In this document: positions 1 through 54,061 of the stretch, in pieces
How positions within the stretch are numbered: position 1 is the first letter of the stretch
Layout: every line of letters begins with the position of its first letter
The notes under the pieces: model-generated
Databases searched by the model: none
Told to the model about the DNA's origin: nothing
Seen by the model: the letters and a program-made list of their open reading frames with translations, nothing else
Source of the DNA: Prorocentrum cordatum
Taxonomy: Eukaryota
Direction of reading: 5' to 3'
Assembly (NCBI GenBank): GCA_963575745.1
Contig: CAUYUJ010000268.1
Span: 62,001-116,061, forward strand
DNA: 54,061 nt
Made by a program: the position numbers and the translations under genes

Positions 1-1779
1 GCTTGAATCCAGCATCCGCTTACCCTTGGTAGGTGAGACTAGACGGTTCCCATTTACAGAAGGAGGCAAGCAGGGCGGAGTGGAAACTCCAGTTGAGTGG
101 AGGGCACTTCTAGAACGCGTGTTAGAGCCACTCGTCAGATTGTGGATGGAGGCTGGAATTGGTTTTAGATTACCAGGCGACGGTGATGGAGAATCTGGTC
201 TTCTCGTCAACCATGCGATCTGGGCCGACAACATAGTCTTGTTTGCTACAGGGGAAGGTATGATGCAGCATATGATACAACGGCTGAACGAGTTCATCGC
301 TCAATATCGTACTTCTCGTGGAGAGCGATACTTGAAGTGGAAGCCAGAGTCGCTAGAATTCATGCGCGGCGGGACTTTGGCGGATAAGTCAGTCGATCGG
401 ACGCTTCTCTTTGGAGCAACGCGGAACCGCGTTATTTTACGAACAGAAAGACGGATTGATGTCATTGGGCGAATATCTGGACCCCAGAGGAGCCACGGGC
501 AACAGCGCGGACTTCAAGTTGGGCCGGGCCGAGAAATGTCACTACCGACACCTGTCCGCCTTGCAGAGCCGGAGTGCACCAGTCTTGAAGCGGCTTCGGG
601 CGTGGGCGACGGGGCCTGCAGCTTGCGCTGCGCACGGTTCAGAGAATTGGCACTTTACTGCGGCTTATTGCGTGACATGAGGGCGTGGGAGCTTCAGATG
701 TTACGGAGGATGTTTCGTTTTCGCCGCCGGCCCGACGAATCGGCAATGTTGCTTTACCAGCGAACTTCGACTTGTATCGCAAAATGGACGTCAGCAGCCG
801 GATCGGATTTTGTTTTTATGCGCGCGATGATTCCGGCGAGAACCCGCTCGCAGAAGCACGCGATTGCCGATCGACAGTGTGGCGGGGGACAACGCGAATA
901 TTAACACTTTATTCAAGACGACGGCGGCTGGGGATCGCGCGTTCGAGAGCAGGGCATCCAGTGACACCCTGGGATCATCCTTTTACTTGCGCGCGGCAGA
1001 CGGGCGGGGGCGATTGACAGGGGCATCGACGAAAGTGTTCTCCCAGGCAGAAGTGTGGGAAGACGTTCGAACAGTTTTCTGAGAGCCTCTGCCGACAGCG
1101 GGGCCTTCAGGCGCAACGGGCGGAGCGAGCAGAAGGTGGCTTCTCGACGCTCGTCACGGCGCGGCCCCCGTCGGAGGAATCTGAGCTCCTGAAGCCTAAC
1201 CCTCGGGGGCGCTCCTGGGGCACATTTGGGCGACGGGTTTGGATGCAGACGGACGACCGACAGCTTGCTCATGCATTCGGCGGCGCGTCAGTTTTGAAAG
1301 GTGCTCATTACAGGCCGCTGTTCGTGCGCATTTCCAGGTCATTGCTGAAACTTCATCATCTGAACATCCAGCCCTGGAAGCGGACCAGTGAGTTCGTTGA
1401 GTGGGGCCCGCGCGATTTTAATGCCCTTGCAGATGACGCTGCCAATAAAGCCCTGGACCGGGGGGCGGATTGGATGCGCGCGCACAGCGATAGCGTGCAA
1501 AGGGCGCGAGCCAGCCTAGTCAATCACCGTCCATGTTTCGACGGTGCTAGGCGCAGTTCGGGTGAATCAGCTGCTGGTGTCGCTTCTATCGCATATTACG
1601 TTTCCGGGGAGAGAGACCTCTTGCTCCGCGCTGGAAAGTTGCTCGGCGCGTTTCCATCGGCGCTCCTTGCCGAAGTACTCGCTGCAGAATGGCGTCTCGA
1701 CATCTTCTTTTCGCAGTTTCCCGTTGCGCCCAGCGGCGGGCAGGCATGCGAACCGCATGTGCCTTGAGGGAAGAATGAA
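1..1779 (+). mobile_element. 3' portion of a non-LTR retrotransposon (LINE), frameshifted; runs off the left edge of the window
   Basis: RT motif B-like GGKQGGVETP and motif C-like NHAIWADNIVLF in ORF 26..904. Motif E-like LGEYLD lies in the shifted frame 411..680. RNase H motifs in 1243..1767. The stop at 1767 is followed about 12 nt later by a (GTA)n tail. Confidence 0.8.
1243..1767 (+). pseudogene. RNase H domain of the LINE polyprotein, with motif halves in permuted order
   Basis: MQTDDRQL, then EWGPRDFNALADDAANKALD (RNase HI C-terminal motifs), then CFDGARR..SAAG and SALLAEVLAA (N-terminal motifs). Confidence 0.7.
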
Positions 1780-2708
1780 AGTAGTAGTAGTAGTAGTAGT
1801 AGTAGTCGTCGTAAAAGTAGTAGTAGTAGTAGTAGTAGTAGGGGTAGGAGTAGTAGTAGTAGTAGTAGTAGTAGCAGTAGTATTAGTGGTAGAAGTAAAA
1901 AATAGAAGTAGAAGTAGTTGTAGTAGTTGTAGTAGTTGTAGTAGTAGTAGTAGTAGTCGTCGTAAAAGTAGTAGTAGTAGTAGTAGTAGTAGGAGTAGTA
2001 GTAGTCGTAAAAGTAGTAGTAGTAGTAGTAGTAGTAGCAGTAGTAGTAGTAGTAGTGGTAGTCGTGGTAGTCGTGATGGTAGTTGTAGTAAGAGTAGTGG
2101 TAGTACTAATACGACTACTAGCAGTGGTAGTAGTAGTATTAGTAGTAGTAGTAGCAGTAGTAATACTAGTACTAGTAGTAGTACTAGTAGTAGTGGTATC
2201 CGTGGTAGTAGCTGTAGAAGACAAAAAGAAGTAGTAGTAGTCCCAGTAGTAGTTGTGGTATTAGTAGTACTAGTAGTAGTGGTAATAGCAGTAGTAGTAG
2301 TAGCAGTAGTAGTCGTAGTAGTAGTAGTAGTAGTCGTAGTCTAGTAGTAGTAGCCGTAGTAGTCGTAGTGTAGTAGTGGTCTGAGTAGTAGTCGTCGTAG
2401 TCTTAGTAGTCGTAGTAGTACTAGTAGTAGTAGTAGTAGTAGTAGCAGTAGTAGTAGTAGTAGGAGGAGGAGTAGTAGTAGCTGTAGTGGTAGTAGTAGT
2501 AGTAGTCGTAGTCGTTATCGTGTTAGTACTAGTAGTAGCAGTAGTAGTAGCAGTAGTAGTAGTAGTAGCAGAGTAGTAGTAGTTGTAGTGGCAGTGGTGT
2601 TGGCAGCGGTAGTAGTAGCCGCCGTAGTCGCAGTAGATGTATGAGTGGTAGCATTTGTAGGAGTAGTCGGAGATGTGGTCGTAGTAGTAGTAGTAGTAGT
2701 AGCAGCAG

Positions 2709-2749
<41 letters not shown>
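1780..2749. repeat. Degenerate (GTA)n microsatellite, probable LINE 3' tail
   Basis: About 970 bp of GTA with GTC/GCA/GTG variants directly after the LINE; similar repeat resumes at 4154-4267. Confidence 0.95.
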
Positions 2750-2750
<1 letters not shown>

Positions 2751-4153
2751 GGTCACCCTTCTTCTATGGATGGAAGCGCCCCGCCCATCTACGGCCGGTA
2801 TTTGTGTAAGGCCGGCAACATTGGTATATGGAAACAGAGTGCAAACTACGAGGAAGTCACATTTGGTGTATGGCCAGGTTCACATTCGCCAAGCGATTTG
2901 TTTTAAAGATTCCTTCGGTAACCTTTCGCGGCCCTCATATCCCCCCCCAGAAGCGCGTCGGAACCCTTAAAACGCCATTCGGGTTCCGGCGGAGTTCTTC
3001 GCGATTCCCGGCGGGGCCGTTCGGACTCCGATATGTCGCGATCGGATTCAAAGACTATTGAGGAATCGTGAGGCGTTTTGAAGATGTTTGAGGAACCCAA
3101 GGGACTTTTAAAGAATCCGGAGTGCCTCTGAGGAATCCAGAAGACTCCCCAATTTCGTTGAATCCTGAACATGTCCTAGTGACGTCTGGGAGCTTCCGAG
3201 GGGCTTTAAAAAATGTGTGAGGGCTTCCGCGAAGCTTCTACGCGGTTCCGAGCGGCTTATGAGGGCTGCCGCAAGGCCACTGAGAGCTGCCGAGAAGCCT
3301 CTGCGAGCCTCCGAGAGGCCTTGATAATGTTTGCAGAGGTTTCTAAAAGATCCCGAAAGGTTGTTGAGGCATCCCGAGAAGCCTCTGAGAGCTTCCCACC
3401 GGTTTTTGAAAATTTCACAACACACAACACACAACACAACACACCACGCACAACACACAAGACAACTCACATCACACAACACACCAGACAACACACACCA
3501 CGCACAACGCACCAAAGGCCAGCAGAGCATCGTCCTGTTTAGCAGAGCTTAGCGGGGCGAAGTATAGCTTACTCGAGTTTGCAGGGCCTAGCAGAGACAA
3601 GCAGGGCTTAGCAGAGCCCAGCAGGGGCGTAGCAGGGCGTAGGAGGTCTCACCAGGGCTGAACAGCGCCTATAGCAGGGCTTACCAGAGCCCAGCAGGGG
3701 TCAGCAAGACTTAGCAAGGCTCAGCAGATTGTAGCAGGGCCTCGCAAAGCTTCACGGGGCTGCGCAAGGCTCAGCCAAGCCTAGCAGTAGTCCCCGCGAG
3801 TTTGTGGCCGGTACTGTGGCTGAGGGCTCAATATCAGTTCGCGAACACTGTCTTCGGGATCTGTGCATTACACACTTCGCCTACGGCCAGTTCCTGTGGA
3901 TTCCTATTTGATGATTTATAGTTTTCAAGGAATTCATTGAAGTCCTATTGAATTCCGCTTGTAAAGTATTTTATTGAATCCCGATTGAATTGTTATTGAA
4001 TTCGATTGAATTCGGATTGAAGTTCTATTGTATTTCTCGGACGCCTTCCCATTGGAGATCCTACTGAATTCCAATACGAAGGCTTCCCAGCGAAGCCAAA
4101 CCCAAACCCATACTCAAACCCAAACCTCCCAGTCCATAGGTCCGGTGTGACCC
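2750..4153. mobile_element. Non-autonomous DNA transposon (MITE-like), imperfect TIRs, TA duplication
   Basis: TA|GGGTCAC-N7-CTATGGA-TGGAAG at left and the reverse complement of GGGTCAC-N7-CTATGGACTGGGAG at right, followed by TA. It interrupts the GTA tract. The interior is simple repeats with no credible ORF. Confidence 0.6.
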
Positions 4154-4267
4154 TAGTGGTAGTAGTCGTCGTCGGCTTCATCGTCGTCGTCGTTGTCGTC
4201 GTCGTCTTGGTCGTCGTCGCCGTCGTTATAGCCGCAATACTATTGTAGTAGCAGTAGTAGTAGTAGC
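4154..4267. repeat. (GTA)/(GTC) microsatellite, continuation of the interrupted tract
   Basis: gtagtagtcgtcgtc...gtagtagtag visible directly. Confidence 0.85.
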
Positions 4268-5068
4268 AAGGGCCAGAAGGTGGACTGCAGGCCCCCCTGC
4301 GGGGCTTTGTTTTTAGGACAGTCTGTCGCAAGCGCGCAACGGTTCAATTCGAAGGCGCTCGATTGTCGCGCGTCCTCCGCGCAGTGCTTGGATGAAACGG
4401 CCAGGTCTCGCGCAGGGTCATGCCAAATTTTGTAGCTCTCCGCCGCCAGCCGCCGCGGCCCACTACCAGTTCGCAGTCATGTGTCCGATGCCGTACTTCG
4501 CCTACAGTTAGATTCGGGCAAGGCGAGCCCGCGTGTAACGCTCAGCGTGACCTCTGATATCATCGGACATACTTCCGAAAGCGTTTAAACAGCGTCAGCA
4601 AGGGAGGCGCTAACGAGGGCAACAGCAAAAACGTCTTGCAACGGTGGCCTTGTCTAGCCGATCAGTTTGGTTGAGAGTGCCTCTGCAGGCCCGATTGTTT
4701 CCACTGCGGCATTGCTATGATAATTGTTTTTCTTGGGGTCTTATTGTCGGGGGGGTCCGCGGTCACTTGCTTATCATTGGGGGCGGGGGTGTTAGCTGTG
4801 CAATCGAGCCTGGACGCGGCAGCAAGCATTCTGCAACCTTCGCAGCGGACTCTCAACATCCAGTTACGCTGCTGCGCTCATATCCGCCACCGCGCCATCG
4901 ATAAGGGAAGGTTCGTGGGGGGGCTGGGGTGGTTGGTCCACGGAGAGGCCCACCGTGATCGCCGTTGTCTGTTTCGTTGCGTGTGTGGGCGGCGGAATTC
5001 CCCGGAATTTGAAGCAACGGGTTGGCGACGATGCGGGGGCGGGAGGGGGGAGGTTCGCGAGAAGTTGA

Positions 5069-5118
5069 ACACAGACACACACACACACACACACACGCAC
5101 GCACACACACACACACAC
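5069..5118. repeat. (CA)n microsatellite, left flank / target of the Penelope-like element
   Basis: CA run with a GCACG interruption; the same interrupted run occurs at 11129-11166. Confidence 0.9.
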
Positions 5119-5413
5119 TATGAAGTGTAGTTATATGGCAATGCTCAGATCTGCAGCCCAAGACCCTGGCACGTTCAACTCTTGGAAGTACGTCGGCCAG
5201 GCGAAAGCCACAGAGAAATCACAATAACAAACGTGTTATTTTTACAATGCGCTGCGACTCCGTGGACCCATCCGATGTGCAGCCCAATCTCGATTGGGCT
5301 TTGAGCGCTAGCCTAAACCCACGGAGCCTGGCTCGTGCCAGAATGTGCGATGGCAAAGAGGCAGGAGAAAAGAGATATGGCCAATAATGGCCAGGGGATG
5401 TTAGATGGAAAAC
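5114..5413 (-). repeat. 3' pseudo-LTR of the PLE
   Basis: Direct repeat of 10831-11130; 9 substitutions counted by eye, no indels. Confidence 0.92.
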
Positions 5414-5515
5414 GCACACACAACCTCCACAAGATGGGTGGGAAAAAGGACTATCAGAGGACTTCATTCGCCTCGTCCCCCATTCTTGAAGGTGTGGTGT
5501 TGGCGCTGGCACAAA

Positions 5516-6136
5516 TCACAAGTAACGAGCGATCCCCCGCAGGCCTGGGAGTCTACGCAGCAATATGACTCTGAACGGCCAAAGAACTGGAATGCTTGCA
5601 GCAAACGTCGCTAGAAAAGCAGCCCCTCCTGTAGGGCTGTCCGAGAGGTCTCCACAATCCCCGAAAGAAGGGGGGTCGCTGCAAGACGGGTCGCCGTCCA
5701 CAACGCTATGTCTAAAATCCACGGAGCTGGGAGCCTTGGGAATGGGGGAGTCGAAAATGTCACGAAAGCCCTGGAACCAACGTGCACGTAGAATATTCAT
5801 CAGGATACGACTGCCAAGCCAATAGGGAACCTGATCCACGACTCGGGTTAGTGCGAGCCCGAGGTGATCAACAGTTTCCCAGAAACGAACGCGAAGCCCG
5901 TCAAGCAGCAAGCCTGACTGCCAAATCGCAATGACGAAAATCCCAAGAAGCATAATGAGGCACCCGTACCACATTACAATCATGATTGAATGCAGGTAGT
6001 TCACCACGCTCCCAAAAGACAGATCAATATCCGTCTTCGCGTGGTCCAAAGAGTGCTCAGTTCGCTTCTTCTTAGCATAGTTACGAGAAGAGGGCATGTG
6101 GAGGTACAAAGTACGTTCATCATCCGAGGAGGGCAC
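5516..6136 (-). CDS. Hypothetical PLE-borne ORF with a predicted transmembrane segment
   Basis: 206 codons in frame with the RT ORF and separated from it only by one TGA. Hydrophobic stretch YLHSIMIVMWYGCLIMLLGIFVIAIW. Confidence 0.4.
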   Translation of the reverse strand: MPSSDDERTLYLHMPSSRNYAKKKRTEHSLDHAKTDIDLSFGSVVNYLHSIMIVMWYGCLIMLLGIFVIAIWQSGLLLDGLRVRFWETVDHLGLALTRVVDQVPYWLGSRILMNILRARWFQGFRDIFDSPIPKAPSSVDFRHSVVDGDPSCSDPPSFGDCGDLSDSPTGGAAFLATFAASIPVLWPFRVILLRRLPGLRGIARYL

Positions 6137-9100
6137 TCAGGCGGCAGACGGGGCTGGCTGTAGAGCATTGGCGGCAATCTCGCCGTCGGCCGTCAGAAAG
6201 CGAAAGAGGTAGGTCCCGATGCCGCCCTTATCCAGATCTTGGATGGCCTCATTCTCGGAACCCAGAGAAACCAACTTCTTCCTCCACTGGTCCAAGCTCT
6301 TAAGCTTGGAAACCGACTCCCACCAAGTCACGTACGGAATACCATCCCTCGGGTAACCTTCCTTCATACCCTTGTACTGCGCGTTGCCCTGGACACCGAG
6401 GAACGTCGCTACCCCCGCGTGGGCCACGAGGAGGACCTGCTGCTGGAAGAACGGGTCGCGAGCCCCCTCCTCCGCTGGGGGAACTGCATGGTCTCCAAGG
6501 CTGCCACCACCAGGGGCTTGGATACGATCGAACTTGTCCATGAGCTTCGCCATCATGTGCTGGGCCTGCTTACATGCGACCTGGTTCTCGGTGCTGACCG
6601 CCTTGATCTCGGATATGTCCTTGGACTGGGCGTCCACGCGGCTGGTCAACGCATCTAGATCGGCACGCAGGCGCTTGACCTCGGGGTCGTCGGTGCCCGC
6701 ATGGCCAGACACCCCCGAGCCAGGCAGCGCGAACTCCGCCAGGCGCTTCACCGTGCCCTCCAACCGGCTGTCGGTCGGCGCCGCCGCGGCCGCAGGTCGA
6801 ACCACGGCCGCCAGCGCCTGGGCCAACTCCTTGGCGGGGCCGTGCTCAGCAGCGCTTTCGCGTGCTTGCTTGGCCTGCGCCATCTGCGTCGCCAGGGAGG
6901 CCATCTCGCCGAAGCTCTGGATGTCCTCCATGACATTGTTGAAGTTGGCCATCATGCCACCGAGACTTCCCCCGCCACGATGGTCCTGACGCGGACGCTG
7001 GGGCGGCTGTTGGAACGGCTTCTTGCCCATCGTGCTGTCGAGGCCCGGCGGTGGGCCTCTAAGCCGATGCTGCCGAGGAAGAGAGGCACACGATTCAAGC
7101 TGAGCCGCAATGGCGTCGGCCGAAGGGATGAGGCGCTTAGAAGTGACGACAACAAGGCGAAAACATTGGGTAATCAGATCTCGCAAGGGGCCTGGAGGAG
7201 CCAGGCACTTCCACACTGCTGAGACATACTTAACTGGATAACCAAGACGGAGTAAAGTCAACATATCCACAGAGATTAGGAGAATCATATTGACAGGGTG
7301 GAGCTCAACCCGAAGCCATGACTGGAGGCGACCCTTGGCCTCCCCCCGCATCTCCTGAACCTGACGTGTTTTGAGTACCCCAAGGAACGGTATGGTAGTC
7401 TGCTTGTCCATGAATATCGACTCGCCCGTGAAGGCGTACTTCTCATTCCTGTGCAGCATTTCTATCTTGAGTCCGTCGAAGCTGGCATGCAGGTAGAGGT
7501 CGAGATATTTATAAACAACCCCAGATCTGAAAACCTCAAACTTGTCGTCGGGATCAAACTTGGTGACACCACGATATGTACTATGCAAAATGTGTGTCAA
7601 ACATGTGCGGCAAAACCGATAACTGAACATATGTACGTCGCCAACATACCTCGAGGCCATGAAATCCCGAAACCGTTGCCACCACTTGCCATCACGAGAG
7701 TGTTCGGCTCGAGACAGGACAATATGGAGCAGACATGGGGATAGCGGACCACCAATGGGAACCCCACATACCTGGCGCAGAGAAACATTGCCCAGAGTGA
7801 AGTACTTAAAACCCAAGAAGCCAGCCAACGAACGTTGGAGGGAGGAAAAAAGGAAGACCGTACGATCAACATAACGGTGATGCATCAAACCTCCAAGAAT
7901 CACGGATGCCGCGCGAGAGTGCATGACCGAAATCGTCTTCATCTTGAAAGCACGATGGGCCCGATCAAAGAGGTTCTGAACAGAGCTCCAAACCACAGGG
8001 TCACTCAACGTCTCATATGCCTGACCTGCATCCGCAACCACAAAACCTGGGTATGACATCGGCGATCGACAGCTGGCACAACAGAATCTCCCAAGAGGAT
8101 CTTGAATGGGACCTCGAAGAAGGTCAGAATTTTGCAAGAGCTCCTCAGGGGCCTTGGAGAGATCCTTCAAGGACCAGCCAGGGGTAAGAAGGTCGACCAA
8201 ACAGTTGACTGCCCTTGCAATGCGGCGATAGAGTCGGCGAGACGGCATCTTCAGAAACGAACAAACAATTCTGACACAAGAATGCCCTGGCTTTTTGCAT
8301 TTTTTTGATCCGTCAGTGTTGAAGCACTTGAGTTTGATGGTGGGGTACACGCACGGGAGGTTCGCACCAGAGACATTCCCAGGGCACCCCCTCATCGATT
8401 TTGGAATGGTCCAATCATAGCATAGCCTATACCAAGACAAAATACTCAATAACGGGGCCGCTGACAATCTCCACCGCTCAGGGGCTGCAGAGAGGATCCC
8501 AAGCCAACGAACCACCATCGCCCCAACCTCGAACGCCCACAAGGTATGAGGATCCTTGTCCTCAACCGTAATCCCAGTGGCTGGGGGGAGGGCCTCCAAC
8601 TCCGCACAAAGAGCTCTGAGCGCCTCCTCTTGGGGCGGGTTGGGCGCCCTCGCAGTAAAAGTCCGAGGAGAATGTCTTGATCCAAATGATGCCGCAACCC
8701 CGCGTGGAGACCCACTGCCTGCCGAGGAAGGCCGACTGGGAGAGGATACTTCACAGGGCGCTGATGCTGCACACGCGGATAACGGATAGCTGGAAGGTAA
8801 TGCTGCACACGCGGTCGTAGTACGTCTGGGCGGTAATGCTGCACACGCGGTTGATGTGCGTCTGGGTAAGGTATCTGCACAAGGAGGAGCCGAACTTCGT
8901 GTCCCCGAAGCTGTTTTTGTTTATGAGCCTGGAGCGCGCACGGAGCAGAGGCAGAGCAAAGATATCAGGGATACGCTGACGGTGCAACCACCTGCTGCAC
9001 TGCTGGCTCAAAGATTCGTGGGACGTTAGGACATCGGAGCCTTTCCACGGGGGACGACCATTACACGGGAGCCGAACCAGATCACGGCCTTCATGGATGT

Positions 9101-10755
9101 GCTGAAAATCTTCAAACTCGAGCGTAGACAGCTGATCAAACTCAAACGATTTCATCTGGGTAGACACATTCACACAGCGACGTTGGATGGACACGACAGG
9201 GCGTATGTTGACATAAACAGTAGCCGAAACAGCCTTAGCCCATGCTGGGCGTACCAAAGCTAGTTGCCCAATAACCTGCCGAAACCAACCTCGAATAAGT
9301 TGTGCTTCGCACTCATCATCTACTAGAACGCATTCTGGGACAGGTGGACATAGGTCGCTGAGCCGCATAAAGTCAGCTAGGGCACCCCGTACGACAGAAC
9401 GATGCGAGTGATATGGTAAGGCAGCCGCAAGAAACCAGAGAGCGTATAAACTATCAAGCCCGAGCCGACGACGTGCCACCACATCCTGCCATATAATTTC
9501 ACGGGGATTTCCACGCCACCCACCGTACCAGGAGAAGTCCATTGGATGGGGTACGAATGTCCACAGGTCCACACGGCTGGCCCGACATGATCTGGCGTCG
9601 CATGAACTCATCATAGACCCCGAGGTAATGTTTTCGCAAAATCTGAGTCCATTCCAGATGCCGAGCTCTAGTAGATTTTTTTGTCCATGAAAAATCTCTG
9701 TAAAGAGTGCAGGCGGGTTTCCAACCAAAGACGAGAACGCTCAAATCGATCCTCACCCAGGCCAGAGTCCAGTCGTCGGGCACGGCGGCCACGGCGACTG
9801 CGGTGACACTTACCCACTCTGCCACTACCAGCCCACGAGGGTTTGGGGGAACAGTTTTTGGCCACAGGGCGTGAGATAACAATATACGAGGACTCCAAAG
9901 CCGTCGCCTCCCTGACAGACGCGAGCGTGATAAACACGATGGGGGGGGGGAAGACGTGCGATTAGAGCTCAGCAAAGCCCCATAACGTGCACGATCAGGA
10001 ACATAACCACGCTGAGTTCGCACGCGATAGAAGCACCGTGCGTGCACACGCCAGCGACTGACTGAACCTGACACCAGAGAAGAACGCCGTTGGAGTAAGC
10101 CCTGACCGATGTAACATCCCTGCAGGCCCAACTGATAGATAAAGGCACGGCCTCGTACGTCAGGAGGGGCGAGGATGCAACGTGCTTGCAGGGAAAACCA
10201 GGCATGCAACTCGGCGCAATGAAGCAAGGATGCCGGGCCCTTGCGCTTGAGAGCCCACGCCAAGTCCCCAGGGAGACAAAGTAGTGCCTTCTGGACCTGC
10301 TCTCGGACCCTCCGTCCACCAGTGAGACGCTCACGGAACCGTAGCATACTCAAAGACACCACAACGCCCAAATGAATCCGATGGGTAGTAAGATCCAAGG
10401 ATACATTTGAACCAAAATCTAAACGAGACAGTTCCGACTCCAGGACCTCCAAGGCCAGAAACATATGATCAGATGGTGTAGACACAACCAATTGAAACAA
10501 GGTCCCAATCAGAAGCTTTTCGACGGGGCATTCAGGGCCAAGAACATCAGGAGAAAGATCTAGAGCCGTCGAACGCAATGGGGGCATCCAAGAAGTAAGA
10601 ACCCGAACTTGCTCCAACACACGGGTGCCCATGGAGATCGAAGACGGTGCTAGAAGGGAATGGCGAAACACAACATCCCCACTTGACTGTAGCGACGGCC
10701 CAGCCTCGGACATGGAAAACACGGAACAGAACCACACCTCGAGGCCTGAAGGCAT
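6137..10755 (-). pseudogene. GIY-YIG endonuclease - reverse transcriptase polyprotein, broken by about 3 frameshifts
   Basis: AFIYQLGLQGCYIGQG..RWRVH (~10040-10146) and ALESSYIVISRPVAKN (~9854-9900). RT motifs ADAGQAYETL (~8005-8035), QVCGVPIGGPLSP (~7737-7775), RYVGD (~7637-7651). The RT frame is open from ~8920 to 6137. Frame changes fall at or near homopolymers (G run 9940-9950, T run ~9675-9681, T run ~8914-8918). Confidence 0.8.
8763..8868. repeat. Three 33-bp tandem units inside the PLE ORF linker
   Basis: (gta)atgctgcacacgcgg recurs three times at 33-bp spacing, so frame is preserved. Confidence 0.8.
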
Positions 10756-10830
10756 AAGCCGTCGAAATAGGAATTGGAAGCGCTTGCGGTGCACCACTGA
10801 ACCTGGGCAGTGGCTCCACTCCAGCACTGT

Positions 10831-11130
10831 CACACTATGAAGTGTAGTTATATGGAAATGCTCAGATCTGCAGACCAAGACCCTGGTACGTTCAACTCTT
10901 GGAAGTACGTCGGCCAGGCGCAAGCCACAGAGAAATCACAATAACAAACGTGTTATGTTTACAATGCGCTGCGACTCCGTGGACCCATCCGATGTGCAGC
11001 CCAATCTCGATTGGGCTTTGAGCGCTAGCCTAAACCCACGGAGCCTGGCTCGTGCCAGAATGTGCGATGGCATAGAGGCAGGAGAAAAGAGATATGGCCA
11101 ATAATGGCCAGGGGAAATTGGATGGAAAAC
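10831..11130 (-). repeat. 5' pseudo-LTR of the PLE
   Basis: Direct repeat of 5114-5413. Confidence 0.92.
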
Positions 11131-11186
11131 ACACACACACACACGCACGCACACACACACACACACACAGACACACATACGCACAC
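11129..11186. repeat. (CA)n microsatellite, right flank of the PLE
   Basis: CA run with the same GCACG interruption as the left flank. Confidence 0.9.
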
Positions 11187-13420
11187 AAACAAAATAGAAA
11201 TCCACCGCCCGACACACCAGCTGTGGAACAGCGCAGTGGCGGAGAAGCACATGTGTTTGACATTGCTGTTTCCGAACCAGTCATTATCCCAATGTTCCCC
11301 ATGATCATCTTCCAGCCGCAATCTTGAAGTCCCGAGACCACCAGTGACATTGCAAGCGATTCAGGTCGGTACCCTTCTCTCGATCGCAATCCCTGGCAGA
11401 TGCCAATCAGGGTGGCCTTCGCGGTCAAGAAGATTGAAGTGTCGAATACGCCTTCGGCAAGTCACCGTTTCCCCCGACCTTGTGTGGAAACGCAGGGCAC
11501 TGGTGGCCTATGATTTGCGGAAATGCAGTTTCTTGGGCCATCTTGGGACGTTGGGCCATCTCGGTGCGTTTTTGTGCAGTCTGGCGCCGCTGGAGGCCGT
11601 GCTTGGGGTCTGTTAGGGTGTCTTGGGATCTTCGAGGGCGTTTTTAGGTTCTCTTGAACCGTATTGAGGATATTGTAAGTTCGTCTTCAATATCTGGCGA
11701 TATTGCGGGTCTGTTGGGGCGCATCTGACCTTTTGAAGATTGACAAGGCAAGCACGTGTACATCCATTACAGCACAAGGAACATATGTGATGTTAGCAGT
11801 TCCAGAACCTCCAGAAGGTACTCTTGGACCGCTCTCGAGACCTCTTGAGTCCATGTGGGGCCATAGTTGGACCGGATTCGCAGTCTGGGGATTGTTTTGT
11901 AGGCCATCTTAGTTCATCGTCACCTGTTCGGAAACCCTTTGGGAGCCACTGGGGGTGAAAAACTTGTTGGGGACACTCGTCTCCAGACATTTGTGGGCGA
12001 TTACGCGAGGCATTCGGGACGGGCCGACAACCATGTGGATGTGTAGGGAAGTGCTAAGTCGCTTGAAAGTCTGCACGCCAAGGACCCCTCGGGCAGGCTG
12101 GGGGTAAGGCGTATCTGGCGGTCTTCGGCCCATCTTGCCACTGCGCTTGGGTCAAGGACAAACTCCTCAGAGGTCTCTTGGTGTTCCTCTTGGGGACCTC
12201 TTGGGAGCCTCGTGTCGGGACCCCTTGGTGTCCTATGGGGCCTTGTGATATCTTCTTGGTTCCGCGGTTTCTGGTGCCCCTTGCACTCTTGAGGGCAACA
12301 TGGGCCGTCTTGCGGTGATCTTTGGCCGTGTGTTATTTCAGTGAGTTTGGCTTCTTGGGTCAGCCTCAAAGAGCCTCCAAGAGCGCCCAAGTCACTCAAG
12401 ACGACTCCTGCACGGGCGCCTGGGACCATCTCACAGCATGTTGGAAGTTCAAAAGAGCGCCTCGAGAATCGTGGGAAAGGCCGCGCGGCGAATTCTGGGA
12501 GCGCCCGACAGCACCCAGGATCGCCGTGCCCAGCCCAGCATTTGAAGGGGAGAGAACCTCTCTTCAGGTAGTAGTTACCCGGTTCTGGATAGAGAGTTCT
12601 GCACCGACGTCACGGTGTCGGATATCCCCTTGTAAGCGCCCGAATTATTATACGAGTGCTCGGGAAGTAACCTCAACGAAACGACAAACAAGTATTCCCA
12701 ATGTTGTATGGCAGTATTTGTTTTTGTTGACAAACACGCGTAAACGTTTTACCGATGCTGAAGTTACTTGTATGTGGACTTGTCCGCATATGTCTTGGAA
12801 CATCCTTCTGGGCTCAAATGTGTAATATGGTCGGCACTAAGAGGGGCATCGTTGGAGTCCACATGTGCGCGCTTCGATATTCCAAGAATTCCTAGGTGTA
12901 CTCAGCGACCACCAGGTAACACATGTCACAGACCAGGCTGCCCGGGGGAGCCATAGGGAGCCATGGTAAGACAATATACCACCAGAACAAGTACCACACA
13001 CAGGCCCAGGTTTGAAGATATTTAAGGAGCATTCGGCACACGTTTGGATCGTGTGGTGGTTGGAAGTGCGGCGTAGCTGGCATCGCTCACAAATCGGATC
13101 CGACCCCTTCGCTCCCGATCGACGAGACGCTCCAGAACTGTACGGTATCCATGCCCGCGACAGGGATCAGGACGTGCAGCATGAGCAGGAGGAGTCAATG
13201 CACTCCTTCCGCACCACCACTCTGCCGCCCGTTGCCTTCATTTCTTTGCGCTGCCATGTACTGTACTGATTGTGAGTCGCATGTTACCTGAAGCTGTTTG
13301 GCTCTAGGGAAACAGAAAAGGAGCGAGCCTGCGGCGCGCGCGCGTGCGTCGGCTGGCGGGCGGGCCTCCTCCCTTCAGGGTTATCCTATTGTTAGTTTAA
13401 CGGCATTATCCTTTCTCCCC

Positions 13421-16400
13421 ATGTCATCCGCGAAGCCCACTGAACATGAGAGATCATCGGAGCATATTGCAGGGATTATGAGCATTCAGGCAAAAGACTG
13501 GTTATCAGCCGACGCGGCGGCACAGCCGTTAGCTTCGCAGAGCATGGGATCACGGGAAGGAGCGTTCGGAAGAAAAGAAGAATGGCATCGTTCCGAGCAC
13601 GTGTATGATGCAGGCGCATCTATGAAACGACTTCGTTCTCTCCGCCTCCCAGAAACGCAAGCGTCGAAAACTGTGTTCGATTTAATAAAAGGGGATTCTC
13701 CGGCCAATTCGATGACAATAATATGGGAACAAGCCCCGAGCGGGAGGCATGGCACAGCCCAAACTCCCGCCAGGGGGCCATCTTATTTGGCACCGGCGCA
13801 CCCGAGTTCTGAACCGTCGATTGACTTAGACCATGAGATGGGGAAATTGCTGGAACGAATATCCAGAGACACGTAAGATCAAGGTAACTGTAGCACTGGA
13901 AAAGCAGCGCAATTTGAGATTCATGGTCAGGGCGAGGAGGAGAGCGATCTACAATCTGAAAGGGACAGCTCGCATTCAATTGAGAGGAATGAAGAGCATG
14001 CTCAATTCCATACCTCACCTGGCCAATCTCGTCACCATAATCCCTTCACTGATGGGTTCGACGGGCTCGCCCCAGGCGCAGACCTGTCAGAGAACGAGAC
14101 AGTCGACTATGCAACGGTCGATGCACTCCAGCAGGTTATTTTTGATTCGGATGATGATGTTAGAGATGGAAGACGCCCAGATCAAGGCGAGGGTTCGTCG
14201 GCTCAGCCGATGCTGAACTCGCCCGAAGGCTTGGGCACGGCGAGGCATGCAAGAGAGCCCACGGGTACAACTCCACTACCACAGATAAAGAAGCGTAAGA
14301 ATGAGGATGACGACCTAAATGCTTCCCTCTGCCAGAAGGCTTTCACCCACCAGACTTCACATTGACGAGGTCTAGGAGAGACCGGGTGCCCGAACTTGAT
14401 GAGCTGACGATGCAGGGCGAAAAAGACGAGCTGGCCCAAAAACAGGATGTCAATTTCATCAATAGGGGCGCAAGAGCAAGGGACCAGCATACTCCTGCCT
14501 CCAGCAGGGGACACAAGACGGCCCCCAGGGCCGGACGCTCCAGCTCCAGAGGATTCAATGCCCTGGAGTCACCTCGGCCATCGTCCAATAGGACCGCCAG
14601 CAGCTTCTCGATAAGGGACAGTCGTTGGAATGCCGGACTTAGGTGCCAGCCTCAGGCGGGGAACAAATGCCAGGGAAAAGCGCGCCAACCGGGGGGGCCG
14701 TGCCTCAGGCCAGCGCGCTCGCACTGTTCGAATGCATGTCCCAAGTGCAGCGTCGCATGGCCCTGCGGAGAACGCATTGAATTGGAGGAACGCAGCTGCC
14801 GCAGCAGTGCCATCCAGGAGCGGGAAGAGAAAAACAGGCAGGATCGAGAACAATTGAGAGCTGCGAGTGCGCATGCACAGAACATTATACTCGAGGCACA
14901 AGTGGATAAGAGAGCCGCTGAAGAAGCCAAGCGGATGCCAGTAGGATCCGAAGCAGAAAGACAGGCAATGGCACAAAAGGACGAACAAGACAGCATTTGG
15001 AAGATGCGGAGAGACGTATACAGCAAGCGCAAGCTAGCGCGGCAGGAGTTACGGACGCGGCCCAGCGGCGTCTCCCGCAAAAAGGAGAACGAGAAAATAG
15101 AAATTCAACATGTGGCTGAACGAATGGCGCCAGCTTCTCATCAGCAGGCCGAGGAAGAGAGGCCGAATACAGAGAAATGGCCGACGCTGCCAGGAGGGGG
15201 GAGGGAAAGAGGCTCGAGAACAAGCAGCACGTGCAAATCAGGAGCTCGCAACGCATTCGAATCTGTCAGATTCGAGGCCGAAGAGGTCAAATCGGAAGCC
15301 CTGCGAGCCCTTCAAGAACACGAGCATAAGGCACAGGCAATTGGGGCCATCTGAAAGGGCAAGCAGGCGAGCAAATGAAAAACAATGTTTTTGCCGCTCG
15401 CGCAGTAAGCGAAGAGAACAGGAGGTTCAGATTTTACTTCGACCAACGACGGAAAGACAGGGAGTCGCTGGAATGGGCTCGGACAACCGGGCCACGCGCG
15501 ACAGAAGCCCTGACAAAAGCTGAGTTTGTGCCCGCGGTTTTCACGGCAGATGCGGGCTCAACTGGGAGGCTTTGATCGTCGCCGGCACAGCCGATGCGTG
15601 TTGAACCACCTCCGAGCCCGACTGTCGTTCGCCCCGCACGTAAAAACGACGACGAGCAGGCTCAGACCTCGCGCAGGCAACGCAGTTCAGCATTGTCACG
15701 CTTGTTAAGAACTTTTCGTTGAGATCTGCGCGGGGCGCTCGAAGCCCGCGCGCAGGGTTCACCTGGGCGCGATTATTAAAGGGCGCACGGAGCGCGCCTG
15801 GAACAAACAGTTCGGGCGACAAGAAGATCTCGAGAGAGGGGGGGGCCACTTGGCGCGCATGACCCCCCCCCCCCCCCCCCCCCCCCCCCCGCGACAGTGG
15901 CGACCCCGAGAAGACGGCGTCGAGTCACTCGGATGTGCCGAAAGACGATAGATCGGAACGAAGAGTAAGCAATCTCGCCGATCTGATGGGCATGCCGATA
16001 TTCAAATCGACCAGATCAGATTCTGATCAAATGCTTCTTTTGACAGCCCCGCCTGCACCCGCGCTTCCTCTCGCAAAATCACATGTCATTCCAGGGCCGG
16101 CCGTTGAGAAGTCTCGCGATACAATGGAGGTTCGATGCAAGAGTACGTTTGGGGGGAGAGCCCTGGAAACGTTCCGTTCAACCTTAGAATTTCAGGGCCC
16201 CCCGGCAACTTCGGTCTGCCTGGTCGGCCCCTTTTGACCATGGCTCAGCCGCGACCGGCAAAGGAGGCGGAGATCCGGGTGGACATGATGACGACCAGAG
16301 AGATGATCGAAGCACTGCGCCCAGCACCGGCATGATTGCAGCAGTACAGTTTGAGGAGACGGGCAAGCGAAAGCCACCCGAGGGCCCCCCTGGGGGACCT

Positions 16401-17326
16401 GGGGGCGGAGGCGACCCAGACGGAGATGGCGGTGGAGGGCCCAATGGTCACCATGACCCAACTTTACAACCATTCAATACCAGCCAAATGGGCGCGAATT
16501 GGAGAAGCTCTGGGAACAATAAACAGCTAAACCTTCTAGACACCCCGAGTGCCCAGACACTGCGCGAACGGAAGCAACATTGCATTAGCCGGGTCATGGC
16601 ATGATGTCAAGGCGGCACAAACGTGGATCATTGAAGCAATGGGGCCTGAGGTGCCGAAGGACAGCCTTCGGGACTCTGGAGCGCTGATGCGTCTTGATAT
16701 GATGATCGCCACAAATATATTCGAATAGTTCGCCAATGTGAAGCGCATCCGCAACCTGTCAGTGCAGCACGTTCATTTTCTCCCGCAAATCAACCGCGTG
16801 GAGCACTCTTGCCAGATGGAGGGACGTCTTCTTACGGGGCGAGAAATGATTCGCACTATATGTGGTTGGTGTCCTGTCAGGTCCGAAAACGGACAACGCT
16901 GGATATGTCGCGACCTGTTTAAAATAACGATTGATCGACAGAAGCCCAGCCAGGATTTGCATCACTTCTACAGTGCATGGATGGAGTTCCCTGCCGGATG
17001 AAATGAAGGCTTCAATACATGCGCATTTCTACGAACAGATCAAACAGGTTCCGAGGTTTGACTACGCAATGCACTGGTGCGAATTGTCGACAAACCTTCC
17101 AGGGATGCGCTCGCACCAATGGTTGTTATACCAGGTTGAGTCGTTTTTGATGCGCGATCGAGAAAAGTTGGCAATATCTGAACATGAACCAACCCTCAAT
17201 TCCAGGAACAGACAGGCTCGCCATGCAGGAGGAATGAGTGAAGCCGCTGGCGGTGGGCGACGGGCCTCCGCTATGTCAGCGGCTCCACAAAAACGCTTCC
17301 CAATACACATTTTCTGCATTACTTAA
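13421..17326 (+). pseudogene. Decayed gag-like / coiled-coil polyprotein region, probably of an LTR retrotransposon
   Basis: Chain of broken + strand ORFs: charged coiled-coil (14362..15354), then a PPGGPGGGGDPDGDGGG linker, then helical motifs LLTGREMIRTI, DLHHFYSAW, FYEQIKQ, RSHQWLLYQVESFL. These resemble gag-like proteins of dinoflagellate retrotransposons (from memory). No pol domains or LTRs seen. Confidence 0.45.
15863..15890. repeat. Poly-C tract (28 nt)
   Basis: Directly visible. Confidence 0.95.
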
Positions 17327-17616
17327 TTTAGTCATGGGCCCCGGTACGTCCCGGCCCAATTTCGAGCGGCCCGCTCGCGCCAGCTCGCACGGGGAGCTCG
17401 TCGGGCCGCTCCGGGGGCGCCCCCCCTCGCACGGAGCGCTTGGGCGCGCCTGGGAGCGCCCGGGCATGCCCGGCAGCGCCTGGGAACGCTTTGCAGCGCT
17501 TCGGAGCGCATGGAGAGGCGTCGGAGAGCTTGGGGGCGTCGCGATGGCGTTATGCTTGCTGTTGTTCGGGCTTGCCCAATACGGAGTGCTTTTGGTTTAG
17601 GGTTTAGGGTTTAGGG

Positions 17617-18465
17617 CTTCTCGGGCGCGCAGCGGCCGACAGTCTGGGCGAGACTGCCCCCCCTTCGGCAGGCTCGGTTAGGGGGGGCGCGTCGCCGACC
17701 CTATCAAGCCTGCCGACGACGCAAGAGCTGCAACCACTTCCCACCCCCGGCCGCATGGCCGGCGACCTCCCGAAAGAAAGCCTTTTAAGGTTTAAGGCCG
17801 CTGGCTTTTAAATTCTCCAAAGCGCTCTAAGCGCTCCCAGGCGCCCCCTGGCGCCCCCAGACGCTCCAGGGCGCTCCAAGGCGCCCCCAGGCGCTCCCAG
17901 GCGCCCCCGGGCGCTCCCAGGCGCCCCCAGGCGCCCCAGGCGCTCCCAGGCGATCCCAGGCGCCCCCAGGCGCTCCCAGTCCCAAGCGCCCCAGGCGCTC
18001 CCAGGCGCTCCCGGCGCGCTCCCGGCACGCTCCCAGGCGCTCCCAGGCGCCCCCGGTCGGCAGGCTCGATTGGGGGAGCGCGTCGCCGAACCGATCTAGC
18101 TTGCCGACGACAGAAGAGCTGCAACCACTTCCCACCCCCGGCCGCATGGCCGGCGACCTCCCAAACTAAAGCTTTTTAGAGTTCAGGGCCGCTGGCCCCT
18201 AAATTCCCAAATGCGTTCTAAGCGCTCCCAGGCGCTCCCAGGCACTCCCAGGGCGCTCCCAGGCGCTCCCAGGCGCTCCCGGCGCGCTCCCGGCACGCTC
18301 CCAGGCGCTCCCAGGCGCTCCCGGCACGCTCCCGGCACGCTCCCAGGCGCCCCCCGGCGCTCCCAGACGTTCCCAGGCGCCCCCAGGCGCTCCCAAGTGC
18401 GCCCAGAGGCGTTTAGAGCGCCCCACACGTGTTTTTACGTGTCGGAGAAGCGCAGCACCCCGCGG
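17617..18465 (+). mobile_element. Telomere-flanked non-coding module, family D copy 1 (copy 2 at ~27163-27720)
   Basis: Shared start cttct..gcgcagcggccgacagtc, shared agagctgcaaccacttcccacccccggccgcatggccggcgacctccc, (GCGCTCCCAG)n interior, and shared end cacacgtgtttttacgtgtcggagaagc. Confidence 0.6.
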
Positions 18466-18486
18466 TTTAGGGTTTAGGGTTTAGGG

Positions 18487-20345
18487 TCTAACAGGCTTGG
18501 CCACGATTACAACTTGCCCACGAACCCACCTACGGTGGCCGTCAATCCCACCCGCAAGCCACCCCACCATAAAGATCATCTCTCCTCTCCTTGAAACAAC
18601 ATCGGCGCAAACGAAGACGACGGCAAACGACGACGAGGACGACCGCGCGTTGCTTTTATTGTTAATTGCCCTGGACCTATCCCGCCACTGTGCTATAGCA
18701 TGGCATAACACAGCAGGGGTCTCCAAAAAGTGGTGACCCCTATGTGCGCGTCGCCTTTGACTGTTACCTGCCCTATGCCTATCCCGCCACCGTCTATAGC
18801 ATGGCATGGCACGGCATGGGTCCCCAACAAGTGGGGACCCCTATGTGCGCGTTGCTTTTATTGTTAATTGCCCTGGGCCTATCCCGCCACTGTGCTATAG
18901 CATGGCATAACACAGCAAAGTCCCCCAAAAGTGGGGACCCCTTATGTGCGCGTCGCCTTTTATTGTTACTTGCCCTAGGCCTATCCCGCCACTGTGCTAT
19001 AGCATGGCATGGCACAGCATGGGTCCCCAAAATGTGGGGACCCCAATGTGCGCGTTACCTTTTACTCCTATCGCCCTAGGCATATCCCGCCACTGCGCTA
19101 TGGCATGGCATAGCACAGCATGGGTCCCCAAAATGTGGGGACGTCTACGCGCGCGTTGATTTACTCGTACTTGCCCTAGGCTTATCCCGCCACGGTGCTA
19201 TAGCATGGCATAGCACAACATGTGCCCTCAACAAGTGGGGGGCCCTATGTGCGCGTTGCCTTTTACTATTTGCCCTATGCCTATCCCGCCACTGTGCTAT
19301 AGCATGGCATAGCACAGCATGGGCCCCAAAAAAGTGGGGACCCCTATATGCGGACAAGTAACAGTAAAAGACAGCGCACATAGGGGTCCCCACTTTTTGG
19401 ATACCCATGACTTGCTATGCCATGCTATGGCATAGTGGCGGGATAGGCCGAAGGCAAGTAACAGTAAAGTACGGCGCGCACATGCGTGCACAGAAAAGCA
19501 TGAACAAGAAGAACATATAATGACAAATGATGAGGCGGAGAGAAGTGGGGAGGTAGCTGGCAATCGAGACACACTCGAGATAATTGTTAAACTTCAACAC
19601 CCGTGTGCCCCATACAAGCGAAACGGTTCGGGCAGACGGCCCCTAACGAGCGCGACAGATCGGGTCGGGCGATGGCACGCGAGTACCCTAGCGGACGGGA
19701 CGGGTCGGCCAAGCAAAACGACCAGGACGAATCAGGTCGGGCGAAAGAGATTCTGCACGCATACGCAGCAAATGCTATTTTTTTGAAAAGAAAAATATGC
19801 TCGCAAGGGGGGCGGGGCACTTTGTAATGTAAAATACAAGAGATTCTGCACGCATGCTCCGCAAATGCTATTTTTTGCAGTAGATGGACCGGATTTACAT
19901 AACCAGGTGGCAAGGGGGGCCGGGCACTTTATATGTAGTACAAAAGATTACGCACGCTTGCTCAGCATGTGTTTTTTTCCAATAGATGAACGCGGAACGC
20001 ATCAGGGACCAGGTAATTTGTAATGTGAAATACAAGAGATTCTTCACGCATGCTCAGCAAATGCTTTTTTCTTGCAGTAGATGGAGCTGGTTTACATAAA
20101 CCGGTCGCGACGGGGGCCGGGCACTTTGTATTGTAAAATACAAGAGATTATGCGCGCATGCTCAGCAAATGATATGTTTTGCAGTAGATGGGACCGGGTC
20201 GCAACGGGGACAGGGCACTTTGTAATGTAAAATATATGAGATTCTGCACGCATGCTCAGGAAATGATATTTTCCAGTAGATGGAGCGGGTTTGCATGGTG
20301 ACCGGTTTTAGGTTATTCAGGGTTTAACCATTATAGGGTTAGAAA
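18487..20345 (+). mobile_element. Telomere-flanked non-coding module, family C copy 1 (shorter copy at ~26490-27134)
   Basis: Shared start ctaacaggcttggccacga..aaagatcatctctcctctccttg and a shared ~100-bp subrepeat (gagattctgcacgcatgctcag..gcagtagatggagcggg) near the right end. Confidence 0.6.
18644..19480. repeat. About 100-bp tandem repeat (7 units) followed by about 1.2 inverted units
   Basis: atcccgccac recurs at 99-102 bp spacing from ~18679 to ~19283; a reverse-complement unit lies at ~19355-19480. Confidence 0.9.
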
Positions 20346-20366
20346 TTTAGGGTTTAGGGTTTAGGG

Positions 20367-21704
20367 TGTTGCCCGCCAAGCGGTGTGGGCGCGCGCACGC
20401 ATCCCACCCCCATATCCAGATTGTTGGGGGTGGGATGCTGTGTGCGCGCTCGCGTTGCTTGTCCTCCCGCCCCAATCCACCCCGGCTATTTTCTTTTAGG
20501 GTTTAGGGACACAGAGAGTTCTTCCCCCCAGCCCCCACTCATGGGGGGTCGATCACAGCGTCGTCCCACCTGAGAGCGCGCAGGCGCTGTAACGCATTGG
20601 GGAACAGCCTCCAGCTTTAGTTCGCGCGTTGGGGAACGCCCGACCGGGCGATCTCTTCCGACTCTCGCAGGGGCGGTTCTGCGCGGTGGCGCACGCGCAG
20701 CGGTTTGCTGGCCAACGAGGTGTCGTACCTTGTGGCCCATGTTACGCTGGCGACGCCAGAACCGCGCCTGCGCGCTCTTTTTCGATGCCCAAGCGCGCTG
20801 GCGAGCGCATATGGCGATTGAAGTAAACTTACGCAGATGCCTCAATCTCAGAAGCGATCATGGTGGGGGGGACCAGCTCGCCGGACGCTCCGCGGCTCGC
20901 GCGCGCGCGCGAGGTTCCCGCGCTGACACCACGTCGTCCTCTAGAGTCTCCGGGGTTCGTTCGCGCGTTGGGGGACGCCCGACCGGGCGACCTTTTCCGA
21001 TTCTCGCAGGAGCGATTCTGCGCGGTGGCGCACGCGCAGCGCTTTGTCTCGGATGGCGGGAGGGGGAGCTCGAGGGGGCGGGCCTGGCGCCCCCTCGATG
21101 CGACGCACCAGGCAGCGCGTCGCGTGCGTCAGCCGGCCGGCCGGCCGGCCGTCCAGCCGTCGAGTGTATTCCTTATCGCTGAAGTACGTTGGCGACGCCA
21201 GAACCGCGCCTGCGCGCTCTTTTTCGGTGCGCAGGCGCGCTGGCGAGCGCATATCGCGATTGGGGTAAAATTACGCATCCGCTTCAATCTCAGAGGGGAT
21301 CATGTTGCGCCACGACAACGGGGACCAGTGCGCCGGACGCTCCGCGGCTCGCGCGCGCGCGCGAGGTTCCCGCGCTGGGGACCCCCTGGGAGCGCTTGGG
21401 GAGCCTCTGGGACGCGTGGAAGCGCCTGGGGAGCGCTTGGGAGCCCGCCCAGGCGCGCCTGGGGGCGTTTTCTAGGTTTTCCTAAGTTCCTGGGGCAACA
21501 TTGCCCCCGCTGGCGTTGGGTTCCGGTTTTCGGGTTCTTATTTCCTGCTACGCAGGTAGCCTGTGGCGTAGCCAGCCTGAGGCGTGGCGTGTGGGCGGTC
21601 GAGCTTAACCTCTCCCTTTCCGTAGATCCTTCAGGCGCTCCACTGAACGTTCCGACCAAGGCTCGTATGCGTCTGGGGCATCCCGACAGCGACGCATACT
21701 CGAG
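20367..21704 (+). mobile_element. Telomere-flanked non-coding module, family A copy 1
   Basis: Start tgttgcccgccaagcggtgtggg and end gacgcatactcgag are shared with the copies at 21719-22976 and 23832-25196; truncated copy at 30530-31066. Confidence 0.75.
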
Positions 21705-21718
21705 TTTAGGGTTTAGGG

Positions 21719-22976
21719 TGTTGCCCGCCAAGCGGTGTGGGCGCGCGCACGCATCCCACCCCCACATCAAGATTGTTGGGGGTGGGATGCTGTGTGCGCG
21801 CTCGCGTTGCGTGTCCTCCCGCCCCAATCCACCCCGGCTATTCTCTTTTAGGGTTTAGGGACACAGAGAGTTCTTCCCCACAGCCCCTACTCATGGGGGT
21901 GTCGAACACCACGTCGTCCTACCTGAGAACGCGCAGGCGCTGTAACGCATTGGGGAACAGCCTCCAGGCCGACCGGGCGCTCTTTTTCGGTGCACAGGCG
22001 CGCTGGCGAGCGCATATCGCGATTGGGGTAAAATTACGCATATGCTTCAATCTCAGAGGGGATCATGTTGCGCCACGATAACGGGGACCAGTTCGCCGAA
22101 CGCTCCGCGGCTCGCGCGCGCGCGCGAGGTTCCCGCGCTGGGGACCCCCTGGGAGCGCTTGGGGAGCTTCTGGGACGCGTGGGAGCGCCTGGGGGGCGCT
22201 TGGGAGCGCGCCCAGGCGCGCTGGCCGGCAAGGTTGACGCAACGCTATCCCCAGGCAAGTGGAAGAGCACGAAGTGGCTTACAGTTGGCTCCGGGCATCC
22301 AAAATGTGGCCCGGGAATGGAGTTCTGGGAAGTCGAAGAGCACGAAGTGGCCTACAGTTGGCTCCGGGCATCCAAAATGTGGCCCGGGAATGGAGTTCTG
22401 GGAAGTCGAAGAGCACGAAGTGGCCTACAGTTGGCTCCGGGCATCCAAAATGTGGCCCGGGAATGGAGTTCTGGGAACTCGAAGAGCACGAAGTGGCCTA
22501 CAGTTGGTTCCGGGCATCCAAATGTGGCCCGGAAAGTTCTGGGAGGTCTGGGAATGTCGAAGAGCACGAAGTGGCTTACAGTTGGCTCCGGGCATCCAAA
22601 ATGTGGCCCGGGAATGGAGTTCTGGGAAGTCGAAGAGCACGAAGTGGCTTACAGTTGGTTCCGGGCATTCAAAATGTAGCCCGGGAATGGAGTTCTGGGA
22701 CGTCGAAGACCACGAAGTGCGAGATTGTTTGCTTAAAGCGAGCCCGGGCCCGGGGGGTTCTGGGGGCAACATGCGCGCTTGCTGGCATTTGGTTCCGGCT
22801 TTCGGTTTCTTATTTCTTGCTACGCAGGTAGCCTGTGGCGTAGCCAGCCTGAGGCGTGGCGTGTGGGCGGTCGAGCTTAACCTCTCCCTTTCCGTAGATC
22901 CTTCAGGCGCTCCACTGAACGTTCCGACCAAGGCTCGTATGTGTCTGGGGCATCCCGACAGCGACGCATACTCGAG
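21719..22976 (+). mobile_element. Family A copy 2 (internal deletion plus 73-bp array)
   Basis: Same termini as copy 1; bounded by TTTAGGG on both sides. Confidence 0.75.
22260..22720. repeat. 73-bp tandem repeat, about 6 units
   Basis: gaagagcacgaagtgg recurs at 22262, 22335, 22408, 22481, ~22559, ~22632, ~22705. Confidence 0.92.
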
Positions 22977-22997
22977 TTTAGGGTTTAAGGTTTAGGG

Positions 22998-23454
22998 CCT
23001 CGCTGGGCGGAAGCAGCTCGACCCCCCCTCCTTCGAGAGGTTGGAGGGGTCGGCTGCTATTCGTTCCCGTTCCCACCCCCCGCCCAAAAGTACCCCTTTA
23101 GGGCTTAGGGTTGTTCTACCCCCCCTCTTTCCCCCCTTCTCATGCGGGGAAGCTCCTTGCTGGCGGCGACCATCTTCTGGCGTCTATCATCTGTCAATAT
23201 ACCCCCTTTCGCCCCCCTTCGCATGGGGGGTAGCTTTCTCTTGCTCGGGGCCGCATCTTGCACGCAGGGTGATCTTTTGGTTTTCATGTAGAATTTCCTG
23301 GGGAAGGGCTTGGTATATCGGCGACAGGGAATACCCAGCGCAACAGCCGCACTGCACATCCCATGACGATCGAGCGCTCCAGGAGCCCCCCAACGCTCAA
23401 GCGCCACGCAAGGCAGCGCGCTACCGATGTCACGAGCGGGCCTGGCCTGGCCTG

Positions 23455-23490
<36 letters not shown>

Positions 23491-23812
23491 CCAAGCGCTT
23501 TCAAGCGCTCCCAAGCGCTCCCAAGCGCTCCCAGGCGCTCCCAAGCGCTCCCAGGCGCTCCCGGGCGCTGCCCAGCGCTCCCCGGCGTTCCCATGCTTGT
23601 TTGGCCGGGCTGAGCGGGTAGGGGTGTCACGAGCGGGCCTGGCCTGGCCTGGCGCTCCCAGGCGCTCCCAGGCGCTCCCAAGCGCTCCCAGGCGCTCCCA
23701 AGCGCTGCCCAGCGCTCCCCGGCGCCCCCATGCTTGTTTGTCCGGGCGGAGCGGGTAGGGGTGTCACGACCGCCTGGCCTGGCCGGGCGCTCCCAGGCGC
23801 TCCCAAGGGGTC
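22998..23812 (+). mobile_element. Telomere-flanked module H (single copy)
   Basis: 5' hairpin, internal TTTAGGGCTTAGGG at 23097-23110 and (GCGCTCCCAG)n, the same layout as families A, D and E. Confidence 0.45.
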
Positions 23813-23831
23813 TAAGGTTTAGGGTTTAGGG

Positions 23832-25196
23832 TGTTGCCCGCCAAGCGGTGTGGGCGCGCGCACGCACCCCACCCCCACATCAAGATTGTTGGGGGTGGGA
23901 TGCTGTGTGCGCGCTCGCGTTGCGTGTCCTCCCGCCCCAATCCTCCCCGGCTATTCTCTTTTAGGGTTTAGGGACACAGAGAGTTCTTCCCCCCAGCCCC
24001 CACTCATGGGGGTGTCGAACACCACGTCGTCCTACCTGAGAACGCGCAGGCGCTGTAACGCATTGGGGAACAGCCTCCAGGTTTAGTTCGCGCGTTGGGG
24101 AACGCCCGACCGGGCGATCTCTTCCGACTCTCGCAGGAGCGGTTCTGCGCGGTGGCGCACGCGCAGCGGTTTGCCGGCCAACGAGGTGTCGCACTTTGTG
24201 GCCCATGTTACGCTGGCGACGCCAGAACCGCGCCTGCGCGCTCTTTTTCGATGCCCAGGCGCGCTGGCGAGCGCATATGGCGACTGAAGTAAACTTACGC
24301 AGATGCCTCAATCTCAGAAGCGATCATGGTGGGCCACGACAAAGGGGACCAGCTCGCCGGACGCTCCGCGGCTCGCGCGCGCGCGAGGTTCCCGCGCTGA
24401 CACCGCGTCGTCCTAGAGTCTCCGGGGTTCGTTCGCGCGTTGGGGGACGCCCGACCGGGCGACCTTTTCCGATTCTCGCAGGAGCGATTCTGCGCGGTGG
24501 CCCACGCGCAGCGCTTTGTCTCGGATGGTGGGAGGGGGAGCTCGAGGGGGTGGGCCTGGCGCCCCCTCGATGCGACGCACCAGGCAGCGCGTTGTGTGCG
24601 TCAGCCGGCCGGCCGGCCGGCCGTCCGGCCGTCGAGTGTATTCCTTATCGCTGAATTACGTTGGCGACGCCAGAACCGCGCCTGCGCGCTCCTTTTCGGT
24701 GCGCCGCCGCGCTGGCGAGCGCATATCGCGATTGGGGTAAAATTACGCATGTGCTTCAATCTCAGAGGGGATCATGTTGCGCTACGACAACGGAGACCAG
24801 TTCGCCGGACGCTCCGCGACGCGCGCGCGCGCGAGGTTCCCGCGCTGGGGGCCCCCTGGGAGCGCTTGGGGAGCCTCTGGGACGCGTGGGAGCGCCTGGG
24901 GAGCGCCTGGGAGCGCGCCCAGGCGCGCTGGGAGCGCCTGGAGAGCCCCTGGCAGCGTTTTCCTAGGTTTTCCTAGGTTCCTGGGGGATCTGGTAGGCTT
25001 GCTGTGATTGGGTTCCGGCCTTGGGGTTCTTATTTCCTGCTACGCAGGTAGCCTGTGGCGTAGCCAGCCTGAGGCGTGGCGTGTGGGCGGTCGAGCTTAA
25101 CCTCTCCCTTTCCGTAGATTCTCCAGGCGCTCCACTGAACGTTCCGACCAAGGCTCGTATGCGTCTGGGGCACCCCGACAGCGACGCATACTCGAG
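23832..25196 (+). mobile_element. Family A copy 3
   Basis: Colinear with copy 1 over its whole length, same termini. Confidence 0.75.
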
Positions 25197-25217
25197 TATA
25201 GGGTTTAGGGTTTAGGG

Positions 25218-26488
25218 TCCACTAGCCCAAACTTGCAGCCCACTTGACCGTGTCCCACCCACCCATGACCCAAGACATATTGATCTCGATGCGGTATCAA
25301 CGCGCGACTCGCAAAACGACGACGAGGACGACACCGATGACGACGACGTTGATATTGTTTTCAAAACGACGACGACGCGGCCGCGCAAAGACACCTGGGA
25401 CGCGGCTGCAACGGCGATGCGGCCCGCGCGCGTGACGACGCGATTTGAAGAACCACGTTTTTTGACGCGAGTCCCTGTGCGATGCAGGGACGCCGCCCAG
25501 CGGCGGAGAGGTTGCACGCAAGATCCACGTTTATTGACGCGAGTCCCTGTGCGACGCAGGGACGCCGCCCAGCGGCGGCGAAGTTGCACGCAGTGGTTGC
25601 CCAAGGCGCGCGGGATGACTCGTTGCCCCGAAGAGAGGGATCCCCCTGTGCATCCTCGGGACTGCGCCGCGGCGCGCAAAGGCCGATGCAAGGGCGATGC
25701 GACGCGCGCGCGCGAGGGGCGCGCCCTGGGATTTGCAGGTCCTCCCAGAACGCCATTCCTGGCGCTCCGAGGGCAAGGATCTGCGCGAGGGGTGCGCCAA
25801 AATGGGGGGGGCGGCCGAAGGAGGGACTTTAGGGCGGCGGAAGGCGTTTCAGGATTTAAATCTTTATAGGCTCTTTTTTTTTAGGGCCCACTAGCCCAAA
25901 CTTGCAGCCCACTTGGCCGTGTCCCACCCACCCGCGACCCAAGACATATTGATCTCGATGCGGTATCAACACGCGACTCGCAAAACGACGACGAGGACGA
26001 CACCGATGACGACGACGTTGATATTTGTTTTCAAAACGACGACGACGCGGCCGCGCAAAGACACTTGGGACGCGGCTGCAACGGCGATGCGGCCCGCGCG
26101 GCACGGCGCGCGGAGGCCGATGCAAGAGCGATGCGATGCGCGCACGCGCGGCGCCGTCATCGGTGTCGTCCTCGTCGTCGTTTTGCGAGTCGCGTGTTGA
26201 TACCGCATCGAGATCAATATGTCTTCGGTCATGGGTGGGTGGGACACGGTCAAGTGGGCTGCAAGCTTGGGATTTGCGGATCGGGCCAGAACGCCATTCC
26301 TGCTGCTCCGAGGCCAAGGATCTGCGTGAGGGGCGCACCCTGGGATTTGCAGATCCTCCCAGAACGCCATTCCTGGCGCTCCGAGGGCAAGGATCTGCGT
26401 GAGGGGTGCGCCAAAATGGGGGGCGGCCGAAGGGGGGACTTTAGGGCGGCGGAAGGGATTTCATGATTTAAATTCTTATAGGCTCTTA
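25218..26488 (+). mobile_element. Family B, two tandem copies (25218-~25875, 25887-~26488); third copy at 27939-~28635
   Basis: Shared start ccactagcccaaacttgcagcccacttg and shared end atttaaat..ttataggctctt. Confidence 0.6.
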
Positions 26489-27364
26489 GTTTCTAACAGG
26501 CTTGGCCACGAGCACACCTGCCCCACGAACCCACCTGCGGTGGCCGTCAATCCCACCCGAGAGCCACCCCATCACAAAGATCATCTCTCCTCTCCTTGGA
26601 ACAACATCGGTGCAAACGAACCCGACCGCGCGCGGCGAGTTGGTCCAGGAGATGGAGGCGGTGTACATGAGGGGGTCGCAGTGTGTATTGTAAAATACAA
26701 GGGATTCGGCACGCATGCTCAGGATGGAGCATGCGCAGGATCAGGAAATGCTATTTGTTGCAGTAGATGGAGCGGGTTTACATAACGGGGTCGCAACGGG
26801 GGGCGCCCACTTTGTGTTGTAAAAAATAAGAAAGTCTGCACGCATGCGCTGGAAATGCTATTTTGTTGCAGTAGATGGAGCGGGGTCGCGACGGGAGCCG
26901 CCCACTTTGTGCTGTAAAAAAAGAAAAAGAAATGCTGCACGCATGCTCAGGAAAGGTTATCTTTTGCAGTAGATGGAGCGGGGTCGCAACGGGGACTGGG
27001 CACATTGTGCTGTAAACAATATATGAGATTCTGCACGCATGTGCAGGAAATGCTATTTTTTGCAGTAGAAGGAGCGGGATTGCATAACGTTCGGTTTTAC
27101 AGTAATTAGGATTTAAGAATTATAGGATTAAGAATTTAGGGTTTAGGGTTTAGGGTTTAGGGCTTCTTTTAGCGCAGCGGCCGACAGTCAAGGCAAGGCT
27201 GCCCCCCTTTCGGCAAGCTTGATTGGGGGGGCGTTTAGCCGACCCGATCAAGCTTGGCGAAGGGCGCAAGAGCTGCAACCACTTCCCACCCCCGGCCGCA
27301 TGGCCGGCGACCTCCCAAACTAAAGCCTTTTAGGGTTTAGGGCCGCTGGCCCCTAAATTCCCAA

Positions 27365-27421
<57 letters not shown>

Positions 27422-27557
27422 CCCGGCGCTTCCAGGCGCTCCCAAGCGCTCCCAAGCGCTCCCAGGCGCTCCCAGGCGCTCCCAAGCGCTCCCAGGCGCT
27501 CCCCGGCGCTCCCAAGCGTTCCCGAGCGCTCCCAGGCGCTCCCAAGCGCTTCCCGCA

Positions 27558-27602
<45 letters not shown>

Positions 27603-28654
27603 CCAGACGCTCCCAGGCGCCCCCAGGCGCTCCCACATGCGCCCAGAGGCGCTCGGAGCGCTCCACACGTGTTTTTACGTGTCGGAGAAGCAGAGGGGGG
27701 GAATTACAAGTCAAAAGTCTCTGGGTTTAGGGTGTTATATTCTTCGAGGATCAGGAGGAGTTTATCTTTGAATCGCGACTCCCAAGGGGCAGCCTACGGC
27801 TGCATGGGCGACCCAGTCTGGCAACCAGCTGACGCTTCTCAGAGATGCCCTGTCTCTCGTAGACGGCGACGGTGATGCGCGGTGGGGTGGGCAGAAGCAC
27901 AACGAGGTGCTTGGGAATTTAGGGTTTAGGGTTTAGGGTCCACTAGCCCAAACTTGCAGCCCACTTGACCGTGTCCCACCCACCCATGACCCAAGACATA
28001 TTGATCTCGATGCGGTATCAACACGCGACTCGCAAAACGACGACGAGGACGACACCGATGACGACGACGTTGATATTGTTTTCAAAACGACGACGACGCG
28101 GCCGCGCAAAGGCACCTGGGACGCGGCTGCAACGGCGATGCGGCCCGCGCGCGTGACGACGCGATTTGAAGAACCACGCTTTTTGACGCGAGCCCCTAAG
28201 CGATGCAGGGACGCCGCCCAGCGGCGGAGAGGTTGCACGCAAGATCCACGTTTATTGACGCGAGTCCCTGTGCGACGCAGGGCCCCCCGCGGTCGCCGTG
28301 GGCGCACCGCCCAGCTGGCCCGCGGCCGCCTGCGCCGCCGAAGGGTCGGCGCGCCGCCCCGCGTCCGCCGGGCCGCCCTCCCGCGAGCTCGCAGAGGGGG
28401 GGCCGCAGCGCCCGCGGCCGCCTCGCCCGCCGCGGAGGCGCCCGGCGCCATTCCTGGCGCTCCGAGGCCAAGGATCTGCGTGAGGGGCGCACCCTGGGAT
28501 TTGCAGATCCTCCCAGAACGCCATTCCTGGCGCTCCGAGGGCAAGGATCTGCGCGAGGGGTGCGCCAAAATGGGGGGGGGCAGCCGAAGGAGGGACTTAG
28601 GGGCTTTTAAGATTTAAATGTTTATAGGCTCTTAGTTTTTAGGGTTTAGGGTTT

Positions 28655-28921
28655 ACACACCGTATTAGCGTCTGCGGACCTCGCGGCGGTGTCAATTTGG
28701 GTGCGCTATCGCCGAGAGCGCTTCCGCGCGTGCCCGCTCGAAGATCGCGCCCCCTCCCGCACGGCGGCTGTCTCCCAGACGGCCCCGAAGCGCTCGTTGC
28801 GCGCCTTTCGCGCGTGCCTGGAGCGCTTGGGAGCGCTTGGGGGCGCCTGGGAGCGTGCCGGGAGCGCCTGCGAGCGCCTGGGAGCGTGCCAGGAGCGCTT
28901 GGGTGCGCCTGGGAGCGCTTG

Positions 28922-28954
<33 letters not shown>

Positions 28955-30400
28955 TCGCTTGGGAGCGTGCCGGGAGCGCCTGGGAGCGCCTGGGAGCGTG
29001 CCAGGAGCGCTTGGGTGCGCCTGGGAGCGCTTGCGAGCGCCCGGGAGCGCCTGGGAGCGTCTGGGATCACCTGGGAGCACGCCGGGAGCGCCTGAGAGCG
29101 CCTGCGAGCGCCTGGGAGCGCTTGGGAGCGCCTGGAAGCGCCTGGAACCGCTTGGGAGCGCACGGAGGCGCCCGGCAGCACGGGATGCTTGTCGGGCCGC
29201 TCCCGGGTTGCGCCAGCTCGTGCCAGCTCGCACGGAATGCTTGTCGCGCCGTTCCAGAGCCGCTTCCGTTCGCGCCGGCTCGCTCGGAGCGTCGGATATG
29301 GTTGGCGCGCCCATCAGGCGCTCGCGCAAGCTTGCGCCGGGCTCGCTTACATCGTTCGGCATGGTATCGTTTCATTGTCTTTCGCAATGGCACCGTTCGA
29401 GCTTGCTCAATACGTGGTGTTTTTCGTTTTGACACAACGTATTAGCGTCTGCGGGTGTCGCAGCGGTTTCAACTGGTCCCCGCCAGTCGGCTTGGCTACG
29501 ATCCTTCGTAAAACACGTGGTCGCGACGGCAAGATTTCGGGCCTGCCGATGCCGCGATCCTTCGTAAAACACGTCGGATTCGCGTCGCGACGGCTTGCGC
29601 GGAGCGCTTGTCGGGCCACCCCGAAGGCGCTTCCGCTCGTGCAGGCTCGCACGGAATGCTTGCCGGGCCGCTCCAGAGCCGCGCACGCTCGCGCAGGCTC
29701 ACATGGAATGCTTGTCGGGCCGCTCCGGAGCCGCTCCTGCTCGCGGCGGCTCGCACGGGATGCTTGTTGGGCCGCTCCGGAGCTGCTCCCGCTCGTGCCA
29801 GCTCGCACGGAATGCTTGTCGTGCCGTTCTGGAGCCGATTCCGCTCGCGACGGCAAGATTTCGGGCCTGCCGATGCCGCGATCCCTCGTAAAACACATCG
29901 GATTCGCGTCGCGCGCTGCGCGCGCTCCTGGGAGCGCCTGGGAGCACTTGGGAGCGCCTGGGAGCGCCTGGGAGCGTGCCCGGAGCGTGCCGGGAGCGTG
30001 CCGGGAGCGCCCGGGAGCGCCCGGGAGCGTGCCGGGAGCACCCGGGAGCGCCTGGGAACGCTTGGGAACGCTTGGGAGCGTGCCGGAAGCGTTTAGGAGC
30101 GCCTGGGAGCCCCTGCCTGGGAGCGCTTCGGGGCGCCTGGGAGCGTGCCGGGAGCGCCTGCGAGCGCCTGGGAGCGTGCCGAGAGCGCCTGCGAGCGCTT
30201 GGAAGCGTGCCGGCGCGCTGTTCCGGAGCCGCTTCCGCTCGCGCCGGCTCGCTTGGAGCGTCGGATATGGTTGGCGCGCCCATCAGGCGCTCGCGCAAGC
30301 TTGCGCCGGGCTCGCTTACATCGTTCGGCCTGGTATCGTTTCATTGTCTTTCGCAATGGCACCATTCGAGCTTGCTCAATACGTGGTGTTTTTCGTTTTG
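28655..30400 (+). mobile_element. Family F, two tandem copies (28655-29430, 29431-30400); related 3' fragment at ~17340-17595
   Basis: Shared start acac..cgtattagcgtctgcgg, (GGGAGCGCCT)n interior, and shared ~170-bp end ..gcttgctcaatacgtggtgtttttcgttttga. Confidence 0.6.
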
Positions 30401-31097
30401 AGGGTTTAGGGTTTAGGGTTAGGGTTTAGGGTTTAGGTTTTAGGTTTTAGGGTTTGGGGTTTGGGGTTTGGGGTTTGGGGTTTTGGGTTTTGGGTTTTGG
30501 GTTTAGGGTTTAAGGTTTCGGGTTTAGGGTGTTGCCCGCCAAGCGGTGTGGGCGCGCGCACGCATCCCACCCCCACATCAAGATTGTTGGGGGTGGGATG
30601 CTGTGTGCGCGCTCGCGTTGCTTGTCCTCCCGCCCCAATCCACCCCGGCTATTCTCTTTTAGGGTTTAGGGGCACAGAGAGTTCTTCCCCCCAGCCCCCA
30701 CTCAAGGGGGTGTCGAACACCACGTCGTCTCACCTGAGAACGCGCAGGCGCTGTAACGCATTGGGAATGGGGAACCGCCTCCAGGTTTAGTTCGGCGCGT
30801 TGGGGAACGCCCGACCGGCGATCTCTTCCCGACTCTCCCGCAGGAGCGTGCTGCCGCGGTGGCCACCACGCGCAAGCGGTTTGCAGGCCAACGAGGTGTC
30901 GTACTTGTTGCCCAGGTTCCCTGGCAACGCCAGAAACCGCGCCTGCGCGCTCTTTTTCGATGCCCAGCGCGCTGGCGAGCGCTATGGCGATTGAAGTCAA
31001 ACATACGCAGATCCTCAATCTCAGAAAGCATCATGGTAGAGAACGACAAAGGGGACCCAGCCTACGAGGGTTTAGGTTAGGGTTCAGGGGTTTAGGG

Positions 31098-32603
31098 ACT
31101 AACAGCAAGGCCAGAATACCTACCTGCATAGGCACTCCACCCAGCGGTGGCTATCAATCACCCCCGATACTCCACCCCCACATACAGATTATCTCTCCTC
31201 TCGACGTTTATACCCTAGCGCGGGTCGGGCGGGCGGGACCCTAGCGGGCGGGTCGGGCGGGCGGGGCCTTAACGGGCGGGTCGGGTCGGGTCGGGCGGGC
31301 GGACCCTAACGGGCGGGCCGGGCCGGGTCGGGCGGACCCTAGCGGGCGGGTCGGGTCGGGCGGGCGGGACATTAAAGTATGGTGCGTGTGCACTGGACAC
31401 GCGTGAACCCTGACGGGCGGGTCGGGTCGGGTCGGGCGGGCGGGCCCGAACGGGCGAGTCGGGTCGGGTCGGGCGTGCCCTAACGGGCGGGTCGGGTCGG
31501 GCGGGCGGGGCGTGAAATTATGGCGCGTGTACACTTGACACGCGTGAACCGTAACAAGCGGGTCGGGTCGGGTCGGGCGCACTCGAGGGTTCGCCCTGAA
31601 CCCTAAGCCTCGGGCGGCTTATGCAACGCCTCTCGTGAAAGCTATGCCACATACATAGATTAACAGAGGCGAGTTCACAACATCTGGAAAACCGCAGCCT
31701 CCTAGCGTGGCTGTCGCATAACACCAGTGCTGAAAAACATTAAAATGCCAAAGAGTTGGCCATGTTAGGGGTTTAGGGTTTAGGGTTAAGGGTTTAGGTT
31801 TAGGGCCTGCATTGCCAAATGCTTCAAAATCGTACGCAGAGCCTCCAATCTCAGAAGCGATCATGGTGGGGCCACGACAAAGGGGAACAGCTCGGCCAGT
31901 TTAGGTTGAGGGTTTAGGGTTTTGGACTATCAGGGCCAAGGCTGCCTCTCCGAGGCGCTTAGTCAACTCACTGCGTGGCTGCGGCGGCTATCAATCCCCC
32001 CCGCATCTCCACCCCCACATAAAGATCATCTCTCCTCTCATGTTATACCCTAGCGGGCGGGTCGGGCGGGCGAGACCCTAACGGGCGGGTCGGGCGGGCG
32101 GGGCCCTAACGGGCGGGTCGGGTCGGGTCGGGCGGGCGGACCCTAACGGGCGGGTCGGGTCGGGTCGGGCGGACCCTAGCGGGCGGGTCGGGTCGGGCGG
32201 GCGGGACATTAAAGTATGGTGCGTGTGCACTTGACACGCGTGAACCTTGACGGGCGGGTCGGACCGGGTCGGGTGGGCGGACCCTAACGGGGGGGTCGGG
32301 TCGGGTCGGGCGGACCCTAACGGGCGGGTCGGGTCGGGCGGGCGCGACATTAAAGTATGGTGCGTATGCACTTGACACGCGTGAACCCTGACAAGCGGGT
32401 CGGTTCGGGTCGGGCGGACTCTAGGGTTCGCCCGACCTCAACGCGCTTTGCTATGCAACGCCTCTCGTATGCTATGCCAGCATAACATAGATTAGCACAA
32501 AGGCGAGTTCCACGACATCTGGATAACCGCAGCCTCTAGCGTGGCTGTCGCATAACACCAGTGCTGAAAAAAAACATTAAAATGTCCAAAGGAGTTGGCC
32601 ATG
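31098..32603 (+). mobile_element. Family I, two copies (31098-~31764, ~31926-32603) with (GGGTC/GGGC)n-CCCTAA repeats
   Basis: Shared interior repeats and a shared ~150-bp end ..cataacaccagtgctgaaaaacattaaaatg..gagttggccatg. The ccccacataaagatcatctctcctctc motif is shared with family C. Confidence 0.55.
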
Positions 32604-32651
32604 TTAGGGTTTGGGGTTTAGGGTTTAGGGTTTAGGGTTTAGGGTTTAGGG

Positions 32652-34155
32652 CCTGCATTAGAGAAAGCGCGCGCTGGCTGCGATCCCCCCCACATCAAGG
32701 TTGTTGGGGGGGATCGCTGCCCAGGCCGCGCGCGCCACGGTTAGTCGCACTCCCGCCCCAGACCACCCAGAGTGAAGCCTTTTAGGGTTTAGGGTTTCTC
32801 CCCCCAACCCCCCTATCCCGGGGGGCTGTCGAAGTGGTGCGCGCAGGCGATCGCCGACGCGGCCGTGGCACTGCGCATCCACTTGAGCATGCGCGCAGGG
32901 CGCGTGACGTAGGCGCGTCGGCTCGGCGCCTCGTCGAAGAGGCAGCCTTTGGCGATTTCGGCGTTGAGCTTCGCCGTTGGGCTGCCGCTGGCGCAGCATG
33001 TCCATGCGTTGCTGCATGTGCCTTCGGCACTGGGTTGCGACACTGGGCCGTGAATGTTGGGATGCGCGCGTGCGGCCGCGGCCGTAGCAATGCGCGCCGA
33101 TGCGAGCACGCGCGCAGGGTGCATGGCGCTGGCGCGTCAGGTCGCCTCGTCGATGAGGCAGCCGTTTGCACCTTCGGCGTGGAGCGTCGTCGGTGGGCTG
33201 CCGCTGGCGCAGCCTGTCCACAGGGGTCCGGCATCTGCTTTCGGCATTGGAAAGCAGCACTGCGAAGGCGCTGGCGCGGCAATCCCATGGTTCCCCGTGG
33301 GCCTGGAGCGAGTGGTTGCGCCGTCGGGCTCCTCGCTGACGGCGACGCGTACGGCAGTTACATTCGCCCGCGGCGTTGGGTTTCGATTTTTGGGTTCGCC
33401 CTCCCGCTGAAGCGATTGCAATCATCGACGCAGCCGCCTTCGGCGCGAGCTTCGGACGGCTGGAGGGGGAGCGCGAGGGGGTGGGTCTGGCACCCCCTCG
33501 CTGCGATGCGCGCGCATGGCTGCGGCAGCACCTCCATGGCAGAGCCCGTGGAATTCCTTGGGGGGGCCCTCTGGCAGCGCTGGGAGAGCGCCTGGAGCTT
33601 CCCCCTGGGGCCGCCTGGAACCGCCTGGGCACGCTTGGGAGCGCGCGGGAGCGCGCGGGAGCGCATGGGAGCGCCGCGTGGCGCCTTGGAGCGCTTGTGG
33701 GTGCTTAAGAGCGCGTGGGAATGCTTGCGCGCCTGGGAGCACCTGCGAGCGCCAGGGAGCGCTTAGGAGCGCTTCGGAGTCGTGGCAGCGCTGGGAACGC
33801 TGGGGAGCGCCTGCGAGCGCCTGGGAGCGCGCCAGGAGCGTGCCGGGAGCGCTTGGGAGCGCCTGCGAGCGCCGGGAGCGCTTGGGGGCGTGCCGGGAGC
33901 GCTTGGGAGCGCCTGGGAGCGCCTGGGAGCACGCGCCTGGGAACGCGCTTGGGGGCGTGCCGGGAGCGCCCAGGAGCGCTTGGGAGCAATTGGGAGCGCG
34001 TGGGAACGCCTGGAACCGTGCCGAGAGCGCCTGGGAGCGTGCCGGGAGCGCCTGAAGCGCTGTGGAGCGCTTGGGAGCGTGCCCGGAGCGCCTGGGAAAG
34101 CTTGGAAGCGCTTGGGAGCGCTTGGGAGCGCCTGGGAGCGCCTGGGAGCGCTTGG

Positions 34156-34187
<32 letters not shown>

Positions 34188-34564
34188 ACGCCTGGGAGCG
34201 CCTGGGAGCGTGCCGGGAGCGCTTGGAAAGTCCTTGGGAGCGCCTGGAGCGTTTGGAAGCGCTTGGAGCGCCGCATGCGGTAATTTCATAGGTTTGGAGC
34301 ACCCAGAGCGCACCGCATGCTGTATTTTCATAGGTTTGGAGCCCCAGGGGATGTAGCGACTCGCGGGGGACCCGCTTGCTAGGGCTGAGGGTTAGGGGTT
34401 CCTTTTCTTAGGAGAACACCACGGGGATGCACCGCGCGGCGTGCGAATTCCTCCTCGGCGGCTATCGCCGCTTCGTCGGTGCGGCGTACGCTGCATGGGC
34501 AGGCTCGCTGAGCGCTCGGCCAGACGCCACGGGCTACGGACGTTGCACCGCCCGCGGCTTGCAG
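32652..34564 (+). mobile_element. Family E non-autonomous element (1.9 kb), relative of the RepHel element
   Basis: The first ~900 bp align with 34607-~35430 and the last ~250 bp align with ~48230-48479. Interior is (GGGAGCGCCT)n. Flanked by TTTAGGG tracts. Confidence 0.85.
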
Positions 34565-35449
34565 TTTAGGGTTTAGGGTTTAGGGTTTAGGGTTTAGGGT
34601 TTAGGGCCTGCAGGGGCGCATGCGCGCGCTGGCTGCGACCCCCCCCCACATCAGGGTTGTTGGGGGGGATCGCTGTCCAAGCCGCGCGCGCTATGAACTT
34701 GCACTCCCGCCCCAGACCACCCACAGTAAAGCCCTTTGAGTTTAGGGTTTCTCCCCCCACCCCCCCCTATCACGGGGGGCTATCGAAGTGGCGCGCGCAG
34801 GCGATCGCCGACGCGGCCGTGGCATTGCGCATCCACGTGAGCACGCGCGCAGGGCTGCCCCTGGCGCAGCATGTCCGTGCGTTGCCGTTTTGCCTTCGGC
34901 ACTGGGTTGTGACACTGGGGTGCGAATGCTGGGAAGCGCGCGTGCTGTCGCGGCCGTGGCAATGCGCGCCCATGCGGGCACGCGCGCAGGGTGCATGGCG
35001 CTCGCGCGTCAGCTCGCCTCGTCGATGAGGCAGCCGTTTGCACCTTCGGCGTGGAGCGTCGCCGGTGGGCGGCCGCTGGCGCAGCATTTCCACAGGGGTC
35101 CGGCATTTGCCTTCGGCATTGGAAAGCAGCACTGCGAAGGCGCTGGCGTGACAATACAATGGGTTCCCCTGCGCCTCAAGCGAGTGGCTGCGCCGTCGGG
35201 CTCCTCGCTGACGGCGACGCGCACGGCAGTTGCATTCGCCCGCGGCTTTGGGTTTCGCCTTTGGGGTCGCCCCCGCTGAAGCGATTGCAATCATCGACGC
35301 AGACGCTGTCGACGCGAGATTCGGAAGGCGGGAGGAGGAGCGCGAGGGGGTGGGTGTGGCACCCTCTCGCTACGATGCGCGCGCATGGCTGCGGCAGCAC
35401 CTCCACGGCAGACCCCTTGAAATGCTTGGGGGGATTTCTGTGGAAGCCA

Positions 35450-38400
35450 GGGTCGGCCTCGCCCTTGCGCCCGCTGCGGCCGCGGCCCACGCCCGGCGCG
35501 GCGCCGGGCGGCCTCGGGGCGCTCTCTGCGGCCTCGGGGCGCTATCTCCGAGCTATCTTTGAAGGACGCCACAGACGGCGCCTTCGGTCTCGCCCTTGCG
35601 CCCGCTGCGGCCGCGGCCCGCGCCCGGCGTGGCGCCTGGCGCTCTCTGGGCGCTATCTCCGAGCTATCTTTGAAGGACGCCACAGACGGCGCCTTCGGCC
35701 TCGCCCCCGCGCCCGCTGCTGCCGCGGCCCACGCTCGGCGTGGCGCATGGCGCTCTATAGGCGCTATCTCCGAGCTATCTTTGAAGGACGCCACAGACGG
35801 CGCCTTCGGCCTCGCTCCCGCGCTCGCTGCGGCCGCGGCCCACGCCCGGCGTGGCGCCTGGCGCTCTCTGGGCGCTATCTCCGAGCTATCTTTGAAGGAC
35901 GCCACAGACGGCGCCTTCGGCCTCGCTCCCGCGCTCGCTGCGGCCGCGGCCCACGCCCGGCGTGGCGCCTGGCGCACTCTGGGCGCTATCTCCGAGCTAT
36001 CTTTGAAGGGCGCCACAGACGGCGCCTTCGGCCTCGCTCCCGCGCCCGCTGCGGCCGCGGCCCACGCCCGGCGTGGCGCCTGGCGCTCTCTGGGCGCTAT
36101 CTCCGAGCTATCTTTGAAGGACGCCACAGACGGCGCCTTCGGCCTCGCTCCCGCGCCCGCTGCGGCCGCGGCCCGCGCCTGGCGTGGCGCCTGGCGCACT
36201 CTGGGCGCTATCTCCGAGCTATCTTTGAAGGACGCCACAGACGGCGCCTTCGGCCTCGCTCCCGCGCCCGCTGCGGCCGCGGCCCACGCCTGGCGTGGCG
36301 CCTGGCGCACTCTGGGCACTATCTCCGAGCTATCTGTGAAGGACGCCACAGACGGCGCCTTCGGCCTCGCCCCCGCCTTTGCGCCCGCTGCGGCCGCGGC
36401 CCACGCCAGGCGTGCCTCGGGCGCTCGTGAGCGCTATCTCCGAGCTATCTTTGAAGGATGCCACAGTCGGCGCCTTCGCTGTAGCCTTTGCGCCCGCTGC
36501 GGCCGCCGCCCACGCCGGGCGTGCCTCGGGCGCTCGTGAGCGCTATCTCCGAGATATCTTTGAAGGACGCCACAGTCGGCGCCTTCGCTGTAGCCTTTTG
36601 CGCCCGCTGCGGCCGCAACCCGCGCCAGGCGTGCCGCGGGCGCCCGTGAGCGCTATCTCCGAGCTATCTTTGAAGGACGCCACAGTCGGCGCCTTCGCTG
36701 TAGCCTTTGCGCCCGCAGCGGCCGCCGCCCACGCCAGGCGTGCCGCGGGCGCTCGTCAGCGCTATCTCCGAGCTATCTTTGAAGGACGCCACAGTCGGCG
36801 CCTTCGCTGTAGCCTTTGCGCCCGCTTCGGCCGCCGCCCACGCCAGGCGTGCCTCGGGCGCTCGTGATCGCTATCTCCGAGCTATCTTTGAAGGACGCCA
36901 CAGTCGGCGCCTTCGCTGTAGCCTTTGCGCCCGCTGCGGCCGCAGCCCACGCCAGGCGTGCCTCGGGCGCTCGTGAGCGCTATCTCCGAGCTATCTTTGA
37001 AGGACGCCACAGTCGGCGCCTTCGCTGTAGCCTTTGCGCCCGCTGCGGCCGCGTCCCACGCCAGGCGTGCCTCGGGCGCTCGTGAGCGCTATCTCCGAGC
37101 TATCTTTGAAAGACGCCACAGTCGGCGCCTTCGGTGAAGCCTCTGCGCCCGCTGCGGCCGCCGCCCACGCCAGGCGTGCCTCGGGCGCTCGTGAGCGCTA
37201 TCTCCGAGCTATCATTGAAGGGCGCCACAGCTGGCGCCTTCGCTGTAGCCTTTGCGCCCGCTGCGGCCGCCGCCCACGCCAGGCGTGCCTCGGGCGCTCG
37301 TGAGCGCTATCTCCGAGCTATCTTTGAACGACGCCACAGCTGGCGCCTTCGCTGTAGATTTTGCAGCCGCTGCGGCCGCACCCCACGCCAGGCGTGCCTC
37401 GGGCGCTCGTGAGCGCTATCTCCGAGCTATCTTTGAAGGGCGCCACCGCCGGCGCCTTCGCTGTAGCCTTTGCGCCCGCTGCGGCCGCCGCCCACGCCAG
37501 GCGTGCCTCGGGCGCTCGTGAGCGCTATCTCCGAGCTATCTTTGAAGGACGCCACAGTCGGCGCCTTCGCTGTAGTTTTTGCGTTCGCTGCGGCCGCAAC
37601 CCCACGCCAGGCGTGCCTCGGGCGCTCCTGAGCGCTATCTCCGAGCTAATCTTGAAGGACGCCACAGTCGGCGCCTTCGCTGTAGCCTTTGCGCCCGCTG
37701 CGGCCGCCGCCCACGCCAGGCGTGCCTCGGGCGCTCGTGAGCGCTATCTCCGAGCTATCTTTGAAGGACGCCACAGTCGGCGCCTTCGCTGTAGCCTTTG
37801 CGCCCGCTGCGGCCGCCGCCCACGCCTGGCGTGCCTCGGGCGCTCGTGAGCGCTATCTCCGAGCTATCTTTGAAGGACGCCACAGTCGGCGCCTTCGCTG
37901 TAGCCTTTGCGCCCGCTGCGGCCGCCGCCCACGCCAGGCGTGCCGCGGGCGCTCGTGAGCGCTATCTCCGAGTTATCTTTGAAGGACGCCACAGTCGGCG
38001 CTTTCGCTGTAGCCTTTGCGGCCGCTGCGGCCGCTGCCCACGCCAGGCGTGCCTCGGGCGCTCGTGAGCGCTATCTCCGAGCTATCTTTGAAGGACGCCA
38101 CAGCCAGGCGTGCCTCGGGCGCTCGTGAGCGCTATGTCCGAGCTATCTTTGAAGGACGCCACAGTCGGCGCCTTCGCTGTAGCTTTTGCGCCCGCTGCGG
38201 CCGCCGCCCACGCCAGGCGTGCCTCGGGCGCTCGTCAGCGCTATCCCCGGGCTATCTTTGAAGGACGCCACCGTCGGCGCCTTCGCTGTAGCCTTTGCGC
38301 CCGCTGCGGCCGCCGCCCACGCCAGGCGTGCCTCGGGCGCTCGTGAGCGCTATCTCCGAGCTATCTTTGAAGGACGCCACAGTCGGCGCCTTCGCTGTAG

Positions 38401-41140
38401 CCTTTGCGCCCGCGGCGGCCGCCGCCCACGCCAGGCGTGCCTCGGGCGCTCGTGAGCGCCATCTCCGAGCTATCTTTGAAGGGCGCCACAGTCACGCCAC
38501 AGTCGGCGCCTTCGCTGTAGCCTTTGCGCCCGCTGCGGCCGCCGCCCACGCCAGGCGTGCCTCGGGCGCTCGTGAGCGCGATCTCCGAGCTATCTTGAAG
38601 GACGCCACAGTCGGACGCCTTCGCCTGTAGCCTTTGCAGCCCCATGCTGCGGCCGCACCCCGCCAGGCTTGCCCTGGGCGCTCGTGAGCGCAATCTCCGA
38701 GCTCTCTTTGAAGGACGCCACAGTCGGCGCCTTCGCTGTAGCCTTTGCGCCCGCTGCGGCCGCGGCCCACGCCAGGCGTGCTTCGGGCGCTGCTGAGCGC
38801 TATCTCCGAGCTATCTTTGAAGGACGCCACAGACGGCGCCTTCGCTGTAGCCTTTGCGCCCGCTGCGGCCGCCGCCCACGCCAGGCGCGCCTCAGGGCCC
38901 GCCGCAGTCGGCGCCTACGCTGTACTTTTGCGCCGCCCGGGCCCGCCGCCCACGGCCAGGCCGGCATCGGGCGCTTCGTGAGCGCAGGTGCTCGAAGCTA
39001 TCTTTTGAATGTCGCCACAGACGGCGCCTTCGCTGTAGCCTTTGCGCCCGCTGCGGCCCGCGGCCCACGCCAGGCGTGCCGCGGGCGCTCGTGAGCGCTA
39101 TCTCCGAGCTATCTTTGAAGGACGCCACAGTCGGCGCCTTCGCTGTAGCCTTTGCGGCCGCTTCGGCCGCCGCCCACGCCAGGCGTGCCTCGGGCGCTCG
39201 TGAGCGCTATCTCCGAGCTATCCTTGAAGGACGCCACAGTCGGCGCCTTCGCTGTAGCCTTTGCGGCCGCTGCGGCCGCCGCCCACGCCAGGCGTGCCTC
39301 GGGCGCTCGTGAGCGCTATCTCCGAGCTATCTTTGAAGGACGCCACAGTCGGCGCCTTCGCTGTAGCCTTTGCGCCCGCTGCGGCCGCGGCCCACGCCAG
39401 GCGTGCCTCGGGCGCTCGTGAGCGCTATCTCCGAGCTATCTTTGAAGGACGCCACCGTCGGCGCCTTCGCTGTAGCCTTTGCGCCCGCTGCGGCCGCGGC
39501 CCACGCCAGGCGTGCCTCGGGCGCTCGTGAGCGCTATCTCCGAGCTATCTTTGAAGGACGCCACAGTCGGCGCCTTCGCTGTAGCCTTTGCGCCCGCTGC
39601 GGCCGCCGCCCACGCCAGGCGTGCCTCGGGCGCTCGTGAGCGCTATCTCCGAGCTATCTTTGAAGGACGCCACAGTCGGCGTCTTCGCTGTAGCCTTTGC
39701 GCCCGCTGCGGCCGTCGCCCACGCCAGGCGAGCCTCGGGCGCTCGTGAGCGCTATCTCCGAGCTATCTTTGAAGGACGCCACGGTCGGCGCCTTCGCTGT
39801 AGCTTTTGCGCCCGCTGCGGCCGCCGCCCACGCCAGGCGTGCCTCGCGCGCTCGTCAGCGCTATCTCCGAGCTATCTTTGAAGGACGCCACAGTCGGCGC
39901 CTTCGCTGTAGCTTTTGCGCCCGCTGCGGCCGAGGCCCACGCCAGGCGTGCCTCGGGCGCTCGTGAGCGCTATTCTCCGAGCTATCTTTGAAGGACGCCA
40001 CAGTCGGCGCCTTCGCTGTAGCCTTTGCGCCCGCTGCGGCCGCCGCCCACGCCAGGCGTGCCTCGGGCGCTCGTGAGCGCTATCTCCGAGCTATCTTTGA
40101 AGGACGCCACAGTCGTCGCCTTCGCTGTAGCCTTTGCGGCCGCTGCGGCCGCGGCCCACGCCAGGCGTGCCTCGGGCGCTCGTGAGCGCTATCTCCGAGC
40201 TATCTTTGAAGGACGCCACAATCGGCACCTTCGCTGTAGCCTTTGCGCCCGCTGCGGCCGCCGCCCACGCCAGGCGTGCCTCGGGCGCTCCTGAGCGCTA
40301 TCTCCGAGCTATTTTTGAAGGACGCCACAGTCGGCGCCTTCGGTGTAGCCTTTGCGCGGGCTGCGGCCGCAAACCACGCCAGGCGTGCCTCGGGCGCTCC
40401 TCAAGCGCTATCTCCGAAACTATCTTTGAAAGGAAGCACAGTCGGCGCCTTCGCTTGTAGCCTTTGCGCCGCGCTGCGGCCGCCGCCCGACGCCAGGCCG
40501 TGGCCTCGGGCGCTCGTGAGCGCTATCTCCGAGCTATCTTGAAGGATCCATCATCGGCGCCTTCGCTGTAGCCTTTGCGCGCGCCACCGTCGGCGCTTCG
40601 CTGTAAGCCTTTGGCGGCCGCTGCGGCCGCCGCCCACGCCGGCGTGCCGGGGCGCTCGTGAGCGCTATCTCCGGCTATCTTTGAAGGACGCCACAGTCGG
40701 CCGCCTTCGGCTGTAAGCCTTTGCGGCGGCTGCGGCGCGCAACCCCGCCGGGCGTGCCTCGGGCGCTCGTGAGCGCTTATCTCCGAGCTAATCTTTGAAG
40801 GACCCACAGCGGCGCCCTTCGCTGTAGCCTTTGCGCCCCGCTGCGGCCGCGGCCCACGCCAGGCGTGCCTCGGGCGCTCGTGAGCGCTATCTCCGAGCTA
40901 TCTTTGAAGGACGCCACAGTCGGCGCCTTCGCTGTAGCCTTTGCGCCCGCCGCGGCCGCGGCCCACGCCAGGCGTGCCGCGGGCGCTCGTGAGCGCTATC
41001 TCCGAGCTATCTTTGAAGGACGCCACAGTCGGCGCCTTCGCTGTAGCCTTTGCGGCCGCTGCGGCCGCCGCCCACGCCAGGCTTGCCTCGGGCGCTCGTG
41101 GGCGCCATCTCCGAGTTATCTTTGAAGGGCGCCACAGTCG
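35450..41140. repeat. Tandem array: about 8 units of 111 bp, then about 43 units of 109 bp
   Basis: gctatctccgagctatctttgaaggacgccacag recurs with 111-bp period (35541-36318), then 109-bp period. Indel-rich patches at ~38570-39060 and ~40330-40850. Confidence 0.97.
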
Positions 41141-41695
41141 CCTGGGAAGCGCTTGGAAGCGCCAGGGAGCATCGGGGAGAGCGCCTGGGAGCGCACTCGG
41201 GAGAGGAGAGGCGACGCACGGGCAGTGTTGGAGAGTGTGTTCTATGGCATGACACGCGCACGTGTTCGCAGGTTGGAAGGGGGAGAGCGAGGGGGAGGGT
41301 CTGGCTCCCCCTCGCACACTGTTGAAATGAACATGCGTTGCCAGGGACGAGTTGCTCGCGCACAGGTCTAGGAAACATTTTCGAACACATCTTTCGCAGA
41401 GGACAGTAGAGACAGATGTCTTGGCGATGTGATGCAGTAGTCATTCGGAGCAGGGAGTCTTTCAAATGGATGGAGAGATGCATGGGCGGTGCAGTTCTCA
41501 ACGGCAGGGGTCGGGCATGCAGGGTTATCTCCGTTGTTCGAATGTCTGTGAGCGAATGCAGGAGAGCGCGGATGCAATTTGCGAGCTTTGGGTGCGAGAT
41601 GCATTGGCGATGCGTCCCAGCATGTCGCGGTGGAGGCATGTGGTGCCTTGGGATCTGCCTTTGCTCACCGCAACATCAGTCGCGATGTCGTTGGT

Positions 41696-41717
41696 TCCGT
41701 TGCCGCTTTGGCTCAAG
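41696..41717 (+). other. Relic dinoflagellate spliced-leader (DinoSL) sequence upstream of the RepHel start
   Basis: TCCGTTGCCGCTTTGGCTCAAG versus DinoSL DCCGTAGCCATTTTGGCTCAAG: 19/22, ungapped, 90 nt before ATG 41808. Confidence 0.75.
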
Positions 41718-41807
41718 CCTGATTTCGCCACCGCTTGGCACGCGCACCTGGCAGCCATCGTTGGCAGGCATCAGCCTCGCATCCACCTTCAGCGCACTCT
41801 CGCGGCG

Positions 41808-44800
41808 ATGGGCCCTCGGCGCTGCTCTGGCTTTGCGACCGACGACGGGATCGTCATCGAGTGCTGCTTCAATCCGTGGGAGAAGGGCAAGCGCGCGCAG
41901 GGAAAGTTCGAGGGGAAGTGTCAGTGGTGCTCTCCCATTCGCATGGCAACCATCTGCGCGACGCCGCAGCAGTCCAAGCTGACCGCGCACAGCCTCGCGA
42001 ACCTGCACAAGCTTGACATCGGCATCTACGACATGGCCGTGGAGCGGGTGAAGATGCACGAGAGGGGCGATGAGCTCATTGCCCGCGCTGTCGGCATAAT
42101 CTCGGAGCGCTCGCAGGTGGGCGTGCCGCCACCGCCGCCAATCGAATGTGACCAGGGCAACGTGGTCTCGCAGCCCGCCGACGAGGAGATTCCTGCTGCC
42201 ATGGAGCCCGACGAGGAAGCAGCCGCAGCAGGGCCAGCAGCGGCAGCGGAGCCGCCGCCAGTACCCGCGGAAGGCGAGGGCGCGGCCGCTGGGCGCAGAC
42301 GCCGGCGCCTCTGCGAGGGATACAGCCTGGCGCGCGCCATGGGCCGCAGGCTCAGAAGCAAGGAGGACGAGGGCGTCTGCTTGTTCTCCCGAGAGCATCC
42401 TGGACAGCGTGCTCGAGCGCCCGATGGGAAGTGCCTCTGGTGCACGCCTGCTCGCATGAAGGAGGCGGCAAGCAATCCCGCCAAGAAGAAGGAGGCCATG
42501 ACAGACCTGAAGAAGTTCGAAGCTCGTAACCCTGCGCTGAAGCAGAAGGCGCTGGGGCGGCTGCGCAGGCACCTCACCGCGCAGGAATATAAGGTCATCG
42601 TCACGCCGCACGACTGCTGCCGCGGCGCAGGGGATGCCATGTGCCCCTTCAGCACGACGAACCCAGGGCAGCCCGCGCGCGTGGTGAAGGCCGACAAGCA
42701 CTTGTGCAGCTGGTGCGATCCGCAGAGGCTCCGTGGCATGCAGACAGAGAAGCGCAGGGGCGTGCTGAAGCAGCTCGAGGCATTCCACGAGAAGGACGAA
42801 GCCGTATTTGCCAAGGCCGAGGCAATCCTGAAGGAAATCTTCGGGGACAACTACCTAGCGCAGATGAAGAAGAAGACTGTCCGGCAGAACCAGCAGGCGG
42901 CAAAAGCTCGAAGGCGCACTGGCAAGACGGACTGGCCGACGAAGCTGGCGAAGCGGCGGCTGGTGATGGAGAGCCCAACGGTCGACGAGGAAGCTCGCAA
43001 GAGGTTCCGCAAGCTGGCACTGGCGGATTTGAAGAAGGTCGAGAACTCGTTTTACAAGGACACAGCCGAGCGAAAGATGCGCGGTCGCGCCGACGAGGTT
43101 CCAAAGAGCAAGGACTTGGAGCCGCCGATTGGCGAAGCAGGCTTCAGTGATCTGTCGAAGGGGCTGAGGTCCTGGGCCGCCAAAGGCTCGTGGGGCATTT
43201 GCAAGGAGTGCCATGTCCTGCAGCCGCGGCCCATGCACGAGATCGATATGTTACTCGACGCCAGCGAGGAGATCTCGAAGAGCGCCTGCCGCCGCTGCAA
43301 CGCCTCTCGCGAGATGTACGTCCCGCTGCCTGATGACGTACCAGGGCCACTCCGCGGCCTGTCAGAGGAGATCGTCGAAGCCCTCCGGCCCATCGAGATC
43401 GACGTCGGCTCTGAGACGCGCTCCACCGACACGTTCGGCCGCCCGGACGGCTACCGCAAGAAGGTGAAGATGATCACGTTCTATTTCTCGAAGTGGCACG
43501 TCAAGGACAATATCAAGGAGCTGGATGATGACGCGCGGCGGACGGCGAAGAAGGCGCACAAGTACCTGCTGTCTTGCGAAGAGTCCTCGTACAAGCGGTT
43601 CCACGACATGCACGAGAAGTTCCTCCGCAAGCAGGGCGAGGACGCTACCGACAGGAAGCGCAAGCGCCCATATCATTTCCTGCAGGAGGTCGGGCTGGAG
43701 TGCGCTCTCTGGCCAAACCTGTACTGGTGCACCGAGATGACGGAGACGCACGAGCAGTGGTCCGACGCGAGGCGCGAGGAGAGGCGCGACGCCCAGGAGG
43801 CCAAGAAGAAGAAGGCAAAGTACGGCTACGACTCGGACGCCGAGGAGGACGAGGGCGGCGACGGCGGCGGCCAGCGCACCAGCGTCAAGCGGTCTTTCAT
43901 GACCAAGTGCCTCTCGCCGCTGCTTGGGTACGGATCCAACTTCGAGCTGCTCCAGTTCGTGTACGACCTGAACCTCTGGGCGACGCTCGGTGCGAAAAAG
44001 AACCTGGGGCTCGACAACGTGCCGATGCGGATGCTCATGAAGGGCCATACCTTCTCGCCGCTCTACTGGAAGGAGGTGCAAAATGCCCTTGTCGACCTCG
44101 TGCGCCAGGTGGGCTTCCCGAAGCTGTTCTTCACCATTGCGCCATGGGAGCCGTGCTTCAAGTGCCACGACTGGCTGCGCGATGAGATGGAGAAGACATT
44201 GCGGACCCGCATGTACCTCCCCGTGGGCGAAACGCTGCACATGTCGCACGTGCTCATGCAGATCGTCCGAGGCATGCTGGCGGGCAACAACTACCAGATG
44301 ATGGACCGCAGCAACCGCAGCTGGACACAGCACGTGTTCGCCGCGAAGGACGCCGACGGCAGACAGGTTCGCGTCCAGAGTTTCACGAGACTAGAGTTCC
44401 AGGACGGGAGCCGCAAGGAGGGCACGAAGCGCTACGACGGCTCTGGCCGGCCGCACCTGCACGTCCTCTTCTTCGCGGAAGACGACTCCATGGCGAACAT
44501 GGGATTGGAGCACCACCTCTTCGCGACCCAGCCCGATGGCTTCTCGGATGACCTGAAGGGTTACGTGGACGGATCCCAGTTCAACAAGCACGGCGATGCA
44601 GAGAGCAAGTGGCCGATATACCATGGGCCGTCGGGGGTGCACGGCGGCGATGGTGTCCTCCAGCTGAAGCACACCAGGGAGGACCACGACGCGGGCCTCC
44701 GAGCGTACTGCGCTGACGTAATGGACGGGCTCCCTTGCCATCAGGACTGGCAGACCAGCGACGGGGAGGCCATGCTCCTGCAATACGTTTCCAAGTATGT

Positions 44801-47144
44801 GGCGAAGTTCTCGGACAGCAGCTACGACGAGTGGATGAGCGACAGGGCCTCCGCGGACAGCGTGGCCAGGCGCGTCTGCTTCGAGTACCACCCCTACGAG
44901 CCAGAGATGATCCTGCAGCTGTGTGGAGCGCAATTCAGACAGTACGACATCTCTACTGTCAGCGGCGGCTTCCGCACCGTGACGGCGCCTTACTCGGGCA
45001 TGGCGGAGGTGCCCGAATGGGTCCAGAGGTATGCTGATTGCTCATGGCGCCACGAGGGCATGACGCTCTTGGATTGGCTTCGGAAGACTACCGACGACGG
45101 CGCCATCGCTGGGTGGCTGAAGCGCAAACACAAGCAGGAGCTGGTGCTGGCCCTGCACAGGCGGTACCGCGCGACCGTGCCCGACGGCGAGGAGCCCCAG
45201 GCGCTCGACGCTCACTGGCGCTTCCTGTGCGCTGAGTACAAAGGCATGGCCGATGCTGATGGCGGAGATGGCGGCAACAGCGACGAAGACTCCGACGCCG
45301 AAGACGTGGAGCAGCCGAAGACCTTCGAGGAGTTCCTAGCGAAGAAGCACAGAGACGAAAAGAGCGAGGGCGAGGACGACTTTCCTAATCTCAAGGAGTT
45401 CGCGCGAGCCTACCGCATGCAGGGCGAGAAGGTGGTCAGCGTCGACACGGTATACGAGCTCAACGACCGCTACTACGGCCAGTGGGCTGCAATGAACGTG
45501 CCGTTCCGATCGCTCGACGAGCTCGAGTTCGAGGATGTCAATCGCCTGGTTCCGCAGAAATACAAGTATCTCGCGGCGGCGCTGCGACTGTGCTCCGACC
45601 AGGGCCGCGTCGCTCAAGAGCACCATGACTTGTTCACCGATGACAGGCGGCTCATGGACTACATGAGCGCTTCAGCGAAGTCCAGCAAGTTCACCGAGGC
45701 TGTGCATCACATGATCGTGGGCCAGCGGAAGCTCATCAACATGTACCTGACGGGCATCATCGACAAGGCCGACGAGAAGGCCGCGGCCGACGCCGAGGCC
45801 GCGGTCATCGGCAGCCGCAGGCCAGCGCGCGGCGAGGGACAGGAGGATGTCGACTTCAACCCGAAGCAGCTGCAGCTGGAGGAGGCGATCAACGAGCGCG
45901 TGGACCGTGCCGCGCGAGCGGAGCTGTCGGGGGACTGGGAGGAGGCCGACAAGGCGCGCGAGGAAGCGCACAAGAAGAACACGCCAGTCATCTGCCTTGG
46001 GAAGCCTGGGACGGGGAAGACCACCGTGGTAAAGTCCTGCATTCGGCGCGCCCAGGAGCAAGGCGCGCGCGTGCTCTACGCCCTCCCGACGGCGCAGCTG
46101 TCCAGCCGCATGAAGCAAGCACTGCAAGGCCTGGAGGGCCTAACGATGGACACGTGCCACGCCGCATTCAAGCTGCACGATCCAATCACAGAGAGTCTTC
46201 ACAGGATGACGGACTTCGATTTGGTGGTGGTTGACGAGGTATCGCTGCTGAGTTGCGAAAGCTTCGAGCGCATCCTGAAGCTGTGGGGCGTCGCGGGGAA
46301 AGTTCCCGCGCTGGTCTTCCTCGGAGACAAGCACCAGCTCCCTGGGGTCGAGCCGACACGTCCGTGGGAGAGTGCCGCATGGAAGCAGCCGCGCTGCTTC
46401 CACGTGAAGCTCACCGAGACCTGGCGGTGCAAGGAGGAGCGCTTCCAGGAGATCCTGGACGAGCTTCGGACAGACAAGCCTTCGAAGGAGACGTTCCGCA
46501 AGATTGTGCGCGATCACAAGGCGTGGAAGAGCAGAGGCGATCCCACGCCCGCCGAAATGAAGAAGCTCTTCGAGAAGCACCCAGACACGCGGATCGTCAC
46601 CTGCACGCGCAGGGGCGCTGCGGCCGTGAACGAGGCTGCAGTCGCTGCGCTGTACGGCCGCAAGACCCCGCTGGCCACGCTGGACGGCGATGTGGAACTC
46701 AACCCCGAGAACTACCTGGATGGCAAGCTTCGCACTGACCGCCGTCTGGTTCCAAGCAAAGTGCCGATCTATAAGGGGATGAAGTTGTACCTGACGAAGA
46801 ACAAGAACAAGGAGGCTGACGAGGTCAACGGCATGCTTTGCGAGGTGGAGAACTACCACGCCGAGGAGGACATGCTGCGCGTGATGACGAAGACTGGCCA
46901 TCGTCTGGCCATCACTCGCTGGACCGATCGCGAGAAGGGCAACGCGGTCTACTTTCCAATCCGCCTCGGGTACGCCAGCACCATCGACAAAGTGCAAGGC
47001 GACGAGTTCCCCCACATCACTATATACCTGGACGGATGGCCTCGACCAGCAGCGGGGTATACAGCGCTCAGCCGTGTCGCGACGTCGGACGACTACCTGA
47101 TCGGCGGCTACGTGGAGCGCGACAACTTCATACCCGCGTTCTGA
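41808..47144 (+). CDS. RepHel transposase: Cys-rich N-terminal repeats, HUH Y2 endonuclease and PIF1-family SF1B helicase (about 1778 aa; ORF open from 41466)
   Basis: Rep motif 1 LFFTIAP (~44124-44144), motif 2 RLEFQ..GRPHLHVLFF (HLH 44454-44462), motif 3 YVSKYVAK (44784-). Helicase motifs GKPGTGKT (~45999), VVVDEVSLL, LGDKHQLPGV, LTETWR, FPIRLGYASTIDKVQG, YTALSRV. Intronless, no stops, strong GC3 bias. Confidence 0.93.
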   Translation: MGPRRCSGFATDDGIVIECCFNPWEKGKRAQGKFEGKCQWCSPIRMATICATPQQSKLTAHSLANLHKLDIGIYDMAVERVKMHERGDELIARAVGIISERSQVGVPPPPPIECDQGNVVSQPADEEIPAAMEPDEEAAAAGPAAAAEPPPVPAEGEGAAAGRRRRRLCEGYSLARAMGRRLRSKEDEGVCLFSREHPGQRARAPDGKCLWCTPARMKEAASNPAKKKEAMTDLKKFEARNPALKQKALGRLRRHLTAQEYKVIVTPHDCCRGAGDAMCPFSTTNPGQPARVVKADKHLCSWCDPQRLRGMQTEKRRGVLKQLEAFHEKDEAVFAKAEAILKEIFGDNYLAQMKKKTVRQNQQAAKARRRTGKTDWPTKLAKRRLVMESPTVDEEARKRFRKLALADLKKVENSFYKDTAERKMRGRADEVPKSKDLEPPIGEAGFSDLSKGLRSWAAKGSWGICKECHVLQPRPMHEIDMLLDASEEISKSACRRCNASREMYVPLPDDVPGPLRGLSEEIVEALRPIEIDVGSETRSTDTFGRPDGYRKKVKMITFYFSKWHVKDNIKELDDDARRTAKKAHKYLLSCEESSYKRFHDMHEKFLRKQGEDATDRKRKRPYHFLQEVGLECALWPNLYWCTEMTETHEQWSDARREERRDAQEAKKKKAKYGYDSDAEEDEGGDGGGQRTSVKRSFMTKCLSPLLGYGSNFELLQFVYDLNLWATLGAKKNLGLDNVPMRMLMKGHTFSPLYWKEVQNALVDLVRQVGFPKLFFTIAPWEPCFKCHDWLRDEMEKTLRTRMYLPVGETLHMSHVLMQIVRGMLAGNNYQMMDRSNRSWTQHVFAAKDADGRQVRVQSFTRLEFQDGSRKEGTKRYDGSGRPHLHVLFFAEDDSMANMGLEHHLFATQPDGFSDDLKGYVDGSQFNKHGDAESKWPIYHGPSGVHGGDGVLQLKHTREDHDAGLRAYCADVMDGLPCHQDWQTSDGEAMLLQYVSKYVAKFSDSSYDEWMSDRASADSVARRVCFEYHPYEPEMILQLCGAQFRQYDISTVSGGFRTVTAPYSGMAEVPEWVQRYADCSWRHEGMTLLDWLRKTTDDGAIAGWLKRKHKQELVLALHRRYRATVPDGEEPQALDAHWRFLCAEYKGMADADGGDGGNSDEDSDAEDVEQPKTFEEFLAKKHRDEKSEGEDDFPNLKEFARAYRMQGEKVVSVDTVYELNDRYYGQWAAMNVPFRSLDELEFEDVNRLVPQKYKYLAAALRLCSDQGRVAQEHHDLFTDDRRLMDYMSASAKSSKFTEAVHHMIVGQRKLINMYLTGIIDKADEKAAADAEAAVIGSRRPARGEGQEDVDFNPKQLQLEEAINERVDRAARAELSGDWEEADKAREEAHKKNTPVICLGKPGTGKTTVVKSCIRRAQEQGARVLYALPTAQLSSRMKQALQGLEGLTMDTCHAAFKLHDPITESLHRMTDFDLVVVDEVSLLSCESFERILKLWGVAGKVPALVFLGDKHQLPGVEPTRPWESAAWKQPRCFHVKLTETWRCKEERFQEILDELRTDKPSKETFRKIVRDHKAWKSRGDPTPAEMKKLFEKHPDTRIVTCTRRGAAAVNEAAVAALYGRKTPLATLDGDVELNPENYLDGKLRTDRRLVPSKVPIYKGMKLYLTKNKNKEADEVNGMLCEVENYHAEEDMLRVMTKTGHRLAITRWTDREKGNAVYFPIRLGYASTIDKVQGDEFPHITIYLDGWPRPAAGYTALSRVATSDDYLIGGYVERDNFIPAF

Positions 47145-47837
47145 GATTGCCTCCGGTGTCCGCGCGTTGGCTGGCGCGCGACCGCTCGCCTCTCGCAGTA
47201 CCACGCGGTGCGCCTGCCCCGCTGTCGCGTGCAAAGGCACGAACGTGCGCATTCCTGTTAGGAAAATGATGGTCTGTCAGTGCCACGTCGGGGAAGGGAA
47301 GGAAAGCAGAAGGAAGGGCATACGTAGAGATTGTCTGACGTTCTCGACACCCCTGGAGTTTCCAAACGGCGGGGAGGGGGAGCGCGAGGGGGCGGGTCTG
47401 GCGCCCCCTCGTACATGGCCACGGAAGGCGTCGTGTGATGCCCTTCGCGGCGGACTTCGCAGTGCGAAAGGCGCCGGGCGCGTGCCCCTCGCGCTCCCCC
47501 CCGTGAAACCCCGTGGGACTTAAAATACGAGCCCCTGGAACTCGCCGGGGCTTGCTCGACGAGGTCTTGGGCGAATCACTTGGGTCCGCGGAGCCGTTCG
47601 GCGCATCTGCGTCGCTTTTTTTTTTCGCGCCGCGGTTTCTGCTAGATGCACCAGCAGGGCACCGAAGCATAGCCGAAGAAGCCGCCGCAGGCATAACGTT
47701 CTGCATGGCACACCAAGAAGGCCCAGAGGCCGCCGTAGGCGTATTTCCACGTGCGTTACGCTCCCCAGCACAGCCAGAGAGGCCGCCGTAGGCGTGGTTT
47801 CACGTGTAAGGCAGTCCCCAGGGGATGAGACCGACAT

Positions 47838-48160
47838 GGAAGCGCTTGGGAGCGCCAGGGAGCACCGGGGAGCGCCTGGGAGCTTGCCGGGAGCGCTTGG
47901 GAGCGCCTGGGAGCGCCATGCGCCTGGGTGCATTGGGAGCGCTTGGGAACGTGCCGAAAGCGCTGGGAGGCATCTAGGCGCTCCTGGGAGCGCCTGGGAG
48001 CGCTTGGGAGCGCCTGGAACGTTTGGGAACGCTTGGGAGCGCCTGGGAGCGCCTGGGAACGTTGGAGAGCGCCTGGGAACGTTGGAGAGCGCCTGGGACC
48101 GCTTGGGAGCACCTGATAGCGCTTGGGAGCGCCTGGAAGCGCTTGGGAGCGCCTGGGACG
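47838..48160. repeat. (GGGAGCGCCT)n 10-bp minisatellite (also in families A, D, E, F, H)
   Basis: Directly visible. Other tracts at ~17830-18400, 23455-23805, 27366-27660, 28815-29160, 29925-30205, 33580-34270, 41140-41200. Confidence 0.93.
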
Positions 48161-48507
48161 TGCGCCAGCCGAAAGGACGCCGCATACTGTATTTTCATAT
48201 GTTTTGCGGCCCCACTGACGGCCGAAAGAGCGCCGCATGCCGTATTTTCATAGGTTTGGAGCCCCAGGGGATGTAGGCGCCCGCTGCGAACCCACTGGCT
48301 GGGTTTTGGGTTAAGGGTTTTATTCATCTCTCGGAGCACTCACAAGGCATCCCCGCGGGGGAGCGCATCCTCCTCAGCGCTACGCGCTTCGTCGGTGCGG
48401 CGTGCGCGCATGGGCGGACTCGCTGATCGCTCGGCCAGGCGCCACGGGCTTCTGACGATGCACCGCCCGTGGCTTGCAGTTTAGGGTTTAGGGTTTAGGG
48501 TTTAGGG

Positions 48508-49910
48508 CTTCTGCGCAGAACCATCCTATCCCCCCCTCCTCAGGAGGTAGGGGGGGATGGATGGATGCGTTCTGTCCCACCCCATCCACCCAGAGTCATT
48601 GCTTTTAGGGTTTAGGGATCTACCCCCCACGCTCCCCCCTATCAAGGGGGGAAGGAGTGCTGGCGTCAGCCTGAGTGAGTGATGTGCGTCCCAGAAACAC
48701 GCGTGAACCGTAACAAGCGGGTCGGGTCGGGTCGAGCGCACTCGAGGGTTCGCCCGACCTCAACGTGCTTTGCATAGGATTGTGGTGGTTTACGTAGCGG
48801 GACGTAAAGATCCCCATAGCAGGCTCGATCAAGGGGTGCGCCTGGGAGCACGCGTGATCAGTTTATGATATTTTTTGCATAGGATTGTTATGGTTTACAT
48901 AGCGGGACGTACAGATCCCCATAGCAGGCTCGATCCAGGGGCGCGCCTGGGAGCACGCATGATCAGTTTATACTATGTTTTGCATAGGATTGTGGAGGGG
49001 GCCGTGAAGATCCGCACAGCAGGCTCGATCCAGGGGCGCGCTTGGGAACACACATCAATGTATAGTACGTTTTGCGTAGGATTGTTTACATAGCGGGACG
49101 TAAAGATCACCATAGCAGGCTCGATCCAGGGGCGCGCCTGGGAGCACGCATGATCAGTTTATACTATGTTTTGCATAGGATTGTGGTGGTGGGCCGTGAA
49201 GATCAGCATAGCAGGCTCGATCCACGGGCGCGCCTGGGAACACGCGTGATCATTTTATATTATGTTTTGCATAGGATTGTGGAGGGGGCCGTGAAGAGCC
49301 GCATAACAGGCTCGATCCAGGGGCGCGCCTGGGAACACGCATGATCAGTTTATACTACGTTTAGCATAGGATTGTTTACATAGCGGGACGTAAAGATCAC
49401 CATAGCAGGCTCGATCTAGGGGCGCGCCCGGGAGCACGCGTGATCAGTTTATAATATGTTTTGCATAGGATTGTGGAGGGGGCCGTGAAGATCCGCATAG
49501 CAAGCTCGATCCAGGGGCGCGCCTGGGAACACGCATGGTGAGTTTACATTTTGTTTTGCATGGGATTGTGGAGGGGGCCGTGGAGATCCGCATAGCAGGC
49601 TCGATCCAGGGGCGCGCCTGGGAACACGCATGATCAGTTTATACTACGTTTAGCATAGGATTGTTTACATAGCGGGACGTAAAGATCACCATAGCAGGCT
49701 CGATCTAGGGGCGCGCCCGGGAGCACGCGTGATCAGTTTATAATATGTTTTGCATAGGATTGTGGAGGGGGCCGTGAAGATCCGCATAGCAAGCTCGATC
49801 CAGGGGCGCGCCTGGGAACACGCATGGTGAGTTTACATTTTGTTTTGCATGGGATTGTGGAGGGGGCCGTGGAGATCCGCATAGCAGGCTCGATCCAGGG
49901 GCGCGCCTGG
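48508..49910 (+). mobile_element. Module G: telomere-flanked start followed by a ~96-bp tandem repeat (about 12 units, 48770-49910)
   Basis: 5' hairpin and internal TTTTAGGGTTTAGGG (48603-48617). Unit gcataggattgt..catagcaggctcgatccaggggcgcgcctggg. A 289-bp three-unit block is duplicated (from 49342 and 49631). Confidence 0.6.
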
Positions 49911-50366
49911 GAAGAGCTCTGGGGGGGCTCTTGGGGGGAAGCTTATGGGGAGAAGCTCCGCGGGAGAAGCTGGGGGAGAGCTCTGGGGGAGAGCTCTGTG
50001 GAGAAGCTCTGGTGGAGAGCTCTTGGGGGAGAGCTCTGGGGGATCTCTGGGGGAGAGCTCTGGGGGAGAGCTTCTGGGGGGGGCTCTGGGGAGAGCTCTG
50101 TGGGAGAGCTCTGGGGGTAGCTCTGGGGGAGGCCTCTGGGTGGGGGGCTCTGGGAGATAGAGCTCTGGATGATCGCTTGGGGGGGGGGCCTCTGGAGGGG
50201 AGCTCCGGGGGAGAGCTCCAGGGGAGAGCTCCAGGAGAGAGCTCTGGTGGGGAGCTCTGGGGGGGGGCTCTGGGGGGGAGCTCTGCGGGAGAGCTCTGGG
50301 GGGGGCTCTGGGGGGAGCTCTGGGGGAGAGCTCTGGGGGAGAGCTCTGGGGGAGAGCTCTGGGGGA
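49911..50366. repeat. G-rich minisatellite (GAGAGCTCTGGGG)n
   Basis: Directly visible, 13-14 bp degenerate unit. Confidence 0.92.
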
Positions 50367-51475
50367 GCCGAGCGGTATCCGTGAGCATCTGGCCGAGGGT
50401 TAGGGGTTATTCCCGGATAGCTCCTTGGAGAGCTGAGGGTTTCAGATATGAAGCCGGCGGTGGGTGGTGAGGAGCACACGCCCACCTCCGCCGCTCCACG
50501 ATCCTCGCAGCAATCTGCCGGTCCCGGCAGCGTATTCCGGGAGCTCTCCATGCACGCGTCCACGCGTGCCTGCACGCGTGCAGGCACGCGTGGAAGCGTC
50601 GCTGGCAGCGTTCCAGGAGCGCCTCAGGAGACCTCTCCAGAACGTTCAAGGAGAGCTCTCCAGAGTATTCAGAGCTTTCCAGGAAGCGTTTCCAGCTCCC
50701 GCAGAGCTCCGTCATGCGAATTTTCCAGCGTTTCCACGCACGCTAAACCGCGTGCGTGAGGCCGCCTGACACTCGTGAATCGCGCGCGTGAGCGGCCCGG
50801 GCTGGAGACCCCGGGCATACGCGGCCCCGGGACGAAGACCCGGGGTTCGCACTCCCACCCCTTCTCCCACCTCTTCTTTGCCCCCGGGCGCGCGCGTTTG
50901 CGCCCTGAGCATGCGCCCTGAGCAGGGCGTTAAAAGGCTCCGACCTGAGCAGGTCGTTAAACTGCTCCAGGGAGGGAAGGGGCTTCCGGCACTGCTGGAA
51001 ACCCCTTCCCGAGGCAGGGGGCGGGGGGAGAGGCTTCCGAATCCGTGGGAAACCTCTCCCCCTGGGGGGAAAGAGCCCCGGGCGAACGCCCGGGGGGTTC
51101 CAGAAGGGGCGCTCGGGGGCCTCTTTCGGATCCACCCCACCCCAACCCCCGGAAAAACACGCCCAAAAGAAAACCGCGGACGGGAGGGAAGGGAAGGGAG
51201 GGAAAGAAAGCAGCAGAGGGAAGAGAGGAAGGAAGGAGAACACGGGAGGAAGGAAGAAAAGCAAGCGGGAGAGGGAGAGAGCAGAGCAGGGCAACAGAGA
51301 AAGAAGAAAACGGGGAAAGAGGGGGACGACAGCGGCGAAGACGACGACGAACGCCCCGCGCCGCCGGCTCGCCAGCGCCGCGCCCCGCCCCGCGCGGCCG
51401 CCCCGGGACCCCCGCGCGCGCGCGGGGCCGGGGGGGCCGGGCGGGCGGGCGCCGGCGCTTGGGCGGCCGCGGCGC

Positions 51476-51538
51476 GCACACACGCGCGCCACACACACAC
51501 ACACACACACACACGCACGCGCACGCACGCGCACACAC
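51476..51538. repeat. (CA)/(CG) microsatellite
   Basis: Directly visible. Confidence 0.9.
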
Positions 51539-52227
51539 TGGATTGGACGGTCGCCCCCAAGGCGGCCGTCCTTTCCCTCCGGGGACGGCGGTCCTTCCCA
51601 ATCCCATGGGAGACCGTCGTCTTCACCCCTGCCATCCCCTTGGCAGGGGGGCGCTAGGCGCAGGCTCTAGGAGCATACTTCCCTCCCCGACGGCTGGGTT
51701 TTCCCCCAGCCGCCCCGGGGGTGTGACGGGGAATGAGGTAGTACTTGGTGAACTGCCGGTGAGACTGGGCATCCCCCAGTCTCATTTCAGCCTGGGCGCT
51801 AGGCGCAATTCGAGCCTTCGGGCAGGAAATGTTTTTGTGGATTTGGGGGCGGGAGCGGGGCCGGGACCGGGGCCAGGGGCGGGGGCCGGGCCGGGGCCGG
51901 GGACCCAGGGGCCGGGGCTGGGGACCCAGGGGCCGGGGCTTGGGGCAGGGGCGGGGTCCAGGACGCAGAGGGCTGCGCGGTGGGAGGGGAAAACGCTCGC
52001 GAATTTTCCGCGAGCGTTTTCCCGTCCAACGTGCAGCCCCCGGGGCGGCCTCAATTCCTTTGAAAGTGCGCGCTGGGAGGGGGAAATGCTCGCGAATTTT
52101 TCGCGGGCGTTTCCCTGCTCGGGGCAGGGTTTCTGCGAGACGGAGCTTCCTGGAAAAGGGCGCTTAGAGGGGGAAACGCTCGCGAAATTTTCGCGAGCAT
52201 TTTCGTGCCAGGCGCCCGTTTTGCAGA

Positions 52228-52503
52228 TTGGCGCGCCGTTTTCTGGAAAACGGGGCTGTGAGGGGGATTCTAACGCGGATTTTCCGCGCGAGTTTTCCGC
52301 TCCTGCGTGCGTTTTCTGGAGCGTTTCGGCCAGGGGTAAAGATGATGCGGAGAAAAGGGAAGTCTGGGTCCCGCGCGGCGGCGGCGTTGAAAATCGTTCC
52401 GGAGTGCGTTCAAAACTCCCGAGGAGACGCCAAAAATCGGTTGGGAGGCGATGATTTTTATGAGCGTGTGCTCGCCGGCGAAATTTCCGCCTTCGCAGCC
52501 AGC

Positions 52504-52536
<33 letters not shown>

Positions 52537-52731
52537 ATCTGCCGCGCCCCTGTCCGAGCTTCCGCAATAGCCATTGCTTTAGCTGAGCAGGAGGAGGAGG
52601 AGAAGGAGGAGAAGGAGGAGGAGGAGGAAGAGGAGGAGGAGGGAGAGGAGGAGGAGGACGAGGAGGAGGAGGACGAGGAGGAGGAGGAGGAGGAGGAGGA
52701 GGAGGAGGAGGAGGAGGAGGAGGAGGAGGAG

Positions 52732-52778
<47 letters not shown>

Positions 52779-53883
52779 CGACCGGGACCGGGACTGGGAC
52801 CGGGACCGGGAACGGGACCGGGACCGGGAACGGGATCTGGACCGGGACCGGGACCAGGACCAGGTGCTGGCCCGGGCGGGGGGCGGTGTCGGTTCTTGGG
52901 GGCGGTGCGCAGAGCGCCCGCCGGTCCGGGAGTCGCGCGCATGGGACGACCGGGTGCAGGAGTGTTTGCGCGCAGAGCACGCCGTGATCCATGAGGAGGT
53001 CGTCGATGATTCTGCGGTGGAGGCGGCGGAGCGCGAGCAGAAATCGCTCCGGAAAGTGTGCCGCGCGTCGTGCCGGCGGGCTCGGTGTGCGCGGCGGGAG
53101 GCGGAGTGGGCGCAGCGGACGGAGGCGGCGGCCGAGCGGAACGAGCAGCTTGCACGCCGTGTGCTGCCCCCCGTCGTGCCCCGCTTACTGCAGCGCGACG
53201 CGTCGCCGGGGCGGGTCTCGTCAGGGGGCACCGCCCGGGGGGCAGCTCGCATGAACGGGCGCGTGGAGCAGTTCCTGAACGCGCGCGCGGCACGTGCCGT
53301 CGACCCGGAGCAGCCGAAGGCGCGCGCTCCCCGCGCCGCCGCCGCGCCTGCGCCCGACGCGTCGTCGTGGACCGTGGGCGACGCGGCCCTGCGCGCAGCC
53401 TGCGTTCTCGTGGCTCTTGGCGTGTGCCCGCCCCAGGAAGACGGCAGAGTAGTAATGATGAGGAAGATCGCGGCGGCGCGCTGGTGGCAGCAGCGAGATG
53501 TGTTCGCGCGGGAGCTCCCAGACGCGCCCGAGCTGGCCGATCGTGAGGCCGCGGTCGTCACCGCGAGGTGGTTCTGCTGCGTGCTCTACGGGCTCTCGGC
53601 GCGGACGTGCGGCGGCCGCCGCGTCTGTGCGCGCCGCTTCTCGCCGGGCATCGGCATTGGCGGAGCGAAGTGCCGGGCTGCGCGGGAGTCCAAGGTCTTC
53701 GTCGGGGACCTGGCCGTGCGCGCTGCCTGCGCCATGATCGCTCTCGGAGCGTGTCCGGCGGGGCTCGGCGGGGCGACGCAGGACGGCGCCGTGCCCATGT
53801 CTGTTGGTGCATTCGGTGCCGCGCGCCCACCGCGCCCACGGCCGCGCGGCGGGCGCGGGCGGGGGAACCGCCGCGCGCGCTAG
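52228..53883 (+). CDS. Hypothetical protein with acidic tract and a duplicated 19-aa motif; start uncertain
   Basis: 551-codon ORF. VGDAALRAACVLVALGVCP and VGDLAVRAACAMIALGACP differ mainly by synonymous or conservative changes. Confidence 0.35.
52590..52860. repeat. Compound microsatellite (GAG)n(GAC)n(CGGGAC)n
   Basis: Directly visible. Confidence 0.95.
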
Positions 53884-54061
53884 TTCCCCCGTCGAGTGGC
53901 GTGGGAAGTGCCTGCAGAGCGCAGTGGCTGAGCTCGTGGGGGGCGACGCCGCGAGGCAATTCGGTCGCGCGTGTCAGAACCACGAGGGTTCGGGCGCCTG
54001 CGGGTCGCTGGTGGAGCGCTGGAATTTCGAGGTCGTCGTCCAGCACTTGCGCTCCCGCTTC

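Follow-up and report, generated by a model that had tools for sequence, protein, structure and literature searches.

The telomere-associated retroelements TRAS/SART, HeT-A/TART and Athena/Coprina are mobilised via RNA and encode a reverse transcriptase; they are specific for telomeric sites or chromosome ends and form head-to-tail arrays of one orientation with telomere repeats. The bacterial IS200/IS605 elements are single-strand HUH transposons with Y1 enzymes that lack a helicase; their ends bear hairpins, and they insert strand-specifically into the single-stranded lagging-strand template, directly 3' of a short target of fixed sequence. Homing of Helitrons to a telomeric repeat was first described in 2026 and, as far as the accessible text of that report goes, for Paramecium only: in Paramecium aurelia chromosome ends are capped by telomere-inserted Helitrons (Arnaiz et al., BMC Biol 2026, PMC13085455). 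In cnidarians, Helitron-derived subtelomeric repeats consist of a 372-bp unit that is amplified locally in tandem (Kon et al., Mob DNA 2025, PMC11934779).

We analysed a stretch of 54,061 nucleotides from Prorocentrum cordatum (the window) and consider it about 80% probable that the locus described below consists of arrayed rolling-circle transposons of the Helitron type, which insert specifically in the TTTAGGG repeat, here in a dinoflagellate. After Paramecium, this seems to be a second lineage in which Helitrons home to telomeric DNA. The earlier note on this DNA knew of no described Helitron-built telomeric array, a novelty claim that is outdated because the Helitrons in Paramecium germline chromosome ends were published in 2026 (PMC13085455). 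According to the accessible text of that report, the two systems are alike in having variable-length telomeric repeats on both sides of the elements, an absolute orientation bias relative to the repeat, more ORF-less derivatives than ORF-bearing copies and internal telomere blocks of one polarity; both hosts are alveolates. They differ in the repeat (TTTAGGG here versus C4A2/C3A3), in the element top strand (by our own end assignment G-rich here, C-rich in Paramecium), in the end that faces the chromosome end (the right end here, by our own assignment and the terminal tract of contig L004, versus the left end) and in the protein (1,778 aa versus ORFs of 9–10 kb). The elements described here also carry a length-constrained telomere dimer within the left end, of which the accessible text of PMC13085455 makes no mention for Paramecium, and the array in the window has unique non-telomeric flanks, whereas the Paramecium Helitrons cap chromosome ends. 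The likeness to the cnidarian repeats is that Helitron derivatives are gathered near chromosome ends, which is a feature of the cnidarian case; unlike for the P. cordatum elements, insertion into telomeric repeat is not reported in the abstract of PMC11934779.

The array spans ∼17,364–50,412 (∼33 kb) and was resolved by self-comparison into 16 modules, all of one orientation (16/16), in the order D-like tail, F1, B1, A1, A2, H, A3, C/B chimera, F2, C, D, A/I chimera, I, E1, E2 and G. Family A is present as three full copies and one chimera, families B, C, D, E, F and I as two copies each, and G and H as one copy each. The telomere-punctuated, head-to-tail array of ∼33 kb proposed in the earlier note thus stands, as do the common orientation and the reproducible ends, which are exactly shared between repeated copies, but its count of about 20 modules comes down to 16. 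The family counts agree for A, C, D, E, F, I, G and H and differ for B (two copies instead of three); where two or three F copies had been given, F was counted as two, F1 having an internal partial duplication.

All modules lie on the + strand. At the left array edge a 5'-truncated, D-like 3' fragment (17,364–17,595), with homology to D at the satellite level, is followed by (TTTAGGG)3 (17,596–17,616, + strand). F1 (17,617–18,465) is non-autonomous; part of its left end is duplicated internally, telomere dimers in degenerate form lie inside the module at 17,784 and 18,175, and it is 84% identical to F2 from the 5' end. Three telomere units (TEL3) follow at 18,466. B1 (18,487–20,345) starts with TC and is without an internal telomere dimer; it contains a 101-bp tandem repeat (18,645–19,352), its 3' part is homologous to that of the C/B chimera, and its 3' end grades into decayed telomere-like units. 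A1 (20,367–21,704) is a complete, non-autonomous element, 93% identical to A3 from end to end, with the order 128-nt leader, (TTTAGGG)2 at 20,495–20,508, body, 3' hairpin, TCGAG and telomere tract. A2 (21,719–22,976) is also complete, having the 5' 250 nt and 3' 200 nt in common with A1 and A3; it has an internal 73-bp tandem repeat and is followed by TEL3 at 22,977. In H (22,998–23,810), leader fold and motif identify a type-1 left end, with a 99-nt leader containing a hairpin (z −3.9), a C-box and TTTAGGGCTTAGGG at 23,097; the 3' end lies within a 10-bp minisatellite and adjoins TCTAAGG(TTTAGGG)2. A3 (23,832–25,196), the third complete A element, matches A1 from end to end and is followed by TATAGGG(TTTAGGG)2. 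Each of A1, A2 and A3 is bounded by tracts of 2–3 telomere units. The C/B chimera (25,218–27,134) combines a C 5' end (first 344 nt 98% identical to C) with a B 3' end (last ∼325 nt 78% identical to the B1 3' end). F2 (27,163–27,917), non-autonomous and homologous to F1 in its left end, has a 166-nt leader (hairpin z −5.1), (TTTAGGG)2 at 27,329 and then a 10-bp minisatellite. C (27,939–28,637) has a TC left end, homologous to the 5' end of the C/B chimera, and D (28,652–30,397) starts with TTTACACACCGTATTAG, a start that is also found after a telomere tract in the independent contig L012. The A/I chimera (30,530–31,764) consists of an A left end and ∼500 nt of A body, continued by I from position 28; I itself (31,806–32,602) is 85% identical to the 3' part of this chimera and has degenerate internal telomere units at 31,906–31,926. 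The last module, G (48,508–50,396), has a 96-nt leader, (TTTAGGG)2 at 48,604 and satellites of 95 and 13 bp.

The telomeric repeats share the polarity of the modules. The 14-mer TTTAGGGTTTAGGG occurs 36 times, always on the + strand, with 0 occurrences expected (100 shuffles), and the window holds 72 TTTAGGG units on the + strand and 2 CCCTAAA. When up to two mismatches per 14-mer were allowed, 28 tracts were found on the + strand and 1 on the − strand (range 17,596–48,617). The junction tracts between modules (n = 15) are all on the + strand and in phase, and their lengths sum to ∼495 bp. The spacing of 2–7 units reported previously holds for all but one, a long degenerate tract of ∼19 units (30,398–30,529, + strand; mismatch-tolerant scan). 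Because tract lengths vary from copy to copy, the tracts are best regarded as target DNA and not as part of the elements. The 5' ends common to A1/A2/A3/AI, to F1/F2, to C/CB and to E1/E2 each begin directly after a tract, and the 3' ends common to A1/A2/A3, to B1/CB, to AI/I and to E1/E2 each halt directly before one. In the window, none of the 818 same-strand self-HSPs spans a junction with at least 60 nt on either side; the repeat unit is therefore the single module and not a block of several. The earlier note had named a fixed order of modules as evidence against its proposal; the order is shuffled.

The array is not terminal within the window. D homology begins at ∼17,364 on the left, and on the right G stops at ∼50,396, followed by a degenerate telomere-like remnant only (∼50,397–50,412). 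In the sequence as assembled, both sides continue in unique non-telomeric sequence, ∼3.6 kb of it on the right, the left flank contains a gene-like ORF with a P. cordatum paralogue, and within the window no sequence was found to be shared between the array and either flank. The description of this array as telomeric in position thus goes beyond what the window shows. The flanks, the gene-like ORF among them, are what would be expected if the same Helitrons had accumulated in an interstitial telomeric landing pad instead of at a chromosome end, ∼15 successive insertions having chopped a tract of ∼0.5 kb into pieces of 2–7 units. This is a variant of the preferred explanation that differs in where and how the array grew, and we regard it as a serious possibility without favouring it. 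The short junction tracts (∼495 bp in sum, versus 14–23 units at contig ends elsewhere) also fit it, but an internalised old chromosome end and an interstitial pad look alike from the window alone, and in other contigs related elements lie beside long tracts (see below).

The coding content of the array points to Helitrons. E2 (34,607–48,479, + strand), a 13.9-kb putatively autonomous element, lies between (TTTAGGG)6 and (TTTAGGG)4; the other modules are putatively its ORF-less relatives, deletion derivatives or chimeras. Its left-end leader (34,607–34,733, + strand) was identified by fold and covariance model and consists of a long hairpin and a C-rich box (DNA fold −37.3 kcal/mol, z −4.6 to −4.8; 110.8 bits against covariance model R1), and is followed by a decayed internal telomere dimer (34,734–34,747, + strand). 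Between left end and ORF, Tandem Repeats Finder reported ∼51 copies of a 109-bp satellite (35,539–41,140, no strand assigned). The RepHel gene (41,808–47,144, + strand) is an unbroken reading frame of 1,778 codons, taken from M126 of the stop-to-stop frame, and over the 1,778 aa of its product the identity to a P. cordatum protein from another genomic copy, with the same start Met, is 95%. The right end (48,442–48,479, + strand) is a hairpin, CCACGGGC...GCCCGTGG, followed by CTTGCAG. E1 (32,652–34,564, + strand), an ORF-less deletion derivative, has both ends in common with E2: the left end is 89% identical, an internal block of 588 bp 90%, and the right end, hairpin and CTTGCAG included, 77%.

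Judged by sequence and modelled structure, the E2 protein is an intact Rep-helicase of the Helitron type, combining in a single protein the features of the Helitron superfamily, a Rep domain with HUH and YxxxY motifs and a C-terminal Pif1-like SF1B helicase. The HxH motif is formed by H1008/H1010 and the YxxxY motif by Y1118/Y1122, each at least 90% conserved (n = 24 sequences). Residues 1512–1686 correspond to an SF1B/Pif1-type helicase (Pfam AAA_30, 2.6e-20; AAA_19, 2.8e-17), and the family profile matched Pif1 helicases (1.7e-22) and the helicase of Helraiser (5e-14). By sequence the protein is very divergent from canonical Helitrons and Helraiser (PDB 7lcc), and its target is, in addition, sequence-specific. 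In a profile search against Helraiser the helicase part only was matched and the Rep region gave no match, and the Pfam profile Helitron_like_N scored 14.3 bits on RepHel (P0001), below the cut-off of 28.9, a relative (P0065) reaching 27.8 bits in that profile region. An AF2 model of the Rep region (pLDDT 63) had a sole Foldseek match below 1e-3, which was Helraiser (7lcc_A, E 6.7e-4). The Rep family is large, and its named relatives are all from dinoflagellates save one MAG protein. A Helentron-type AP-endonuclease domain was not found, no such Pfam family matching RepHel (P0001) at E up to 1 (compared with PMC13085455, accessible text).

Of the 88 stop-to-stop ORFs that reach 170 aa or more in the window, RepHel alone is recognisable as a protein gene. 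The array resembles those of telomeric retroelements in layout, as head-to-tail elements of one orientation with short telomere tracts between them are typical of Athena/Coprina and TRAS/SART, and a telomere dimer inside the element, close to one of its ends, is reminiscent of the telomere-complementary tails of Athena. That the modules are such endonuclease-deficient Penelope-like elements or LINEs, added by reverse transcription next to an unrelated helicase gene, has nevertheless a close to negligible probability: among the other 87 ORFs (both strands, at least 170 aa) neither a reverse transcriptase nor a further Pfam domain was found, the sole gene is a Rep-helicase encoded on the strand whose flanks read TTTAGGG, and no poly(A) tails were found at the element ends. 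The Rep-helicase of E2 and the two ends it has in common with E1 agree with the claim, made earlier, of Helitron-type, in many cases non-autonomous, elements in telomeric repeat. Mobilisation in trans by an E2-like protein, also claimed, is backed by shared ends for E1 only; for A, G, H and F it is plausible from the design of their left ends.

This design is common to most modules: next to the telomeric flank lie ∼100–170 nt that contain a long hairpin with covariation; then come a C-rich box (TCCCRCCCCA..CCACCC), 12 nt, precisely two telomere units, (TTTAGGG)2, and a C-run hairpin. The long hairpin was present in 26/26 left-end leaders folded, with z < −3 in 17 of them. In 21 left ends aligned to the model, 91.5% of the cells were paired and 11/21 pairs showed changes on both sides; the covariation exceeded 500/500 shuffles and all slid controls. 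The alignment used had been fitted to the model structure, in whose favour it is biased. At the right end, stems are visible in A, E, F and I and in contigs L004, L009, L013 and L014, the folding z of the hairpin at 14 window ends ranging from −2.5 to +1.5, none being individually significant. Compensatory changes were seen in the stem of E (window versus L013) and, as two pairs, in that of A (window versus L002), where TCGAG and then a telomere tract follow in both copies.

Copies outside the window were sought by a left-end motif scan of metagenomes that did not require flanking repeats; the pattern included the internal telomere dimer, so the scan is blind to copies without it. The scan yielded 16 contigs (GC 0.44–0.69). 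A tract was present 99–130 nt upstream of the left end in 12/16 loci, and the other four comprised two with a single unit, one with a degenerate tract and one truncated where the contig begins. Relative to the left end, 58 tracts were on the + strand and 4 on the − strand. In L002 an A copy is flanked by TEL7 and TEL23, and L007 (TEL13/TEL18) and L012 (TEL5/TEL4) hold E-type copies with first and last bases as in E1. L016 has the same last bases, its 5' end being cut by the contig start. The right end of E2 with its telomere tract recurs in E1, L001, L007, L012 and L016, and L013 has a compensated stem. Copies of the A and E families in independent contigs thus have telomeric flanks and end at the same nucleotides, as the earlier note had anticipated. 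L001 and L004 are element–tract–element arrays, and in L004 an element cut 58 nt past the internal dimer continues as (TTTAGGG)16 at a true contig end. Four contigs (L002, L007, L014 and L016) run out in 7–23 telomere units; together with L004 they place related elements beside long tracts oriented as at a true chromosome end, which argues against growth in a landing pad. None of the 16 loci encodes a RepHel gene, and hence the link between protein and ends rests on E2 and E1.

Interstitial telomere tracts at the borders of human subtelomeric duplicons mark old healed ends. The array could likewise be a patchwork of blocks shuffled by breakage, telomere healing, end joining and ectopic recombination, with the tracts as former healed ends and the Helitron gene as a passenger. 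The C/B and A/I chimeras also fit recombination, H and the element in L004 stop directly before telomere units, within a minisatellite and in mid-body respectively, as after erosion and healing, and every tract has the orientation expected of a healed end. But healing at random breaks would leave ragged ends, whereas members of a family end at exactly the same nucleotides, both in the window and in independent contigs, a compensated right-end stem among them; the left-end architecture is conserved and covaries across contigs of GC 0.44–0.69; no adjacency is repeated (0/818 HSPs); and the ORF-bearing E2 and its deletion derivative E1 share both ends. We therefore hold a patchwork to be very unlikely. 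About as unlikely, if anything slightly more so, is an assembly artefact in which reads from many repeats next to telomeres were wrongly connected by way of the telomere units they have in common, giving a spurious internal array. Assemblies are notoriously prone to mis-joins at short identical telomere units, and the flanking unique DNA is unrelated, but independent metagenome assemblies repeat both the element–tract–element organisation (L001, L004) and the element ends, and the elements with their telomeric flanks would be real even were the order in the window wrong.

For the Helitron array, the flank pattern GGG/element/TTTAGGG, with the same polarity to the repeat in every element, suggests a route of insertion. 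The telomeric G-strand is both the lagging-strand template and the 3' overhang. The HUH domain would nick the element strand twice, directly 3' of a TTTAGGG unit at the left end and 3–9 nt beyond the short hairpin at the right end; the helicase would peel the strand off, and the freed strand would enter the single-stranded, G-rich telomeric DNA at a GGG/TTT boundary and be joined to it. GGG^TTT of the G-strand is the best reading of the insertion point, and insertion may duplicate 7 nt, or a multiple of 7 nt, of the target. Left and right ends were assigned from the sense of the ORF, the hairpin with its short tail being taken as the right end; this assignment is probably correct, and the G-strand polarity, which depends on it, is probable to the same degree. 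Strand-specific recognition of the target would produce the absolute orientation bias, and as each insertion would split a tract, repeated insertions would build a head-to-tail stack with short tracts in between. The likeness to IS200/IS605 is a mechanistic analogy only and implies no family membership. The left-end module is proposed as the docking place for the transposase or a telomere-binding partner. A single DNA specificity could then cover both recognition of the ends and choice of the target, and with every element a new copy of the target motif would arrive.

More speculatively, dinoflagellate chromosome ends may in general be composite, built by a dinoflagellate-wide Helitron clade that reads the telomeric G-strand and carries a two-unit copy of the target in its left end, beside the conserved hairpin and C-box, an idea we find rather doubtful. 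If true, the same protein–DNA recognition would serve end binding, target choice and the seeding of new landing sites; the dinoflagellate 'telomere tracts' reported at 25–80 kb (accessible part of PMC11453091) could partly be Helitron–telomere mosaics; and Helitrons would either have targeted telomeres since the alveolate ancestor or have acquired this habit twice, with opposite strand polarity. The data suggest that telomere homing by Helitrons is not a ciliate oddity, because the same habit is seen in dinoflagellates and in contigs of GC 0.44–0.69. Compared with Paramecium, the other repeat, the apparently opposite strand polarity and the conserved left-end module with its telomere dimer stand out, and these differences offer a testable handle on target choice by HUH transposases. 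The findings also bear on the capping of the nucleosome-poor, permanently condensed dinoflagellate chromosomes, and interstitial telomere repeats in dinoflagellate assemblies need mark neither mis-joins nor true ends.

The terminal sequences differ between families. Left ends read TGTTGC, CCTGCA, CTTCT or TTTACAC, with a TC start in B and C only, and right ends read CTTGCAG, CTCGAG, TTTTGG and others; most families thus lack the 5'-TC, 3'-CTRR and A^T target of canonical Helitrons (HLE1). Hairpins at both ends and a target junction beside a T are shared with Helitron2/Helentron elements, although the junction here is G^T and theirs T^T/C (PMC13085455, accessible text). As to asymmetric terminal inverted repeats, hints of 5–6 nt were noticed by eye.

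The array of Helitron-type elements in telomeric repeat of P. cordatum is a real feature, of a kind recently described in Paramecium, from which it differs in details. Telomeric repeats in the window (54,061 bases, 0 N, GC content climbing from ~0.55 to 0.70) showed a strong strand bias. The 14-mer TTTAGGGTTTAGGG occurred 36 times, on the plus strand in every case, with an expectation of 0 (100 shuffles), and the unit TTTAGGG was found 72 times on the plus strand versus 2 copies of CCCTAAA. Exact tracts of at least 2 units (n = 21) were confined to 17,596–48,617; when up to 2 mismatches per 14-mer were allowed, 28 tracts were found on the plus strand and 1 on the minus strand. The region was split at the telomere tracts, the pieces were compared with each other and the junctions were inspected. 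The resulting map contains 16 modules (letters denote element families) in a single orientation throughout, in the order D-like tail (about 17,364–17,595), F1, B1, A1, A2, H, A3, C/B chimera, F2, C, D, A/I chimera, I, E1, E2 and G. The 15 inter-module tracts have 2–7 units each, except for one decayed tract of ~19 units at 30,398–30,529, and total ~495 bp (sum of the tract coordinates). Piece-versus-piece comparison showed that copies of the same family have identical first and last nucleotides and abut the tract directly. Of 818 same-strand self-HSPs, none spanned a junction by 60 nt or more on each side; the repetition unit is thus a single module, with the order shuffled. These results confirm what the earlier note had described, i.e. 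modules in one orientation with reproducible ends, telomeric separators and a shuffled order; its families and arrangement were also recovered, with slightly different counts (16 modules mapped against its estimate of about 20). The C/B and A/I chimeras fit recombination or deletion between neighbours.

A 10-bp minisatellite, GCGCTCCCAG, is present inside many modules, of different families (e.g. at 17,831–18,406, 23,454–23,730 and 27,366–27,635, with further stretches at 28,816–29,161, 33,604–34,272 and 47,837–48,158). It faces either way relative to the element ends, reading GCGCTCCCAG in F and H and CCTGGGAGCG in D and E.

The sole recognisable gene in the ORF set of the window lies on the plus strand inside E2 (34,607–48,479, plus strand), which is bounded by (TTTAGGG)6 and (TTTAGGG)4 and has 5.6 kb of a 109-bp satellite between its left end and the ORF. 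E1 (32,652–34,564, plus strand) matches E2 at both ends and in an internal block but lacks the ORF; judged from its sequence, it is a deletion derivative of E2. On the two strands together, 87 other stop-to-stop ORFs reach 170 aa or more; none of them had a reverse transcriptase or an above-threshold Pfam match, and what remained was sub-threshold noise, such as an ACBP match of 27.8 bits where a frame crosses the 109-bp satellite.

The frame encoding the Rep-helicase of E2 (RepHel; 41,433–47,144) is open over 1,903 codons. From Met126 (41,808) onwards, the translation shares 95% identity across 1,778 residues with a protein of Prorocentrum cordatum whose start is the same methionine. The C-terminus is a Pif1-type helicase; the family profile matched both Pif1 (1.7e-22) and the helicase of Helraiser (5e-14). 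N-terminal of the helicase, HxH (H1008, H1010) and YxxxY (Y1118, Y1122) motifs are conserved at 90% or more in 24 aligned sequences. The Pfam Helitron_like_N match in RepHel was sub-threshold only. An AlphaFold model of residues 830–1230 had a mean pLDDT of 63, and the only Foldseek match below 1e-3 with this model was the Helraiser transposase (7lcc_A, E 6.7e-4). The conserved HxH and YxxxY motifs, the Pif1-type helicase, the fold match to 7lcc_A and the unbroken frame together show that E2 encodes an intact, very divergent Helitron-type Rep-helicase.

The search for RepHel relatives yielded 78 proteins, the named ones being from Prorocentrum, Symbiodinium, Polarella, Effrenium and Durusdinium. 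A search of the full library with the Rep region alone matched 987 clusters at E≤1e-3, 208 of them at E≤1e-30; in ten clusters that were looked up, the named members were from dinoflagellates, except for one MAG protein. One 629-aa protein of the Rep family, P0084, is deposited under a Rhodothermales MAG; its contig, of 2.5 kb, is probably eukaryotic and mis-binned. The RepHel stretch is partly present in 20 sequencing-run rows from 15 studies, with a largest share of 0.45 and no RNA dataset listed; these matches do not bear on habitat, copy number or expression. The N-terminal third of RepHel (41,808–43,900, residues 126–830) contains three repeats of a Cys-rich motif, C...C.WC.P (residues 144, 316 and 395), which had no Pfam match. 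The repeats look like zinc-binding modules, and this region could be the DNA-recognition part of the protein. A protein-atlas comparison of residues 126–720 had a best score of 0.86 with DUF6570 clusters, which is a weak lead only. A Josephin (deubiquitinase-type) domain was observed in five environmental relatives of ~2,600 aa (P0044, P0046, P0047, P0049 and P0052), in P0046 at the N-terminus (PF02099, 4.2e-10, Hmmscan) and in the other four by precomputed annotation alone; it recalls the protease domains of other Helitron proteins.

The elements of families A, E, G, F and H (and I in decayed form) open with 96–167 nt that fold into a long hairpin with a C6-7/G6-7 core and fold energies of −21 to −43 kcal/mol. 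The hairpin is followed by a C-rich box (TCCCRCCCCA, 1–2 nt, CCACCC), 12 nt, exactly two telomere units and a short C-run hairpin. The length of this internal dimer is constant, whereas the flanking tracts vary in length. The left ends of B and C differ in that they start with TC and are devoid of the dimer, and D starts with TTTACAC. We considered the possibility that the leader (the sequence from the left end to the dimer) is part of the upstream element, but it was rejected: all four A leaders are followed by an A body, with B, A, H and D as the upstream neighbours. The long hairpin was present in all 26 leaders from the window and the metagenome loci (z < −3 in 17). A covariance model trained on five leaders from the window recovered 21 sense-strand left ends. 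In their alignment, which was itself fitted to the structure of the model and leans towards it, 91.5% of the cells pair and 11 of 21 pairs have changed on both sides; none of 500 shuffles and none of the slid controls reached this level of covariation.

The right end of E consists of a stem, CCACGGGC...GCCCGTGG, followed by CTTGCAG, and that of A of a 9-bp stem followed by TCGAG; the other families have different stems followed by 3–9 nt. Taken singly, the right-end hairpins were not significant relative to shuffles (z of −2.5 to +1.5, 14 ends). The 3′ ends of B1 (20,306–20,345) and the C/B chimera (27,095–27,134) grade into AT-rich 7-mers (TTATAGG, TTTAAGA, ATTAGGA) that look like telomere units decayed by G-to-A changes, and the true right end of B may therefore sit further upstream.

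A metagenome collection was scanned for the pattern of C-box plus internal dimer, without demanding flanking repeats, and matches were obtained in 16 contigs (L001–L016; GC 0.44–0.69). A telomere tract was present 99–130 nt upstream of the dimer in 12 of these; of the other four, two have a single unit and one a decayed remnant at that place, and the contig start truncates the last. Over the 16 contigs, 58 tracts were on the plus strand relative to the left end and 4 on the minus strand. L002 is an A-family copy with 86–88% identity at both ends, extending from (TTTAGGG)7 to (TTTAGGG)23; its last base is the same as that of A1 and its right-end stem has two compensatory pairs. L007 and L012 are E-type copies without the ORF, with first and last bases identical to those of E1, and beyond the tract of L012 lies the D-like start of a next element. 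L016 has lost its 5′ end to the contig start and ends in the same bases as E1. L001 and L004 are arrays; L004 has a true contig end in (TTTAGGG)16, right after an element cut 58 nt past the dimer. RepHel was not detected in the 16 loci (tblastn, E≤1e-3), and a scan of metagenome contigs with the Rep alignment gave 598 pattern matches, of which 0 were confirmed. Just upstream of the left end in L004 (1,647–1,752) and L011 (629–965) lies a ~16-nt satellite (ATTTTAGGGTTAAAGG-like) that appears to be derived from telomere units.

On both sides of the elements the telomere units are in phase (...GGG / element / TTTAGGG...), the element ends are fixed, the tract lengths vary between copies and one polarity is kept throughout. 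The array has one autonomous-looking member, E2, and a derivative that retains its ends. A mechanism can be proposed in which the elements would move by rolling-circle transposition and integrate at GGG^TTT in a manner specific for both sequence and strand. The right end was assigned on the basis of the sense of the ORF and the presence of a short hairpin plus short tail; with this assignment the transferred strand would run on into the G-rich strand, and the chromosome end would lie on the side of the right end, as in L004. The telomeric G-strand is the lagging-strand template and forms the 3′ overhang, and its single-strandedness would suit an HUH enzyme working on single strands. The proposed G-strand insertion resembles that of IS200/IS605 elements, which insert 3′ of a fixed motif. 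The length-constrained dimer amid conserved structure suggests a docking site; hypothetically, docking at the dimer would couple end recognition to target choice and renew target motifs within the array. H and the final element of L004 are truncated and capped by repeats, a state compatible with erosion of a real end and its subsequent healing.

The earlier note knew of no described Helitron-built telomeric array; this no longer holds, as the Paramecium case has already been reported (Arnaiz et al., PMC13085455). Excerpts of that paper describe a new Helitron clade inserted in the C4A2 telomeric repeats of germline chromosome ends, with an absolute orientation bias, many ORF-less derivatives and, between ORF and ends, satellites; the authors propose that these elements enter the C-rich strand and have a distal left end (PMC13085455). 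Relative to these excerpts, the P. cordatum locus has the insertion in telomeric repeat, the orientation bias, the ORF-less derivatives and the ORF-to-end satellites in common, but has another host and another repeat, an apparently different strand polarity, a protein of different size and, in its left end, the internal dimer (PMC13085455). No prior account of telomeric Helitrons in dinoflagellates was found in open-licence PMC papers and bioRxiv.

The array is flanked by unique DNA on the left and the right, and no sequence common to the array and either flank was found in the window. Three possibilities remain for this setting: growth of the array within ~0.5 kb of interstitial tract, internalisation of an old chromosome end, or a misassembled join between array and right flank. 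On the 3′ side of G there is only a decayed telomere-like remnant. The right flank consists of 3.6 kb of DNA that is rich in GC and low in complexity; its ORFs have low-complexity translations and no clear gene was seen. Runs of (CGA)n, (GAG)n, (GAC)n and (GACCGG)n at 52,503–52,861 give poly-Glu/Asp in one frame when translated. The left flank has a gene-like ORF, of which a P. cordatum paralogue carries cyclin domains. Three long consecutive ORFs occupy different frames of the minus strand at 6,140–10,935. The 927-aa ORF among them has 75% identity, across 29% of its length, with a P. cordatum protein that has cyclin-domain annotation; this ORF represents a gene bordering the array or else a decayed paralogue. 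Farther to the left, an imperfect (AGT)n microsatellite of ~325 copies occupies 1,780–2,750.

Follow-up and report, generated by a model that had tools for sequence, protein, structure and literature searches.

An internal telomere-repeat dimer in the left terminal sequence of probable Helitron-type transposons inserted in telomere repeats of Prorocentrum cordatum

Why does an element that inserts into telomere repeats carry two further units of the same repeat inside its own left end? The question is raised by a stretch of 54,061 nucleotides from Prorocentrum cordatum (contig CAUYUJ010000268.1, positions 62,001 to 116,061 of the forward strand; the window), in which several element families begin with a long hairpin, followed by a telomere dimer and usually a second hairpin. 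The best protein matches for the window are from P. cordatum, with 92–96% identity; a green-alga origin was considered and dropped. To our knowledge, end recognition and target choice are poorly understood in Helitrons, Helraiser being the only well-studied element, with a target of two bases. A 7-base target repeat used in exact phase, with a conserved copy of the target between hairpins, is a mutable handle on Helitron targeting.

An array of Helitron-type elements in phase with the telomere repeat

A one-way array of elements, all in the same orientation, extends from ~17.6 to 48.5 kb of the window (Table 1). Each member sits at a GGG/TTT junction (the slash marks the insertion point) within (TTTAGGG)n. 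The sequence ..TTTAGGG precedes 18 of 18 left junctions, 15 of them from the window and the others from the loci L001, L003 and L035, which have the same telomere-flanked arrangement. The first element base is a pyrimidine at all 18 junctions. Directly 3' of the right ends, T(T)TAGGG follows in phase. The telomere phase is continuous through every insertion and a target-site duplication is absent. The telomere-dimer pattern TTTAGGGTTTAGGG has 36 matches in the window, all on the plus strand (36/36), and none in 100 shuffles. The elements integrate in a single orientation and a single phase, at GGG/TTT of (TTTAGGG)n. By convention, the strand of a Helitron running from the left terminal sequence (LTS) to the right terminal sequence is the strand that is cut and moved; the G-rich strand is therefore the target. 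For the element ending at 17595 a left boundary was searched for and not found.

Family A has the termini TGTTG../..CTCGAG and family E the termini CCTGCA../..CTTGCAG. Subterminal hairpins are present at the right ends of both and end 5 and 14 nt from the terminus, respectively. A 5'-TC start is confined to families X and K, whose second copies start at 26492 and span 27939–28636, respectively. Family M (28652) has the same telomere phase and, like X and K, no dimer. Copy D1 is read as an old copy, with a broken dimer and an internal duplication that contains a second degenerate dimer.

The interior of copy E2 contains a 109-bp satellite, the ORF of a RepHel transposase and a 10-bp minisatellite. 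E2 and the short copy E1 have the left ~900 nt in common (89.5% identity, BLAST); their right-end strings are alike by eye, unscored, and BLAST listed no right-end match. The RepHel protein contains LFFTIAPWE (aa 898), the HUH motif HLHVLFF (aa 1008), the two-tyrosine motif YVSKYVAKF (aa 1118) and the Walker A motif GKPGTGKT (aa 1523). The His and Tyr residues of these motifs are invariant across 14 homologues. The helicase corresponds to Pfam AAA_30 (2.6e-20, aa 1512–1686) and matches PIF1 and RecD chains, with human PIF1 at 1.7e-17 by profile. For the Rep and N-terminal parts, Pfam gave no family at E values up to 10, including the Helitron Rep family. Neither Pfam nor ESM Atlas (aa 120–480, no usable match) revealed a DNA-binding domain in the N-terminus. 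A predicted model of Rep was compared with 350,542 chains using Foldseek and had the Helraiser transposase (7lcc_A) as top match (E 0.014, probability 0.98), of which only the rank is used since the model is of low confidence (pLDDT 46.8). The motifs occupy two strands and a helix, in this order, in the model. Sequence similarity to Helraiser is confined to the helicase (E 0.0026).

The features expected of a Helitron are found together: a Rep with HUH and two-tyrosine motifs, a PIF1-like SF1 helicase C-terminal to Rep, no terminal inverted repeats, no target-site duplication, a fixed insertion site and a right-end hairpin. The elements are assigned to the Helitron type because E2 encodes RepHel and shares ends with the short copy E1, and the stretch in question is very probably the LTS of Helitron-type rolling-circle transposons. 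The connection to HUH nucleases, which a sequence-only reading of this DNA had drawn, is borne out by E2, as this copy has its ends in common with family E and carries the RepHel transposase.

Table 1. Positions of the elements and of left-end features in the window.
Feature	Position	Strand	Remarks
Telomere tract (TTTAGGG)3 left of A1	20346–20366	+	A1 begins directly 3' of GGG
Copy A1, whole	20367–21704	+	Non-autonomous; terminus ..CTCGAG, then TTTAGGG
A1 LTS (stretch in question)	20367–20560	+	In non-autonomous copy A1
A1 hairpin 1	20387–20451	+	Long imperfect palindrome; C-run in 5' arm, G-run in 3' arm
A1 C-box CCCGCCCCAATCCACCC	20466–20482	+	Motif in most left ends, including dimer-less family X
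A1 internal telomere dimer TTTTAGGGTTTAGGG	20494–20508	+	127 nt from left end
A1 hairpin 2	20524–20548	+	Two C-runs, loop ACTCAT, G-run
A1 right-end hairpin	GTATGCGTC..GACGCATAC	+	5 nt upstream of terminus ..CTCGAG
Copy A2	21719–22976	+	LTS 21719–21912, dimer 21846
Copy A3	23832–25196	+	Dimer 23959; full-length identity to A1 92.9%
Copy A4	30530–31070	+	Truncated; dimer 30657
Copy E1	32652–34564	+	Non-autonomous; right end ..GGCTTGCAG
E1 left-end parts	Hairpin 1 32667–32735, C-box 32752–32768, dimer 32780–32794	+	
Copy E2	34607–48479	+	Autonomous; E-type LTS, degenerate dimer 34735, E-type right end
RepHel transposase ORF	41466–47144	+	Open frame 41433–47144, 1903 aa; first Met is codon 12
Family G LTS	48508–48660	+	Dimer 48603, offset 95
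Copy D1	17617–18465	+	Decayed dimer 17783; LTS core duplicated internally at 18057–18215
Copy D2	27163–27917	+	Dimer 27328, offset 165; without C/G hairpin 2
Copy H	22998–23817	+	Variant dimer TTTAGGGCTTAGGG at 23097, offset 99
Family X copy	18487–20345	+	Begins TC.. directly after TTTAGGG; C-box 18547–18564; no dimer
Family K copy	25218–25879	+	Same insertion phase; has CCCACCCACCC; no dimer

Architecture and conservation of the left terminal sequence

The LTS is built in the order hairpin 1, C-box (CCCRCCCC..CCACCC), a spacer of ~11 nt, the dimer TTTTAGGGTTTAGGG and hairpin 2 (C-run/G-run). Hairpin 1 was found in families A, E, G, H and D and in L001 and L035, where it starts 9–20 nt from the end. 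Its arms are located at 21751–21764/21777–21790 in A and at 32680–32692/32705–32717 in E, and the loops of the two families are nearly identical (CATCAAGATTGT and CATCAAGGTTGT). Hairpin 2 begins 5–15 nt 3' of the dimer. The hairpins, CCACCC motifs and dimer offsets listed in the sequence-only reading are all found where it placed them and lie far beyond chance. The second C/G hairpin, which it called usual, is absent in D.

Single-strand DNA folds of the left ends are more stable than those of shuffled sequences in all seven cases tested (z −2.9 to −6.2). Hairpin 1 shows compensatory change, with both sides altered in 17 of 26 pairs and a covariation of 0.353 versus 0.118 in shuffles (0 of 500 shuffles reach 0.353), values that come from an alignment fitted to the model, in which 7 of the 17 rows repeat palindromes already included, read on the reverse strand. 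In ten aligned cores the C-box, the dimer, the C-runs and the G-run are conserved. The combination CCACCC-N11-dimer, with up to three mismatches, has ten matches versus none expected, all on the plus strand, although two of the ten are a telomere tract only (18455) and the internal duplication in D1 (18157). A covariance model of the LTS core, an approach suggested along with the sequence-only reading, was trained without D1, its duplicate, D2 or L003 and recovers all four. No further matches of this model were present in 102 kb at E<0.3. Judged by these alignments, the LTS is a single homologous module of ~150–230 nt common to families with unrelated interiors. The families had been described as unrelated; this does not hold for their left ends, which align as homologues, and families X, K and M use the same phase without a dimer.

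Parts of the module resemble the junction outside the element. A half-model consisting of the dimer and hairpin 2 also matches the telomere tract together with hairpin 1 of family G (E 1.5e-4), and TTCT-like bases lie 3' of the repeats at the true end of D and G as well as 3' of the dimer.

The LTS module is also located behind telomere repeats in two independent environmental contigs, L001 and L035. L001 was retrieved via its protein and this choice was blind to the dimer. It contains an intact RepHel ORF (1918 aa, 43% identical) and the whole module, with one change in the dimer (TTTTCGGGTTTAGGG). The ORF of L001 is antisense to the LTS and the module lies downstream of the gene; therefore the module tracks the element end and not the gene. 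The whole module is present in L035 too, a locus found by a pattern that required part of the dimer and hence biased. L003 has a degenerate dimer and lacks hairpin 2. A fragment of an RdRP gene lies between ORF and LTS of this locus, and the two may not belong together. Seven of nine protein-fetched loci are without telomere repeats and hence have no left end; a C-box-like string in L008 was rejected as a left end. Pattern scans of viral_contigs gave four stretches, none of them related, and in a second scan no stretch. The scan of genome_contigs gave 28 stretches with L035 as the sole related one, and the MAG containing L035 has no other telomere-bearing contig.

The intact dimer TTTTAGGGTTTAGGG is found in all four A copies (offset 127), in E1 (128), in D2 and in G, at the positions given in Table 1. 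Degenerate dimers are present in E2, D1 (TTTTAAGGTTTAAGG, offset 166) and H. In E2, the sole autonomous copy in the window (intact ORF), the first dimer repeat is damaged. Exactly two telomere units, followed by family-specific sequence, are found in 14 of 14 modules within 102 kb. The dimer thus belongs integrally to the left end, against the objection, raised together with the sequence-only reading, that the left piece might be a separate mini-element. The 102 kb contain no short forms, in which post-dimer sequence would directly follow a long telomere tract, and no solo left pieces flanked by telomere tracts.

In a small sample (~6–8 independent lineages), pairwise identity across six lineages averages 0.80 in the dimer and 0.89 in the G-run, compared with 0.39 and 0.25 in the two spacers and 0.18 in the sequence after the module. 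The dimer has no change in 15 nt in A, E1, G, D2 and L035. The four A copies also have none among themselves, with ~0.5 expected, and are too alike to serve as a test. Because it is conserved far better than its spacers, the dimer is probably under selection and kept for transposition.

Candidate roles of the dimer

According to the sequence-only reading, the dimer might be a guide comparable to that of the IS200/IS605 family. Several properties of IS608 are found here: an HUH nuclease, subterminal hairpins at both ends and insertion that is strand- and sequence-specific, takes place directly 3' of a short constant sequence and duplicates no target bases. As for IS608, the lagging-strand template would be the strand targeted, here the G-strand. 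The TnpA protein of IS608 has one tyrosine and no helicase. The guide, of 4 nt, adjoins the IS608 hairpin at its 5' foot and pairs with the cleavage site. RepHel, on the other hand, has a two-tyrosine motif and a fused helicase, and a guide at the 5' foot is missing. The repeat is 15 nt long, identical and not complementary to the target, and located 29–44 nt 3' of hairpin 1 in the folds of A, E, G and L001, which is not the place of a guide. Since the dimer and the G-strand target are of one polarity and cannot pair, the dimer is not a Watson-Crick guide of the IS608 type. A complement of the target at a fixed place was not found in the left ends, and the bases 5' of hairpin 1 contain no TTTAGGG complement common across families. 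Furthermore, the dimer is not the sole source of target choice, because X, K and M insert at GGG/TTT without it; for telomere targeting in general it is not needed. A display of the dimer as a single strand between the hairpins was considered and rejected, as the pairing probabilities do not bear it out (mean P(unpaired) 0.29–0.60 versus 0.40–0.52 for the whole LTS in single-strand folds).

The other proposal of the sequence-only reading, a site for a protein that recognises telomere repeats, is possible, and a modified form of it is preferred here. In this preferred reading, which we hold with middling confidence, the Helitron LTS contains a selected, target-mimicking putative binding unit for the transposase. 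More tentatively, and by analogy with replication origins, the dimer may be a copy of the target that is bound by RepHel. The origins of geminiviruses, circoviruses and nanoviruses have iterons beside the nick-site hairpin and are served by an HUH Rep. The LTS is comparable in its HUH Rep, in the covarying stem with a conserved loop (near-identical in A and E) and in the adjacent direct repeats, which are putative Rep sites. It differs from these origins in that the repeats equal the integration target, that one set lies outside the element and that, as far as can be judged from the junctions, the boundary of the element is nicked instead of the loop. At the true end, the flanking telomere repeats are followed by a short spacer and by hairpin 1 with its C- and G-runs, a layout that the dimer and hairpin 2 would repeat. 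As a built-in target copy the dimer would act as a binding unit, akin to the iterons beside a rolling-circle origin hairpin, for a putative telomere-repeat-recognising part of RepHel. The excised circle would lose the flanking repeats and retain the dimer unit. A single surface of the protein might then serve both for holding the element end and for capturing the telomeric target, with the dimer assisting target choice and not deciding it.

A rather unlikely alternative is a DNA-to-DNA tether, in which the dimer on the single-stranded transposon strand pairs directly with telomeric DNA. This could be a bimolecular G-quadruplex with two G-strand target repeats, or Watson-Crick pairing with the C-strand in a D-loop that exposes the G-strand to the HUH nuclease; formation or resolution of either structure would be aided by the PIF1-like helicase. 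Telomere oligonucleotides of two repeats form dimeric quadruplexes and PIF1 enzymes act on G-quadruplexes. The helicase of RepHel belongs to the PIF1 family, and in all 14 modules the transferred strand carries two units, neither more nor fewer. Variant dimers in an otherwise complete module are found in L001 and H; their changes are at T/A positions and leave the GGG runs intact (chance ~0.2 with three changes). An intramolecular complement of the dimer is absent in the A, E1 and H elements, and a pairing partner must therefore be in trans. In D2, however, CCCCTAAA lies 7 nt downstream within the element and can serve as pairing partner of the second repeat. In both hairpins the C-runs are expected to occupy the G-runs, and families X, K and M, which have no dimer, arrive at the same site. 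It is unlikely that the dimer is a portable copy of the landing site that serves as a DNA-level homing device on a single-stranded or circular intermediate. The same degree of doubt applies to a sequence of events in which a joint between dimer and telomere (G-quadruplex or D-loop) is formed and the PIF1-like helicase and the HUH nuclease then act. If true, a homing dimer would make these elements the first eukaryotic transposons with DNA-guided target capture, and Helitron-telomere mosaics would be part of dinoflagellate chromosome-end maintenance. Recruitment of a host telomere protein by the dimer seems improbable. The protein could be a G-strand binder of the POT1/CST type that calls primase-polymerase alpha for the second strand of the circle, or a binder of double-strand repeats that retains the element in telomeric chromatin. 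Rolling-circle plasmids have single-strand origins with a layout comparable to that of the strand-fixed dimer between two strong hairpins. The position of the module relative to the element end is constant whatever the direction of the gene. In the model proposed for Helraiser, the peeled-off strand is copied by lagging-strand synthesis, and the efficient donors are circles in double-stranded form (PMC5876387). Families without the dimer are nevertheless co-resident in the array, and a role after insertion predicts conservation in old copies, whereas the dimers of D1 and its duplicate are decayed.

It seems equally improbable that the dimer is a frozen relic without a function of its own. An ancestral element with a left end that started after the dimer, and with hairpin 2 near its 5' end as in Helitron2, would have inserted next to another left piece at a distance of two telomere units, and the composite would have been mobile as one unit since. 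Hairpin 2, 5–15 nt 3' of the dimer, is in the usual place of a 5' hairpin of Helitron2 as described by Bao and Jurka (PMC3627910). A relic would also explain the layout of repeat and C/G hairpin that occurs twice per LTS, the TTCT-like bases after both sets of repeats and the damage to the dimer tolerated in L003 and E2. Against it stand the dimer identity of 0.80 beside spacers at 0.25–0.39, the copies with no change in 15 nt and the preservation of the dimer between lineages with transposases only 43% identical, and neither short forms nor solo left pieces were encountered in the 102 kb. It is very unlikely that the dimer is a promoter element of the plant telo-box type or that the left end gives rise to a small structured RNA. 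The RNA might be a top-strand guide or a bottom-strand template like that of telomerase RNA. The template of telomerase adjoins a boundary helix, which is loosely similar to the bottom strand of the LTS, where CCCTAAACCCTAAAA is read with a hairpin a few bases upstream. The LTS of E2 does lie upstream of the gene, but at 6.8 kb from the ORF with a 5.6-kb satellite between, and the module of L001 is downstream of its gene and antisense. As for an RNA, Rfam gave no match at gathering scores and in E-value mode only sub-threshold miRNA-hairpin matches to hairpin 1, and an ORF similar to TnpB/Fanzor is missing in E2. Least credible are telomere-attached endonuclease-deficient Penelope-like elements (Athena/Coprina kind) on the minus strand, in which the left end would be the 3' end and short stretches of telomere sequence would serve as primers for reverse transcription at the G-overhang. 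Elements of the Athena/Coprina type have one orientation, telomere repeats at one end and short internal stretches near the other, and the array has the same single orientation, telomere-capped end and short internal telomere stretches near the other end. But no reverse transcriptase, integrase or endonuclease family was detected in nine long ORFs or in 53 further ORFs (at least 170 aa, both strands, 17–49 kb). RepHel lies within an element that shares the left ~900 nt and a similar right-end string with a short copy, and the right ends lack poly(A) and carry subterminal hairpins like those of Helitrons. A retroelement is contradicted by RepHel and by the absence of a reverse transcriptase.

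Relation to known Helitrons

Telomere-specific Helitrons are already known from Paramecium aurelia, in which they are inserted in telomere repeats (Arnaiz et al., BMC Biol 2026, PMC13085455); the internal copy of the target in the left end adds a new variant. The elements, likened here by description, agree in several respects with those of Paramecium, which is also an alveolate host. As reported there, telomere repeats of one polarity flank the Helitrons on both sides, the orientation bias is absolute, arrays are formed, the interiors are rich in satellites, autonomous copies have derivatives with the same ends but no ORF, and the ORF can run either way relative to the ends (PMC13085455). The flanks in Paramecium are C-rich (C4A2) with the LTS toward the chromosome end (PMC13085455), whereas the flanks in the window are G-rich and the right end would point toward the chromosome end. 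The Paramecium ORFs have 9–10 kb (PMC13085455) compared with 5.7 kb here, and the main text on their LTS mentions no internal telomere dimer, C-box or paired C/G hairpins. The present array would be the second case of Helitrons specific for telomere repeats, again in an alveolate and on the strand opposite to that in Paramecium. This suggests that telomere-specific Helitrons may be old, widespread residents of chromosome ends. The 'interstitial telomere repeats' or very long tracts of dinoflagellates may in part be mosaics of repeats and Helitrons; a literature search found no description of such mosaics in dinoflagellates.

The LTS of Helraiser has ~150 bp and only its plus strand is cut (PMC5876387). 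RepHel has the same order of N-terminal region, Rep and PIF1-like helicase, and an LTS of about this length and a right-end hairpin near the terminus are further similarities to that description; the Helraiser transposase (PDB 7lcc) is the best structural match of the predicted Rep model. Helraiser differs in its 5'-TC and CTAG-3' ends, its target between A and T and, as far as its description goes, in lacking a 5' hairpin and a target copy in the LTS (PMC5876387). The canonical Helitron (Helitron1), with 5'-TC/CTRR-3' ends and insertion between A and T, was rejected as the type of these elements.

A RepHel protein of Symbiodinium has been placed basal to the Helitron2/Helentron group (Heringer and Kuhn 2021, PMC8788227). 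Members of this group, as described by Bao and Jurka (2013, PMC3627910), resemble the elements in the window in having hairpins at both ends and no endonuclease domain. A pyrimidine as first base, a RepHel that is sometimes reversed (here in L001) and a dinoflagellate host are also common to both (PMC3627910, PMC8788227). The hairpin of Helitron2 is 0–2 nt from the end, whereas hairpin 1 is 9–20 nt from it, and insertion is between T and T or T and C instead of GGG/TTT (PMC3627910). An internal target copy and a C-box do not appear in this description of Helitron2. Helitron2 has asymmetric terminal inverted repeats of 8–15 bp (PMC3627910); in the elements studied here the 5' hairpin is found and such repeats are not, exact inverted repeats of at least 8 nt joining the ends being absent at the expected places in A1–A3, E1 and E2. 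The extreme ends of family E carry CTGCA and TGCAG, which is below this 8-nt threshold.

Helitron-type elements in telomere repeats

The DNA of the window is GC-rich and eukaryotic. Short tracts of TTTAGGG, the plant-type telomere repeat, are present from ~17.6 kb to 48.5 kb on the plus strand only, and each is followed by a different sequence piece. All 36 matches to the telomere dimer lie on the plus strand; 100 shuffles of the window gave none. Dinoflagellate telomeres are reported to be (TTTAGGG)n (PMC11453091).

Left junctions directly follow TTTAGGG in 15 of 15 cases in the window and in three found elsewhere. At all 18 junctions, drawn from about 11 independent families, the element begins with a pyrimidine. 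Directly 3' of the right ends, T(T)TAGGG is present in the same phase. Thus, the elements insert at GGG|TTT without duplication or loss. The plus strand of Helraiser, running from the left (LTS) to the right terminal sequence (RTS), is the only strand cut and joined (PMC5876387). By that convention the targeted strand here would be the G-rich strand, which would be single-stranded in the 3' overhang and the lagging-strand template for forks heading to the chromosome end.

The autonomous copy E2 contains the RepHel open frame. Its product contains LFFTIAPWE, the HUH motif HLHVLFF and the two-tyrosine motif YVSKYVAKF, in which the tyrosines are four apart; a Walker A box comes after them. The motif histidines and tyrosines are invariant across 14 homologues. 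For the window, the closest proteins are unnamed ones of the dinoflagellate Prorocentrum cordatum (92–96% identity), and Symbiodinium natans proteins are more distant. The helicase part matches Pfam AAA_30 (RecD/PIF1-type, 2.6e-20) as well as solved PIF1 and RecD chains; with a 14-homologue profile, E is 1.7e-17 for human PIF1 and 0.0026 for the helicase part of Helraiser. A Pfam search with the Rep part gave no match. The AlphaFold model of residues 800–1260 is poor (pLDDT 46.8); its top Foldseek match among 350,542 chains is 7lcc_A, entitled 'Helitron transposase bound to LTS' (E 0.014, probability 0.98), and in the model the first two of the three motifs lie on strands and the third on a helix, the arrangement of HUH nucleases.

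The first 900 nt of E2 match the short non-autonomous copy E1 at 89.5% (BLAST). Their last ~90 nt are visibly alike side by side; BLAST listed no right-end match. Right-end hairpins are located 5 nt (family A) and 14 nt (family E) before the terminus. A retroelement reading is contradicted by the data, as no reverse transcriptase, integrase or endonuclease family was found in 9 long ORFs or in 53 further ORFs of at least 170 aa (both strands, 17–49 kb). Thus, the array very probably consists of Helitron-type rolling-circle elements, with the hairpin-and-dimer piece as their LTS.

The N-terminal third of RepHel contains three tandem Cys-rich modules, C-x-F...(N/H)PGQ...C-x-W-C, with no match in Pfam and Atlas searches. 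They are a candidate DNA-binding (target-recognition) region. A 109-bp satellite lies between the left end of E2 and the RepHel ORF; the telomeric Helitrons of Paramecium are likewise satellite-rich.

The left-end module and its conservation

The sequence-only reading had described the left ends as hairpin, internal telomere dimer and second hairpin. All of its coordinates are correct, including those of the A and E hairpins and the CCACCC motif. The internal TTTTAGGGTTTAGGG begins 127 nt from the left end in the four A copies, 128 nt in E1, 165 nt in D2 and 95 nt in G; degenerate dimers are present in E2, D1 and H. Allowing up to 3 mismatches, CCACCC-N11-dimer has 10 matches, all on the plus strand, and none in shuffles. 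One of these is a chance reading of a telomere tract and another an internal duplication of D1.

A dimer-anchored alignment of the core includes E1, E2, G, A1–A4, H and two loci outside the window, L001 and L035. A C-box (CCCRCCCC, 2–3 nt, CCACCC) is followed by ~11 variable bases, the dimer, 5–15 variable bases, two C-runs, a loop with T-C-A and a G-run. Mean pairwise identity among six lineages is 0.89 in the G-run, 0.80 in the dimer and 0.63–0.68 in C-box, C-runs and loop, compared with 0.39 and 0.25 in the two spacers and 0.18 in the post-module sequence. A covariance-model scan recovered the ten training copies, D2 (2e-5), D1, the D1 duplicate and the outside locus L003 (0.022), all on the LTS strand, and nothing further at E < 0.3 across the 102 kb scanned.

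The sequence of hairpin 1 varies between families and its pairing is kept (88% of cells paired); in 17 of the 26 pairs, both bases change. Covariation reaches a score of 0.353, compared with 0.118 in shuffles (0/500 reach 0.353) and at most 0.099 with slid partners, in an alignment fitted to the model, with 7 of 17 rows being the reverse strand of the same palindromes. The families had been called unrelated, which holds for their interiors; their left ends align as one homologous module. Related left ends with differing interiors are usual for Helitron families using related transposases.

The left piece does not behave as a separate mini-element. All 14 modules have exactly two dimer units followed by their own family's sequence, and no telomere tract in the 102 kb examined is directly followed by post-dimer sequence. 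Furthermore, the folds put the dimer 29–44 nt 3' of hairpin 1 in A, E, G and L001, more than the spacing of a Helitron right end allows (5–14 nt here). Almost all array elements, of any family, contain a 10-bp minisatellite that reads GCGCTCCCAG or, in complement, CCTGGGAGCG.

With the RepHel alignment as query, 9 loci were recovered from metagenome contigs, and two of them (L001 and L003) end in telomere repeats. L001 has an intact RepHel ORF of 1918 codons (43% identical). Its minus strand has, in order, (TTTAGGG)n, hairpin 1, CCCACCACCTGCCACCCC, 11 nt, TTTTCGGGTTTAGGG and CCCCCC-TA-CCCCCC-TATCAA-GGGGGG, with an offset of 109 nt. Since the gene is antisense to the LTS, the module goes with the element end and not with the gene. 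Opposite gene directions are known in Helitron2 (PMC3627910) and in Paramecium Helitrons (PMC13085455). In L003 the C-box is kept, the dimer is degenerate and hairpin 2 is absent; the link between its ORF and LTS is uncertain because an RNA-dependent RNA polymerase gene fragment intervenes. This fragment (L003 7085–8191, minus strand; eukaryotic type, PF05183, 4.2e-11) is either a captured gene piece or a sign of two abutting elements. L035 (/L042), a 1,006-bp contig binned in a Myxococcota MAG, begins with eight telomere repeats and has a complete module (offset 118), but was retrieved by a pattern including part of the dimer and is thus a biased sample. The other contigs of this MAG contain no telomere repeats. 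L035 is probably a mis-binned eukaryotic (dinoflagellate-like) contaminant.

Features of the array and its surroundings (window coordinates)
Feature	Position	Remark
Element E1	32652-34564	
Element E2	34607-48479	
RepHel open frame	41433-47144	1903 codons
Cys-rich modules	41862-42720	RepHel aa 144, 316, 404
109-bp satellite	35539-41140	~50 units, 5.6 kb
Left hairpin, A	21751-21790	
Left hairpin, E	32680-32717	
Dimer-less X	18487, 26492	C-box present
Dimer-less K	25218, 27939	
Dimer-less M	28652	
Second telomere unit and CCCCTAAA, D2	27343-27358	predicted pairing
Second telomere unit and CTTTTAAA, D1	17798-17813	predicted pairing
10-bp minisatellite	17831-18406, 23454-23730, 27366-27635, 28816-29161, 29927-30207, 33604-34272, 47837-48158	either orientation
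28-37-bp satellites	31221-31617, 32047-32417	inside X-like and N elements
X right ends	20290-20345, 27095-27134	
Microsatellite and long open frames	1780-2750, 5516-10935	left of array

Possible roles of the dimer

The dimer had been suggested to act as a guide or a telomere-protein site. It has the polarity of the target and therefore cannot pair with the G-strand in the manner of IS608; no target complement occurs at a fixed place near hairpin 1 across the left ends. No pairing partner of the dimer was found within A, E1 or H elements, and predicted folds do not leave it especially unpaired. In family D, CCCCTAAA, 7 nt downstream, is predicted to pair with the second repeat. D1 has transitions on both sides (TTTAAGG, CTTTTAAA) with most of this pairing kept, which may reflect compensation or only deamination on both strands. 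Families X, K and M lie in the same telomere phase and lack the dimer, so it is not needed for telomere targeting in general. In E2 its first repeat is damaged.

The LTS resembles a tandem pair of units, each with a telomere repeat, a spacer and a C/G hairpin, and with the C-box in between. This view draws on a half-model of dimer and hairpin 2 that also matches the flanking telomere tract and hairpin 1 of G (E 1.5e-4), on TTCT-like bases after the repeats at both the true end and the dimer, and on ATCAA, a string present in the hairpin 1 loops of A and E as well as in the hairpin 2 loops of G, L001 and L035. The outer unit would borrow its repeats from the flank and lose them on excision; the inner unit (dimer and hairpin 2) would be carried along with the element. 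In rolling-circle replicons, iterons next to the origin hairpin serve as binding sites for the Rep proteins. By analogy, we infer from the conserved dimer that RepHel would recognise such a unit; the inner one would keep the transposase on the circle, and the same repeat-binding surface would then grip the telomeric target. This specific mechanism is tentative and, as a whole, somewhat doubtful.

Alternatively, the dimer could tether at the DNA level, by a G-quadruplex or by pairing with the C-strand, or could recruit a host G-strand binder, for example one priming second-strand synthesis. It could also be a frozen relic of tandem insertion. Against a mere relic, the dimer is conserved beside spacers diverged almost to randomness, across lineages with 43%-identical transposases; to judge from this pattern, it is probably under selection. 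Where an RNA or promoter role is considered, a gene-tied promoter element is excluded by the antisense gene of L001 and by the 6.8 kb between LTS and ORF in E2.

Known Helitrons and surrounding sequence

Helitrons in telomere repeats of Paramecium, described in 2026, occupy the C-rich strand and orient their LTS to the chromosome end (PMC13085455), whereas the P. cordatum elements target the G-rich strand. Cnidarians are reported to have subtelomeric Helitrons, and Drosophila biarmipes to have telomere-associated ones (PMC11934779). A Symbiodinium RepHel has been placed at the base of Helitron2 plus Helentron (PMC8788227). No description of telomere-specific Helitrons in dinoflagellates was found in the literature searched. 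Two features are new: insertion in dinoflagellates is aimed at the G-strand in one exact phase, and the left end is organised around a target copy that is itself conserved. The main text on Paramecium is silent on any internal telomere motif of the LTS; the LTS alignments sit in the supplement and could be relevant to this point (PMC13085455). In supplement file 3 the Helitron-associated satellite consensuses SAT72, SAT118 and CHBD0 contain, by eye, C4A2-like telomere strings; internal telomere-like motifs may therefore occur there too.

Left of the array are a 970-bp (AGT)n microsatellite and a series of long minus-strand open frames (927, 329 and 478 codons) with no match in Pfam. The 28–37-bp satellites, (CGGGT)n CGGGCGG-ACCCTAA, include on the plus strand a telomere hexamer of C-strand type and form the sole cluster of C-strand words. 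At the right ends of the X copies, a 94–96-bp repeat precedes AT-rich, decayed telomere-like strings such as ggttttaggttattcagggtttaacc. To judge from their sequence, these strings resemble aged telomere tracts that have undergone many G-to-A changes.

Follow-up and report, generated by a model that had tools for sequence, protein, structure and literature searches.

An array of Helitron-like elements joined in phase to telomeric repeats in the dinoflagellate Prorocentrum cordatum

A head-to-tail array between telomere repeats

The window analysed here, a 54,061-nucleotide stretch of the Prorocentrum cordatum genome (contig CAUYUJ010000268.1), contains an array of mobile-element-like units set between telomere repeats (Table 1). 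The array covers ~31 kb (about 17369–48617, and at least to 48617) and comprises at least 18 elements or fragments from at least seven families, arranged head-to-tail with a few telomere units between neighbours. It is internal to the window: its leftmost piece directly adjoins unrelated DNA with no telomere tract, and at least 5.4 kb beyond its right side are free of telomere tracts. No second end or second telomere junction of element H was found within the window, and 12 flanking open reading frames (ORFs) checked against Pfam gave no match.

E2 is putatively autonomous. E1 matches it at 89% identity over E1 positions 16–250 and 328–914 and at 75% over 1253–1913, and has neither the 109-bp satellite nor the ORF; it is therefore an ORF-less relative of E2. 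The initial annotation had described this pair as an intact RepHel element with a non-autonomous relative, both precisely bounded by telomere repeats. Both elements are borne out, as are their boundaries, in one register and with tracts of 5–7, 6 and 4 units (junctions AGGG/CCTGCA at one end and TTGCAG/TTTAGGG at the other); the extent was understated, the pair being part of the larger array. C1–C3, like C4/G, are in part copies made by segmental duplication. Both C4 and G are cut short, with irregular telomere-like tracts after them; healing or truncation therefore also helped to shape the array.

Table 1 Features of the array (window coordinates)
Feature	Position	Strand	Remarks
F-like fragment	17369–17595		leftmost piece of array; 10-bp and 52-bp repeats, F-type end (blastn, left flank against array and F against left flank)
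Upstream array part	17596–32602	+	spacers between elements (TTTAGGG)1–4 or variant tract
Element A	17617–18465	+	
Element B	18487–20345	+	
Element C1	20367–21704	+	
Element C2	21719–22976	+	
Element X1	22998–23817	+	
Element C3	23832–25196	+	
Element D, first copy	25218–25879	+	
Element D, second copy	25887–26491	+	
B-like element	26492–27134	+	spacer-less junction with preceding D
Element A2	27163–27917	+	
Element D2	27939–28637	+	
Element F	28652–30397	+	
Degenerate telomere tract after F	30398–30529	+	
Element C4	30530–31070	+	
Second B-like element	31098–31763	+	
Element G	31806–32602	+	
Telomere tract left of E1	32603–32651	+	two variant units, then (TTTAGGG)5 at 32617–32651
E1	32652–34564	+	1913 bp
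E1 hairpin 1	32667–32734		long stem, C7/G7 core, 15 nt from element end
E1 internal (TTTAGGG)2	32781–32794	+	element's own
E1 hairpin 2	32808–32825		C6/G6, 13 nt from internal pair
E1 small hairpin	34526–34558		9-bp stem, one mismatch, 6 nt from TTGCAG end; not significant against shuffles
(TTTAGGG)6	34565–34606	+	E1/E2 spacer
E2	34607–48479	+	13873 bp
E2 hairpin 1	34613–34713		−37.3 kcal/mol, z −3.79, 0/200 shuffles
E2 internal telomere pair	34734–34747	+	first unit degenerate
109-bp satellite in E2	35539–41140		~51 copies, between end module and ORF
RepHel ORF of E2	41466–47144	+	uninterrupted, 1892 aa
HUH motif	44448–44474	+	in RepHel ORF
Two-tyrosine motif	44784–44810	+	in RepHel ORF
Walker A	45999–46022	+	in RepHel ORF
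Walker B	46224–46244	+	in RepHel ORF
10-bp satellite in E2	47837–48158		common to most other array elements, either orientation
E2 small hairpin	48441–48473		9-bp perfect stem, 15-nt loop, 6 nt from element end; z −0.55, not significant
(TTTAGGG)4	48480–48507	+	E2/H spacer
Element H end module	48508–48680	+	hairpin 1, internal (TTTAGGG)2 at 48604–48617, hairpin 2

The E2 ORF encodes a Helitron-type RepHel protein

The E2 protein is laid out as an HUH/two-tyrosine Rep domain fused to a Pif1/RecD-type (SF1) helicase. Its N-terminal 611 residues contain three C..C..C repeats and one CxxC..CxxC motif; for this N-terminal region the only Atlas lead is DUF6570 (0.86, below the guide value of 0.9). 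Across 21 aligned family members the HxH (H997/H999), YxxxY..K (Y1107/Y1111/K1114) and Walker A (G1512..K1518) residues are invariant or nearly so, in agreement with the earlier claim that all catalytic motifs are present. The Pfam family Helitron_like_N (PF14214) is matched at E ≤ 1 by 13 of the 21 (best 2.9e-10), the E2 protein itself scoring E 0.047, short of the Pfam threshold; no reverse transcriptase family occurs among its Pfam matches. Searching with an AlphaFold model of the Rep domain (residues 690–1240, mean pLDDT 68), Foldseek returned Helraiser (7lcc_A) as the sole match at E ≤ 0.001 (8.3e-5). VIA-align placed 326 residues on Helraiser (Z 11.5, rmsd 4.8; 13–14% sequence identity for the Rep domain), the next-best rows being other HUH Reps at Z ≤ 4.5. 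Judged by catalytic residues and predicted Rep fold, the E2 protein is a Helitron-type RepHel transposase, and the Helitron-like identity first proposed for the element holds. By tblastn, there are no further coding relatives inside the array.

The closest proteins are four from P. cordatum itself, 92–96% identical over the matched part. A word-index search gave 75 matches, the named ones all from dinoflagellates bar the last two, and family clusters number 2001, 1386 and 568 at E ≤ 1e-3, 1e-10 and 1e-30, respectively; the best 150 of the cluster matches are all close relatives (E ≤ 8.5e-77). Going by these sequence matches, the RepHel family is large across dinoflagellates. Among the 80 loci listed in a metagenome scan, only L001–L006 and L009 resemble RepHel relatives. 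No telomere pair was found in L001–L005 or L009 even at two mismatches, L001–L005 being too short for flanks. L006 is a broken RepHel (36% identical), cut off inside the helicase, and its contig ends in (TTTAGGG)12+; upstream of the ORF, 8.3 kb are free of telomere tracts. This one usable outside locus appears consistent with a subtelomeric position, not with a clean insertion, and as a check on whether homologous elements elsewhere lie in non-telomeric DNA, which the initial annotation named as refuting, it is ambiguous. A viral-contig scan produced 42 pattern matches, none of them a relative, and parts of 41200–48800 occur in 20 sequencing runs (share ≤ 0.46), with no RNA run among those listed.

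Junctions share one strand and one phase of the telomere repeat

The sequence TTTAGGGTTTAGGG occurs 36 times on the plus strand of the window and never on the minus strand (expected 0, from 100 shuffles); for single units, there are 72 TTTAGGG on the plus strand versus 2 CCCTAAA. All 17 inter-element tracts lie on one strand, and each has a complete, exact unit where it meets the element that follows, across eight different element starts. After an element, the first unit is exact in 12 of the 17 tracts and has one mismatch in the other five, and phase is constant whether the preceding element finishes in G, A or T. With an element taken out, the TTTAGGG repeat runs on unbroken, which means that there is no target duplication. 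The target position is GGG^TTT (AAA^CCC on the other strand), defined by phase within the 7-nt repeat.

Copies of the same family differ in tract length and in neighbours. On one side the C copies have 3, 2 or 2 units or a 132-bp tract; for E1 the counts are 5+2 and 6, for E2 6 and 4, and for D 3, 1, 0 or 2. Because of this variation within a family, the tracts are not fixed element termini, and the possibility that they travel with the elements as such, raised at the outset, is disfavoured by the window data, which point to insertion. A paralogous empty/filled pair is also present: two C elements separated by 2 units (21705), and two C elements separated by 3 units, X1 and 2 units (22977–23831). 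All junctions derive from one 31-kb array, and the copies are therefore not independent; phase and orientation favour the sequence-specific telomere targeting put forward in the initial annotation, on the basis of that single array.

A hairpin module marks one element end

In many elements, one end consists of an internal (TTTAGGG)2 with a C-run/G-run hairpin on either side. These end modules, 11 in all, face the same direction, and the A, C, E, H and X1 versions have a common origin. Hairpin 1 of E1 folds as DNA at −36.2 kcal/mol (z −4.79; equalled by 0/200 shuffles), and hairpin 1 beats shuffles in all five end modules folded (z −3.1 to −6.4), with its C-run/G-run core kept in 8/8 aligned modules from four families. 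Hairpin 2 is kept in six of eight aligned modules, its energy in E1 not exceeding that of shuffles. The strong hairpins lie 8–15 nt from one end, weak ones 5–6 nt from the other, and either set could correspond to the stem-loop that Helitrons carry shortly inside their right terminal sequence; at the TTGCAG-type end, the small hairpins fold no better than shuffles. RNAalifold identified 9 of 30 predicted pairs in which at least one sequence had changed on both sides with pairing kept. The C-run/G-run cores are invariant in the alignment and the outer stems align poorly across families, so support for the hairpins comes from the per-family folds.

The internal (TTTAGGG)2 is uninterrupted in 12/12 cases despite containing the same presumed nick site (GGG^TTT). 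A simple rule under which any TTTAGGG/TTTAGGG is a target does not explain these intact pairs.

No terminal inverted repeats above shuffles were detected at the termini of 12 elements, the longest exact inverted match being 4–9 nt. The 9-nt match of E2 is internal to both ends and was equalled in length by 7/200 shuffles; in the other 11 of the 12 elements, 47–200 of 200 shuffles had a match as long. Rfam gave no match at gathering score in the whole window, and the only two rows within 32500–35000 (E 0.67 and 0.77) are at chance level. A telomerase-RNA-like template, formed by the minus-strand internal pair between two helices, was considered and rejected, being a motif alone with no Rfam support.

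Probable insertion into telomeric repeats and competing explanations

The reading we prefer, at a probability of about 0.7, is that Helitrons insert into telomeric repeats with specificity for strand and phase, and that derivatives without an ORF are mobilised in trans. An HUH Rep would nick one telomeric strand at one bond (GGG/TTT on the G-rich strand, equivalent to AAA/CCC on the C-rich strand), and the single-stranded element would enter the nick in one orientation with no target duplication. The RepHel transposase would come from E2; E1 and the remaining short families, with terminal signals only, would depend on it in trans. Successive insertions into leftover tracts would then generate head-to-tail arrays with elements a few telomere units apart. 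Rep is the presumed cutting enzyme at the telomere junctions, and the elements may move as circles. We lean towards the C-rich strand (window minus) as the one transposed, which would make the ORF antisense and the hairpin module a doubled right terminal sequence, as in Paramecium clade B Helitrons (excerpted text of PMC13085455). Transposition of the G-rich strand stands at somewhat under even odds.

Yeast Y' arrays consist of helicase-encoding elements with short telomere tracts between them, and the architecture of the present array resembles theirs. The elements could be Y'-like subtelomeric repeats that have no enzymatic telomere targeting and carry the helicase ORF as a passenger or helper. 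They would spread through homologous recombination, break-induced replication or the integration of tract-carrying circles; a telomere-flanked ancestor copied among chromosome ends would take its tract and phase with it. Recombination within perfect 7-mers keeps phase automatically, segmental duplication accounts for part of the array, tracts are uniformly short (1–7 units), and the common ancestry of the A, C, E, H and X1 end modules means that junction phase could be inherited. We nevertheless judge this origin unlikely. Unrelated starts (B, D and F versus the hairpin-module families) have the same phase, one junction between D and a B-like element has zero telomere units, and orientation is absolute; moreover, Rep catalytic residues are invariant in a very large family, which argues that nuclease activity is selected, and short families retain the terminal hairpin module, beyond mere telomere repeats.

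Quite improbable, in our estimate, is end capture, whereby a Rep-linked single strand is joined to the free 3' OH of a G-rich overhang with no target nick and telomerase re-extends the new end, each element being a former chromosome terminus. The transposed strand would then have to be the G-rich one, on which the ORF is indeed sense. Uniformly short tracts are expected for attachment at short telomeres, and the truncated elements with irregular telomere-like tracts (C4, G and L006) show that arrays were at times genuine chromosome termini, healed when repeats were added to them. De novo addition aligned on a template would, however, be expected to shift phase with the terminal bases, whereas the post-element phase is the same after G, A or T (12/17 exact, 5 near-exact); the healed L006 end does shift, starting one base into the unit. 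Hairpin geometry and the stronger conservation of the hairpin end favour a C-rich transposed strand, and on polarity grounds the Paramecium authors rejected telomerase addition for the elements they studied (PMC13085455, in excerpt). Assembly of repeat-rich ends is difficult, and chimeric joining of telomere-repeat-rich reads, or chance, might be invoked; with 17 junctions of identical phase and strand, family-specific ends recurring beside different neighbours, and 0 TTTAGGGTTTAGGG matches expected by chance, we regard this as very remote.

Relation to known elements

Arnaiz et al. (BMC Biol 2026, PMC13085455; here and below from its excerpted text) describe a Helitron clade in the telomeric repeats of Paramecium germline chromosome ends, with repeats of one polarity on both sides, absolute orientation bias, satellites between ORF and ends, and abundant ORF-less derivatives. 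The P. cordatum elements are like this 'HLE Paramecium' clade in their RepHel transposase, one-polarity telomere flanks and absolute orientation, in carrying short stretches of telomere repeat internally, close to the ends, in hairpins near an end that may correspond to its terminal stem-loop, in their large satellites between ORF and termini and ORF-less derivatives sharing termini, and in having an alveolate host (PMC13085455). They differ in host phylum and repeat (TTTAGGG versus a C4A2/C3A3 mix), in ORF length (5.7 kb versus 9–10 kb), in element ends (family-specific here; in Paramecium the right ends close with CCAA, a partial repeat) and in that a terminal chromosome position is shown for Paramecium and the present array is internal to the window (PMC13085455). 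The Paramecium precedent overtakes the premise of the initial annotation that Helitrons target only A/T or T/T dinucleotides, and since telomere-repeat-inserted Helitrons have already been described, the proposed 'novel system' is not novel in kind (PMC13085455).

In the available portion of Heringer & Kuhn 2021 (PMC8788227), the RepHel of Symbiodinium microadriaticum, also a dinoflagellate, is basal to Helitron2 and Helentron (HLE2); with this group the elements share near-end hairpins and, going by that portion, the lack of an AP endonuclease domain. HLE2 is defined by terminal inverted repeats of 11–18 nt and T^T targets (PMC11417382, in part), unlike the present elements, which have no such repeats above shuffles and target a phase of the 7-nt repeat. 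HLE1 elements such as Helraiser (PDB 7lcc) are similar in Rep fold, HUH and two-tyrosine motifs, fused Pif1-like helicase and absence of target duplication, but the 5'-TC and CTRR-3' ends and A^T target given for HLE1 (PMC13085455 and PMC11417382, both in part) are absent here.

Retroelements also invade telomeric repeats (PMC10088271), and Drosophila biarmipes telomeres are Helitron-associated (PMC11934779, citing PMC6581046), both as given in the accessible text. Head-to-tail, single-orientation arrays in telomeric repeats or at chromosome ends are common to the P. cordatum elements, telomere-specific retrotransposons and, from the same text, the D. biarmipes Helitrons. Unlike telomere-specific non-LTR retrotransposons, the P. 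cordatum elements have no reverse transcriptase. D. biarmipes has, to our knowledge, no telomerase repeat as a possible target.

Implications

So far, Helitrons at a fixed point and in a fixed direction of the telomere repeat appear to have been described for Paramecium only (PMC13085455, in excerpt), and a full-text literature search found no paper linking dinoflagellate telomeres with Helitrons; dinoflagellate papers searched for the term contain no mention of Helitrons. New here are the dinoflagellate host phylum, junctions resolved to the nucleotide and, probably, the conserved end module. If confirmed, this would be a second case of telomere-targeting rolling-circle transposons, in a second alveolate phylum and a different repeat, making telomere targeting a possible general niche and less a ciliate oddity, with a bearing on how the poorly understood chromosome ends of dinoflagellates are constructed.

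A wider reading, rather unlikely, is that telomere-colonising Helitrons are an old, alveolate-wide lineage making up a substantial, regularly renewed share of dinoflagellate chromosome ends. Rep's nick site would be the telomeric repeat itself; hairpin/(TTTAGGG)2/hairpin would be a built-in site copy, a doubled terminator or a target mimic guiding the enzyme; and arrays would give internal repeat seeds for re-capping eroded or broken ends. Such elements would parallel, as DNA transposons, the telomere retrotransposons of Drosophila, operating alongside telomerase, and could add to the very long terminal restriction fragments of dinoflagellates (25–80 kb, cited in the accessible part of PMC11453091). 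The suggestion in the initial annotation that the transposon may contribute to building or maintaining chromosome ends is speculative for an array followed by at least 5.4 kb free of telomere tracts.

Junctions placed at one phosphodiester within a perfect 7-nt repeat provide a substrate on which a eukaryotic HUH enzyme specific for a long sequence could be tested directly, of interest for site-specific integration of single-stranded DNA. Parallels come from IS200/IS605, prokaryotic elements whose single-strand HUH nuclease, a single-tyrosine enzyme without helicase, recognizes subterminal hairpins and inserts the element beside a short specific sequence, in strict orientation and with no duplication; that sequence is also where the element is cleaved at one of its ends. 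We know of no homology to the array elements outside the HUH fold. The likeness would be one of working principle, in subterminal hairpins and site-specific, oriented insertion.

A chain of elements separated by telomere repeats

E1 and E2 had been described in the initial annotation as tract-bounded elements with identical junctions and an uninterrupted E2 reading frame, a description that proved correct. The bounding tracts comprise five exact TTTAGGG units (seven with two variants), six units and four units, and both elements read ...AGGG/CCTGCA at one junction and TTGCAG/TTTAGGG... at the other. E2 carries the only RepHel copy in the window (HUH Rep nuclease fused to a Pif1-type helicase), encoded by a single ORF of 1892 aa. 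Its relative E1 has 89% in common with it over the first ~914 nt and 75% over the last ~660 nt, lacking both the ORF and the 5.6-kb 109-bp satellite of E2. Telomere repeats are strongly polarized: all 36 occurrences of the doublet TTTAGGGTTTAGGG in the window are on the + strand (0 in 100 shuffles), and single TTTAGGG units number 72 on that strand versus 2 of the complement.

The E1/E2 pattern extends across an array of at least 18 elements or fragments, with 17 inter-element tracts when exact and one-mismatch repeat units are parsed. Members are A and A2, B with two B-like elements, C1 to C4, X1, D in three or four copies, F plus an F-like fragment, G, E1, E2 and H. An exact TTTAGGG directly precedes the next element in all 17 tracts, across eight different element starts; the first unit of a tract is exact in 12/17 and one-mismatch in 5/17. 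Tract length and neighbours differ among copies of one family. The array begins with the F-like fragment, adjoining unrelated DNA with no tract between, and its last element, H, continues as far as the window end with no further tract. A single junction, D-type end to B-type start, has no spacer. C4 and G are fragments of the C body with slightly different cut points, and irregular telomere-like tracts come after each of them; the array thus also bears the mark of truncation or healing.

The array's only long tract is degenerate, perhaps a remnant of older, true telomere. Within the second D copy the D start is duplicated in inverted orientation, as an internal foldback and not as a reversed insertion.

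Features of the array and its surroundings, in window coordinates
Feature	Position	Description
AGT microsatellite	1780-2750	~325 units, 74% matches
Three long open frames left of array	6137-10923, minus strand	820, 325 and 474 aa; no Pfam match for any
Array	~17369 to at least 48617	
10-bp satellite	17831-18406, 23454-23805, 27366-27635, 28816-29161, 29927-30213, 33604-34272, 47837-48158	Unit GCGCTCCCAG or complement, either orientation
Inverted duplicate of D start	26149-26271	123 bp, 96.7%
Zero-spacer junction	26488-26495	D-type end fused to B-type (B-like) start, zero telomere units
Degenerate telomere tract	30398-30529	132 bp; variant-unit runs TTTGGGG, TTTTGGG, TTTTAGG
Repeats in B-like/G elements	31221-31617, 32047-32417	Units of 28-33 bp and 141 bp
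E1	32652-34564	
E2	34607-48479	
RepHel ORF	41466-47144	Within E2
Tandem repeats in H	48788-50367	95/289-bp repeat (~1.1 kb), then 13-bp repeat (~35 copies)

Terminal signals

Families A, C, E, H and X1 share an end module beside their left-hand tract. From the tract inwards this consists of an 8-15 nt spacer, a long hairpin built on a C-run/G-run core, a stretch rich in C, an internal (TTTAGGG)2, a 13-15 nt spacer and a second C6/G6 hairpin, the last absent from A family modules. Folding of the first hairpin beats shuffles in 5/5 modules tested (z -3.1 to -6.4; 0 or 1/200 shuffles). Small hairpins 5-6 nt from the opposite end (9-bp stems in E and C) fold no better than shuffles. The internal (TTTAGGG)2 is the element's own sequence; it always has two units, tracks the family body and is decayed in A, X1 and E2. 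No terminal inverted repeats above chance were found at the termini of 12 elements; the longest inverted match in E2 is 9 nt and internal to both ends, with 7/200 shuffles yielding one as long.

The RepHel protein and its relatives

Pfam and PDB sequence searches identify the C-terminal 400 aa as a Pif1/RecD-type SF1 helicase. The E2 protein itself matches Helitron_like_N at a sub-threshold E of 0.047; among 21 aligned family members, 13 match this family at E ≤ 1 (best 2.9e-10) and five match a rolling-circle Rep family. That alignment shows little or no variation at H997/H999, Y1107/Y1111/K1114 and the Walker A residues. Modelled with AlphaFold, aa 690-1240 (mean pLDDT 68, pTM 0.58) gave one Foldseek match at E ≤ 0.001, the Helraiser Helitron transposase (7lcc_A; 8.3e-5, probability 1.00). 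VIA-align superimposes the two with Z 11.5 and an rmsd of 4.8 Å over 326 residues, the next rows (Z ≤ 4.5) including parvovirus, geminivirus and plasmid HUH Reps. The N-terminal 611 aa contain three C-x17-21-C-x2-C motifs and one CxxC..CxxC motif; a language-model search of this region gave DUF6570 as a lead only (0.86).

Best matches to the E2 protein are Prorocentrum cordatum proteins (92-96% identical), with others in Symbiodinium, Durusdinium, Effrenium and Polarella. When a profile of the Rep domain was searched exhaustively, 2001, 1386 and 568 clusters were retrieved at E ≤ 1e-3, 1e-10 and 1e-30, respectively. A viral-contig scan found no RepHel relatives. Among the 80 metagenome loci kept, useful flanks came from only one, L006, a 17.5-kb contig whose broken RepHel (36% identity) is directed at a telomere tract on the contig end. 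There (L006 13307-13429) RepHel is cut inside the helicase domain and telomere units follow directly, 12+ to at least 17 of them at the contig end; no telomere tract lies upstream of RepHel. The locus looks like a chromosome end healed within an element.

Proposed mechanism of array formation

The most economical reading of these sequences is that a single-strand HUH nuclease would use the telomeric repeat both as the flank of its two cleavage sites and as its target, which would explain the uniform phase and orientation and the lack of duplication. Insertion into leftover tracts would then let arrays grow. Addition of the repeats by telomerase after each element is at odds with a phase that stays constant regardless of the element's last base (G, A or T), and with L006, the one clear healed end, where the repeats begin one base into a unit. 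The arrangement C–2 units–C versus C–3 units–X1–2 units–C, moreover, resembles a paralogous empty/filled site, again arguing against telomerase addition.

The main rival is spread by recombination, as in the Y' elements of yeast. Recombination would keep phase just as targeted insertion would, and we disfavour it on other grounds: families with unrelated ends have one phase, a zero-spacer junction is present, and Rep catalytic residues and terminal hairpins are conserved.

For nuclease-driven insertion, we lean slightly towards the C-rich strand as the one that moves. Read on the G-rich strand, the elements have the ORF in sense and a predicted nick at GGG^TTT. Read on the C-rich strand, they place every conserved hairpin 8-15 nt ahead of a CCCTAAA tract, as is usual for a Helitron right terminal sequence, which is doubled in this case. 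Sub-variants (A versus A2; C1-3 versus C4) keep the hairpin end and vary at the opposite end. This preference rests on the hairpin geometry, the conservation of the hairpin end, the reported greater diversity of Helitron left ends than right ends (Li et al. 2024, PMC11417382) and a parallel in Paramecium, whose Helitrons are described as using the C-rich strand, with clade B ORFs antisense and directed to the chromosome end (PMC13085455).

Relation to known Helitrons

The array is a real, well-defined feature, best filed as a variant among the recently described telomere-targeting Helitrons. Arnaiz et al. (preprint November 2025; BMC Biol, April 2026; PMC13085455) report a third Helitron clade, in Paramecium, like the array in having telomeric repeats on both flanks, absolute orientation bias, satellite-rich elements and ORF-less derivatives. 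They describe these Helitrons as capping germline chromosomes, and propose insertion into the C-rich strand. The initial suggestions of a wholly novel system and of a role in building chromosome ends find no support in the present tests. The array extends the Paramecium-type picture to another phylum and another repeat, and adds junctions exact to the nucleotide and a distinctive double-hairpin module flanking an internal telomere pair. Dinoflagellates are not mentioned by Arnaiz et al. Heringer & Kuhn 2021 (PMC8788227) place a Symbiodinium RepHel basal to Helitron2/Helentron and do not mention telomeres. Our full-text literature search found no telomere-targeted dinoflagellate Helitrons, nor did term searches of the HELIANO paper and two dinoflagellate papers.

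Repeats within the elements

The 10-bp satellite lies inside most array families and may be a module common to, or exchanged among, elements. Repeats in the B-like/G elements contain a C-rich telomere-like hexamer, ACCCTAA, within G-rich units (CGGGTCGGG...), its polarity opposite to that of all real tracts. The tandem repeats of H parallel the satellites of E2 and those reported within Paramecium Helitrons.
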